From contig CM082577.2 in the NCBI GenBank assembly GCA_040954595.2, forward strand, positions 3,243,703 to 3,307,702: a stretch of DNA of 64,000 bases, given 5' to 3'. Position numbers and translations under genes: made by a program. Positions 1-64,000 of this stretch are shown here, piece after piece (position 1 is the stretch's first letter; each line of letters begins with the position of its first letter). This DNA comes from Balanoglossus misakiensis. Taxonomy: Eukaryota; Animalia; Hemichordata. Under the pieces are notes generated by a model. That model was not told the origin of the DNA and did not search any database. It saw nothing but the letters and a program-made list of their open reading frames with translations.

Positions 1-168
1 TATTAGTTTTTTTTGCTGGCTGGCCAGTTGATGTTAGTACATGTAGTTAATTAGTACGTTCAAGAAAACCTATCTAGCTATCAAGCTAATCGTCATCAAT
101 CAATAAATTCATGAAGCGTACCTACCCTAATCCAGACGATTACGACATATTTCTTATTTCGACCATAG

Positions 169-914
169 ATCCAAAGATAACGTGCGTCTGCGACCCACCA
201 TGTAATCGAAAGGATTCCTGCAAGACACGGGGAGCCTGCTACACCAGTTATACGATGAACGGAAACGATGTCATGGTCATCAGAGGATGCGTCAAGTCGA
301 AGAAAGTAACTGGCATTTGCAACGGTCCAGGGATGATGGTAAGTTTGTGCCTGGAACAGTTTTAACGATTCCGCGATGTTTATGTCGACAGTTCTTTTAT
401 AGTCAAACGCAGACATTAAGCGCTTGAGAAACGTTTATGTAGGTCAAAGAACGCCTCAACATCCATTTGTTTCCCTCTTAAATTGACAAGCGTTTAATTA
501 TTTCGGCAAACCTTTGTGGGAAACAGTATAAACGTTATCGAATGACACTGCCAACGCACTCGTAGACGTCACGAGAATTAAAATTACCTTCTCTCGACCA
601 AAGCATGCGTTTGTTGTTTCTTTCCTCAGGACATCAGCTGCTGCTTTGACAGTATGTGCAACCAGACCCCGTCGGACGAGGACAGCTACTCATACTCCCA
701 ATACGACAACGCGTACGGCGGCGACGACGCCAACATCGGCGGTGGCGACAAAGGTGACGCCAACGTCGGCGTCAACGATGGCGGTAACGGTGATGGCAAC
801 GCTGGCGGTGGCGGTGGCGGTGACGGTGGCACCCACACCCGTGGACGTAGAAGTAGTAGTAGCAGCAGCAGCAGCAGTAGTAGCAGCAGTAGCTCCTCGT
901 CAGAAGAAAAATGA
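169..914 (+). CDS. Secreted type I TGF-beta/BMP-receptor-ectodomain-like (three-finger) protein, copy 1; 5' partial (signal exon expected upstream of the window)
   Basis: Exons 169-338 (AG 167-168, phase 1; GTAAGT at 339) and 630-914. Translation DPKITCVCDPPCNRKDSCKTRGACYTSYTMNGNDVMVIRGCVKSKKVTGICNGPGMM|DISCCFDSMCN, then an acidic Gly-rich tail, RGRR and S17-EEK. Ten Cys; same exon phases as copies 2-5; no hydrophobic TM or GPI segment. Confidence 0.85.
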
Positions 915-2049
915 AATACTGAGTCGAAGAGGTAGCAGAGATGACGGAAAGAATCAGAAATTGAGACATTTATATTAACCTAGAACCAATCTCTGCGGTG
1001 TATACCCTCATCGAAATATAGCAAGGATCGACCCCTGACCACGAGAGCATAGGCCTACCTTGAGATCTAACTTAGACTAGACTTCGCCCGGTCATGAAGT
1101 TAATAGTCATGGATATATATTTCTTATATAATCTGTATATACAGAAGTCATATAAACAGTAAATATTCTTGGGATGCGAGATTTGTGCTTATTACTTCGT
1201 TTCACACGGTCTGACCTATCTTATATTTTCTTCCGACATGAAATTTTTTAACCGACTCTTATACTTCAGGTTTAATACTCCCGGATTAACCCCAACGCCT
1301 CAATATGTTGTTTTAAGATCATAAGCATCACGACACGTGGCACGTTAAAATTGTAACAACATCAATCAGGATCATCTCCGGGCTTATTTACAACAATTGC
1401 TAACAACCGATAATGGAAGTTGGCGCACTTGATCTCTTCATTACATTAATTGAGCATTTCCTGAATGTATAGTTTGGTCAATTAGACATCTTTATCTGCA
1501 TTAAACGTGTCACTGCATGTATTCATAGTGCGATGGCGAAAATAGTTCAAGGAGAAAATTGAAATTGTAGTCATGCTTATCCTGTTCGTCAGTGTGAAAC
1601 TCTAAAAGAAGGACAAACAGACAGACAGAAAGACAGACAGAATTATATTTATTCCTACCCTCTTCTTTACTGAAGGTGTACTTACAGTATTCTGGAATTA
1701 ATACCATCGAGATTAACTACCATTGACAAAAAACAATGGTCACTCAAAATTCCTAACTTTCGAAATGTAATTCTGTCAAAGTGTTAACATGTCCATTTCC
1801 TCTATTTCACATTTTCCTGTACCCTTTCCCCGAAATCATTATGTTTCTCTCGCGAGCCTGAGGCACTTGCAATGATGTAATTTGAATAGGGAGTGACGCC
1901 CCCACGTTTACCTGCAAGGCATGCAGTGAGTGACCAGCTGGACATTCACTAACTCGGACTATTTGTTCGTGTGGCAGCGCTAAGTAAGGTAGTATTATAG
2001 TGCTATCCTCAGGAAATCTATTGGACCGTGAATCTGATTCTATGCGAGC

Positions 2050-2978
2050 ATGTCGAAGGTGGCGGTTTTTATGGTAGCCGTGCTCTTAGCAGTGATGGTG
2101 TCGGCGATCAAAGGTAGGTCATCTGTGTGCCACGATAAAGGAAAATCAAGTCTACACTTCGTTCTCTTTTCGCCGTTCACACGCAGAAACCGATGTATGT
2201 GGTCACTCGATTCTCTGCTGTTTTAGGCGCCGGTCAGACATGACATGACGGCCAATCCATGCATGCAAACTCTAGTCCAGAATAATCATGGTATACCTCT
2301 CTCTCTCCCCCTCTTAATCTCTCCGTCTCTCTCCCTCTCTCTCTCGCCTATTGTTTGCTTATCAGGTGACAGCATCCTCTTCCCAATTTCCGAGGAGGGA
2401 TCAGGGTTTGATGAACCTGTCAAAGTCTTATGTAAATGCAGTGTAGCCTGTGGCAGCAAGGATGTGTGCACAACCTTTGGTTCCTGTTTCACCAGCGGTC
2501 ACGGAGGCGGTAAATCAGTTCGAGGCTGTCTCAGTCCGAAGTCGGCTGGACGACTCTGTAACAATCCACTGACAACTTTAGTAAGTATACAAGCGATACG
2601 CGATTTTTGGAATGACGGCAGCATTACTGATATTATCAGTAACCTATGGAGGGAGGGGGGAGGGAGAGAGAGAGAGAGACAGAGACAGGCAGAGACAGAC
2701 AGACAGAGACAGACAGAGAGAGAGCTAACAAACGGACTGACAGACAGACAGACGGACGGACGGACGGACAGACAGACAGACACACAGACATACAAAGAAA
2801 TATTGGGTCAGTTTAATTTGAAATATATATAGATCGGGTATTGGCAAGAATTTGTGTTCGTTGGGTTTCCATATATCGCATTGAAGTTTTGCAATGATGA
2901 TTTTCTAATCAACGGACCGAATTATATTTTTGCCTGTAGGATGTGAGATGCTGTCGAAGTGACTTCTGTAATAAATGA
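2050..2978 (+). CDS. Secreted type I receptor-ectodomain-like (three-finger) protein, copy 2 (~105 aa)
   Basis: Exons 2050-2113 (signal peptide MSKVAVFMVAVLLAVMVSAIK), 2366-2580 (...VLCKCSVACGSKDVCTTFGSCFTSGHGGGKSVRGCLSPKSAGRLCNNPLTTL) and 2940-2978 (DVRCCRSDFCNK*). All introns GT-AG and the frame is preserved. Confidence 0.88.
2652..2790. repeat. Compound microsatellite (GA)n/(GACA)n/(GACG)n in intron 2 of copy 2
   Basis: Direct inspection: gagagagagagagacagagacaggcagagacagacagac...gacggacggacggacggacagacagacagac. Confidence 0.85.
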
Positions 2979-3657
2979 ATCTATGGTTCCGTCACTGACG
3001 TCTTCAGCCTTCGACGTCGCCCAAGAACATGAAGCTGATGTTTTGCGAATTTTATAATTTTGCAGAAAAAAATATGAAAATGTGGGCGGTCTGAATGTCC
3101 ATGATTCATATTATATAATAAACAAATTAAACAAATAGCTCATAACTCTACTCTGTCAAACTGGTAATTTGTAAAACATCAGTCTGAATAAAGGTGCTGA
3201 ACTGTATTTTACCATAAGCCTACCTGTGATTTTCCTTAAAAAAACTCCTGGATTCTCCGCTTGATTGCCAAATGACATGTTGCGCCACCAACGACGAAGA
3301 AATTAACTCATCCTGTTATTTGCATATAGAAAGCTGCACTACCAACAGTATGTCTACTCTGAAAGCAGCTCAGAGATTTTGCTGCCCTCAGGGAAGAATT
3401 GTAAAAAATACATATAGTCAAGGTTAGGACGAAATGAGATGAAAAAAACATTATTTCGATAATCGTTCGTGCTAATAAGGGACATTTCCGGGGAAATGTT
3501 CTCAATTGACTTTCTGAAAAAAAAATGTACGGTATCAGTTTCGTTCCATGAACTACGCAAGTATAAGACCACACAGCACAGAACCGCCACTGACAAAGAA
3601 TTTGTCGACGACAACGGAGGCAGTTTCATACTTTAGTGTTAGGCAGGAACTTTTGCA

Positions 3658-4663
3658 ATGAGGACGTTCGTGTTGTTGGCGGTTTTATTTTTCGTTGGAG
3701 CGGTTGACTCTGCTATAGACAGAAAAAGACGAGGTATGTTTGTTGGTTTCATCATCCTACCTTTCCTGACATTAAAACTGGCCGTTGACTGGCTAGTAGA
3801 TATGCAACGTTTTTTTTGGTCATTTCGTGTCCCAGTAGTAGTACGGTCATTTGGGAGATTCGCACTCGAGCCTATTATTAATTAGTTTTTTTTTTCGAAA
3901 TTAGTTTTTTTCGAAGTTTCAGTTTGCGTTTGAATCAACCATCACGGGACACCTTCATTTACATGTCTTGTCCGTCTAGAAATGGTAATTGTAGGGGACG
4001 TGCCTGTCTCGGTTACCTGTTCGTGTCATCCACCTTGCGATGGTAAAACAGAATGCCAGACCTTCGGATCGTGTTACACGTCATACGACGCCTTTTTCCA
4101 CATGTCGGCGGGCTGCAACAATGAAGCTGATACTAGACACTGCAAATATATGATGGTGAGTACTATCGATGCACAAGCGGGACAATTTCTTATATAGTCA
4201 TGCATTCATCAAAATGTTGAATCGGGGAACATAGACTTTTGGCAATGGTATGCCGTGTTATGCCAATTTCCTATGTCGTTTTCCGGGCAATGCTAAACCT
4301 GCGGCGTGATTGAGAGAAATTGGCTGAATTTTGTTATTCAAGACACAACGCCACAACCTAGCCATATCCTGCAGGAAGTGTAGACCAGAACTAGAATTAG
4401 AACCCACGTATCTGTTGTTACCAGCAAACACGCATGCGCACTTTACAGGCGACATAGTCTCGATGTCACTGCCACTGTCAGCTTCGGTGCTCGTATCGTG
4501 GTACACGATATAAAATCAGATACAATACTAATGCTACCCGTATTTTCCTTTGTCAAACCCCCAGGACAATCACTGCTGTTTCACGGACTACTGCAATTAT
4601 GTAGCACCGCACGAAGAAAACCAGTACCCTGGTAACCTCCGCCCTCCCGAGCCTTATGAATGA
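3658..4663 (+). CDS. Secreted type I receptor-ectodomain-like (three-finger) protein, copy 3 (~116 aa)
   Basis: Exons 3658-3733 (MRTFVLLAVLFFVGAVDSAIDRKRR), 3980-4155 (alternative in-frame exon start 3995; VTCSCHPPCDGKTECQTFGSCYTSYDAFFHMSAGCNNEADTRHCKYMM) and 4565-4663 (DNHCCFTDYCNYVAPHEENQYPGNLRPPEPYE*). Confidence 0.88.
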
Positions 4664-6232
4664 AAAGTCAGAGTCAGACACAGTGAGACATTCATTTAGG
4701 TAAGGGAAAATCGTGAAGTTCATTCAAACATCGAAACCATCAGAATACTTGCATCTGAAATTGTTGGAGTGCCTGTAGAATTGATATGCAATATTTTATG
4801 TATTGTCCGACAATCTGACAAAAAGTCTCTCACAGAAGTTGAATCCATTAATAATTTCGAATTTTCATATCGACCTCCGAAGGCGGCGGAGTTCGAGCAT
4901 AGCTGCATACAATGTAACTATTGTTTTTGACATTTCAGTTGAACACGTGACCTGCAAGTACTTGGACTTAGTGCACCCAAACAACTTCTGGTAAAGGAGA
5001 AAACTTGAAAAATAATCTTGTTTATTTGTTTCATATTTTATTGTTCCACTGTTATTTCCAAATATCGAGCTAATAAAATTCAGCAAAACGTTACCCACAG
5101 CTTGTCCGTTATTTTCAACTCGATAGACAGTTGGGGCAAATGAATCTTCTTACGCAGAAATATCTCGTCTTACAAAAAACATGAAGTACATGTGTATATT
5201 CATCATTGCGTTCGCCACGCCACTCCAAGCAATCTTGCTCAACATGGCACAAACTTTGGGCAGTATCAATTACTCATATTTTGGAGATGAATCTCACTTA
5301 TTTCAAAGCATCCTGACTCACACTCGTCAAATTTCCTCTGTAATGATCCAAAGTTGGCATCGTGACTGCAAATTGTAGTTTAATTGTCGTAGTCCTGTTG
5401 TCCGCCACCATAAATTGTCTAATTATATGATCTCTTCTATCAAAACGGCCGATCATACCCATCCATATTCCACTAGGGAAAAAATTAGGCGGGAATAATC
5501 GATCTCGGATGCCTGCTGCACTCTCATCTAGGGTCGCTGTATTGGCACCGAGCTAAGACTGCTGGTGTAGAATTGAGCATGTGCGGCGTAATGAAATAAA
5601 ATTGCAAGTCGATTAGTTTTTGGGTAAAAAGACTCTATATCATTATCCACTGAGAAAACCTGCGGCGTCATGCATCCGATCCGCATCTTAACGTGCAGCA
5701 GGGCTCGTCAAATTTGTCGACCGTGTGTGTAATCCGTTTACAGATGACGCCCCCAACGGTAAAAACCGGAGAAACGTTTATCGTTCCTCGATTGGTCACC
5801 AACTTTATATCCCATAATTAGGAACTGCTGTGAAGTAAGTTTTTTTGGTATCCGTAGAGTTTCTGATCCAATCGCTTGATTCGAACCATCGGATATTAAC
5901 ACAATCTTCAATATCTTCAAATCTGACGAAAGACCTCTTAGTGGGAACAGAATACTGCGCAACAAAATCTTTGGCCCACTTTACAGCATGGTACAAATAG
6001 ACAACCTGGAGTATGCGAAATTAAGACTTACTAAAGATGACTGATTAAGGTCAAAAGATCAGGAAATTTAACACATTAATTTAGGAATGATTCTGAAACA
6101 CTTTGAGCAGTCTATTATGTTTCCTGTACAAATAAACATAAGTTGCAATATCAGTTTCGAGCCATTCGTATCACACTCACATAATATCCAAACTTTTATG
6201 CGGTGCAGTTCGTTCTGTATACGCATTTCACA

Positions 6233-7012
6233 ATGAAGACGTTTGTGTATTTGGCGACTTTGTTGGTTGTTGGAACGGTTCGTGCAGGTTAGTGTTTTTA
6301 TTTATACTGACCTTAATGCTGTAGATTAATTGTAAAATATATTTTTCTCCTCTACGTTTACCCCGCGTTCATTTTACTTCCACCTTTTCCCACGTTCTCA
6401 CATGCTAACCGCCATTTAAATATATTCTGAAAATACTGTCCAGTTTCAGGGGTCGAGACTGTGTCCGTCACGTGTTTCTGTTACCCGCCCTGCGACGGTA
6501 GTGCAACATGCCACACCACTGGATCGTGCTTTTCAACCACTTCCGGCGATTTCTCCCAAGTATATGCGGGATGCAACGACGAAGCGGCCACCGGAAGGTG
6601 CGCGGGCGCTCAGGTTAGTAATCGCAATACGCAAGCTCGGAAACATTTCATATACGTCCGCTCCAACCGTCGTAAACCGCGACCGCTTTACGGCAACGGT
6701 TTCTGCGTTGCCGTGGAGCTGGGGTAGATGACTCTGGCCCGCGCGAATGACCGCTCCATCAACTATAGAATGTTTGCATTTGAAGAATAAGATATAGACA
6801 ATAATGAATGTTTTGATCAATTTCTGTCGTTTTTCTGTACATACAATTTATCTTAGGACGCGAAATGTTGTTTCGTGGACTACTGCAACGACCCTTTCGC
6901 TACCGGCTGGCCTATAGGCGCAGGACCACCCGTGGGCCCGAAGCCGCTGCCGTGTGAAGATGAAGATCTCGACCCGGGGGATGGTGGGCAAATAGGGCCG
7001 ATTGGATTTTGA
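6233..7012 (+). CDS. Secreted type I receptor-ectodomain-like (three-finger) protein, copy 4 (~126 aa)
   Basis: Exons 6233-6287 (MKTFVYLATLLVVGTVRA), 6444 (or 6450)-6613 (VTCFCYPPCDGSATCHTTGSCFSTTSGDFSQVYAGCNDEAATGRCAGAQ) and 6857-7012 (DAKCCFVDYCNDPFATGWPIGAGPPVGPKPLPCEDEDLDPGDGGQIGPIGF*). By eye most similar to copy 3. Confidence 0.88.
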
Positions 7013-8063
7013 ATTCACAAGACAAAGCGAAACATTCCGACACGGCGAGTTTTATTATGAACGATATGTATTCGCAACACTTGAGCTGTAGTATTGTTGT
7101 ATGAAATTCACTGGAATTATACTCTAATCTTTGGGAAATTTGCAATCCCTTCTTCAGACATTCTTCTTTGTTCTACTGCTTGCATATTAGATATTGCAAA
7201 ACATCTGGTGTAATGAGGGTAATGCTCTAGATGTTGATGAAATGGTACGCTTAGTTACCCTTTGCATGTTTCAGGTAGTAGAACAAAAAAAACTCTGTAT
7301 GACGCACAGAATAATAAAATATGCAAATATACACTGAATATGCTCACCTCGTTTGACGTTTTAAGATTAAAAAATGACCACCCTTGGACCATACGGCTTA
7401 ATCAAACATGCAGTGTAACAAAATGGGCCAACAGGGTGAGTACGTGCAGTTCTCAGACAAAACCATATACACAGGCGTGAGAACAGGATTCACTTATATA
7501 TGAACTAAAGTTTGCGAGTGGGAATATAGCATTTTAATAATTTTAATAGTTAGACGTTGAATTGTATTCAATTTAAAGGAATCTCCGCCGTAAAGTGTGA
7601 CATAGAGACGATGTATAGACGAGTCTTGCCCTACGGACAGCTCCGTCCCTGATATGATGAAAAGAGGAACCGAGGGTTCGTGACGTCTAAGAAATCGTCT
7701 TGTTATGCGATGGCTCACCCGCAAACTTCTCGTGTGCATTCATACCCGCGTCGGATTTCGCCCACACTGTGTTTTTCCAGTGTCAGGAAATTGAAAAACA
7801 AACATGATACCTCCTAATGATCATGTGTAATCATGCCAATTAATACTGTTTGCTGTACGCCTCATTTTGTCCCTGACAAGCTAGTACATACAGATAGAAA
7901 ACTGCATAGTACGGTATAGTACACGTATACCCCACGATGCATGCAGGACAGCGACGATTACTCGCTTTGTAGAACTCATTTTATTTGAACGCAATTATTC
8001 CAAAATAGTTCCAATCGTCGTGTTAATTTTTTTCGGTGATTATCGTAATTGGTAGTAAATTGG

Positions 8064-8070
8064 TATAAAA
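8064..8070 (+). promoter_or_regulatory. Candidate TATA box of copy 5
   Basis: TATAAAA about 180 bp upstream of the ATG at 8247. Motif match only. Confidence 0.35.
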
Positions 8071-8246
8071 CATTGTCTTCCGCCTCCGTGGTGTCATGAA
8101 ACAGCTTGGTTCGCCGCACCATCAATCACCTGTCGTTCGTCAGCGGATGCTTCAGCACCGACACCAGTGGCCGGACACAGAACAAGGACCAGAAAACCAC
8201 GAACGGAAAATCACTGACATTTTCTTTCGATAACACAGCCCTTAAA

Positions 8247-9243
8247 ATGATACCCATAACTTGTTTGTTGGTCGTGTTGATGTTGAACGGCGTGGTTGCA
8301 AAACCACAACCCCCGCCACCACCGGGACCACCATCATCGTCGTCATCAGAATACGACAGCGGTGAGTAGAAGGCTTCTCCAGAGTGGGATTATAGGTCTA
8401 TTTTCTATAGTATTGTCTCTGGGGTCTACTACCCCACAGTCTACTTACAAGCGCAAATTTCTGTCAAACTTTCTTCCAATTTTCCAACTAATTGTTATAC
8501 GTGATAGAATGTCATTTTCCACAATATTGAAACTCCTAACTGAAATAGTAGCATGGGAACGCCCTGTTTTCTCTCTATTTTTGTTTTTACCATTCATTGA
8601 TAAACTATATACATGTATATACATGTATATAAAATCAGGAAAGTGACAATATTCTACCTTTTGAGTAGCCCACTACCTTAAAGTATGCATGTCAGATTAA
8701 CCAGACACCAACATTTATTTTGTCATGGTCTAAACGCATGGATACATCTGCATTGAATCTACAGCATCCGAAAGCGATTTTTCTTACCGCCCGCCTCCTT
8801 CTTCGAGTTATTCCGAAGGTTTTGAGCCCATCGAGCCGGCCAAGGTGGTGTGCAAGTGCAACCCACCGTGCGGGGAGAACTACGACCAGAAAGAGTGCGT
8901 CACCTTCGGGTCGTGCTACGCCAGCGTTCACGGTGGCCGTCGGACATTCCTCGGCTGCAACGACGAGATCACTACCACGCATGTCTGCAATTTGCCCATG
9001 CTGATGGTAAGCAATTTGTCGTGCGCGCGACACAAACATGGTCCCGCACAAATGAAAGCGCCGGACATGATCTGAAAATTTCAACTTTAGTTTTTTTTCT
9101 TATGTTTCATGAAAACAAAATCGCTCTTTTCGTTTCAGGATTTCGACTGCTGCAATACCGATTTCTGCAATGATTTGTTCATTCCGGAATCATCATATAG
9201 CTCTGAATCGGAATCCGATTACTACTACGTATCTGAAAAATAA
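8247..9243 (+). CDS. Secreted type I receptor-ectodomain-like (three-finger) protein, copy 5 (~153 aa)
   Basis: Exons 8247-8361 (MIPITCLLVVLMLNGVVAKPQPPPPPGPPSSSSSEYDS), 8765-9006 (...VVCKCNPPCGENYDQKECVTFGSCYASVHGGRRTFLGCNDEITTTHVCNLPMLM) and 9139-9243 (DFDCCNTDFCNDLFIPESSYSSESESDYYYVSEK*). Confidence 0.88.
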
Positions 9244-12200
9244 TCCTAATCTGAAGACAGAAATCTGGCACACGAACGATCTGAGTGAGTATCTCTCGAT
9301 GGTAACGCAGGTTTGCTTCGGAATCAAGGTGGCGCTATATGTTACCTGCACATTCAAATTTATTTTTTACTCTCTTCGTTTCAGATTATCCCTTTCTAAA
9401 GACCGGTATCTATCCATGTCCAGAATGAAGGTCTTAATCGCCTGAAATTTCATCATTTCTTCAAGTGTCCCCGTCTATGACAGTTAGATAGGATCATGAT
9501 GGCGTGACTTATTTTTTCTTCCATTTACGATTAATTCTGTTATTCTTTTATTAAACGTTCATGCCTATATCCGCTGGGTCTCTTTATCAATTTCACATTT
9601 ATTATCCTAATAACGGGTAATTCACTCCATAAATGTAAAGCAATTGTTCGACAATTACAACCAGTCGTACCAGGGACTACGCATGCTCAGTGAAGAAATA
9701 AGCTTTTCAGTCCCTTCTTATAAAAGAACAAAGATTCTCCTCGGTCAGCATTTTTACAGTCTAGGAATCCTAATGACGTCATTTTACGAAAAATAATCAA
9801 GATAAAAAGCACATATCCTCTATAGTGTTTCACAGATGTGTAAAATATGTAAATATTAATGCCAGAATTCCATTGTCGTCAGTCTGTAATCGAAAATTAG
9901 ATTCCATATCCGCCGATGATAAAAGACATCAGATTGATTTTCGTAATTACATTTCAATCCCGGTTTTCGTTTATTGTACGTCCGGTGCCATTACTCAGAC
10001 GAGACCGCGGAGACAGGGGATTTATCACCACATCTGAGAGCAGAAGTAGTCATGTCTCAATATGCAAATAGCAATACGTACTCGATCAGTCTATAGAGTC
10101 TGTTCTTGGTTCACGTGAAAACATCACTGACTATGATGATACATTGCCATCACAAACTACTTGTTGAGAAACACGATAAATCCCCTTTTCTTTGTTTTAT
10201 TACACATACATAAAGGTCGCTTGAAGTCAGACTGGAAATAAATCCGCTTGAAGGCAAATACACCTGGCGATCATTTATCACATGTCTTTTCAAAAAAAGT
10301 ACATGTAGTGATAATTCATATCAGGGAGGATTTGAGTCCAACATATAATTTCATCTCGAAGCAGCTGAGTCGTAAATTATGTCCTTGCACATCGCCGGCG
10401 CTTAACCAAATTGCACGATCCAGAACTAGAATATTTAATTACCGCTGAAATGTCAACTGATCATGAGCTGTAGAATTTTTACTCACTCAAATACACAGTC
10501 AATTAAAATATTGTGATTTCATTCCTAGCATGACATAAAAAATATTTGGGTGGGGACTGCAAGTCAACAGAAAGTGCGCCACCATGCAGTAGTTCCGGAA
10601 TTCACCCAAAAGCCGCCGGTCCTGGACTTGATCACAGTCCCTGATGAAGGCTCTTCTGTAAGAACGGCGAGACATTTCCAGAGTATCGAAGCAATTGTTA
10701 ACCCTCGGGAACGATGACATCTCCCATCGTAAGGCTTAAGGAGTTTCATGTAATTTGACGGCCACATGGACAATAATCAATACCATTGTGACAATCATTT
10801 GGCAATTTAGATCAGGCAGGAAAAATTCCGATTTCCATAATCCTTTCGACTACTTGGATAACTAGATAGTTCGCTGTCCGCGTCTCCAGAATAATTTCTA
10901 TTTATTCCCGAATCGCTTCTTTTCATACACAAAATAGTCTTCACGCATATTTAACAACTAGGAAAAATACCTGCAAATGTCGAAGTGTCTTGTTAATGTT
11001 GGGCTGCAATCATATGGCATCCATATATTTAGCATACATTATAAAGCGACCAATCAGAGACGCGCTCTTGAGCCAGAGCTTTATCGACATGTGCAGCCTG
11101 TGAGAACTTTCGCAAAGCCTAGTCACAAATCGTTCAATACAATGTCGTGAAGCCTAATGCATACCTTCTATGTTTCATTCGGTGACAATAATAAAGCATT
11201 CGTCACTGCTTGATAAATACGGCTTCTCTGAAAACCCGTTAAGTAGACTATCTGATGCTGTGAACTGCAAAACTCAAAGTCACCTATAAATGGTCGTACA
11301 CATTTCACAAGTCACGACAGAATTGACTTGTCACGGAGAAAGTCTTTAAGCTAATCAATGGCGATTTAATGGATAAGATCGCTGAAAGCGCCACGATAAT
11401 GACTTGCGATAAAAGGAGACTAGGTTGTGATGACCTGCGCCGGGTTCGGCTTAAATCGACACAATGATGAATCTCTGATGCATATCATGATGACGTCAGC
11501 CGCTCGCTACATGCTTGGACTTAACTTCGCGACAGCTGTCACGTGTCTTTGCCAGTCCGGGGAAAGCGGGGGGGGGGGCAATCATGCGCACTGCCCACAT
11601 TTCACAGGTACATGGAAATTTGTAGATTTCTCACTACTCGCGGATTGACTGTGGCTCTGGCAATTCCAAGTCCATGGGGGTCCCGTCATTCTCAAATTTG
11701 AGAGAATTTATTTGAATACAATGCGCTTGATCATCCTACAAATATCTATAATTGCATTCGATTCTATCAAAGAATGGAAGTATTTTAGCAGTACTAATTT
11801 GTCATTTTTATTGATTACGGCGTCCATTAATTAATTTTCACCTGGTCAACATTGGCGCCGTGCATGTTGCTTTAATGAAAGACAAACGAGCGATGGATTG
11901 AAGCATTAATTATTCCTAGGCATCGAATCCCGGGGCTGCAAATGCACGTCTGATAAACGAACTGGCGCCATCAATAAAATGCAAGGGACAGCAGCAGAAG
12001 TAAAAAGTATGCCTCGAGATGAGCATCTGCGCGTCTCTCGCGACTTATGAATAATGCATGTTGCATTAAATTTGCAAGATGACACGATCGGGGCTTATTT
12101 GACATTCTGCCTTGGACGAGGTGCGGCATGCACGGAAATTAATCTAATCAGTCGTATAACGACAGGCAAATCAAGTTTGTTTACAAAGCAACGGTTTGAT

Positions 12201-12662
12201 TTGATAACTATTAGTGAATGGAGGGTCGCCACCTGAGACATGGTAATGAGGAGGCCCCCTGTCGGTGTGTGCGCGCGCGCGTTGAGTGAGGCAAACATCA
12301 TCGGGGTTTTGTCATCAAAATTGGCGGGAACCCGTTCGCCGACCGACAGTCACACGTAGACGGGCAGTGCATTAGATCAGGCGAAGATAACGTGCGGAGA
12401 GGCTGCGGTAACTGCGAGATGAAGTCACTCACCACGAGTGTCGCCGAGACTGAGTCGAGAGTCTAACCTTCGCGGGAAGCACGCGCGTAAAATACTGTGT
12501 CCCCACCACATCGCCACCGGTAGTTGTCAGCGCTGGATCGCTGCTCAACATCCAACCCGTCGACTGAAACTTACCATAACACAGCTGATGTCGACGCCGA
12601 CGCAGGACACGCTTCGTCAGAGCAAGGCATTTTCGTTGTGTTTCTTGTCGTCAAAAACAGCG

Positions 12663-15600
12663 ATGAAGAGACTTCAGATGCTTCTGTTCTTCGCGTATGT
12701 CTTGGTCTGTCTCGTGACACCAGCAGCGACGGTAAGTTCTGAAATATATTCACCCGAAGAGAGAAACATTCCGGAAGCCTTGACTAGGGCCATTGAGTAT
12801 CGTTTCTACCGATAGGAAAATTAATAATATAACGTTGACAGATAATCCTGTGATCACCTTGATCATTTTTTCTATTATGACGCAAAATGATGAATGTCAA
12901 CAATTCGTACCGGATGATAAAATAATTTTAAGAATAGTGTCATTTTTCTGGGGTCATGGTCAAATTGAAGACAATTTAGTCTGTTTTATACCGATAAACG
13001 GGAAATCAGAATCTGCGTTTGGAGAACGGCTGCTGTATGTGCGTTTATTTGTACAGTTGTACACATTTTGACGGCATTTGTATTGCCCTGTTAAACTATG
13101 ATAATACTGATGACTGATGACTTATATCGTTCTCCGCCTGTTCCATGGGAATGCCCTTTGCGGAAGATTAACGTCCTTGTCGCAAAAAAAGAGCGGGAAA
13201 ATAATGATGAGTGATTAATATGCGAATGACGTGCATGCGATGAACACGCGGACAGGATGATTAACAAACTTATCCATCTGACTTAAAACAATGGTGATGA
13301 ACTACCAGGCACGATAGTCCATAGATTCGACAACAGCGTCGTCGCGGATGAATACTGGGGGCTTGCGATCATTCCTTGATGTACTTTGTATGTCTTTAGC
13401 GCCGACCGATTAGCCGGGGTTGTGGTGATTACGACATTACAAATGGTCTAAATGAACCATCGCGATCCATTACCTTATACCTAAATGTGATTCATTTTGT
13501 CATTTGTCTGAAATTTTCGCGAGGCGGTCTCTATACTTTCACCAGGAAAGACATCAAGAGATGCGTTATACCCACAGACGCGCCGACGTTGATTTTCCGG
13601 CCTGTCGCGTCTGACGGGCTTCTGGAGAACTCACGTTGACCATCATTGAAGTAGCGCGAGAGATTTTCATGATCAAAAACCACGACTGGTCCAATTTCAA
13701 CGCTGCTTCACTTTTATCAGCTCTTGTATATATCCGGCTCTCATTGATTATTCCATGTCCGTCTCACATAGTACGTTATTATAAAGTCATAAAGCAGAAT
13801 CTACGCCTAGTAAAAAGCTTTCCCGACCGAATCCCCAAAGGCTTCGGGCAAGCCGCTCGCACTGAGAATTGCGCCCGTTACATTGTCGGAATTCATCGGG
13901 AGCTGTAAGTCTCTTAGCCATAATGAAAATGGACAGGATATAGGGTTTCATTAGACATGGTTCAGGCTAACCAGAATCCTTCCCCAGGAAGGGAATTTCA
14001 AAAAGTAGCGCAAAAGATTGGCGCTGGGAAATAACTGGCCATTTTTGTTTTGTGATGTTTAAACCGTTCTGCTCGTGATCGGGTTGGGGGAGTTTCGATG
14101 TATATGATGGCACATGCGCATGCGCTTCCCAAACCACAGAGACTCTGTCGTAACCTTGTAATTAAAGATCGTTAGTGGAAACTACATCATTCTTCAAATG
14201 AGTAGTATTGAAGGTTTTTTTTACTTCTAAATCACAGTTTCCTCCAACTGTTTCCCCTGTTTTCCCTGAGGTCAAGAGGACCCCGGGAGGAGCGATTTGC
14301 GTTCGATCTGTATGGAGATTAAAAGTTAAATGCTGTACAAACCCGCATGTAAAACTCGTTCACGGAAATCAAAAAGACAATTTGCATTGCTTAAGATCGG
14401 GTCAAATGAAGTCAAAACTACACTTTATTCGTTTTTCTCGAGACTGGGGAACTCTTACAGAACAAATTCCATACGTCATTCGTGTATAATCAATTATCTC
14501 GGTCATTTCACAAGGCAGATAGGAATCCAAAGACATTTCCTGCATGGCCCATATAGATTTCTTTTATCAAATGCAATCTTGTAGTCCGCGCGGGGAAAAA
14601 AACTTGATTAAGTGCGCGCTCGTACCATTGTACGGAAAGTAATCACAATTCTGTGATATGGATGTATTTTTGTTGGGGTTTATTTAATAAATGCAACCTA
14701 ATTAGTACCACTGATTTTTAAATTGATTACTTCAACTTAATAAAATATTCTTTGTGTCACATTGTGTTTGACATCTTGCGTTGTAACGCAGCTTAAGCTG
14801 GCGTGAATATAGACGTGTTTCATCTTTGTTGTCATATATATTTCTACTAACTGATCGAGACGATGCTCTGAACGCATACAATGTATCTTCAGCCTATAAT
14901 CGTCAAAGTGTCCTCTCAGATTAAAGGATATAAAAAACTGTTTCGAAGATTGACAGTGATTTCCTCCGAGAATACATCAGAAATGGATCGGATAAATTGG
15001 GATGGGCTATAATCGCCCTCCTTTTATTTCCATGCCCCGGGAGTTGCGTCGATAGTCCGTGCATCGGGACAATGATTGAAAGCCTTCGCAGGTCAAAGTT
15101 CGCTATAAGATCACATAATCACTGATGGAATGTACTTTCCTTAATTTGCCTAATTCACGACACCTGGATTAACGTCGTTCGGGATTATTTATTCAGAGGA
15201 GTCTGCTTAAGTGTAATCTCTTGCGACTTCGTTCTCTCTTTATTTCCATTTTATTATAGCCTTCATTTAAAAAAGCGAGTGATATTTCACCATGTTAGCA
15301 AGACCAGACATTTTCACTGGACGTAAGAAATTATTTCCGATCCTATGGCATGTTTATACAGTTACTGAATGCCGACCAAAGATCGTAAAATGAATTAAGC
15401 TCTACTGCCGAGTCGTAAACCACAAACCGATCGAGTCGTTGTGTCATGTTTTTATTGAAATGCTCAACCGGAGATTAGCAACCTTTGCGGCAAAAACAAG
15501 GTTCGACACGTTCTCGATCACGCGCTATTAATTTAACAGTTTGTACTCTCCCTCGCTGGTTTGATTCGTTTATTCGCGAAGATGATAAAAGTTAGATCGT

Positions 15601-18600
15601 TTTAATGAGCGGCGTTAATGTGCACGGAGCATATCCGATGAAGTGCGCCAGTTTTAGTTGTCTGCTCAAGATTTGTTAGACACACATCTTATAGTGAGGC
15701 CGGTCGACGTATAGACTCATATAAGCGACTTTTGAGACGTGTCCTGATCGCGTATTGGCATACTAGTATGCACTGATTATGCAAATTAGTGACCAGTATG
15801 CAAGTCCTTGTCTGCAAGTAAGCTTTTCAAAACTGTTTGTCTGAATGGAAATTTCCCCTAATAACTGCAAGACACAGCAAATGAAAGACAGACAGACAGA
15901 CAGACAGACCAACCGACAGACAGACAGTGCTAAATCTTCGAGGTTCAACCGTTGCCATCTTTGTTCGTCATCAGTATGCTAAAAGATCCTCCCGCTCAGT
16001 GTTGCAGGAAGAAGGAGCATTGTCATCAATATTCGTCAGAGTTTATGGAAGTAAAGAGTCTCAAATGCTCGCCTTGAATTTTTATGAAGCAGTGTGTTTG
16101 CTCTGTGATGGATGAGTGGTCGTGTATCGTTGGTCTAGAACATTCAACACTCTGATTTAGAAAGGCATAGAAAACACACTGAACCATAATTAGTTAATAC
16201 CCATGAATTGTCAAGAAAGCATTTGATAAAAGTGTCTCTTATTTAAATTTTAGCGAACTATTCGTGGAGATAGATGACTCTGGCTCGCGAGAATGCTTAT
16301 TCTAGGCCGGAGCACCCAAAGACTTCTAAAACGTTGTGATTACCAGTTTATATCACCATTTACCGACAATAACTGGCGAAGTAGTCACCTTATAGACTGC
16401 AAAATAGGTTCGTCAGGAAACTCAAGGACTCAGTGGGAAGGACATCCACCCGCTCAGGATCTGAACGCCATAAAGAAAACGGCTCTCCGGGGAATCGTTC
16501 AAGTTGGCGACTTCTAAAAAGGTATCGCCGTTTAGAATAATTATAGCGTTGCTCCAGGAAGTCAAAACTCCCGAGGCAAACCGATAAAAAAAGCCTCGCT
16601 ATAGAAAACGCCGAATTGCATTACATTTGAGAGGTAATATTGATACTAACCAGCTGTGACACGGCCGGTAAACATTACGTGTCGTCGGTCACAACCCTTC
16701 ATCAGCAAACGAGATTGTGCAGTGTGGCCCCGGTGTGGGGGAACCGTATATGTATGAGTGAATTTAATTGGCTGAAAAGCGACCAATCGTGAGGCAGAGA
16801 AGGCATCCACGTGAAGCAGGTTAAGCCCCTATACTAGGATACCCAATATTTTGAAGATATTTTACATCCGGGGATAGGCACAGTCATTGCCGTGTGTAGG
16901 AAACTTATTTGCCGTAGCTCCTGATATAAACTTTATTGCAATGTAGTGGGTTCAGTTAACTGCGTTTAGCCAATATATATATACTGTCGTTCACAATGTG
17001 AAAATATATCCGCGAATGTATTAAAATTCTACGCCTTTAAGACTCCTATTAAAAATAATCCCACGCGTAGAAATGTTCAAAGGCTATCTGTGATTATGGG
17101 ATTTAGTGAGATGAATCATTTTCGCTTTCCATTTGTTCACGAAAGGCCATACCGTCCTCTTTTCACACCCCTTCACCCATATCAAGTGCTTTATTCTCCT
17201 CTGCTTTAGTTCATTATCTGTAGCAGTCAAATTTGCCTTTTCGTGTAGAATATACTGCATTTGCATTTCTGATTATTACATCACGTTACATGCCACATGT
17301 TTTGAATAATTAAATTCCCATTAGTACTCATCTTTTAATCACGAGGACGCCCTCATGTTTAATTCTATATATGCATCATCATTTTTGCTTCGTATCAGCT
17401 CTGCGCGCCAGGTTATGTACTGTTTGTGGACGCTGCCGCAACGTCTTAGGTGGCCTGTGGGGAATAGCCCGTACCTTAGCTTCATACATACTTAATAACA
17501 AAGTGGATATGGCCATTGTCGGAGACCGAGGGAACAAAACAACCTCCGATGTTGACTTTGATAACACCTGCACGCAAACACTCTTTTACGAATGAATTGC
17601 GCTTGACATAGCTTGCTACACATTCGGCATGTGAAGTTCGCTACTTGTGTTTTACAAAGCGTTAGTCGAAGTTATTCGACAAGAATGAATATCGAATAGA
17701 TATATTTTATTGATATAAATAATATTACATGTATGTCACACAACGCGCTGAAAAGATATATAAAAGCCAGAAATCTGGAGGGGTCAATGTTTCTTATACA
17801 CACACATGCACGCTTACGTGTACCATGGTCAAGCCGTACAGCAAAGACATGCATGGATATATACAGGAACCCAAGGCTTTAAAAACAAACTAGAGGCATA
17901 ATGTTACAAAATGCTGACCTCGAAGAATGTTTTATTAAAATGTAAGCTTGGACCGTTTTACTTTATCAGTGACCCCAAAACTGGCTCACGTTTCTTATCT
18001 TCGTCGCACGAATACGAGGCTGTCGGCTTATGTTCAAAGATTTGCAAGTTACATCTACAGGGACCTTTCTAAGATTGGGCATGTTGATATTTTTATTCCA
18101 CGATTATATCGACAAATCTGAGACTATTTATATTCCATGTGTGGTGCCACCGTTAATGTTCATCTGAAACCCGGCATCTCACGATTTCACGACCAGGTAT
18201 CAATCAATTTTATAGTGCCGCGTAAACAAATGTGACATTAATACATGCAGCCATAGACTATTAACGGAGGGATTTGAACATAGAGTACAAGTCTATAGTT
18301 AAAGTAAATCATGCATAACTTTCATAAGACGTTATGACGCGTCACATGCACGCGACTTGTGGCATATTAACATAGGCCAGCGAGAGACACAGGCGTCGCG
18401 AGACTTCGGGTAATTAATGACAATGTCATCATAGGAATGGATGGTCAAATTACTATGTTGCATTGGCGCGATCAATTATACAGCATTTACTACTGATAGT
18501 TTATGGGGGGATTTCTAAGCTTAAGATTCAATCAGCATTATATTACACGCACCGATTTTTTTCTTGCAGCAAACTGAAATGCCAGCGTCATGCGGCGATG

Positions 18601-18911
18601 TGGTCAGGCAGTGCGACCAGCGGCGCTTCTGTCGCCAGAGGATCGAGTTCGAACTGTCGAACCTGGTCAACTACGGCGGCTGTGACTTCGACGGCGACGT
18701 GGCCGACTGTTCCTTCTGGTGCCACAACTCGTTCTACTACTTCGCCGCCCACCCGCACGCCTCAAGGAAAATCAACGCCGCTCTGCTGACGTGCGATTGT
18801 GAGAGGGACCACAGCGAGCTGTTCACCAGCGTCAAAGAGTGCAAGAATTTCCAGAGCCATTTGGAGCCGTGTAGGCTCAGCTCCATCATGGACGATGATG
18901 CGACGGCGTAA
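12663..18911 (+). CDS. Secreted single-domain GDNF-receptor-alpha/GAS1-like protein A (~136 aa)
   Basis: Exon 12663-12731 (signal peptide MKRLQMLLFFAYVLVCLVTPAAT, GTAAGT donor, phase 0) joins in frame to 18570-18911 (ttttttcttgcag acceptor). Domain has 10 Cys in the GDNF/GAS1 pattern C-x6-C-x5-C..C..C-x3-C..LLTCDC..C..C, then a stop with no GPI signal. The link across the 5.8-kb intron is inferred from phase and from paralog B. Confidence 0.78.
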
Positions 18912-20020
18912 ACTATATGTAGGTCATCGGATTTTCCCGCGCTGAAAGAACCGTTCGTTAAGAAGAGTTCGGATTCACAACTTTTCCAAAAATGCTGACA
19001 AATATTTAGCACACGATTCATAAACTACTCATTTTCGTCTATCTGTGAATATGTAAATGTTATTAATTCATAATAGTTCAAAATCACGAATTTACATTAT
19101 TACAAATTTCATCTTCCGGGGAATCATGCTGCGCATGTCCACGACAATTACATAGAAAAGTAAGTTTGACAATAATCGGATGTCCAAGACTTTGCTGGCT
19201 TTTATGTATGGCGCCACCAGCGTCTTTCAGAGGTTGGAGGCGTTTCTTTCGCCACATCTTGTTGGTCGATTTAGCGGATTAATACAATAATACGGATGCA
19301 TACTTAAAGATGAAATGATTGTAGCAATATTGTCAACCGCTCTTACAATTTTATAAAGATGCAAGTACCCATTTCCCCATGTATATCCTTCAATGGTGCC
19401 ATCTAACCTTGTAAACCACCCGGCAATTTCCTGTATATCACATATATGTACTTATATTATCATAGAATTTGCCGAATTTTGTCCACGGATTTTATACGTT
19501 CTAATACGATGTCTTTGCTGTATATAACCATGTAAGTATGCGATTGCCCGTAACCGTTCAGAACTCACTATTCTGTAGAATTTTGATGTAATAAATTTTT
19601 AAAGCATGTTCTTTTCGTCATATAGGCCTACAGAAAACCTTATGGCAAAATGTAAGTTTTCATAAGGTGAAATAAAAACAAGGTCGCCGCGATTGTAATG
19701 CATTTTCTTTCCATGATGATGATGATGACGACGACGACGGCAACAATATCGATTAAAGCTGCAAGCAGCATTGAAGGGGCACAAGCATGGAGATAATAAC
19801 CATTAGACTCCATTAAGGGTTGTACCATGATTCAAATGCGTAGGCTGGATGTGTAGATATGGGGAAGTAGACAACCACCCAAAATGCATGTCCTACAAGT
19901 ACAAACACAACAACCAAAAGTGAACTTCTATGTTATGTAAGTATTTCAGTAAGTACTTAAAAGGTCAGCTGAGGGTACCCCAAAAATTTGGCCAAAAATT
20001 TGGATTCCTAACCCTAACCT

Positions 20021-23000
20021 TCCGTATTCAGACTTGCCCAAGTGAACCGCGACAAAAAAATGACCAAGTTTCCCTACATGTTTCTTATACCCGACAGATA
20101 AAAAAACGCAGCGTAGATATTGAAATGAATTGGATTTATGAAAATGATAAAAATTAAATTGATAATGTCGTTAAAGTTCTCAAAAAAAAGAAATAGAAAA
20201 AAATGGTCTCGAACCTACATCAGTAGACACCTTCAGGTAAAAGACTAGCCTTCCTGAACCCTTCGCCATCACAATGTGTACTCGAAACACTCGGAAATTT
20301 ACCGCACTATATTGCAGCATAACTACCATGATCTTATTTGCACCGCAGCGGTGCAAATTCTTATTTGCACCGCAGCGGTGCAAATAAGAGTTCGCAGCGG
20401 TGCAAATAAGAGTCCCCTCCCCCGAAACGATCTGCCCGTTCTTTATTCACTCCTCGACGACAAAAACGTTTTATTACGGCCCACATAACGACTTTTTCGC
20501 TCCTTGGTTGGTCATGCGGACGGAAAGACACGGTTTTAGCGAGTTTATCTTTCTCTCTCCTGAGCACTCCGTATTCAGACTTGCCCAAGTGAACCGCGAC
20601 AAAAAAATGACAAAGTTTCCCTACATGTTTCTTATACCCGACAGATAAAAAATGCAGCGTAGATATTGAAATGAATTGGATTTATGAAAATGATAAAAAT
20701 TACAATGATAATGTCGTTAAAAGTTCTCAAAAAAAAAATAGAAAAAAAGTGGTCTCGAACCAACATCAGTAGACACCTTCAGGTAAAAGACTAGCCTTCC
20801 TGAACCCTTCGCCATCACAATGTGTACTCAAAAACTCGGAAATTTACCGCACTATATTGCAGCATAACTACCATGATCTTATTTGCACCGCAGCGGTGCA
20901 AATTCTTATTTGCACCGCAGCGGTGCAAATAAGAGTTCGCAGCGGTGCAAATAAGAGTCCCCTCCCCCGAAACGATCTGACCGTTCTTTATTCACTCCTC
21001 GACGACAAAAACGTTTTATTACGGCCCACATAACGACTTTTTCGCTCCTTGGTTGGTCATGCGGACGGAAAGACACGGTTTTAGCGAGTTTATCTTTCTC
21101 TCTCCTGAGCACTCCGTATTTAGACTTGCCCAAGTGAACCGCGACAAAAAAATGACAAAGTTTCCCTACATGTTTCTTATACCCGACAGATGAAAAATGC
21201 AGCGTAGATATTGAAATGAATTGGATTTATGAAAATGATAAAAATTACAATGATAATGTCGTTAAAAGTTCTCAAAAAAAAAATAGAAAAAAAGTGGTCT
21301 CGAACCAACATCAGTAGACACTTTCAGGTAAAAGACTAGCCTTCCTGAACCCTTCGCCATCACAATGTGTACTCAAAAACTCGGAAATTTACCGCACTAT
21401 ATTGCAGCATAACTACCATGATCTTATTTGCACCGCAGCGGTGCAAATTCTTATTTGCACCGCAGCGGTGCAAATAAGAGTTCGCAGCGGTGCAAATAAG
21501 AGTTCCCTCCCCCGAAACGATCTGACCGTTCTTTATTCACTCCTCGACGACAAAAACGTTTTATTACGGCCCACATAACGACTTTTTCGCTCCTTGGTTG
21601 GTCATGCGGACGGAAAGACACGGTTTTAGCGAGTTTATCTTTCTCTCTCCTGAGCACTCCGTATTCAGACTTGCCCAAGTGAACCGCGACAAAAAAATAA
21701 CAAAGTTTCCCTACATGTTTCTTATACCCGACAGATAAAAAATGCAGCGTAGATATTGAAATGAATTGGATTTATGAAAATGATAAAAATTACAATGATA
21801 ATGTCGTTAAAAGTTCTCAAAAAAAAAAATAGAAAAAAAGTGGTCTCGAACCAACATCAGTAGACACCTTCAGGTAAAAGACTAGCCTTCCTGAACCCTT
21901 CGCCATCGCAATGTGTACTCAAAAACTCGGAAATTTACCGCACTATATTGCAGCATAACTACCATGATCTTATTTGCACCGCAGCGGTGCAAATTCTTAT
22001 TTGCACCGCAGCGGTGCAAATAAGAGTTCGCAGCGGTGCAAATAAGAGTCCCCTCCCCCGAAACGATCTGACCGTTCTTTATTCACTCCTCGACGACAAA
22101 AACGTTTTATTACGGCCCACATAACGACTTTTTCGCTCCTTGGTTGGTCATGCGGACGGAAAGACACGGTTTTAGCGAGTTTATCTTTCTCTCTCCTGAG
22201 CACTCCGTATTCAGACTTGCCCAAGTGAACCGCGACAAAAAAATGACCAAGTTTCCCTACATGTTTCTTATACCCGACAGATAAAAAATGCAGCGTAGAT
22301 ATTGAAATGAATTGGATTTATGAAAATGATAAAAATTACAATGATAATGTCGTTAAAAGTTCTCAAAAAAAAATAGAAAAAAAGTGGTCTCGAACCAACA
22401 TCAGTAGACACCTTCAGGTAAAAGACTAGCCTTCCTGAACCCTTCGCCATCACAATGTGTACTCAAAAACTCGGAAATTTACCGCACTATATTGCAGCAT
22501 AACTACCATGATCTTATTTGCACCGCAGCGGTGCAAATTCTTATTTGCACCGCAGCGGTGCAAATAAGAGTTCGCAGCGGTGCAAATAAGAGTCCCCTCC
22601 CCCGAAACGATCTGACCGTTCTTTATTCACTCCTCGACGACAAAAACGTTTTATTACGGCCCACATAACGACTTTTTCGCTCCTTGGTTGGTCATGCGGA
22701 CGGAAAGACACGGTTTTAGCGAGTTTATCTTTCTCTCTCCTGAGCACTCCGTATTTAGACTTGCCCAAGTGAACCGCGACAAAAAAATGACAAAGTTTCC
22801 CTACATGTTTCTTATACCCGACAGATAAAAAATGCAGCGTAGATATTGAAATGAATTGGATTTATGAAAATGATAAAAATTACAATGATAATGTCGTTAA
22901 AAGTTCTCAAAAAAAAAATAGAAAAAAGGTGGTCTCGAACCAACATCAGTAGACACCTTCAGGTAAAAGACTAGCCTTCCTGAACCCTTCGCCATCACAA

Positions 23001-25788
23001 TGTGTACTCAAAAACTCGGAAATTTACCGCACTATATTGCAGCATAACTACCATGATCTTATTTGCACCGCAGCGGTGCAAATTCTTATTTGCACCGCAG
23101 CGGTGCAAATAAGAGTTCGCAGCGGTGCAAATAAGAGTCCCCTCCCCCGAAACGATCTGACCGTTCTTTATTCACTCCTCGACGACAAAAACGTTTTATT
23201 ACGGCCCACATAACGACTTTTTCGCTCCTTGGTTGGTCATGCGGACGGAAAGACACGGTTTTAGCGAGTTTATCTTTCTCTCTCCTGAGCACTCCGTATT
23301 CAGACTTGCCCAAGTGAACCACGACAAAAAAAAATGACCAAGTTTCCCTACATGTTTCTTATACCCGACAGATAAAAAATGCAGCGTAGATATTGAAATG
23401 AATTGGATTTATGAAAATGATAAAAATTAAAATGATAATGTCGTTAAAAGTTCTCAAAAAAAAAAATAGAAAAAAAGTGGTCTCGAACCAACATCAGTAG
23501 ACACCTTCAGGTAAAAGACTAGCCTTCCTGAACCCTTCGCCATCACAATGTGTACTCAAAAACTCGGAAATTTACCGCACTATATTGCAGCATAACTACC
23601 ATGATCTTATTTGCACCGCAGCGGTGCAAATTCTTATTTGCACCGCAGCGGTGCAAATAAGAGTTCGCAGCGGTGCAAATAAGAGTCCCCTCCCCCGAAA
23701 CGATCTGACCGTTCTTTATTCACTCCTCGACGACAAAAACGTTTTATTACGGCCCACATAACGACTTTTTCGCTCCTTGGTTGGTCATGCGGACGGAAAG
23801 ACACGGTTTTAGCGAGTTTATCTTTCTCTCTCCTGAGCACTCCGTATTTAGACTTGCCCAAGTGAACCGCGACAAAAAAATGACAAAGTTTCCCTACATG
23901 TTTCTTATACCCGACAGATAAAAAATGCAGCGTAGATATTGAAATGAATTGGATTTATGAAAATGATAAAAATTACAATGATAATGTCGTTAAAAGTTCT
24001 CAAAAAAAAAAAATAGAAAAAAAGTGGTCTCGAACCAACATCAGTAGACACCTTCAGGTGAAAGACTAGCCTTCCTGAACCCTTCGCCATCACAATGTGT
24101 ACTCAAAAACTCGGAAATTTACCGCACTATATTGCAGCATAACTACCATGATCTTATTTGCACCGCAGCGGTGCAAATTCTTATTTGCACCGCAGCGGTG
24201 CAAATAAGAGTTCGCAGCGGTGCAAATAAGAGTCCCCTCCCCCGAAACGATCTGACCGTTCTTTATTCACTCCTCGACGACAAAAACGTTTTATTACGGC
24301 CCACATAACGACTTTTTCGCTCCTTGGTTGGTCATGCGGACGGAAAGACACGGTTTTAGCGAGTTTATCTTTCTCTCTCCTGAGCACTCCGTATTTAGAC
24401 TTGCCCAAGTGAACCGCGACAAAAAAATGACAAAGTTTCCCTACATGTTTCTTATACCCGACAGATGAAAAATGCAGCGTAGATATTGAAATGAATTGGA
24501 TTTATGAAAATGATAAAAATTACAATGATAATGTCGTTAAAAGTTCTCAAAAAAAAAAATAGAAAAAAAGTGGTCTCGAACCAACATCAGTAGACACCTT
24601 CAGGTAAAAGACTAGCCTTCCTGAACGCTTCGCCATCACAATGTGTACAGAAAAACTCGGAAATTTACCGCACTATATTGCAGCATAACTACCATGATCT
24701 TATTTGCACCGCAGCGGTGCAAATTCTTATTTGCACCGCAGCAGTGCAAATAAGAGTTCGCAGCGGTGCAAATAAGAGTTCCCTCCCCCGAAACGATCTG
24801 ACCGTTCTTTATTCACTCCTCGACGACAAAAACGTTTTATTACGGCCCACATAACGACTTTTTCGCTCCTTGGTTGGTCATGCGGACGGAAAGACACGGT
24901 TTTAGCGAGTTTATCTTTCTCTCTCCTGAGCACTCCGTATTCAGACTTGCCCAAGTGAACCGCGACAAAAAAAATGACCAAGTTTCCCTACAAGTTTCTT
25001 ATACCCGACAGATAAAAAACGCAGCGTAGATATTGAAATGAATTGGATTTATGAAAATGATAAAAATTACAATGATAATGTCGTTAAAAGTTCTAAAAAA
25101 AAAATAGAAAAAAAGTGGTCTCGAACCAACATCAGTAGACACCTTCAGGTAAAAGACTAGCCTTCCTGAACCCTTCGCCATCACAATGTGTACTCAAAAG
25201 CTCGCCAATTTACCGCACTATATTGCAGCATATAACTACCATGATCTTATTTGCACCGCAGCGGTGCAAATTCTTATTTGCACCGCAGCGGTGCAAATAA
25301 GAGTTCGCAGCGGTGCAAATAAGAGTTCCCTCCCCCGAAACGATCTGACCGTTCTTTATTCACTCCTCGACGACAAAAACGTTTTATTACGGCCCAATAA
25401 CGACTTTTTCGCTCCTTGGTTGGTCATGCGGACGGAAAGACACGGTTTTAGCGAGTTTATCTTTCTCTCCCCTGAGCACTCCGTATTCAGACTTGCCCAA
25501 GTGAACCGCGACAAAAAAATGACCAAGTTTCCCTACATGTTTCTTATACCCGACAGATAAAAAACGCTGCGTAGATATTGAAATGAATTGGATTTATGAA
25601 AATGATAAAAATTACAATGATAATGTCGTTAAAAGTTCTCAAAATAAAAGCAATAGAAAAAAAAAAGTGGTCTCGAACCAACATCAGTAGACACCTTCAG
25701 GTAAAACACTAGCCTTCCTGAACCCTTCGCCATCAAGATGTGTACTCGAAAAAGTCGGAAATTTTCCGCACTATATTGCAGCATAACT
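20021..25788. repeat. ~545-bp tandem repeat array, about 10.6 near-identical copies
   Basis: Identical spurious ORFs recur at 20361, 20906, 21451, 21997, 22541, 23086, 23634, 24181 and 24727 (period 544-548). Units differ mainly in poly-A length and a few SNPs. Each complete unit has the palindrome TCTTATTTGCACCGC-A-GCGGTGCAAATAAGA. Confidence 0.97.
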
Positions 25789-26254
25789 CCGTAATAAAGT
25801 TTGTGTACGCGTTCCCTGGGCCTTTGGTGTAATGGTGTAATGGTAGTACATTTCGTATTTCACAGTGTGGTGGCGCTCTCAGTGGGCGGTAAGAAACATT
25901 CTCCAGTCCGCTGTACATGGACATCGTTTAATAGTACATTGTTTAGAGATACCAAAATAGCCCCTATTTAATAGAAGCTGCATAACTCGTTGGACATTTG
26001 GTGTTTACAGCTTCTGTCTATTCCGGTGAATCTGCTGCCAAATCGACGCAGACATGTGTACATGCGCGAACGGTTGACATACCTACTCGTCCACACTGTC
26101 TTGAGCAGACACCACAAATATCGTTCAACCCGTCATAAATGACGTCATATCCGCCATAATTGTATTTTAGTGGTCATTGGCTCCCCTTTTTACTGGTCGT
26201 TACGCTGGGTGGCCTGACATGCGCAATGGGGCAAACAATACCCCGTCTTCGAAA

Positions 26255-26261
26255 TATAAAA
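26255..26261 (+). promoter_or_regulatory. Candidate TATA box of GAS1-like gene B
   Basis: TATAAAA about 140 bp upstream of the ATG at 26393. Motif match only. Confidence 0.35.
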
Positions 26262-26392
26262 AGAATATCGCCCATAACATCGTAAACTAACTAAAGTCGA
26301 CAGTCCATGCACAAGTTACTCTCGGGGAAGGGAACTGAGAAGTTTCGAGGTATTTTGTGTTCTGCAGGTTCCAACGGAGTTTAGGAAGCGAC

Positions 26393-27691
26393 ATGAAACT
26401 CCTGTATCCACGACACACCGTTGTTGCCGGTGTTACGGTATTTTTCGCAGTGTGTTTTGGTCGAAGTGATGCAGTAAGTATTCCTATCATCAAAATGTTT
26501 TAACTACGCTACGAGATGAGTGTTGGCCATACACTATGTTAAAAAGTAATGAAGTACTTATGTGGAGCAGTGCAATATCGTGGGGTATATTCTTCGTTTG
26601 AGAATTATAGCAAATATCATGTTTCCGCGTGTAATCTGTTGTAGGCTACTAGAATTAGAGTTTGTGTGCAATGCGCTATAGTGCCATGGTTGTTTTGCAG
26701 ACGATGGAATGCCAATGTCAAATCGATGGAGCTGTCAGACAGACAGACTGCCATGTTAAGAGACATCAAAACACCATTCAATAGATTTATTAGAACCATC
26801 AATAATGATTTACGAAGGACCAAATGTGGTGATCGAGTGCGTCAACAAGGGATGTCTCCTCCTTGGCATCTATCTATGTATCTACAAATGTATCTGTCTG
26901 TCTGTCTTTCTTTCTTTCTTTCTTTTTGTCTGTCGGTCTGCCTGTCTGTCTGTCTAGATTCTGTCGAAGAATTGCCATTCTTGTCCTGAAATTGTAACTG
27001 TTCTAACATTTTTCGTCACGTCCACTGTACAGTTTTTGTTGACTTATGTTCTTGTGGCAAACATCCTCGCGAGAAGATCTTTGCCCCCAAAAGCCATTTA
27101 ACTTGAAAGCCTTGGTTCAGCCTGTCAGGTTTGCATGCAGAAGTGAGCGTGGGGCACTTTCACTGATTTATAGTCAAAGGCAGTTGTGTTTATTAATCCG
27201 CACAGAGCCTTTCAAGTGTCAGTGACCATATGTATTTGGCAGCGTTTCAGACCCATTTCAAAACATCCATGTTAACGTATCTCCCGTTTCATCGCGTTGA
27301 TTTGTTACTTTTACTTCTCAACTTCGACTTTTATTTTCTCGCAATGAAAGTATACTGCCTTCCTGTTTGTCTGCAGTTTCCGCACGTCACGGGGACGGAT
27401 TACTGCGATACGGTCACCCGAGCGTGTCAGCAGGTTCCCGGATGCTACGGCCAGATCCAGCAGGACATCTACAGTCTCTTCTGGAACTGCTTTGGCCTGG
27501 ACCCGGACAACGACGTCTGCCCGCCCAGGTGTGAGCGGGCTGTGAGGGCGTTCGTCACCAAGAGCGACACCTACCGCCAGCTGGCCGACTGCAACTGCAA
27601 CGACGGGCGCGCCGGTATCTACGTCTCCACGGAGCAGTGTCGGGCGACACAGCGGCTGTACAGGCCGTGCCGAGGGGCCTTGGAAAACTGA
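26393..27691 (+). CDS. Secreted single-domain GDNF-receptor-alpha/GAS1-like protein B (~131 aa)
   Basis: Exons 26393-26473 (MKLLYPRHTVVAGVTVFFAVCFGRSDA, GTAAGT, phase 0) and 27377-27691 (FPHVTGTDYCDTVTRACQQVPGCYGQ...NC...CPPRC...LADCNC...C...PCRGALEN*). Same 10-Cys pattern and exon structure as protein A; GC3-rich coding bias. Confidence 0.85.
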
Positions 27692-28467
27692 GTTTGCGCT
27701 CAAGATTTCGGACTATTTCAAATGGACCATTATTGCACTCTTAAACCGCCGTTTCACAATGCACTACATCTCCACATACATGTATGTTTTGCTTCTTGGT
27801 GACTGTACATATAAGCTTACGCACTCGGGACAACTTGCAACGCGAGGATCAGCGAAAGAGGCTATACCTGAACACATCACAAAAGTTGTTCACTTTCCCC
27901 AGGCCTTTGACGTCATCTTCAATGTCAAAGCCATAAAGACTCGTTGAAAACAAAATAAAACTTGAATGTAGATTTTTTCTAAAGAATCTTAGTGTAGAAG
28001 GCCAATGCCTACAGTCATAAATATATGCTATTCTTGATGAAATAGAATTTGAGTTTAACTTTCTAATAAAAAATCTGGCGATCGGGTTGTAAATGTATTT
28101 TACGTACGTACGAATAAAACAGTACACAGGTGAGATTACTATTGTTTGACTGTGCTTAAAAGGTACACGGAATCACGTCTAATTGTCAAATACCATTGTA
28201 GTGGGTGTGGCAATTAAAAAAAAAACTTGGCATCCAACTTGAATGAAAATCTGATTCGCTAGATCTGGGCAAGTGACGTGTCGCCATAGCAGCCAAAATA
28301 AGAAAATGGGCGCGATAACCGCGACTGAAGAGTCCACAAGAGATATTTCCGGTGCCTTGATTTACGGATCGTCATGATCATGACATACCATTCCAGTTCA
28401 TGAACTCTCGAAGTGGACTTGACCTGCATGTACTCTCAATATCTTGACCTGCTGACCCTGAACTTGA

Positions 28468-28560
28468 CCCCCGGACATTTACCAATCACCAGTTAGGGCT
28501 GCATGGTTGGGCCGGGTCGGTGTCTGGTCGGTAAATGTCCAGGGGGGCGACTCTCCTAGA
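28468..28560. mobile_element. Small inverted-repeat (MITE-like) relic
   Basis: GGACATTTACC (28473-28483) and its reverse complement GGTAAATGTCC (28530-28540), flanked by C5 and G6 runs, with GTTAGGG-like sequence inside. Confidence 0.35.
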
Positions 28561-29002
28561 ATGATGCATGGTGTTTTGTATTTGCCATGTTACCATTGAT
28601 ATCTAATATTCATAAACACTTTTATTGTAAAATGAACAAGGTGTGGAAGATGGAAGAAACATGAGAGAATTGCGTGAACATTTTTTTAAATTTCTGTCAC
28701 AACAGTGATGTGTACACTTTAATTCTTGGAAACCGTATTTTTAACCGGAAAACATAAGCCATCTCTCAATCGCTGTCGTAGTGCCAGCCCGTCGTTGTCA
28801 GAGCTTCAACGCCCTCTGTTGGCGACCTAGTTCAGGGTTATTATTCCGCAGACATGTCACCTGACTGTTATATGGTAGAGGTCTCGTAAAAACGTGACAA
28901 CGAGGAAGTGATGTGATTTACCCCCTGGATCAGACGACCTGCACAGACACCAGCCATCTGCATTCGCCCGAGCCAGGTATACGAACATAGCCGGCCGTCA
29001 AG

Positions 29003-32000
29003 ATGATCCGTCTCGCCTTCTTTGCCGTGTTGTTGACGCTGGCTGTCGGTAAAGGTAAGACCCACGGCCTGCACATGTGACAACAAGGATTGACCTCGAC
29101 TCATGCAGCCACGGTTGACTACAAACATTCGTACTCTCTGCACTATCTGTGTTGGCATAACCATGCCAGCGTTTTGCACGCTCGTTGCATCCCATTCGGT
29201 GAGACCGTCAGACGGTACTATAAATTATGAAGAGGAGCGTTAGCTGCCAGAATAATGAATGGTTACATTTACACAAATATTTGTAGGCTTACATTTATCA
29301 CGACCGAACATCACACTCTGACCTCGAGCTCTGTCTGGCACGAAGAGCTGACCTTGAAGATATGCACACCAGTGATCTGGGACAGGCGTGTGACACTTTT
29401 GTATACTGATGTCTTGGCCAGTGCGAAATAAACTCATCAATAAACGTTGCTTTGAGGAGGTCCAAAAATGATGATGAATCTAGCAAGAACAAGGGCTGCT
29501 AGATTGTGAGCGCCAAACGCATGGCAAAGGGTCACGAATTATCAATGAATGATAGATTTAAAACAAGATATACATGTAGGGAAGGGCACATCCATCTTTA
29601 TCGGGACAACCTTGATACGATTCAGATAGTAAATTATCAACAAACTCCAACACAGAATCTCAGTGACCGGGTAGATTAATTGACATAAGCACAAAGATCA
29701 GTGTCATCACCACTGGAAGTAAACCACTAGCACGTTTTTTTCTTGTTCTTACAGCACCGGTGAAGCAACTCGAATCCAAGACCGCCATCAAACATGAGTA
29801 TATAGTCGCGTTTGAAAGTAACATCACAGACGAAGCGGGTGAGAGCATTTCGCTTACGGTCAAATGTTTCTCTCTCACAGTCGGAGCATTCGGTCATTTC
29901 ACAGTTTAGCGATGACAGCTGAACACGGTGTAACTTTGCCATAAAAGAGGCAGGGAACATATTTAGATTAGCACAGTCAACTACGTTTCACGACCTCTCT
30001 CATCATACCTTTTCATTTATTAACAACGTGTTACTTTCTTCGAATCGTCCGTAGTTGTGAAGCACATGAAACAAGTACAGACCGTCTTGTCGCTTAGCAA
30101 CGAAACCAAGCCAGCAGCCAAGCTGTTGAGCGAGTTCAATATGCAGGGTTTCAAAGGATACGCTTTCAGGGGGTCACCAAGGTATGTTCAAAGCTTCATG
30201 TTCAAAGTTTCATGCTACATTTTCGCGTTATGACGGGCAAACCTGGACTGAAAGATTCAGTCGGGTGCATGCGCTCCGGCGCATTGCTTACGACCCTATA
30301 TAGGCCTACAAGTTACAATCTTGCATTTCTTTTACGCCTTATAGTGTTTTAGAGAAGATACGGAACATGCCGGATGTGAAGTACATCGAAGCTAACCAGG
30401 TACGGACCGTGTGACGTCATACATGCACTATATGTTGACTCGACCAATCATATACAAGCATGTGCTGTCGTCATGAAAATATGAAGGAGCCATTTTGATG
30501 AATGAGAAAGCGTGAAATGGGATTTGTTGTTTCCAAGTTCGTGACCAGACTCATGGAGTCTGAATCAACGCTCTTAAAACCCTTTCTTCGAATCATGTTG
30601 AGTTTCATGTTTCACTCTTTGTGTTCTAACATCTATTAAAGGTTTTCAGAGCTGTCCAGACAAGTTGTGTCGATCAGCAACGTGCCACGTGGGTGAGTCA
30701 CACTCAGTCATTTTGATCACATTACTTAAGTCCATAAACTGCTTCGTTTTGATAAGTGACTACATGACAGGGAGTCGCGCTGCCGACAATAATGTGCTAG
30801 TCGCTATCGTTCTACTTGGTTTGTAGTTCATACCTTGTCATTGTGTGTTTCAGGGCTTGGTGCGGACCACTGAACGCGACTTGCTTTTGGATGGCATTTA
30901 TACATACGACGGTGAGATTTCACTCGATCACCATTTTTCCGATTACCTTTTTTTGCGTTCGGTGCCTGCGCACAGGAATGGACATGTGCAGGCTAACGAG
31001 GTGTTGGGTCTGACCCAAGTGTTTCATGAGCTACGGATTGCGATGGTAGATGTTGGTGTGATCGATAGACTGCGTGCAACGCTTACAGTACATGTGGGAC
31101 TGTACGTGAGTCTTAATTATATGATCGCGCCCACTGAGGGATTAAGAATGATTGATTGACCGCGAAAAATCCAATGAAAATAAATATAACAGGTGGTCTT
31201 TTCTCTTCTAGACGACGCATCTGGACAGGGAGTCACTGCATACGTAATCGACACGTAAGATTCTTCAAAGACGTTTTACTAAATATTCTCGAGCCCTTCA
31301 GTGTCATTTCAGACGCCAGTAACTAATGTGTTGTATATATCTTTTTTTATCGAGCGGTAAACTAAATTACGCGTGCTTTGTTAATAATTCAATAAAAAGC
31401 GCAATACCGAGTAAATATAAAACTCAGTAAAGTTTCAATAGTAGGCAGCCGTATACACGTGAGTCACAGTTTCTGATCGAGACAATAGTGTGATGTGATT
31501 AATCGTGCGAGTTTCGCTTTCGATTTCTGTTTCAGCGGAATTTACACCGAACATGGCGACTTCGGAGGCAGGGCAACATGGGTATTTCTTCTCATTATTC
31601 TCTGCTTGATAGACATCAGGTGAAGCGCGTGATAACTGGGTGGGAACAGGGAATAGACAGACGTCGTAGAAAACAGAGAGACTGGCGAGTTGCTCTTTTC
31701 TGTTTTGGGGTTTCAGAATTCACGCGAAACAGAAGGGTAGCCGTCATTTTATTCTGTGATGCGATACTGAGAACCGACATTTGATACATTTTGTTGCCTA
31801 GGGAACGGATACAATGGAGGACCCTTCTCCGGGAACCGATGAAAACGGACATGGCACTCACGTAGCAGGTAATATTACTGATGTACATGCATAGGGATGG
31901 CCGTTGGTGGCAGTATTACTCACTTCTCAAGTTCTGTACTGCCGTCTATTGACTGCACAGTCATGTAGTCCATTTTCAATAGAACATTACCAGAAGTGAA

Positions 32001-34290
32001 AACGAACCAAAACAGGATTTCCGATCTTTAAACAGTCTATCTCATTCATGTGTGCACATGTTTTGTATAAAGAGCAAAATATTCCTATTGCAGGCACAAT
32101 TGGAGGAACTGAGTATGGCATTGCAAAGAAGGTCGACTTGATTTCCGTTAAAGTTTTGAATAGAAACGGAGAAGGTGACACAATGTAAGAATCTGAAATT
32201 GAACTCGCAAGTTTCCCCGTAGAGTAGAGTTTTGAGCCAAGATTTATCTTACGTCAAGGTAATATTTTTGACATTAGCACCGCACTACAAAGGCTGCATG
32301 CTATATCTTCTTGAGTACATATATCCAAGGCTCGCAGCGTTTGCGTGAGCTTTAAAAGATTCCTTTCTTCCTCACAGTTCCATAATCAATGGTATCCAGT
32401 GGGTTGAAAACCACCACCGCGGGAAGAAGACGAGCAATGCCGCAGGATCTCTTGCGAAGTAAGTTTGCTGTGATAGCAGAGATTAGTAGCCCCGATGTAG
32501 CTCAACAATGTTAATTGAAAATATTGATTCGTCATTCCCTTTTTAAGTCAATCAAAATGTTTGTGAGTTAACTGACATAATTTTCTATTCTCTTCACAGT
32601 ATGTCACTAGGGGGCTCATTTTCTTTAACGATAAATGTTGCTGTTTTAAGCGCCATAGCCTCGGTAAGTTTGTATAATGTATTATGGCCGCCACTTTTAC
32701 GAAAGTCCATTGTGGACGCCATGAAGTCTATATGTACGGTTGTTAAGGGGAAAGTCTGCCTACATGTATCGAAACGCCGCCTCGTAAAACTTCAGTTGTT
32801 AAACCTCGATCCACAGCAAGTTATCGAAACTGCTGCATGTTGTCTGCAATCTACAAATCATATCTAATTCAATTTCGCTTTTGCATCTGCCATTAGGGTG
32901 TGTCTTTCTTTGTGGCTGCGGGCAACGAATTTGGTGCTGATGCGTGCGATGTGTCTCCAGCAAGCGTTATACCCGCGTAAGAGATTATTTAACATATTCC
33001 TATATTTTACATATTCCTAGAGCGATTATTTTACAGGGGTATTGGAGAGATGGGGGAGGGGAAGAAGAGAGAGCCTAGAGGTGCCTCAGAAGGCTATATG
33101 CGACCGAAAGTACGATTCACACTTTTGTCACAAGTTGCTATAGACAGAGAGATTTTTTAGAGTTGGTCACTTTGCTGTTGTTACCTTAGTAATGTCTATG
33201 TCTTGTCTCTCCCCAGAGTAACAGTTGGTTGCTCGAACAACAAGGATGAGTTCTGCATCTTTTCCAACGTTGGCGACTGTGTGAACATACTGGCACCGGT
33301 GAGGGCGCTTTCCAACATCAGTGGTCTGTGTTGCCATGGGCGCGATAGTTATTTTCATGCAGTATCAGTATACCAAAGATGGCTCATATTGCTTTGTCCG
33401 TTCAGTCACTACATGGATTTCACAGATTTCATGGGAGTTGAGAATTACGCCTATAACTAACAAAACTACTTGTCTATTCCAGGGAGAAGGTATAACATCT
33501 GCTTGGATCGGTGGCCAGTTTGCTGATAACACCATCTCGGGTAAGTTTCATTACTGTTGATAGCAGATATGGGTCCAAGGAGTTTTTCCTCGCAAGGAAA
33601 ACCCCGTTGATGTCTCTACGCCCATCAAGATATCTGACCTTTGGTTTTGAACTGAAGTTGTTTTTTTACATTATATTTTTCTTTATCAGGAACCTCGATG
33701 TCAACCCCTCACGTGGTAAGTAGAATTTGTAAACTTGCCCCGCAGTATATCATGCTCCTCAACAGCCTTCTGCACAAAGGTGTGCGAGCAGTCGGCCTGT
33801 TTCGGTTCTTTTATAGGGATTGGAATGACGTAGTCATAGAAACGACTGATTTGCATAAAGATGGCGGTGGCATCATAGCATCATGTACGCACATCATCCA
33901 TTCAATCGCCTGTTCAGTATAACCATGACATTTTTTCTTTCTATCGCAGGCGGGCGTTGCAGCGAAGTATATCAGTTCCCTTGGCAGCACTCCGACGCCA
34001 CTCGAAGTCAAAGAATGGATCGAGATGAAGTGAGATGTGGTTTCTTGTTCGTACTTGCGTTAACTTTATGAAATTTGCCATATTGAAATCGAGACGATCC
34101 TCCTGCGCGTGTCATTTCTTACTGTTCACCAATGCGCGACTTGAAGCCGTCTAGCTAGTTTTATGGCTTTTGCGAATCTTGCTTTCAACCAGCTTGTCTT
34201 TCTTCTTTTTCCAACAGCGCCACCAAGGACAAAATCACGAAGGTTCCCACGGGAACACCGAATAGTCTCGTCTTCATGGAATGTGATTAG
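29003..34290 (+). CDS. Secreted proteinase K-like subtilisin (peptidase S8A) with I9 propeptide, 18 exons, ~405 aa
   Basis: Exons 29003-29054, 29755-29838, 30055-30181, 30345-30399, 30642-30692, 30854-30911, 31212-31254, 31536-31581, 31802-31868, 32094-32184, 32378-32458, 32600-32663, 32897-32976, 33217-33298, 33483-33540, 33690-33715, 33950-34029 and 34218-34290 join into a 1218-nt ORF. Motifs: signal peptide, I9 (YIV, GFKGY, VKYIEANQ), TWGL, YVIDTGI (catalytic Asp), NGHGTHVAG (His), NMSLGG, AAGN (oxyanion Asn), SGTSMSTPHVAG (Ser), GTPN. Confidence 0.95.
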
Positions 34291-37200
34291 GACGAGGCTG
34301 CTCGTGAAACGGGTTGAACAAAGTTGACGTAGATTTAGAAGCCGCTATTTTTGTACCCAAGGTTGCCAAAAGATATTTTTTTAAATAATCGTGACGATAT
34401 TTCATTTCAATCATATGATCGTATGGTCATTCGTCACCAAAGCGTTACCTGCAAAAAAAACTATTTACTTCCAAAACAGCGCGAATTAACGCTAAAAACT
34501 GCCCGTGCCTTTAAAAACTTGCCATGTATAAGATTTGTTCCTATCACGCTTAAATTGATATTTTTATACTCGTCAGAGACGTAAACTATACGCAGGTCTA
34601 ACTGACATTAATGCAATGATGCCACCGTGACTATTCACTATTTTTTTAAAATCATGTACAGAAAACACAATGTGTGTTTTTTACTCAGATGATCTGTATT
34701 TAAAATCAGGAGCAATAAATATTGCAGAATAGCCGCTGCAAACTCGTAAACATGTCTATTTTGATGAACGTACAATACATGGTGCTATTGTCTAAGGATC
34801 ACGTCGATAGTTGATCGTCTGATGTTTTACTCGCCTGTCTGAAAATGCCTCCCGTCTTTATATTAAATGGCGGCTGGGGGATCAGCAGTGTCGGACTACA
34901 ACTTGTTTGAATTCCTTCTTCGCGAAAACGAGCCCTGTTTATAAATTAATGCCACATCGAGTCCATATGTATGTAAATTCCACATTCCTTTCGTTACCTG
35001 GACGGAGTGACCACGCCCTCTAGTTTCGGTAAATTACCTTGGCATTTGAAAGGCCATATTGAAATATCAGATTTATCTCACGGGAAATTTAAATAACCAA
35101 AAGGAGAAAAAAGACACAGAAAGTGTCATTGGACAATTTATATAAAATACAAATGCGAGAATCGCGGGTTAATTGTGGAGATTTAAAATTCCTTGCGCCC
35201 AAAGACATTTTAAGGTTTAATATCAAACTGCTCCAATTAACTTCATCATGTTTTAATGTCATTTTACGTCACGTCTCACGACGCAAGATTTTGTCCACGA
35301 TCACTCGTTCAAAGTAATAATCGTACCCGTGGGGTAACCAAAACATACTCAAGACTTCACGACTTGAAAAAAAATTACTGCACGCCAAATGATCCACTAT
35401 CGTCGACAATGCAAACTATGTCAGCAATGGAGTGTTGGTATTACAAGTTTCACAATTGTATTCACCACTGTGAAATTGACATGATTGCTCGGTATGTGTG
35501 CTCCATTACACTCGTTGGAATTGACTGTACAGTCGTAGAAACGTGATGACCACGATACGCGAGACGGTGCCAACGATTTCCACAGTTCTTTCGATGTCAC
35601 TGAAACTTTCTTTCTTTTAAAATAAAACAAAAATTGCAACTGTTGACCGGAAACGGAGGGTAATAGTAGCTCACAAAGAGTTGACAAAATACTGGTAACC
35701 AATAACCGGTGATAATATGACCCGGTCGGGGCGGTATCGGCGTACAAATTATTTAATTTCAACGGCGAAACGCGATGTAAGACAAGGTGTTGGGTGCTCA
35801 TATGCATGTAAATTGAAGTTGACAAGAAGAAGGTGTTTTCACAAGAACGCATTTTCCCATGCCCGTCGGCAATCCAAGATGGAGGTCGCGCTCACAGGTG
35901 AGCCGGCTAGGGTTACCCGGGGCGACCAAATCGAACGGGCTCGGGCTCGTAGGAGGGTTGGGTTACGGGGGGACGATGGCGCGCTGTTCTGCCGTCAGAC
36001 CCGCGGACTTGGGTCAGCGAGGCCGGAATGGGGGTAATCCAAGCCGGGTTGTAAATGTGAAAGTGGACGACAGGGATGGCTGGCGAGTCATACCTGTACC
36101 TGGGCGGCTGTCGGTGACCGGTGAACTCGGCCGGAGACGTCAAGTCTGACGAGTAATGTTACTGGCAAACTATGAAGCTATTTTGTTCGTTAATCATGAA
36201 CAAGAATGTGTATTTTCCCCAAAGTTTGTCACTGACGGGCAAGGGCCGTGTGTGCCCTCCAACTCCCTCTTTCCCCTCTCCCTCTCTGTGTTAATGGATC
36301 GTTACGTTCTGCCCTGTTCTCCCCCTCTCTTTCTCCTACTCTCTGTCTCTCTCTCGCCCCCTCGCCTCCCCTCTCTCTCGACCAGACCAGTTAAATACAA
36401 TGTATAACTCAGTAACCGCCAAATGTGTAAATCTCCTTAATTTGCGGAAAGTAACCGAAGGAGGCTTTAAAAGTCTAAAGTTTCCTCTCATACAAATTGT
36501 GAAACATGTTGACATAAAAAAACGTTTCTTCCCCTTATTGCTATTTACGTTAGTTTTCTCTGGCACTGTGCCGATCGCTCCTCCAAATGTAACATGTGGT
36601 GTGATGTTTCCATCCGGGTTTAATTTAACTATTGTCCGCACGCTCGTATTGGTTTCATACAAAGAAGTACAGGTCCATTGCTCTCTGTTCGAGTAATGTA
36701 CATTTCATCCTGCTTATTGTGTTTGCATTTCACGGCCGTGGGTTGGCGCTATCGCATGTCGCCAATGAAACTTTAATTAAAGTTAATGTTACGCGATGCC
36801 GTTTACTGTTGTTTGTTTCTGGTTTTCCCCAAAACATCTAACTCAATGTGTGTCATTTCATTTGCGCGAGTCTGCAAAGTGCGGGGCTGTGAAATGTGTC
36901 CGTCGCGATGATTCGTTGCGGACCAGACGCGTCAAGCCGTACATGTAATAACCGACCGTTGTATATTTTACGTGCAATGCGACACGATCTCTCCGCGCGT
37001 ACGTACGTGTACGATGAGTATTTGGCGTGCTCGGTGTTGCGCAGTCATTTCCCCGGCGCGTCGGAGGCCGTCACCAAGGCAACTGGCGACACTCATTTCC
37101 CCCCTTATTGCTTTCCGGAGCGAATCACCACAACTGTTACGTCGTTTCGCACAAATTAATCCAATTTGCACTGTTTGAGAGATCCTTTGAGGCGCGTTTA

Positions 37201-39087
37201 CAGAGGGAATTCCTGACACGCAGAGTGTGCGCGCAACGAGTGACGGGCGCGAGAAAGACAAACAAGGGTCACCTCAACGCTCAGCGAAACTTTAAGGGGG
37301 TTCCTCGCGTCCTCGAAGATGAACGTCGCGATTGCCTTTGAGGGCCGCGACTATAGCGCGGTTACACATAATCTGATATGATGAGGGGGGATTATGACAC
37401 GAGGCTGCAGTAGAAACTGATGACCCTTCGCAAACCCGCGTATTTTCTCGGCATTTAAGAAATTGTTTACCCAGTGACGGAGCTAATGAGAAAATAGCTT
37501 CTAAATAACTTCCAAGTTTCGCCCGCGTGCGTTCGCATCCCTCGGTATCAGCGTTGCGGAACCAGGCAGCAGGGGGAAAATGCATACTTGTGGAAACTCG
37601 ATCGAGGTCTTTGTTCATTTGGGAGCTTTTACGCTAATATCTGATGCCAATCTGGCACTGATTGCGTCTCATGTTGCCTCCCTTGGGTGGCCCTGTGCTA
37701 CCGTGCAATTGTCTCAACCTGTCTTAATTTTTTAATTGGCCAGGCAACAAAAGTGTATCAATTTGTTTTCTTTCATTGCGGGGGATTGCCACCCCCACCT
37801 CCTCCCCCCGTTTCAAGTTGCCCACAGGTGCAATCGGGAGGTTTTTGAAAATATTGGCTCGTCCGAAAGTACGGGAATCCAACAACACACGCGCGTAGAA
37901 CTAGCGCCCGAAACGCGCTGTGTGAAGGCGCCGCGACTCAATCGTGGGAGCGCGGATTCCACAGGTGTATTGATTAATTGTGAAACATATCGAATTCTGT
38001 TGTATTAACCAGTTTTGCAATAACAACACTTGACAAGAAAGAACCTAGAGGGGTTTTCGATGTTCGGTAATCAGTTCAACGTTGTTGCTACAACAGATAT
38101 CCGTGTCTCGTTCAATCTCGAGCCTCTGTATGAGACAGGTGCGTTTCCGTCGACGGTTGGCTGCCAGTGGGTGGCCCCCATCGGTGATTGGGGGCGGTTT
38201 CGACAAGCCGCTTGGCACCTGCGCGGTATTGTGTGCCTGAATGTGGCCACTTGACAAGATGTCCCCGCGCGTCTGAGTGGAAGACCCGTACAGGTGTACC
38301 CGAGAGGGCGGACAATCAACGTTAGTGTATCCTTTCCTTGTTATATTAGGGGGACGTTGATATTCGGTCATGATGGATGGCTTTTCACACAACAGCGTCC
38401 AGCGGAGCATGCAGGCCGACTTTATTAAAAAAAAGTGAAAGCCGCCCCGCGCCGGAATGCCAGTTGCGTTGAAGTGGGGACAAACGTAAGATTGAGAGTT
38501 GGTGCATGGGCTTTGTGCTGCGATACTCCCAACCCCGTGATTAATTACACGTCTTCTCGGCGTTTACGTGTCACTTCTGCCAAAGGGAGTCAGTCAAAAG
38601 CGCTCTTGTTAGGGGTCGCATTTGCATTTAGCTGGCACTGCCCGCCACCAACCACTACAAGTTGTACACACTTGTTGTTTGCCCAAATTGAATTAAGATA
38701 TATTGTCACCTATGGAATCTCTGGCGCCCTGACCAGATAGTGTTACGAAATTGAAAGTCCTGCGCTGGAGTCTCGGAACGGGTGAATCATATGTACTCAG
38801 GAATCCCAGAGCGCGTTGTTTTTTTCTTCTGTTGCGTCGTCTGCCCAAGTGCAATTTTTGTGTGAAAGAAGAGATTATCTCGAGACTGACAGTCGACAGC
38901 AAGAACGCTTCATTTGATCGCCGTCACGTGACTACAATAGCTGCATTTCATTCACACGCCAGTCGGCTCTGGAACCACAGCAGACCCAGCGTAGCTCTCT
39001 TAGGATACAAGCAAGTATAGGCACCGGACTCATTGCGGATCTCCACCCGTGAAAGCCTTGCATCTTCTCCCGGAGAAACAAACTGTC

Positions 39088-42000
39088 ATGAACCCCGTCA
39101 TCTTCACATCGCCTCCCTTCACGACGCACGTCGCAACAGGTGCGGCGGTGGCGGCCGGCGGCTACGCGTCGCTGTCCCCCGGCGCCGTCTACAGGGCTCT
39201 TCCGCTGGCAGCCATGGCGACCGCGCCGGGATGCGCCGACTTCACCTACGCCGGCAGCGACGTGCTGGCGGGGTCGACGGCCTTGTTCCCGCCGGGCAAC
39301 TTCTGCCCGTATCGCGGAATGCTCAATCCCAACTTCGTCCCGTCCGAGCCATGTCGACAAGCGCTGATGATGGCATCCCAGGCGGCCGGACTCACCGGGG
39401 CTACGGAGTACTCAGGTAAGAGACCCGAGCAAAGAAAAGGAGAAGAAAAAGAAATTTATTTACACACCAGTGATAATTAAATCAATTTCGCGGGTGAACG
39501 ACCAATATTGTTGTTAAGAAATTAGCCTTTCCCACTGGAGTGGAAAGTGGATGTGTGTGTGTGTGGAAGTAATCGACTTTTGTGGTCAAATAGACCTCCT
39601 AGGTAACGGATCAGTCACGCCAAGCTCCGGGGATTTTATTTCTCTCGGGAGAAAGTTTGTTTTTATTTTAATAAGAAAGGGTATGAGCTAACCTTGCTGT
39701 AGCAATTAAAGAACCTGGAAGTCATTGCCTCTCATATCCGGAAAGCAAATAATTGCAATTGTCTTTCGATTCATGCCATGGTTACATCTATTACTTCATG
39801 ATGTGCGTAACAGACGCCTATTCAGATTCCTGTAAGAACGTAGATGCGATAGAGTTCCCGAGGTTTCGATCGAACCGAGCGAGAGAATATAAACAGGTCT
39901 ACATGAAAAAAAGAGTTTAATTTTGAAATAATTCCCGGTACAAAACGTCTTCAAGGAACAACGTGTTGATTCTAAGTTTTCGATTTATATGTCGTTATCG
40001 TACTGTATGATACACATCAGTCTCAATTAGGCAAGGTACATCTGCAAAAAGGTGTTGCCAGCGGAATTTTTTGATCGGAGCGTGTATTTGAGCCGGGCTG
40101 TCGACAATCCTTTGCATTTATCTGAAAGAAGGAATCGCTATCCAATATACCCTTTTCGTAAAGCGCGAGAGAGTTTGGGCCGGGGTTTCCCAAACGAGGA
40201 AATTTGGGGAAAACAAACCGTGTTTATATTGTAAACGCCAGCTAGTTTGTGTCAAAATTAAGGCGACGCGGTTGATGAGCAGACGACAAGTCAGATCCCA
40301 GAAAGATAAATGGAATTCCTGCAGCCTGACAGTACGGACTCCGTCGATGATAGTGAAATTGGTCACAATTTGTTTGCCTCGCCCCCGCTCAAACGACACG
40401 GGTGAAAGATGAATGCCATGCCATTCGTTGTGTCTGTCGATTATTTTGCAGTCTCCCACAAGTGTTAATTGCAATCTATTTTTCCGTACTCTTCCAACGT
40501 GATGACGGAGAACATTTGCCTGGAGGATGGGACAGGTATGGGTGCGGTGTGTCCGGACACGGTCTCTCGATAGGTAAACTACACACACCCTAGTCTCCCG
40601 AAATGTGTCTCATCCCCGGGAAATGGTGTTTTCCTATCAATTTTCCAATTCTTTTCAATTTACGCTGCCTGGTTGCCGCAAATAGGGTGTGATCACCCGA
40701 CGCTCACAATAATTTCTTCCAAGGCTTTCTAAAATAGAAACAAACACCCGGTCGGGCCAATGTCTGAACGGTTAGACGCACCGACGTTGCCCCCTTTGAG
40801 TAAATAAACGGGGCCAAAGCATCAGACGCTCTTTAAAGAAAGCCCAAATACGTCTAATTTGAAATCGCCCGCGTGTTTGTTATTTTGTTGTCGTATCATA
40901 GCACTTTCTATTTTCCCTCCCCTTCTTTCTATTACGTGCTTTGAAGCCCACCATCGCAGAACGCCAAAGGGTCCTTGTCATACGGTCAACATCATTATCC
41001 TTGCTGGTCATGCAAGATCGAATAATCTGATCTATGCGGGGAAGAAAACTAAACCCATCAGTTCTGCAGATTGATATGAAATAATGGTTTACATGCATAT
41101 TGACGGATAAAATTGACAACATTCTTCACAAAACACGGGGCGATAGCTACTAAATTCTGATTTTTGATTTTAATGACGATTTCCGCGCGTTTAACACGGA
41201 AATGGTAGTCGAATTTGCCAGGTAGGCTTGATTGCCAAAGCCTTTTTTTACAAGTGTATGACTCAGGGAAAGCGCGGTCGAAGTGGGTGGGATCTCGGTG
41301 ACATTGCTAATAAAAACCGATGTTGCTGGTATCAGTTGAATAACAAAGTAACATTAACTGCTTAAAGAGGGCAATTGAAGCCAAGAGTATCCTTGGAGCT
41401 ATGTTGATAATCCTTCGCCGCGGCTTGCTCAGTGGCAGACAAGGATTGTCCCTCGTGGGCCGTGTTGACACTTGATCGAGGATTCTGCCGACAACTGCGG
41501 CCTGTCCCCATGCATGCGCAGTTGTGTTTACATTGCTATGAAGACGTCAGGATATCACCTCGGAGTCGAATCCCCCAGTTCAGTGTTTCGTCAGTAAACA
41601 AGCCAAAAATGTTAATCGAAAATGAGGTGTTTTTCATTTAAGCGTGTGTCTGCCGGGAGTTCGAAATGAGAAAACTCTATATACGGGTTGCGTGGTGGCT
41701 CTGCCGAGCTTCCTGTTTGTGGGGGACGTGTGAGCAGAGACTTACAAGCTGTGAATCACCGTTTTCAATTATATTTAGAACATCTTCAGAACATGCTTAT
41801 TTCAGTCGAAATACTGCATCTCAAGAATCTACAAGCTGCTTTTGGGGAGTGAAGGATGTAGTCTGCCCTCTGCCTTCTCTCTGAATAAGTTACATGTGCA
41901 GAGAAACCATTCTCCATAAAAAGTTTTACAATGGATCAATCAGCTTCCACAAGAAGGTGGTACATATTAACACATGGCAACATTGACATTGCTAATTGGC

Positions 42001-45000
42001 TCGATTGATGTTCTCCGGAGGCGTGCTAATGAAATTAACACCCACCAGAGAGACAACTGACGCGTTTTCTCTGATACAAGCTTTAAGGTTGGCACATGGT
42101 TGGAATTCGGGGCTTGAGATCTCCTTCTCGGCGGCCATGAGTCGTGCACTTAGATGCAGCTGACGCTCTAATGTTGTGTTGACTTAATACTTGTGTGATC
42201 GATGGATTCTTGAGTGATGGAAAGCCGAAAAGACGGAGCAATATCAATTTTCTCACGGTTTGTGTTTGCTGAAGGGTGGAAGAGTTGGCGTGTCTTGGGG
42301 TTGATGCCCGCCATATGGAGCTGTCGACGCTGGCTATATACTTCAATGAAAGGTCGGTGTCCGTTCTCTACCAGAACTGTAGGGCATACACAAATAATGT
42401 CTGCAGTGCAATATCTTGATACGAAGAATTATCACCACTGATTGGTTACTGCATTTGGCCGAATTCTTGCATTTTCGCATGTTTCTGTGATATGCAAACA
42501 AGGTTGCTCGTCACACACGTAGAGATGATTCTAGATGACGTTAAAAGTTGGGTCTAGTATTATGGCTTATATGCACGATTGATCAGAAAATGTAGTGTTT
42601 AACAGGCTGTTGTCCAAGTATGGTATAAATAAGTTTGGACATACTAATTACCCCAAAATTGATTTTATTCCTTAAGATTTGATTCTATCTAAAATTTCAT
42701 TTTCATGACCATAAGAAGCAGTACTGTTCTGTGTGCACAACATAACACAACACAACACAACACAACACAACACAACACAACACAACACAACACAACACAA
42801 CACAACACAACACAACACAACACAACACAACACAACACAACACAACACAACACAACACAACACAACACAACACAACACAACACAACACAACACAACACAA
42901 CACAACACAACACAACACAACACAACACAACACAACACAGGAAAGCAATAACGGGACTGAAGATAACTCGTGTCTTTGCTCATTTTCATGCAGCCGAGGA
43001 AAACAAGCCAATGAAGCAGCGACGAAATCGAGCCAACTACAGCAGCTGGCAACTGGAAGAGCTGGAGAAGGCATTCCAGACAACGCATTATCCAGACATC
43101 TTTATGAGAGAAGCGCTAGCCCTGAAGTTAGACCTGATAGAGGCACGTGTGCAAGTAAGTGCCCGTTGGTTGAATGAGCGGCAAACACAGCCGTCTTCCA
43201 CACGCACGGTTTAAGGACCGCGTAATGCCATATACCGTCTGCGGTTTGTCTGTACACTATATATGATGTGACGAAATGTAATATAATGCGATTATTTTTG
43301 GCTTAGCGTTGCTGCTCTCATAATCAGAAACCTGATCCTAAATTGACCGTTTTCTTAGTCGAGTCGGTCACTTTTGGAGAAAGACTATAATTGCCTAAAT
43401 TCTTTCTCAGGATGTTATACTTACCTTCACTTAAATTTGAACAGAAGTGACCTTCGTGAAAAGTAACGCACAGCTTCTTTACCGCCAGAGAAAAAATGTA
43501 ACAAGAGCGCCAAAAACACTTTAAACGATTGAAGTTTAATCTCCGATTTAGACTCTGTCGCATTGACGACCAAGTTTGCCTATCGTAGCTCAAGGAGAGA
43601 TTTTTCTTCCCTTTTACATGAAACCATCAGTTTAGGAATCGACTCAAACAAGCCATGAAAATGTACATATACTGAGCAGTAAACCTTGACCAGGCTTTAT
43701 TTGGTATGTTTGCTTCTGATATTTTCCCGTGAAGGGCCGGTGAAAAAGAAACTTTACTCTGTGTGTCTTTGATATGCACTATTCACGTTCAGATTTTTTA
43801 TGACTCATTCATTAAGGCCCCATGAGCTGCTGCCCCTTTAATCATATTTTATTTTTAAAATAAAATACTTCAATTTTCTGCTTAGCTTATCCTTAGCTGA
43901 CGAATGACTCCATTTTGAATGCTGTTGTGAAAAGCTTACTAATAAGATATGAGCATACCACGATATTTGTTTACTTTTGCAACTCGTTGTTTTATTTCTT
44001 GACTTGTTCACATTCAAACGTACATCCACGATCATGCCTTGCAGGCTGATAACAAGTGTGTCGATCGGTACATAGACGAACCCCGTACCTTAGGTGCAAT
44101 TAAGTTGTCGTTGATCAAGTATCTTCGGATTCAAGTTGGAGACAATACTTCAAAAAATGTTTCTTCATGAAAATCAAGCATTCCCGACCAGTCTCCTTCA
44201 GAACCTTCGTGAAAGTTGTTTTTCGTCAATTGTGGCAACAACGCCCTCCAATATGTGCATTTGTGACAGGTGCTATCCTCACCGCGTAATTTTCAACTTC
44301 TTCGCCACGTTGACCCCCATCGTTCTCGTCTCGATCACAAATATTTGCTCCTCTCGTGACCGGAAAAAGCACAAAAACCTCCTCTCTCTGCTGCTACTTT
44401 TGTTGCTCAGTGACTGACTCGCACAATGGATCGCGGAGAGTGTTGATACTCGACTGTCAAGCTTCTGAACGCCGAGAAGGTCGTCGTCCTACTCGTCGCG
44501 GCCAGAAGGAGTACATAATTGAATTAGTCCACTTGCAGGACCGCTCCGTTGTTTACATTCCGCGTGTTTCCGTGCAACTGTCTTCCGACACCGTTCTGAG
44601 TGTGTCGACGTTAGCTTTTCCTATCCATCATACTGACTGTCCGCGTCTGCCTCTTCAGTAAATATAACTCCAGAACTTTGATTTACCGGGTGTGCAATTG
44701 TTGACGACAATAATTATTCAAAGTTCCTGACACAGTTCCAAATTTATAACTTATATTTCTGTAACAATTTGCACCATAATACCCCCTTCTCTCTCCAATG
44801 CACTTCCAATTCAACCCGTAATTACATGTAATTCTAACGTGTTCGTGTGTTCGTGTTCCTTCGTAGGTATGGTTTCAAAATCGCAGGGCGAAGGAGAGGC
44901 GGCAAATGAAAATCCAGGGGAAGGACGTGAAGACGAAAAGCGGACCGACAAAACCCGCGCCGCCTCCGAAAGAGGACGTCGAAAATGTAGAACAAGACTA

Positions 45001-45346
45001 CCCGTGGCCCGGTTCCCGCAGCCTCGGCGAGAAACCGCTACTAGCGCCACCATTCGCCGAGATCCTGAACGGAGCTGGCGAGAAAACCAAGCTGCCGTTG
45101 GAGGAGCGAGTCACGGGTGACGTCATCACAGCTGTTAAAGCGGTGGACGTGGCGGACAGGCGGAACTGCAGCATCGCCAACCTCAGGCAGAAGGCCAAGC
45201 AATACATGTGTGAACTGGAAGCTCACAGCAAAGCCAAAGACGCCTTCGGTGTTCACGCCGACTTCAGAGCGGAACTTGCAAACGGCAAACACGTGGACCT
45301 CGGGGTCACCAGGACTTCGCCTAATAAAGTTGCCGCGTGCTGTTGA
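39088..45346 (+). CDS. Uncx: PRD-class (Q50) homeobox protein, Uncx/unc-4-like, with C-terminal OAR motif (~322 aa)
   Basis: Exons 39088-39415 (phase 1), 42994-43154 and 44867-45346. Homeodomain [47 protein letters not shown]|[13 protein letters not shown] has the Uncx-type [10 protein letters not shown] and [13 protein letters not shown] and the PRD-class intron between codons 46 and 47. OAR-like [15 protein letters not shown]. Exon 1 is less certain than exons 2-3. Confidence 0.88.
42027..42037. promoter_or_regulatory. P3-type paired-class homeodomain dimer site in intron 1 of the homeobox gene
   Basis: TAATGAAATTA = TAAT-N3-ATTA. Motif match only. Confidence 0.3.
42736..42939. repeat. (CACAA)n pentanucleotide microsatellite, about 40 copies
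   Basis: Nearly perfect run ending about 54 nt before the homeobox exon that starts at 42994. Confidence 0.97.
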
Positions 45347-48300
45347 GCTGAAGTCGCTCTGTTCTTTATGCAACAGAGTTTCAAATACAGTCGGTTATCG
45401 AGGATGTTCGATATAGTGTCGTATGAAAATAATCTCGACTGGTCGAAACATAACTGAACAGAAACAGTTTAAAATGTGTCTGAGCTTTTTTATACGTCAG
45501 TACAATTTATATCTATCCATTTCAGGATAATTCGTAAGTTATCGGAAGTTCGTCAAATTACGACATATATGAAGAAAATTGTTCGTTATTCCGTATCGTC
45601 CTGAATTGATTTGGTTTCTATTCACTAAATCAATAGCCATGATCGGAAACATGACTGACTATTGTGCAAACAAACGTTTGTGCAAACGCCTACTGGTCGA
45701 CAGAGGGCAATATCATGACATATCAACCATGGCAATTTATTGAGTTATGCTATTCTTTTAAAGCGAGGAGGGTTGTTTTCATTATTTCATTAAAATGGTC
45801 GTCGCATCTGTGTGATTGCCATATACTGTGATGTTGTTAGTATTTCCATTTTCGCATTTTCGATTACATGGGTATCATCAAGTCAGCTGCCTTGGTCAGT
45901 GTAAGACGATTGGAGCGCAGTGACTTTTTCGGGAGTATGTACAGTGTACAGCATTTTCGTTCAATTGTATAAACAGACAAAAATAGAAAAAAAATTGTAG
46001 ATACACAAGATAAAAATCCTGATATACATTATTATCAAAATTTACAGCTCCTTTCCCTTTAAGGGTTGTTAAACTTTCACGCTACTCATTTCAAACTCTT
46101 GAAATATTATTTTTTTAGAGATAAATCGCTCGGCTAACGCAAATTACCGCCGACAAATTGGCGTTAAGAACTCCGAATCCGCTAGCATTGTGTAATGAAC
46201 GATTAGAGGCGACAACATAAAGGGTGAAGGGCGCAGATGATGCGAACTCGGGTCGAAATTATTTCGTCACCTCCTCTTTGGTTCGATACAAAGAAACCTA
46301 GTTACGAATTCATGAAATCGTAAGATGTTTATCTGAATTTTAATATAGCGTTAAATTAGCCATCGGACATAATGAACGGGCTTTTTACGGGCGGGTCCTT
46401 CAAGTTAAAATTCATTGAATAATTATTGTTTTTTAATTGATATCGGTAATGATGACACGGTGTCATACATGTTGATTGGTTTTTTAATACCGCGAGATTC
46501 TTTGAGGGGGATTAGTGAAGTATATTACATTGCATTATTCATTGAAATTAGCAATGTTCGTTACGGTAAAATACACGACTAATGACGATGTTCTTAATTC
46601 TCTGTTAATTCAAATTCAGGACTTTTGTCGAAAGGGGCTACAGCAAGTGACGTCACCATCATCAAAATGTCGACATCGAGTCGAAGTTGCTACTATACTA
46701 TTTTGAAATCACCGGACGGTTATGGCGGTTACTTTTGACACTGGTTTTTATGTGATCTGCGTGATGTGTATGATCGATTGCTTTTCGGTTTCACCGACTC
46801 TGACCCTTCCGAACTTGAACGCGACGACGCGCTTCAAATCCATTTTCCCGGTTAACGACCACGACCTTTGGTGACATCCCAAAATGAAACGCTTTATACA
46901 GCAAAGTGATTTAACGACGAAGAGGTATTATTTTTTATAACAAAGGCATTATACACTCCGAAGACAATTCCCAACACGCCAAATGAAATATTCAAAAAAA
47001 ATGTCTTTTTATGACAATACGCAGATGTGCGTATAATGCTTGGAAACACTCTTGTGGTAATTGATAATGTAGTTTTTGGTCCCACGATGACGGGAAAAGG
47101 ATGACTTGTCACTTATCATTGTTATGTCGATATCAATACCGTGGCAATGAACACGAGTGCTTTTAAAAAGGTCCTGTAGTAGCGTTGAAAATAATAACAA
47201 GGTCAATACCATAAAACATTACTCCATGACAGTGAAAAAAATGATGAGTTTTAAGACTTGGAGGCTTTGTTTAAGTTCTACGCATACATTCTGTAAGAAA
47301 AACGAGCGCGCGACCGCTGAATGCAGCAAGAGAAGAGAACGCCACCACAGACCATAACATCTCGCGAGACATCTCTCGCGAGATGACTTATCCAGGCTCG
47401 TGCGATCAGCTGCGAAATGCGCCCGGGGGCAACTTTTGCTTCTCGGGCTTATAACCGACTCAGATTCCTAACAAGCTTATAGCGCGGCCAGATTTTCTCA
47501 CAAGTGCTAAACAATGGATACTTCTCTCGTCGAATTCAACGGTGTTTATTAATCGGCAGAGTACATTACAAATCGCCCACAGGCTGTCTATCAGAATCAA
47601 CTATGAACTCGGGCGGAATTAAGCGTTGTTTACTCAATAGGAAAATTTGATATCCTTTAATATTATTATCGCTTTATTGTACTTCAACATCGGATTTACC
47701 CGCCTATGATTTCAGTTAATCTCTCGGAGATGCAAAATTAATTTATCCCTTTGTGTGTGTCGCATGCAATATGTATGTAGTAGTCTGTAATACCATACTT
47801 TTTGAAATCATCCCCTTTCTTTCCAGCGTAGACAGTACTGAATAGTATTCAAGTTTGAAGTCTCTTTCTGTTCATCTTTGAGCACAGTTCTCTTTCCTCT
47901 CGTCACGCTGGTCTGTATATGTCTGTTCATTCCGTATTCTCTTGTGTTTAAATATATCGGGACAGCGCCCTCTCCAAGTTTTCCTGGTCACAAACCAGAC
48001 CCAAGTGCGTCACTGACGTCATCTTTCGGGTGGAGTTGATCACTATCTTTACATTAGGATATTGCGATGATTTAAAAAAAGCGGTACCGTCATTGACAAA
48101 TCATGTAACGCACGCGCACACTCGTACGTGCATGCACCAAACCTGGTCTTGCACACATCTCACATGAGTCGCTCGCCATTGCGCTTGGATTGAAACAGTC
48201 GAGAGGGAAATAGTCTCTAAGCAGGCTTACTGCCTGCCCCAACTTTTGAAAACGCGCGAATAGATTCGAAGAAATGGACCGTGAAGACAAAACTTCCCCG

Positions 48301-51300
48301 AATGTCAACATCGGTTTCTTAAACACGCCAAAGGCCAGTGCTTTCAATAACGATCTGACGAACCAAACGAAACACCTGACACCGTTGAATGACGGGAAGG
48401 AATCTCTCATCACCTTAGTTGCGAGATTCTGGTGACAAATTACCGTGATCACGTATATTTCTTTTTGCTTCAGGAGACCAAATTAATAAATTACAAATGC
48501 ATATTTTTGAATTCCGGTTGCCTGGGGTGTTTATAAATGTACATCCTTGAAGAGATTTATGCAAAGAGCGTAGACTTTGAGTGCTGTTACGCGCTCATGC
48601 CTGACGTCACCATCGAAGTTTTTGGAGGCATGGTTCGACACGCGACGTTCAAGCCAGTTAATGGAGTTTTTTTGTGGAATTTACCGTGAAATTTGCATTT
48701 TAACCAAAACTAATAAACAGGCAGGCGAGAGTACACACTTCCTTAAATCAATTAAGGAGAGGAAATATTGATTTTCTGATTCGGAGAGGGAAAGTGGCTG
48801 TCGCGTGTTTGGCGGGATCTTGTCATCGCCGCTGCCGTGATTTGAGGAACGTGTCGCGACAATTCAGAACACAGCCATGCGTGCAACGCAATCAGGGAGG
48901 CCGAGGAGAGAGAGAACGGAGCGGTGTGTCCTCCGCGAGAGCCGCTCGGGGAATTCTCGCTCAGGAAATCCATTTCGCATGCATTATTGACAAATTAATT
49001 CGGCCGGCATTAGGTGATGTACCGCTGCATACTAATGACTAGTTATGGTTATCAGATGCCTCGGTTTCCACGACGACCAAGAAATGTGGTTACCCTTCAT
49101 TGAATAACCGGCGGTGTCCTGTTTCTTATTTATTTCTTTTCCATTAATTGGCGCGAATTTTAGTCTGTTTGACCGGCGTTCGGGTCAATCTTTGGCTCCG
49201 ACGATTCAGAGTAATTATACAGAGAAGAAAACAAAAAAAAAATCCGAATCTTTATGTTTGATTTTTAATGGGCGTACTGAATTTACTCGCTCAGTCAAGC
49301 GGAATTGAAATTATTGTCGTATAAATTTTGAGCGCTACACATATATACTTCATATTTTGTTGTAAACCTACACTTGTCGCCTGTCGAATTTCAAAATCAC
49401 ATAAAAATTCGCAAAGCGTCGTTCGGGCCATAAAAGATATCTATGCGGCAGCGGGGTTACACAAATAACGGCAAATTTGATAAATTTTCATGAGACGGGG
49501 TCTAATATTTCTCCATTTGTTTGTTATTTTGTATTATTATTTAAGTTGAATGTCGACACTCTGGGCATCGCAAGAGACTTGTCAGCGAAGTTGAAATACT
49601 GGCAAAGGAGCACTCGTGTCAGCGTTTCGCAAATCCATCCACTCTTCGAAACGACTGTCAAGAAACTACTTGAATGTCGCGAGAATATTTCTTTTAGAGA
49701 GGGGTTATCCAGCAGGGGACTTTCAGTCGTGTAGGCGGGAAATATGCGCTGCTTTTCGCGGAAATTCTCCAAAGCGGGAAAAAATGTGGCGAACGACGAA
49801 AAATGAAGGTCTGAAAATACTGGTATGATCGTCATAAAAGAACACAGTCTCAAATCTGATTAAAGGTTAACCCCCCGTTTCGCCGCCATGTTTTCAATTG
49901 TCATTAACCTGTCGCACCGCTCTAAATTCTCGGCCGATAAAATTATCTCGTTTTCGTTTTCTTCTTCAATTTTCGAGGTTGTGGCAAGAAAATTTCCTCG
50001 GAGGATGATGCTCGCTTTTATTGCCCCTTAAGAGATAACAATCAATTAACACCCGAGTCCTCTTTGCAATTTACTCAAGCCGAGGGAGAGAGCGCGCAAA
50101 TCTCGGGGACGGGTGTGATTTGGAAATCTATCAGTGCGGGGCTCGTCCCTGCTCGTTACACGGATTCCCATTAAATTTGATGCGCACATCTCGGACAGTC
50201 ATTTCGCCGGAGCCTATTACGCTGGCGAGTTTGCGCTATTCCCCAGGCGGCTTCTCGGTGTGCGGACGGTCAGCCAAGCACCTCATGCAACAAACATGAA
50301 GGCGGAGAGACGACCAGACTGAAACACAGGGGAAATACGAAATGCATGGAAATGAAAACAGAGAACGACAAAGGCAGGGTTGACTTCCGAGTTAAACAGA
50401 AAAAGGGACTTGTTTTTCTGTCACGCGCGGAAGCTGACTTTTTTTCCCGTCCAACAAACGCTACCGGTGGAAGACGATTAACAACATGTCTCGCAGTCCA
50501 CGTCAATGCAATATCCCTCCCAATAAAATTTTCTGATTAAAAAACAGGTGGATATAGTTTGCGTTATTTACGATAACGGTCATATTTTCCGCATTTTCTC
50601 ATATAACTTTCATACCTTCCTAATAATATTAACCTGTATAACCACTGGGGGCGTTAAACTACCCAACACCAGGAGATTGAAAAAATCCTAGCATTTCACT
50701 CCTCTCATCTGTCATTTTCAGTCTCAAATCGTGATCTTCAAGACAACATTTCCGAGCTTTCCGTGGCTTATTCATTAACTTTCAATTCCAGAAAGTGTAT
50801 TTCGGTTTGTTTTGTTCAATGGTGATGGTCGATTGCACATCTATCATGGAAGTCTCGCCTTCGCTATGCTGAGACCGCCCATTTTCTGTGTAATTGGAGA
50901 CCCCCCCCCCTTTCAATCCCCAGCCTTCATGCGCGTGCGTAATAAGAGACATTCTCATTGTCATTTGGAAGGTACCTACTGTGATAGGGCAAAGTATGAA
51001 GATATATGAACATGATGAACAATATGTCACATATACAATGGAGAGCTAGCCAATCACCGATTTTCACTTGTGTGGCCACGCGAAAAAAGTCATTAGACAC
51101 GCCCATTTTTGCTTTTTATTTCGTTTGCATAAGTTTGGTTTTCCCTGTATATTCAGTGTAACTTCTAAAAAATGTAAACAAAGTTTTCAAGCGTCGAGAC
51201 CCGGATGCCATACGTGATGAGAAGCCGGCTTAAAAAGCGATCTCGAGTTTCATGTCGGCTGAAATGAAACATGACGCGATATATTAACCAGGTTCCGATC

Positions 51301-51397
51301 GCGGTTCTTCGTCAAACAAGTTTGCACTGAATGGAGGCGAAATAATTTTGCGAGTTAAGCTGATTAAATCGCGGTCAGTCCGATAATTATGATTAAG

Positions 51398-51408
51398 TAA
51401 TGACATTA
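51398..51408. promoter_or_regulatory. P3-type homeodomain dimer site within a TAAT/ATTA-dense block
   Basis: TAATGACATTA, next to TAATTATGATTA and other TAAT cores in 51350-51590. Motif match only. Confidence 0.3.
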
Positions 51409-54400
51409 TGAGTGATTTTAGAAAAAAACATCTCGGAAAAAATCTTCGTGTTTATACAGGACGCACCATTAATTGAAATCATCGAAAATGTCAATTACAG
51501 GCGAAGGTATTATGAAAATTAAGTAATTATGTGAAACGACCACTCCTAAATACGATTTTGTTATTTGAGTTTATGGTAATTTAGGAACATATTTACTCGG
51601 GGAAAATGACATAAAAACAGCGAAAGCGTACCACGTGACCGTGTTGGCAGCGATGCCTGTTCTAATGTGGATTTGTGAGCAAGTTTAACAGAGTAACAGA
51701 ATGTTAACTTAATGTCTCAGTGCAGTAAAATTCTGGAAGCACCGCTTTTCTCTGGCGGATATAAAAAAAGTACAGGACCATAAAGTCGCGCAAAAATATA
51801 CCCTCGCGCAAATGATGCGTCTTTAGAGAAGAAGTGATCGCGATCGTAAATAGTTAGAGAGAAAGAGAATAGCGCTAAAAGGACGGTCATTAAAAACCAT
51901 GACAGAAGGGCGATATGCAAATGAGCTGCGATATGCTAACGATTTACTACGCGTCGAATAATCCGGATCCGCTGAGTGGAATGTGGGGGGATTTAGCGAG
52001 CAGAGATGAATTAACGAAAAAAATAAAACAGAAAAAAATGGACACACAGCTTTAACTTGATTTACTCGGGGCGAATTGGAAAGCGGCTATCAGCGAACAA
52101 AATCAAACCCCGCGAAGATTATGTATCGGATAACTTCGCTGCCTAAGCATGCGCAGATTGAGATATCAGCTCTTCAAGCGAGATAAAAAAAAATCAGAGC
52201 TTGCGCCCCTGGTTTCCCCGGTAGTTTTATTTGTCATTTTAAGTATCAAATAGTACCAGCAAAGATATGATTTATGGCGTGCATTAGTTCACCCCGATAG
52301 AATTGAATTAAATTTTCAATCTTTTTCGTCGGCGCTACTGGGACCCATATATCTACAAACAACATGCTGGAGGTTTTAATCCCCGATTCATGCAATTGCC
52401 TGTTTATGGATAAATTATGACGTTGTTCGCCGTCAGAAGGAGTCATTTAATCAACAAAAGCTTACGGGCACGTGCAGTGTTTGGCTAACGATGCGATAAT
52501 GAGCCAGGGTAGATGGGTAACGTTCCGAACGCATGGACGAAAGTCATCTATCAAAATTCCCCGAGTGTCAGTATATACGCAACGCCAGCTTTCCTGGCTA
52601 CACTAACTAACCGGTCTGAAATTATTCTATTCTTATGCTAATTGCGCCCACCGAAATAAAAACAGAGAACAGTCGGGTGACAAGTTAAGTCGTAATCTGG
52701 AATTTGGGGGGTTTCAAATGGAGACATCGCGTCACCGCTTTTTAATTACACGTATCACTCACCAGTGGTAATTTTTTTTATAGAAAACAAGAAATTGTCC
52801 AAGTATGTCGAGAATCTCACAACCCCAAATGCATTACAAATGCTTATAAACATGATTATGAATGATGAAAGTGGGTACTGCGGATGCAAAATTCAAATTT
52901 GACGGGGATATTTTGCTCCTATATGGATGGGTTGACGATAAAGGTGTTTCGCGCTCTCGTGTGACTTTGTTATCACGCGCGGTTAGGACGCGGGAACATT
53001 CTTACACTTTTTTTCAAATCTAGACCCGAAAGATCTGAAAAAGGAGTGTCACTGACAAGAAAATTTGGCGATGAAAATTGTCAGGCAAAATTCGTCTCTT
53101 CCGGCTGGTAAGTGTCGTGAAAAGATCGGCCTCAAATGGAGACATTATTTGACGTCATGCGTGCTAGCCACAAGTCGATCTACAATTTCATTCCGCATTA
53201 AACTTTCAAGTGCTCTTTGATCGAAGCGTTTAATTCGAACTTAACGTATCCCATTATGGTCGGAGCTCGGGTAAAATTGCATAAAAATGCATTTAGAATA
53301 CTCTTGTTTGGTTAGTATACATTGCCTTTTGTTGCCAGAAAAAGCTGCTCGCATTGTGAGCTGCAGCCGATATCATTATGCCTGTTTTCAAACACACGAT
53401 CACAAAAAAAAGTTTCGTTCTAAAAGCGCGCTGAATGGCAAATGCGTGTACCAGTTTCTTTTGATTGCGTTCAAAGCACTTGCATTCCCCGACACACACT
53501 TGCTTCAGACAACATTATTTTCTCGCCTTTTTCTCTCTTTTTCTTGCTTGTACCGATAAAGCCTCAAGGGCTTGATCGGCAGTGCAGTCTAATTCTCTTT
53601 TTTTTGCTGGTGGGGGAAGGGTCCGGTATCGATCCCCACGAAAATGACTCGGTGCATATAAACTATGAATGCCGCCCTAGAAACATTGGCGCGTTTACTT
53701 AGTTTCAAGGCGAAAGAAACATTTGGAATTTGAATTAATAGCGAATCGGACATGTTTACTTTATTGATCGCTTTCTATTAGCGCGAATTGTCGCTATATA
53801 ATAGTGAAAAGAAACAAATTAATAGGGCACAATGAAACGTTATCAAATTATAGCTCGCCTATAAGCTGACAACCTCCAATCTTGTATACCCATTGAATTA
53901 AGACTACCATCGCCTTAGCGGTTTACCTAATGACTTATAATCAGCAGAATTTTTTCTGGAGACGGTGTCTAATTGATATAAATTAAATTCTACTTTCTGC
54001 TGAGCTGGTTGTCTCGATCACATCAAACCAGCACGATGATTTAATTTTGCTACAATTAGGAAATTACTAAGTAAATTTAATTTACTGGACAAAGGGGGAA
54101 CTTACATTTTTTTTCCAAAAGGATTTGTTTGATTAAATAAGGCATTGTTAGGCGCGCTGTGTAGTGCGCTTTATTCAAATATCAATTTTGTCGACTTGTT
54201 TACCTGACTCACAGCAATTTCATCCAAAGTAAGGTTTTTTGTTTGCCGACTTTCGACGCGCCATCAATAATCACGCCCTTGCTGCCTGATTCTTCTTCCC
54301 CAACTCAGGAAAAGGCGGATCAAATAACGCGCTGGAGTTTAAAATAGCGAGCTCCAGTTTTTCCCCTTCTGTTGATATTATTTATCGATCCGTTTACCTG

Positions 54401-57400
54401 TTTCTGGTAAGAAATGTGTTCAATTTCAATCACGGCCGTGTCAGTTTCATTTCTAGCGCATCAGCATGTGTATCCTGGACTCCTCTCCCCATTATCACAG
54501 GGTGTGTATTTCCCGCCAAAATCGCCGGAATCGGACGGCAAACTGTGGCGGCAGCTGTTTATAGTCTGATCCATACTTTGGTGGGAAATGTCAAAAATAG
54601 TGTAACGCGTTTCACACGCCATGATGGGATAGACCTCTAAGTGTTTGATGGCGAACAAAGAGACGGAACGACAGCACCCCCCCCCCCCTCCGGACTACAA
54701 ACTGTACAAATTCAAGCAGGGATGCCACAGCATCGGCGTGGAGGGAGCGTTGACAAAACTTGTCATAAATAACAGTTCAAAAATGACAAGAAATACATTT
54801 AAAGAGCTAAGATTATGTATATGAACATGGGACACGCGCGCCATCTATACAATGATATCAAGAGAATAAGAATTTCTAAAATGCGTGTGTCTATTAATGG
54901 TTCTTCTGTATAAATCTTCATCTCATTATTAAGTTTTACAATGTGTACATGTACACCATAAGCTTATTATCTGTCGACTCCTTCATTTGCCGGCGATCTT
55001 CGTTGAACCAATGACTGCGATATTCTTCAAAGATCTTGCGAAAACAAAAAAAGCAGTAAAAGAAAACTACTTAAATAGAGCGGTTAACGGCGTTAGCGAA
55101 CGGTTCCCGCCTCGTTCTTTTCCCCCGCAAGTGGGTGAAATGTGGCCGACGTCAGTCCCGTTTTCAATCGCCCTAGGATATGCAAATTACGAGAGGAGAA
55201 GCGAGAGTATAAAGTTCGATTACAAATCTTTATCGTAAAAATCGGTACCCAGTTTATTTTTTCTCTAACATTTGGTGACCCGATTCGGGGTCGCCTGGGA
55301 CCGGCGAGCTCGTAACTTGTCGACGATAAAGTTCTGCCGTTTGGTTTTTACGATGATCACACCGCCGCTAATTGTGTATTTGTTTAAAGATGGTCATCGC
55401 GCCGACGCGGGAGAAAACGGCGCGAAGATAAAGACGCTGGGCAAGTGGGACCCTCGGTGTTGTTCATCACCCGGGAACAAATTTTGATTTGCGGCTCCTG
55501 GGGATTCGGCAGCCTATAATCAGTATCAGAAATGAATTTAGTTGTCTATAATTAAAGATTGCCATCACAGATTGCGACTGCGTAATTATCGTTCTCAGGT
55601 TGTGTGTGGTTTGGTATTTGCGTGTGTAGGCCTATGCGCGTGTTCGGTTCTCCCGACAAGCATTGCGAAATTAGGATGCAGGGAGAAAAAAGCCTCCGGA
55701 CGCTTAACAAATGCTATTCAATTTCTGTTAAATTTAACGTGGAAAAAGCGGCCATGAAAGAGTAATTACATCGGGGGTACGGGGAGCAATTGATTGAGAA
55801 ATTAAAACGCAAAAACAAATCTCCCGCGCGCTGCCTGTAGGCAATCTCTCCGCGCTATTCCCTACGCCAAGTCTGCACCGTCCCCAACGCAGACGCCCGG
55901 ACTCACCTGACTGCGTCGTTTGTTTTACAGCAGACTTCCGTGATTTCCACTTGCGTCAGTTGTCCGCGCGCCACGCCGCGCGTGTTGATACTAACCGGTG
56001 GCTTGGCGAAAAGAGAGAAAAAAAAGTCGGCGCCAAGTCTAATTTGGGCAAATATCGCCCGTGATTTCAGAAATATGCAAAATTTTATACGGTGCCGAAA
56101 GGTTAGATTATCAAGAACCGGTCTGTATATGGACGAGTGTTGTAATTGAATTACTGTGTGTCGGTCGGATTGAAATACCCCCGGAGCAAAGCAGCGCTTG
56201 TGTAATGCCGAAGCCAGTTTGAATATGGCAGGTAAATTACGTTTGTCAAAATTTCAAAATCTCATTAAGTCCTTGTAAATTTAAAGCGCCGGTCATTCCT
56301 CCGAGGGAAGGGGTCAACCTCGATCGCTTTTGTTTCTAGCCTTGCATAAAACGCCGTTGAATGCTTTAGAAATCGATACATTAATAATCTTCAATGTGAA
56401 TTATCTTTACTACTGGGAGGTGGGATTCATGTAGAATATGCCTGCATGGCTGTCTTCATTTTCCATACAGAGTGTTGAAAACCTTCGGCGTTTCCTTATA
56501 ACTGCAATATAACGAAAGCACACGAGGTGTGCACATTCGCTTTGTTCATATCACCAGCGCGCACTCGCAATGGTAAGATAAGACGATGGGCTTTGACTCG
56601 CGCTTGCGTCAAATATTATGTTTATATTAAAACATATTTTATTTACCCCCGAACATGTTTTCTAAAATGTCACTTGATCTGCTTAACCTGTCACAACTCA
56701 ATCATTGGAGTCGGCCACTTTGTCTTCAGGTTGCCATACTAGGGGTGACACCCCCTGTCGGAGGCAGTTAAACTGCCTGACACATACACAGGTATCTGTA
56801 TAGCAACAACTGACTTGCTGGTGGAAAAAGGGCGTTTGGTGGTGGAAATTGTCCCTGGAACTAATCGACGACCGAGTGAATATTATGCATCGTGTGGTTG
56901 TCAGGGACTCGGCAAATCTTGGAAATTTAATAAAGTATGCGAGACATTTCGAGCCATGACTTTTTAACTGTTTTAACAAAGGCGTCAAACCATATACCTC
57001 TATGCCAACAAAGCTTCCGCATATGATACCCAATAAAGCGGCAGATTGTAATTGAAATAGAGAAAGTTGCTGGCGCTGGACAAACAGATCCCTTCGATTC
57101 GTCCCCGATGCGAAGATGGTAAATTCGTAACTCGATCCCGCTTTCCATCACTCTGACAGCCGACACCGTGTCACGTACTCGGTCTGTTTGGCCAAGAAAT
57201 GGCGTGAAAATATTGAGTTTGGTCATGTATCCCGTTGAGTTCGTCACACCGACGTTATTGTGTAGGCACCGAGCGTTGCCACATTCGGACCGAAAATCGA
57301 TGATGTCACGTCAAATTCATAACGGGTCGCAATCGCAATCAATGGAAGTAACACCTCGCACAAATGAATGCTTGAAGTGCATGCCTCCCCGCGATTCTTT

Positions 57401-60400
57401 TCAAAGTAAACGTTTTAAACGTCGACATGAACATTTCCAGGCGCGCTGATTTGCCTGACAGATGCGTCCTTGTGTGTCATTTGGGGCGCTATCCAGACCA
57501 ACTAGACATGCATAAAATTCCAAAAGCCAATCTGAAGTTGGCGGGTTGTTTTTCTTTTACGAACGTCGTCTGCGTCGTCTGGAACACAGCTCGAGATGTC
57601 GTTGATTTGCTATGATGCTCGAAATTAATTGACGAACTTCAATGCTTTGTGATAGGCAAACATCAATAGATTATATGTAAACTGCACTGCCAGGTAGTTT
57701 TTGCAGTCTGAAAGGTTATCTCTTTAACCAGTTGAATTTCACCTATCGACGAGAATTTACATACTGATTGACAGATAATCATGATTCTATTCATTTTTTC
57801 CATTGCACACGGCGTCGAAGTGACTCTGACATCCGGGGCACAGGCGGAAGTTAGGTGCAATGTAGGACCCCCCCCCCCAACCCGTCGAGCGAACGCTCTG
57901 GCGTTGTGAAAATTAACAATGCCAACTATATGTCGCCGTTAACAGATTCCTTGTTGGTGCAGTAGGATAAACGAGGTTTCCCCAGGGGTCGAGACACGTA
58001 CACGACCTTGAATGTCAATAATGAGAGTCGTCACCTGCCTTGAACTTGAGCATGAAAGACAGACTGCACATGTGATTTTGTTGTTGTTTTAGGAATGTTG
58101 TTATGTGCACCAACAATCGTTTAGCTCCACTACCACGTAAATATTCTAATCTCCTAATGTATTAAATATTCCTGATATCTTGCGCGTGCGTACCAACGCG
58201 AGAATTCGTCAAGTTTCAACTTTAAGACAAACGGATTTATTGGCGACTCGGACACTTAAGAATCATAATGATGTCATTGTGACCGTCTCTGCTGTCTGTT
58301 GCTATATGATGTTGAAATATCGTCAAACATCTTTAATGCAAGAATTTTCTGCCTCATTTTGATCCCTGCTGAGAGCAAAATCAAAAGCTCCGACGGCGCG
58401 CTTTCCGTATTACGCAAAGCCATCCGTATAAGATTCTTCGTTGTTTTAATTTGTATCATAAGCACTCTCTGTCCGTTCTGGGAAAACCAGAATCGCGCAC
58501 TGGGCTGTTCAGAACACCGATTATTTGATCTTCATGGGGCAAAATAATCCTTCGGGGTTCCGGGAATCTATAACCGGGCAGTTTGTCAACAACATTTCTC
58601 CTTCCGACGCAGTGCATGTCAAAAAAAAAGACGGGCGGCATATATCCCCTGTTGGCCGCAAGCGCCGCGATCGCGGCATATGTATCCGTTAAGCCCGAAG
58701 ATTTGCTCTCGAGATTTTCGGCATTACGCTTCCCGCTGTATCCTGTCAATCAAATTCCCCAAATCTGCGCTGAGTGAATTGAAATTGACAACGGGCCACC
58801 GACTTGAAAGTCTGCCTGCGTGCGTGCTGGCCGGCGTCGACGGGGGAAATCTCGCTCTTTTCCCCGTACGCCAGGACGAAGCTATAGTAAACGCAAATAT
58901 ATGAGGTCGCATAATCGAGAGGGAGAACACTAATGAAAAGAAATCTTGTCCGCGAATGTCAATATCTATATAGTTCACTTTTCCTAAGAAGAAGTTATCA
59001 TCATAGACAAATGGTTGTTATCGTCATTAGATACCTGTATAGTGACTCTGATTCTATTCCGCTGATGTAATGGTGACGTCAAGCCGTCTGTTGGCCTTTC
59101 TTCCTCCGGTGGCGGGGAGTTGAAATCTGAGGTGTTTTTCGAGTTCATCGAGGGCGAGTTTTACGTCAAGCCATCGCGAGATCAATAGAGAGCCACGACT
59201 AGACAAGTTTACTTCATGGCTGCCACTGCGACTCGACGGTATTTAAGTCGTTCATGGAACGGTCAGGGTGAAGTGTGGTCGATGAACTATCGAAAAGTTT
59301 CGGCGATTCTAAAACTAAATTATTCAAAAGGCACACACCAGCTAAAAAGTAAATGACCCGGTCCAGAGTTACCGTGGGATAGTTTCGAAAACTGACTTGT
59401 GTGTGTTGATCAAATAAACCCAATTTTGTTGTTTTCTCGTAAATAATCTGTTGAATCTCCAAGATGAATTACAAGATGATCGAAGTAACTTGACTGCGAT
59501 CCCCACAGAAAAAACTGACTACAGACACAAATCTGTAAACGACTGGTCCTAATCGGATCCGTATCGCATTTTTATTCCAAACCGTTTTTAGTGAAGGCAA
59601 ATTTGTGGGACACACACCTACTGTAGTGTGATTTTGAGGTACACGGTTCTGCACGACAACGCAAGGGCGGGAAAAAGTTCAACTGGCATCGTGATTTAAT
59701 TTCATTTAACCGCAATTGCTTTGTGATGGCAATCACGTGACGATCTTCGCCCTCCAGACGACTGCAGTTACTCATATTATGTTAGACCTCAATACCATAT
59801 TACCCCATTAGCGATTACGTCAGAACGATCCCATCGATTTGTTTGGCCTTCACAATGTCTTGAATTGGTGCATATAGATGATTTGAGTTGTCTGGCGCGA
59901 GTTGATACAGCATACAGTGGGGCAACCTTAGTTATAAAGAAAGAAAGAATGGAAATGAAAGATTGAAATATGTCCTTCAGCAAACACCGAGCATTACCTG
60001 CTTTGAAAATGTAAACAGCCATACAACCTGTTTAACATGAATACACGCAATGTATTCAGAATTTCACCCATTTCCATTTGTTGAAGTGTTTATCTCCATA
60101 CTGTCTTTTTGAACGACACTATATGCAGCAGCGGTCAGACATAACATACATTCACCAAAAAACCAGCACTGACACACAGTTATATTGTTGCCAGTATTGC
60201 ACATTGAACTTGTAATAATTATATTTGTTCCCCACGCCAACTTCCTGACTGATGGTTGTAATACTTGGCCTCCTGACCTCGCAAAAAGTCAAATACGAAA
60301 TTAATTGATTCAGACGGAGAACGACATTGTTAGGGGTCGGATATAGACATCAAAATTAATTCATCGAAGTGTTGCTGAATTGCAAAACATTTGACACTAC

Positions 60401-61812
60401 AGGAGATAATGTGAAAACAAATGCATAAAAATATATGGTGATTTTTGTAACTAAGGGATTAAGTGAACAAGTGAAGTAAAAGCAGTCGGGCTGTTACCGG
60501 AGTCTGACCGAGAACGTATACAATTGAATGAGTTAATGTGGGTGTTCGGACCAAATTTGGTTTCCCGCCAATCTTCGGTTACACAGAAATGGCGTGTTTG
60601 TGCACGTCTTCATATAGAATCAGGATACCTGGGAAATCGTGAAAAACCTGCAACTTCTCTTTTCAACAACTGACCCTGCTGTAAAGTACATGTGACTTGA
60701 TAAACCTATTCATCCGGCTTCAAAGAGAAAATGGCGGTTAACATTTTGAAAATAGGCGTAGTTCCACCAACCGGTTGGCATCGTGAGAAGATAGCGTGTT
60801 GGACTTCCCGCCTGAAAGTACTGCCGCATGTGATCTGCTTGAAAAATAAAAATTCGTGTTATCATCAACGTGCATTGTTCCAAAAAAACTTTAGAAGTCG
60901 ATTGCGCGGCGAACTTCTCGACATTAAACCAATGGGTTTGGTCATTTCAGGGGCAAGTCTTGTTGCGTTTTCAAAAGGTGAGTGCCAGCTGACTTGAAAT
61001 CAGAAGTCGTCTGCAGCGTACCAGTGCAGCTCAAGCGAAAACCACTGACCATCTAATCCCATGCAAACGATATTCCCCCAGGAACCAGATTACGGCCGTG
61101 TGTTCTCCTAAAAAAACGATTGACTGTGGCGTATTAGGCAAAAGGTTAAACATCTCCCTGTCAAAAGGATAGCGTTGGTTTCTTTCATTTAGAGTTTCTC
61201 AGCTAAATTAAACGTTTCCTCGAGATGGCGAAATGCCTGGTGGTATGATTCAAATTGTTTAAACGCAAAAGAAATAGCGTTATTAATAACGCTATCTAAT
61301 AGATTTCGTTTTTCTTCTTCTTTTGATTTGAACCCACAAACAATAGTATTCCCTCGACGCGGAAGGACTGTGGCATACAGACGTGTTTTGGCTTGGTACC
61401 AGACGCAGACAGACGTGAGAAGACTTCTGCGGGTCACAGAAAAGTGCTGATACAGTTCTATGCCGGGCGGGCGAGCGGGGGCCGTCTGTGGTGACGTCAT
61501 GCCTGCTTGGCGGGTAGAAAAAATATTACCTGTTATTTTACCTCTTCGCTGACACATTTAATGACAGTGCGGTTTGTGGATCGGTTAATCTCGGTTGACC
61601 GGTTGATTGAAGTTGACCGGTTGATTGATCGATTGGTACGATGTTGTGATTCGGCAGTGGACTGATCGGCAGACCGGTAAAAATTATCCATTTTTATTCA
61701 TTGGTCGATTCATTTATTTATACATTTAGTATTTATTAATATGTCAATAAATTACTGATTGAGTGGCCCCCACAGATAGATCGATTCGTTGCAGATTCTT
61801 AGACACCGGTAA

Positions 61813-61981
61813 ATTCATTCATTCATTCATTCATTCATTCATTCATTCATTCATTCATTCATTCGTTCGTGCATTCACTCACTCACTCACTCACTCACTC
61901 ACTCACTCACTCACTCACTCACTCATTCATTCATACATTCATTCATTCTTTCACTCATTCACGCATCCATTCATTCATTTC
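61813..61981. repeat. Compound (ATTC)n/(ACTC)n microsatellite
   Basis: attcattcattc...actcactcactc...attcattc seen directly. Confidence 0.92.
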
Positions 61982-62070
61982 AGTCTACACTACTCTTTCA
62001 TTTTGCGATGTATCACTTTTCTCTGAAACTATTGCATTTTGATTGGGATCTTGGTTGCCGGGTATGTAGG

Positions 62071-62125
62071 TGACTGACTGACCTGACCTGACCTGACCTG
62101 ACCTGAGTAACTGACTGACTGACTG
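62071..62125. repeat. (TGAC)n/(TGACC)n microsatellite
   Basis: tgactgactgacctgacctgacctgacctgacctga...ctgactgactgactg. Confidence 0.8.
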
Positions 62126-64000
62126 CAATAAAGGAAAGGCTAGTCATGTACCCGGCTGTTTACTTACCCCCTCTCTCCATCTCTGGCATTGTGGATCCAC
62201 TGGTAAACCAACAGAATCATGGGTTAGCGGTCTGCTGGCAATACAAATGACAGTAACCAATAACAAGGATCTCGGCGACAACGTTATCATTAGTTTCAAA
62301 CCCTGGTCAGAAAAAAAAATTACATCCGGTTTCATTTTTCAGGGCCAAGGGAAGTAAGTGAAATTTACTGAAATCAAAATCAAAACTGATCCTGCGAGAT
62401 CAGATGGAAATGCTTGGTTTAACTAATAGGGAACTGTGATCGTTTATTCGTCAGTCAAAACAGTGCCCGGGGCCTGAAGCCCCTCACGACAAAGTGGGGA
62501 GATTACTCACTCCCGTTTGTTTCAAATCTCCAATTAGCAAATTTTGCCGGGGAAATGGAATCGTTGATCCGAATCTCTCGCCGTGCCCCGAGCGCTCCGA
62601 CGTCACGGCGGAACAACGGACTGAAAAAACAACATCGGCAGGGGCGAAGTCACCGACTGTGAAACCTACCCAGGAGTCATACGGCCACACTACGGCAGAT
62701 ACAAAACCGGGCGTATAGACGTCGCCCCGTGTGGATGCCGCGGCTCGCTCGCGCGCGTTGGCCGATATTGATATTCTGGTTGGTTTTTCGACTGATTTGG
62801 CGAGCGAGGGGTTAGGGGTATTTGGGGAATACTCCATTCGGCGCACATTTGTCAACAGACTCGGCGCGGAATGGAGAAAAATTGGCACCAAATGAAGGGA
62901 ATGCCTTGATCGATTTTTTTTTGTCTGGAAACAAATTTTGCTACACGTCTCTGTCCATTGATCCCCTGGTACCCATCGGCCGCAAACACCAGATGTGTAC
63001 CGCTCCGCCAAGAGCCGTCAAGCTATAACCAGTCAAATTGTCATTTCTGTTTAACTCCGCCGATTTATTATGAATATTTTCAATTAATTATCGCGCGCGG
63101 ACCAGGGCGGTTGGCAAGGTCCGTTTAAGAATAATTAGTTATATTAATTTCAGCATTGTTATGCAACCTTTGCCAGCCCTGGACAATGAGGTGACACCGA
63201 GCATAGAGTGTGCAAAGAATCGGTTAATTGCATCGTGAAAATATTGTGAAAGCCGCGTCGAACGTTTTCACTGCGCCCCTTGACTGGGTAAACACTGAAT
63301 TATGCATGTAGTTTTCATTCTAACAAAATAATCTTACATTAAATAAATAATTACGATATTAAATAATGATAACAAACGTGTATGGCGAAAACTGCAAACG
63401 TGTGTTTCACTTTCAAACTAGAAAGACGGCAGGTCACACTCCATAACCTGTGACACGCTTCGCTCTTTTTCATGTCTGGGAAGTAACTTTAATATTCCAA
63501 CCAAAACGCCGAATGAGAAAACGCCAAGTTGTTGCGTAGTTGTTATAACCTCCATCACCTATTAAAAGGTCGTTAATTGCGTTGATTAAATCGTTAAAAC
63601 GCACTTGAAAATCTTTCGAGTGCTCTTAAGTTTCAATAGGAAATTAGGTTTATTTTATAATGATTTAACAAGTTATTAATCCCGGTCCTATGCCTTTTGA
63701 GCGGATGAAATAAAATAAAATAAACTGTTTAATATAGTCTTACTTTGCAGTTTTATTTTTAATTGACCACCCTGCATATTGTGACAGCGTTAATTTCCGC
63801 CACCATGACAGTTTTGTTGATAGTTTTTCAATAGAAAATCGCTCGTTTTTGTCGCGGGGATGTAATAGAATATTTATTTGCGGTGCAGAAATAGCGGGGA
63901 CAAACAGGCAGCCGATCGACCTGGCTCTCAGAATGTTTGAAATGTATCGCATCCTGGAAGTGTACAGGAAATTAAAGCGTGTCGTATCTGTCGTTAACTG

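What the first reader, a model, noticed from the sequence alone, without database searches (positions are those of the whole stretch)
169..34290. Secreted-protein island: two unrelated families of anchor-less receptor ectodomains plus a protease
Seen: eight consecutive + strand genes encode apparently secreted products, with a signal peptide visible in seven. They are five type I receptor-like domains, two single GFRalpha/GAS1 domains and one subtilase. Established: type I receptors bind TGF-beta/BMP cystine-knot dimers, GFRalpha binds the related GDNF cystine-knot ligands, and GAS1 binds Hedgehog. Inference: the same change (keep signal peptide plus one ligand-binding domain, lose the anchor, duplicate in tandem) happened twice at one locus. 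This suggests a co-expressed growth-factor decoy module or a gland secretion cluster (mucus, venom, adhesive). Co-location could also be chance.
Basis: partly seen in the sequence, partly recalled or inferred. Interest (0 to 1): 0.78.

Follow-up and report, generated by a model that had tools for sequence, protein, structure and literature searches.

The report
Acorn-worm secreted receptor-ectodomain gene array
Five neighbouring genes, likely from an acorn worm, encode only the outer domain of a TGF-beta/BMP receptor with no membrane anchor, a design shared by three acorn-worm families; they likely became diversified secreted binding proteins rather than faithful growth-factor decoys, and the protease next door is probably an unrelated neighbour.

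Summary
The eight genes are real. Five GT-AG gene models carry a ten-cysteine TGF-beta type I receptor ectodomain (all 20 PDB profile hits are type I receptors, BMPR1A E 3e-7; predicted fold of an orthologue Z 9.3) with no membrane span, GPI tail or kinase. Eight anchor-less homologues exist in Ptychodera, Glandiceps and Saccoglossus, three of them apparently on one 146-kb Saccoglossus scaffold, so the array likely predates a 373-million-year split. The two helical ten-cysteine proteins match GAS1/GFRalpha only weakly (Z 5.1); one has a Ptychodera orthologue whose accession is consecutive with two array members. The subtilase is an intact aqualysin/proteinase K type enzyme of a large acorn-worm family; its linkage elsewhere is untested. 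The decoy reading is neither shown nor excluded: the BMPR1A Phe knob is absent in 13 of 13 members and differs between orthologues, GDNF-family ligands are reported absent from invertebrates, and no expression or binding data were obtainable. Best reading: anchor loss, tandem duplication and likely repurposing as secreted effectors, parallel to snake three-finger toxins but from the receptor branch. No description was found in print or in earlier scan notes.

The parts
169..914 (+). g1: secreted type I receptor-like three-finger protein, 5' exon outside the window; exons 169-338, 630-914; Gly/Ser/Asp-rich tail
   Evidence: (78% identical to P. flava P0002 over 68 aa)
2050..2978 (+). g2: 105 aa; exons 2050-2113, 2366-2580, 2940-2978; ends one residue after the Cys box
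3658..4663 (+). g3: 111 aa; exons 3658-3733, 3995-4155, 4565-4663
6233..7012 (+). g4: 124 aa; exons 6233-6287, 6450-6613, 6857-7012; one extra cysteine in the tail
   Evidence: (PF01064 E 0.052 on exon 2)
8247..9243 (+). g5: 153 aa; exons 8247-8361, 8765-9006, 9139-9243; acidic Ser/Tyr-rich flanks on both sides
12663..18911 (+). g6: 136 aa single GAS1/GFRalpha-like helical ten-cysteine domain; exons 12663-12731, 18570-18911
   Evidence: (PF02351 E 0.049)
19990..25790 (.). 545-bp satellite, about 10.6 copies, between g6 and g7 (not part of the coding cluster)
26393..27691 (+). g7: 131 aa paralogue of g6; exons 26393-26473, 27377-27691
29003..34290 (+). g8: 405 aa, 18-exon proteinase K/aqualysin-type subtilase with prodomain; Asp156, His189, Ser349, oxyanion Asn283; no C-terminal extension

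Best explanation
Genes g1-g5 are a tandem array of anchor-less TGF-beta type I receptor ectodomains, shared with three acorn-worm families, that likely work as secreted three-finger binding proteins whose surfaces have drifted away from the ancestral BMP-binding site. Shown: the domain, its ten cysteines, a common exon plan, no membrane span or kinase, homologues in Ptychodera, Glandiceps and Saccoglossus. Inferred: a copy of the 5' exons of a type I receptor gene lost the transmembrane and kinase exons before about 373 million years ago, then duplicated and turned over; the products are secreted, the disulfide core is kept, the variable loops and helix bind differing extracellular partners, and the acidic, Ser-rich flanks hold them in mucus or matrix. 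The GAS1-like pair is a second small secreted family whose adjacency is conserved at least in Ptychodera; the subtilase is probably an ordinary member of a large dispersed family.
For: Profile of 13 members against PDB sequences: 20 of 20 hits at E<=10 are type I receptors, best BMPR1A E 3.2e-7, all ten cysteines aligned. AlphaFold model of the g1 orthologue P0002 (pLDDT 81): Foldseek best BMPR1A E 3e-5; VIA rows 1-8 are type I receptors, Z 9.3 to 7.2 (BMPR1A rmsd 2.4, 70 aligned), first snake toxin Z 6.5. No span above KD 0.84 after residue 35 in 13 of 13, against 2.9 for the receptor control P0009; tblastn with P0009 hits only ectodomain exons in the window. Eight of the 10 hits among 1.84 billion representatives are anchor-less acorn-worm proteins. 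Tree: g1+Ptychodera+Glandiceps 88/93, Glandiceps+Saccoglossus 89/89, a ptychoderid group of five 84/90, none starred, 6 of 12 inner branches open. The position of the BMPR1A/ALK4 Phe knob holds G,R,R,G,H,D,G,Y,E,R,N,Y,Q in the 13 members, and G, D, R in the g1 orthologue group. Paralogues g1-g5 share 36-54% of domain residues. Flanks have more Asp/Glu than Lys/Arg in 13 of 13, marginally in g3. Anchor loss followed by expansion and new targets is documented for snake three-finger toxins (PMC10421932, abstract); acorn-worm epidermis is highly secretory (PMC13554239, passage).
Against: No expression, proteomic or binding evidence was obtained, so the role is inferred from anatomy alone. A missing Phe knob does not exclude ligand binding: ALK2 signals with its knob Met79 changed to Ala (PMC12415261, passage). 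The model keeps the short helix before cysteine 7 (residues 65-72) and the 8-9 residue loop of BMPR1A, and the family has lasted a very long time, both compatible with a kept ligand role. Synteny rests on accession order and equal contig lengths, not coordinates; a fourth Ptychodera member (XP_070581601) and the two Glandiceps members are not consecutive in accession.
Confidence: 0.45

Rival explanations
1. The five proteins are natural soluble ligand traps or shuttles that bind TGF-beta/BMP dimers at the type I site and tune signalling, each paralogue with its own ligand preference; acidic flanks would help capture basic ligands.
For: Fold, cysteines, loop length and helix of BMP type I receptors are kept; an aromatic residue after cysteine 5 is kept in 12 of 13 and a Ser two further on in 11 of 13; knob is dispensable in ALK2; tethered ectodomains are used as engineered traps; long retention in three families.
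Against: Knob position differs even among orthologues; ALK2-type ectodomains bind weakly without a type II partner; multi-copy turnover is unlike low-copy antagonists such as Chordin or Noggin (own knowledge).
Confidence: 0.3
2. All eight genes form one co-regulated module: type I ectodomains for BMP/TGF-beta, GAS1-like domains for Hedgehog or its lipids, and a protease, made by one cell type.
For: Same strand, all with hydrophobic leaders; g6 orthologue has an accession consecutive with two array members in Ptychodera.
Against: The Ptychodera species is close (73-78% identity), where neighbourhoods are commonly kept without function; aqualysin-like genes are numbered up to 61 in Schizocardium, so one is a common neighbour; a 5.8-kb satellite lies inside the block; the GAS1 match is weak.
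Confidence: 0.12
3. g1-g5 are derived Ly6/uPAR or toxin-like three-finger proteins that only resemble type I receptors.
For: Single-sequence search with P0002 scores cobra cytotoxins (E 0.006) close to ALK4 (E 0.003); language-model features rank a cytotoxin and a SLURP1 cluster first at 0.84 and 0.82, below the tool's 0.9 bar; P0006 and P0008 score CD59 weakly.
Against: Family profile hits only type I receptors; structure ranks eight type I receptors above any Ly6 or toxin; the intron lies before the Cys box, not at the tip of loop 2 as in Ly6 genes (PMC6600238, passage); the only related non-acorn-worm hit is a mollusc type I receptor.
Confidence: 0.08
4. The models are truncated pieces or alternative ends of a membrane receptor gene.
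For: No transcripts from this species were seen.
Against: g2-g5 each have their own start, leader and stop; no kinase exon in the 64 kb; eight NCBI models in three other species also end without a span.
Confidence: 0.03

Closest known systems
TGF-beta type I receptor ectodomains (BMPR1A/ALK3, ALK6, ALK2, ALK4, ALK1, ALK5; Pfam PF01064)
   Same: Ten-cysteine three-finger domain, C-x-C start, T-x-G-x-C, CC-x4-CN box, short helix before cysteine 7
   Different: No membrane span, GS box or kinase; separate multi-copy genes; Phe knob absent; parent subfamily unresolved (fold Z for ALK3, ALK6 and ALK2 within 1; the nearest full receptor has an ALK2-like kinase)
BAMBI pseudoreceptor
   Same: Type I-like ectodomain without a kinase, inhibits receptor assembly (PMC11226491, passage); Atlas TM 0.67-0.70
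   Different: BAMBI is membrane-bound; a separate Bambi gene is listed in Schizocardium
Secreted Ly6/uPAR proteins: snake three-finger toxins, SLURP, PATE, salamander plethodontid modulating factor
   Same: Secreted single three-finger domain; anchor loss then tandem expansion (PMC10421932 abstract; PMC6600238 passages; fold rows)
   Different: They come from GPI-anchored Ly6 genes with another intron position; no toxicity is shown or implied here
GAS1 and GFRalpha domains (PF02351)
   Same: All-helical domain with ten cysteines; best fold row GAS1 7RHQ, Z 5.1, rmsd 3.9, 87 aligned, 21% identity
   Different: One domain only, no GPI tail; scores below thresholds; an unrelated Bacillus protein ties at Z 5.0
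Aqualysin-1 / proteinase K subtilases (S8A), annotated PCSK9-like in acorn worms
   Same: Intact triad, prodomain, best exon hits Serratia-type proteinase K, Vibrio proteinase and aqualysin-1 at E 2e-4 (organism names recalled)
   Different: No PCSK9 C-terminal domain; ordinary family member
Short PF01064-tagged proteins of nematodes and arthropods (ESM Atlas clusters, 118 aa and 264 aa)
   Same: Activin-receptor-like domain without a listed kinase
   Different: Their anchors and origin were not examined; none appeared in the profile search

Membership tests
TGF-beta type I receptor | Ten-cysteine ectodomain with Cys box | tested here: met
   (10 Cys in 13 of 13; Asn after the last Cys in 12 of 13)
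TGF-beta type I receptor | Transmembrane helix | tested here: not met
   0 of 13; control P0009 positive
TGF-beta type I receptor | GS box and Ser/Thr kinase | tested here: not met
TGF-beta type I receptor | Phe knob two residues before cysteine 7 (ALK3, ALK4; not universal) | tested here: not met
   Phe in 0 of 13, Tyr in 2 of 13
TGF-beta type I receptor | Binds a TGF-beta family ligand | not testable with these tools
Pfam PF01064 Activin_recp domain | Score above the gathering cut-off of 20.9 bits | tested here: inconclusive
   Met by 2 of 8 full-length homologues (27.2, 24.1), 20.7 for a third; window genes could be scanned only as single exons, best 15 bits
BAMBI | Membrane span and short cytoplasmic tail | tested here: not met
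Ly6/uPAR and three-finger toxins | Three-finger fold with CC-x4-CN | tested here: met
   (Z 5-6.5)
Ly6/uPAR and three-finger toxins | Intron at the tip of loop 2 (PMC6600238) | tested here: not met
   intron three codons before the CC in 5 of 5
GAS1/GFRalpha | Ten-cysteine helical domain | tested here: met
GAS1/GFRalpha | Significant profile or fold match | tested here: inconclusive
   Pfam E 0.049 for g6 only; Foldseek best E 0.67 with GFRAL/GFRA1 in the first five rows; VIA Z 5.1; no PDB sequence hit
GAS1/GFRalpha | Two or more domains and a GPI anchor | tested here: not met
GAS1/GFRalpha | Binds Hedgehog, RET or a GDNF-family ligand | not testable with these tools
   no partner sequence available
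Subtilase S8A (proteinase K/aqualysin) | Asp-His-Ser triad and oxyanion Asn in order | tested here: met
Subtilase S8A (proteinase K/aqualysin) | I9 prodomain | tested here: inconclusive
   about 100 residues precede the catalytic domain, but single short exons gave no PF05922 hit
Co-regulated secretory gene cluster | Conserved linkage in distant relatives | tested here: inconclusive
   array linked in Saccoglossus; g6 linked in Ptychodera only; g7 and g8 orthologues not found
Co-regulated secretory gene cluster | Co-expression in one cell type | not testable with these tools

The most novel reading that the evidence does not exclude
Acorn worms carry an ancient, co-expressed battery of natural growth-factor traps: gene-encoded soluble type I receptor ectodomains that bind BMP/TGF-beta ligands with paralogue-specific preference, linked to soluble GAS1-like domains that capture Hedgehog or its lipids, an undescribed class of morphogen regulator.
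Probability: 0.12. Interest if true: 0.82.

Novelty: new variant of a known kind. Interest (0 to 1): 0.5.

Why it matters
Secreted three-finger proteins are known to arise from Ly6 genes; this family appears to have reached the same design from the TGF-beta receptor branch and to have kept it across acorn worms for hundreds of millions of years. If the proteins still bind ligand they are a new class of natural BMP/TGF-beta antagonist in a model group for deuterostome axis evolution, and natural templates for ligand traps. If not, they are a second, independent case of anchor loss freeing a three-finger domain for new secreted roles. Either is directly testable in Saccoglossus, Ptychodera or Schizocardium.

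Tried and rejected
No whole genome is held for the window, so linkage could not be read from coordinates. No RNA holder was listed for 1-10000; this is no evidence on expression. A word-seeded search with one 41-aa prodomain exon of the subtilase found no orthologue among 4 candidates (weak). The g6/g7 profile found 1 protein among 4 candidates of 57-198 aa, so GAS1-like relatives in Saccoglossus and Glandiceps are neither found nor excluded. The 13-member profile in the 90% database returned 4 known members among 1091 candidates and nothing new. Metagenome scan with P0002: 520 pattern matches, none confirmed. Atlas search with P0001: no usable feature hit, structure rows all TM under 0.5 on a poor model. 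PDB sequence searches for the helical pair gave no GAS1/GFRalpha hit. P0011 (a 1557-aa repeat protein, E 1e-4) was judged spurious and left out of all counts. The Schizocardium marker table (PMC13554239 supplement 5, cut when stored; searches and part 1 of 400 seen) lists unnamed genes without sequences, so family members could not be mapped to cell clusters; its largest supplement could not be read. No complex was folded: no TGF-beta or Hedgehog ligand was at hand and binding among the neighbours is not claimed. Literature searches that found no description of the family: (six accessions, 0 papers); the supplements of PMC4729200 were not read and could mention it. Earlier scan notes: nothing near, by sequence or by words.
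Full report
Observation. I read bases 1-20500 and 25300-46000 and built gene models by coordinates. Five three-exon genes lie at 169-9243 (g1 lacks its first exon, which is outside the window), two two-exon genes at 12663-18911 and 26393-27691, and an 18-exon subtilase at 29003-34290; all are on the + strand with GT-AG introns and open frames. g1-g5 share ten cysteines and a phase-0 intron three codons before the CC-x4-CN box, and g2-g5 a phase-1 first intron. Their N-terminal cysteine pattern occurs 5 times against 0.03 expected in 30 resamples. Hydrophobic leaders are present in g2-g8 and no later span or GPI-type tail in g1-g7 (hydropathy only).

Source. No genome is held. The only relative found for the helical pair is a Ptychodera flava protein, 73% identical to g6 over 135 residues, and g1 is 78% identical to another. 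The window therefore likely comes from an acorn worm close to, but not, P. flava. Earlier scan notes on other pieces of this genome read it the same way.

What g1-g5 are. Single exons score weakly in Pfam because an intron splits the domain. A profile of the five second exons against 1.84 billion representatives gave 10 hits at E<=0.001: eight short anchor-less proteins from P. flava (3), Glandiceps talaboti (2) and Saccoglossus kowalevskii (3), one mollusc type I receptor with two ectodomains, and one spurious repeat protein that I dropped. Two of the eight pass the PF01064 cut-off. The 13-row profile hits 20 PDB sequences at E<=10, all type I receptors, BMPR1A first at E 3.2e-7. The AlphaFold model of the g1 orthologue matches BMPR1A at Foldseek E 3e-5 and Z 9.3, with eight type I receptor rows ahead of the first snake toxin at Z 6.5. 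Against this, one single-sequence search and the language-model features put cytotoxins close to or above receptors at weak scores. The intron position differs from the Ly6 plan described in PMC6600238 (passages). I conclude that the domain derives from a type I receptor; which subfamily is unresolved. The proteins are not receptors: none of 13 has a span and no kinase exon lies in the window.

Age and linkage. The three Saccoglossus members all report a longest contig of 145,669 bases, the two Glandiceps members 28,985,948, and the four Ptychodera proteins 41,504,173; I infer one scaffold each. In Ptychodera the g6 orthologue and two array members have consecutive accessions (XP_070580386-388), which usually means adjacent gene models (own knowledge); the third member and the Glandiceps pair are not consecutive. 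Harrimaniid and ptychoderid acorn worms split about 373 million years ago (PMC4729200, passages). A tree of 13 domains plus the two mollusc domains groups g1 with Ptychodera and Glandiceps proteins (88/93) and one Glandiceps with one Saccoglossus protein (89/89); these supports are moderate and half of the inner branches are open. The array is therefore likely old, with turnover. No echinoderm, amphioxus or pterobranch member appeared, which is weak evidence given a 56-position profile.

Do they still bind ligand? Not tested directly. The position two residues before cysteine 7 is Phe in BMPR1A and ALK4 (alignments; its knob role in BMPR1A is recalled) and is never Phe in the 13 members; it is G, D and R within the g1 orthologue group. 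Conserved columns are mostly cysteines, glycines and residues around the Cys box. However, the helix that carries the knob is kept, and ALK2 tolerates loss of its knob residue while binding weakly on its own (PMC12415261, passages). All 13 have net acidic flanks, many Ser-rich, 7 with S-x-E motifs and 4 with Tyr in acidic context, which suggests phosphorylated or sulfated tails (motif rules recalled). Multi-copy turnover, variable surfaces and such tails fit secreted effectors somewhat better than developmental antagonists; snake three-finger toxins are the documented parallel for anchor loss followed by expansion (PMC10421932, abstract). I put repurposed effectors at 0.45 and traps at 0.30.

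The helical pair. g6 folds as five helices (pLDDT 73, three-row alignment). GFRAL and GFRA1 fill the first five Foldseek rows but at E 0.67 or worse; VIA ranks GAS1 first at Z 5.1, tied with an unrelated protein and within about 1 of GFRAL and GFRA1. With Pfam E 0.049 three weak signals point the same way, so a GAS1/GFRalpha-type domain is likely but not proven. They have one domain and no GPI tail.

The protease. g8 has an intact triad and its tenth exon is closest to proteinase K and aqualysin-type enzymes. The Schizocardium marker table numbers such genes up to Pcsk9-61 (PMC13554239 supplement 5, first 30 of 252 occurrences seen). Its orthologue was not found, so its linkage is untested; nothing ties it to the other seven except strand and a leader.

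Known or new. Kinase-less type I-like proteins are known as membrane BAMBI (PMC11226491, passages), engineered traps, and soluble splice forms (recalled). Short PF01064-tagged clusters exist in nematodes and arthropods, unexamined. All eight homologues are named 'uncharacterized', and five paper searches and four look-ups in earlier scan notes found no account of the family; the library lacks most subscription papers.

Verdict. A real, apparently undescribed acorn-worm family of secreted type I receptor ectodomains in an old tandem array, next to a small GAS1-like pair with partly conserved linkage and an ordinary subtilase. The island as one functional module is unproven. New variant of a known kind; interest 0.5.

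Noticed in passing
window 19990-25790: 545-bp satellite, about 10.6 copies, 97-99.6% identical; each unit holds a 27-bp tandem pair that is also a hairpin. Possibly a recently amplified transposon end.
   Followed up: partly
window 39088-45343 (+): PRD-class homeobox gene with an Unc4/Uncx-like homeodomain (family name recalled) and an OAR motif (Pfam E 1e-6); an OAR motif is unusual for Uncx as recalled. The secreted genes could be bystanders in its regulatory block.
   Followed up: partly
P0009 (GFO20829.1, Plakobranchus ocellatus): Type I receptor model with two tandem ectodomains and an ALK2-like kinase; may be a real duplication or a gene-model fusion.
   Followed up: partly
window about 10570-10720 (+): A short open stretch after a plausible splice acceptor between g5 and g6; could be an orphan terminal exon (seen).
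   Followed up: no
window 9220-9243 and P0003: g5 and a Glandiceps member end in the same acidic Tyr-rich tail closing with V-S-E-K, although their domains do not group together in the tree.
   Followed up: no
window 42736-42939: Pentanucleotide microsatellite of about 41 copies just before the homeobox exon.
   Followed up: no
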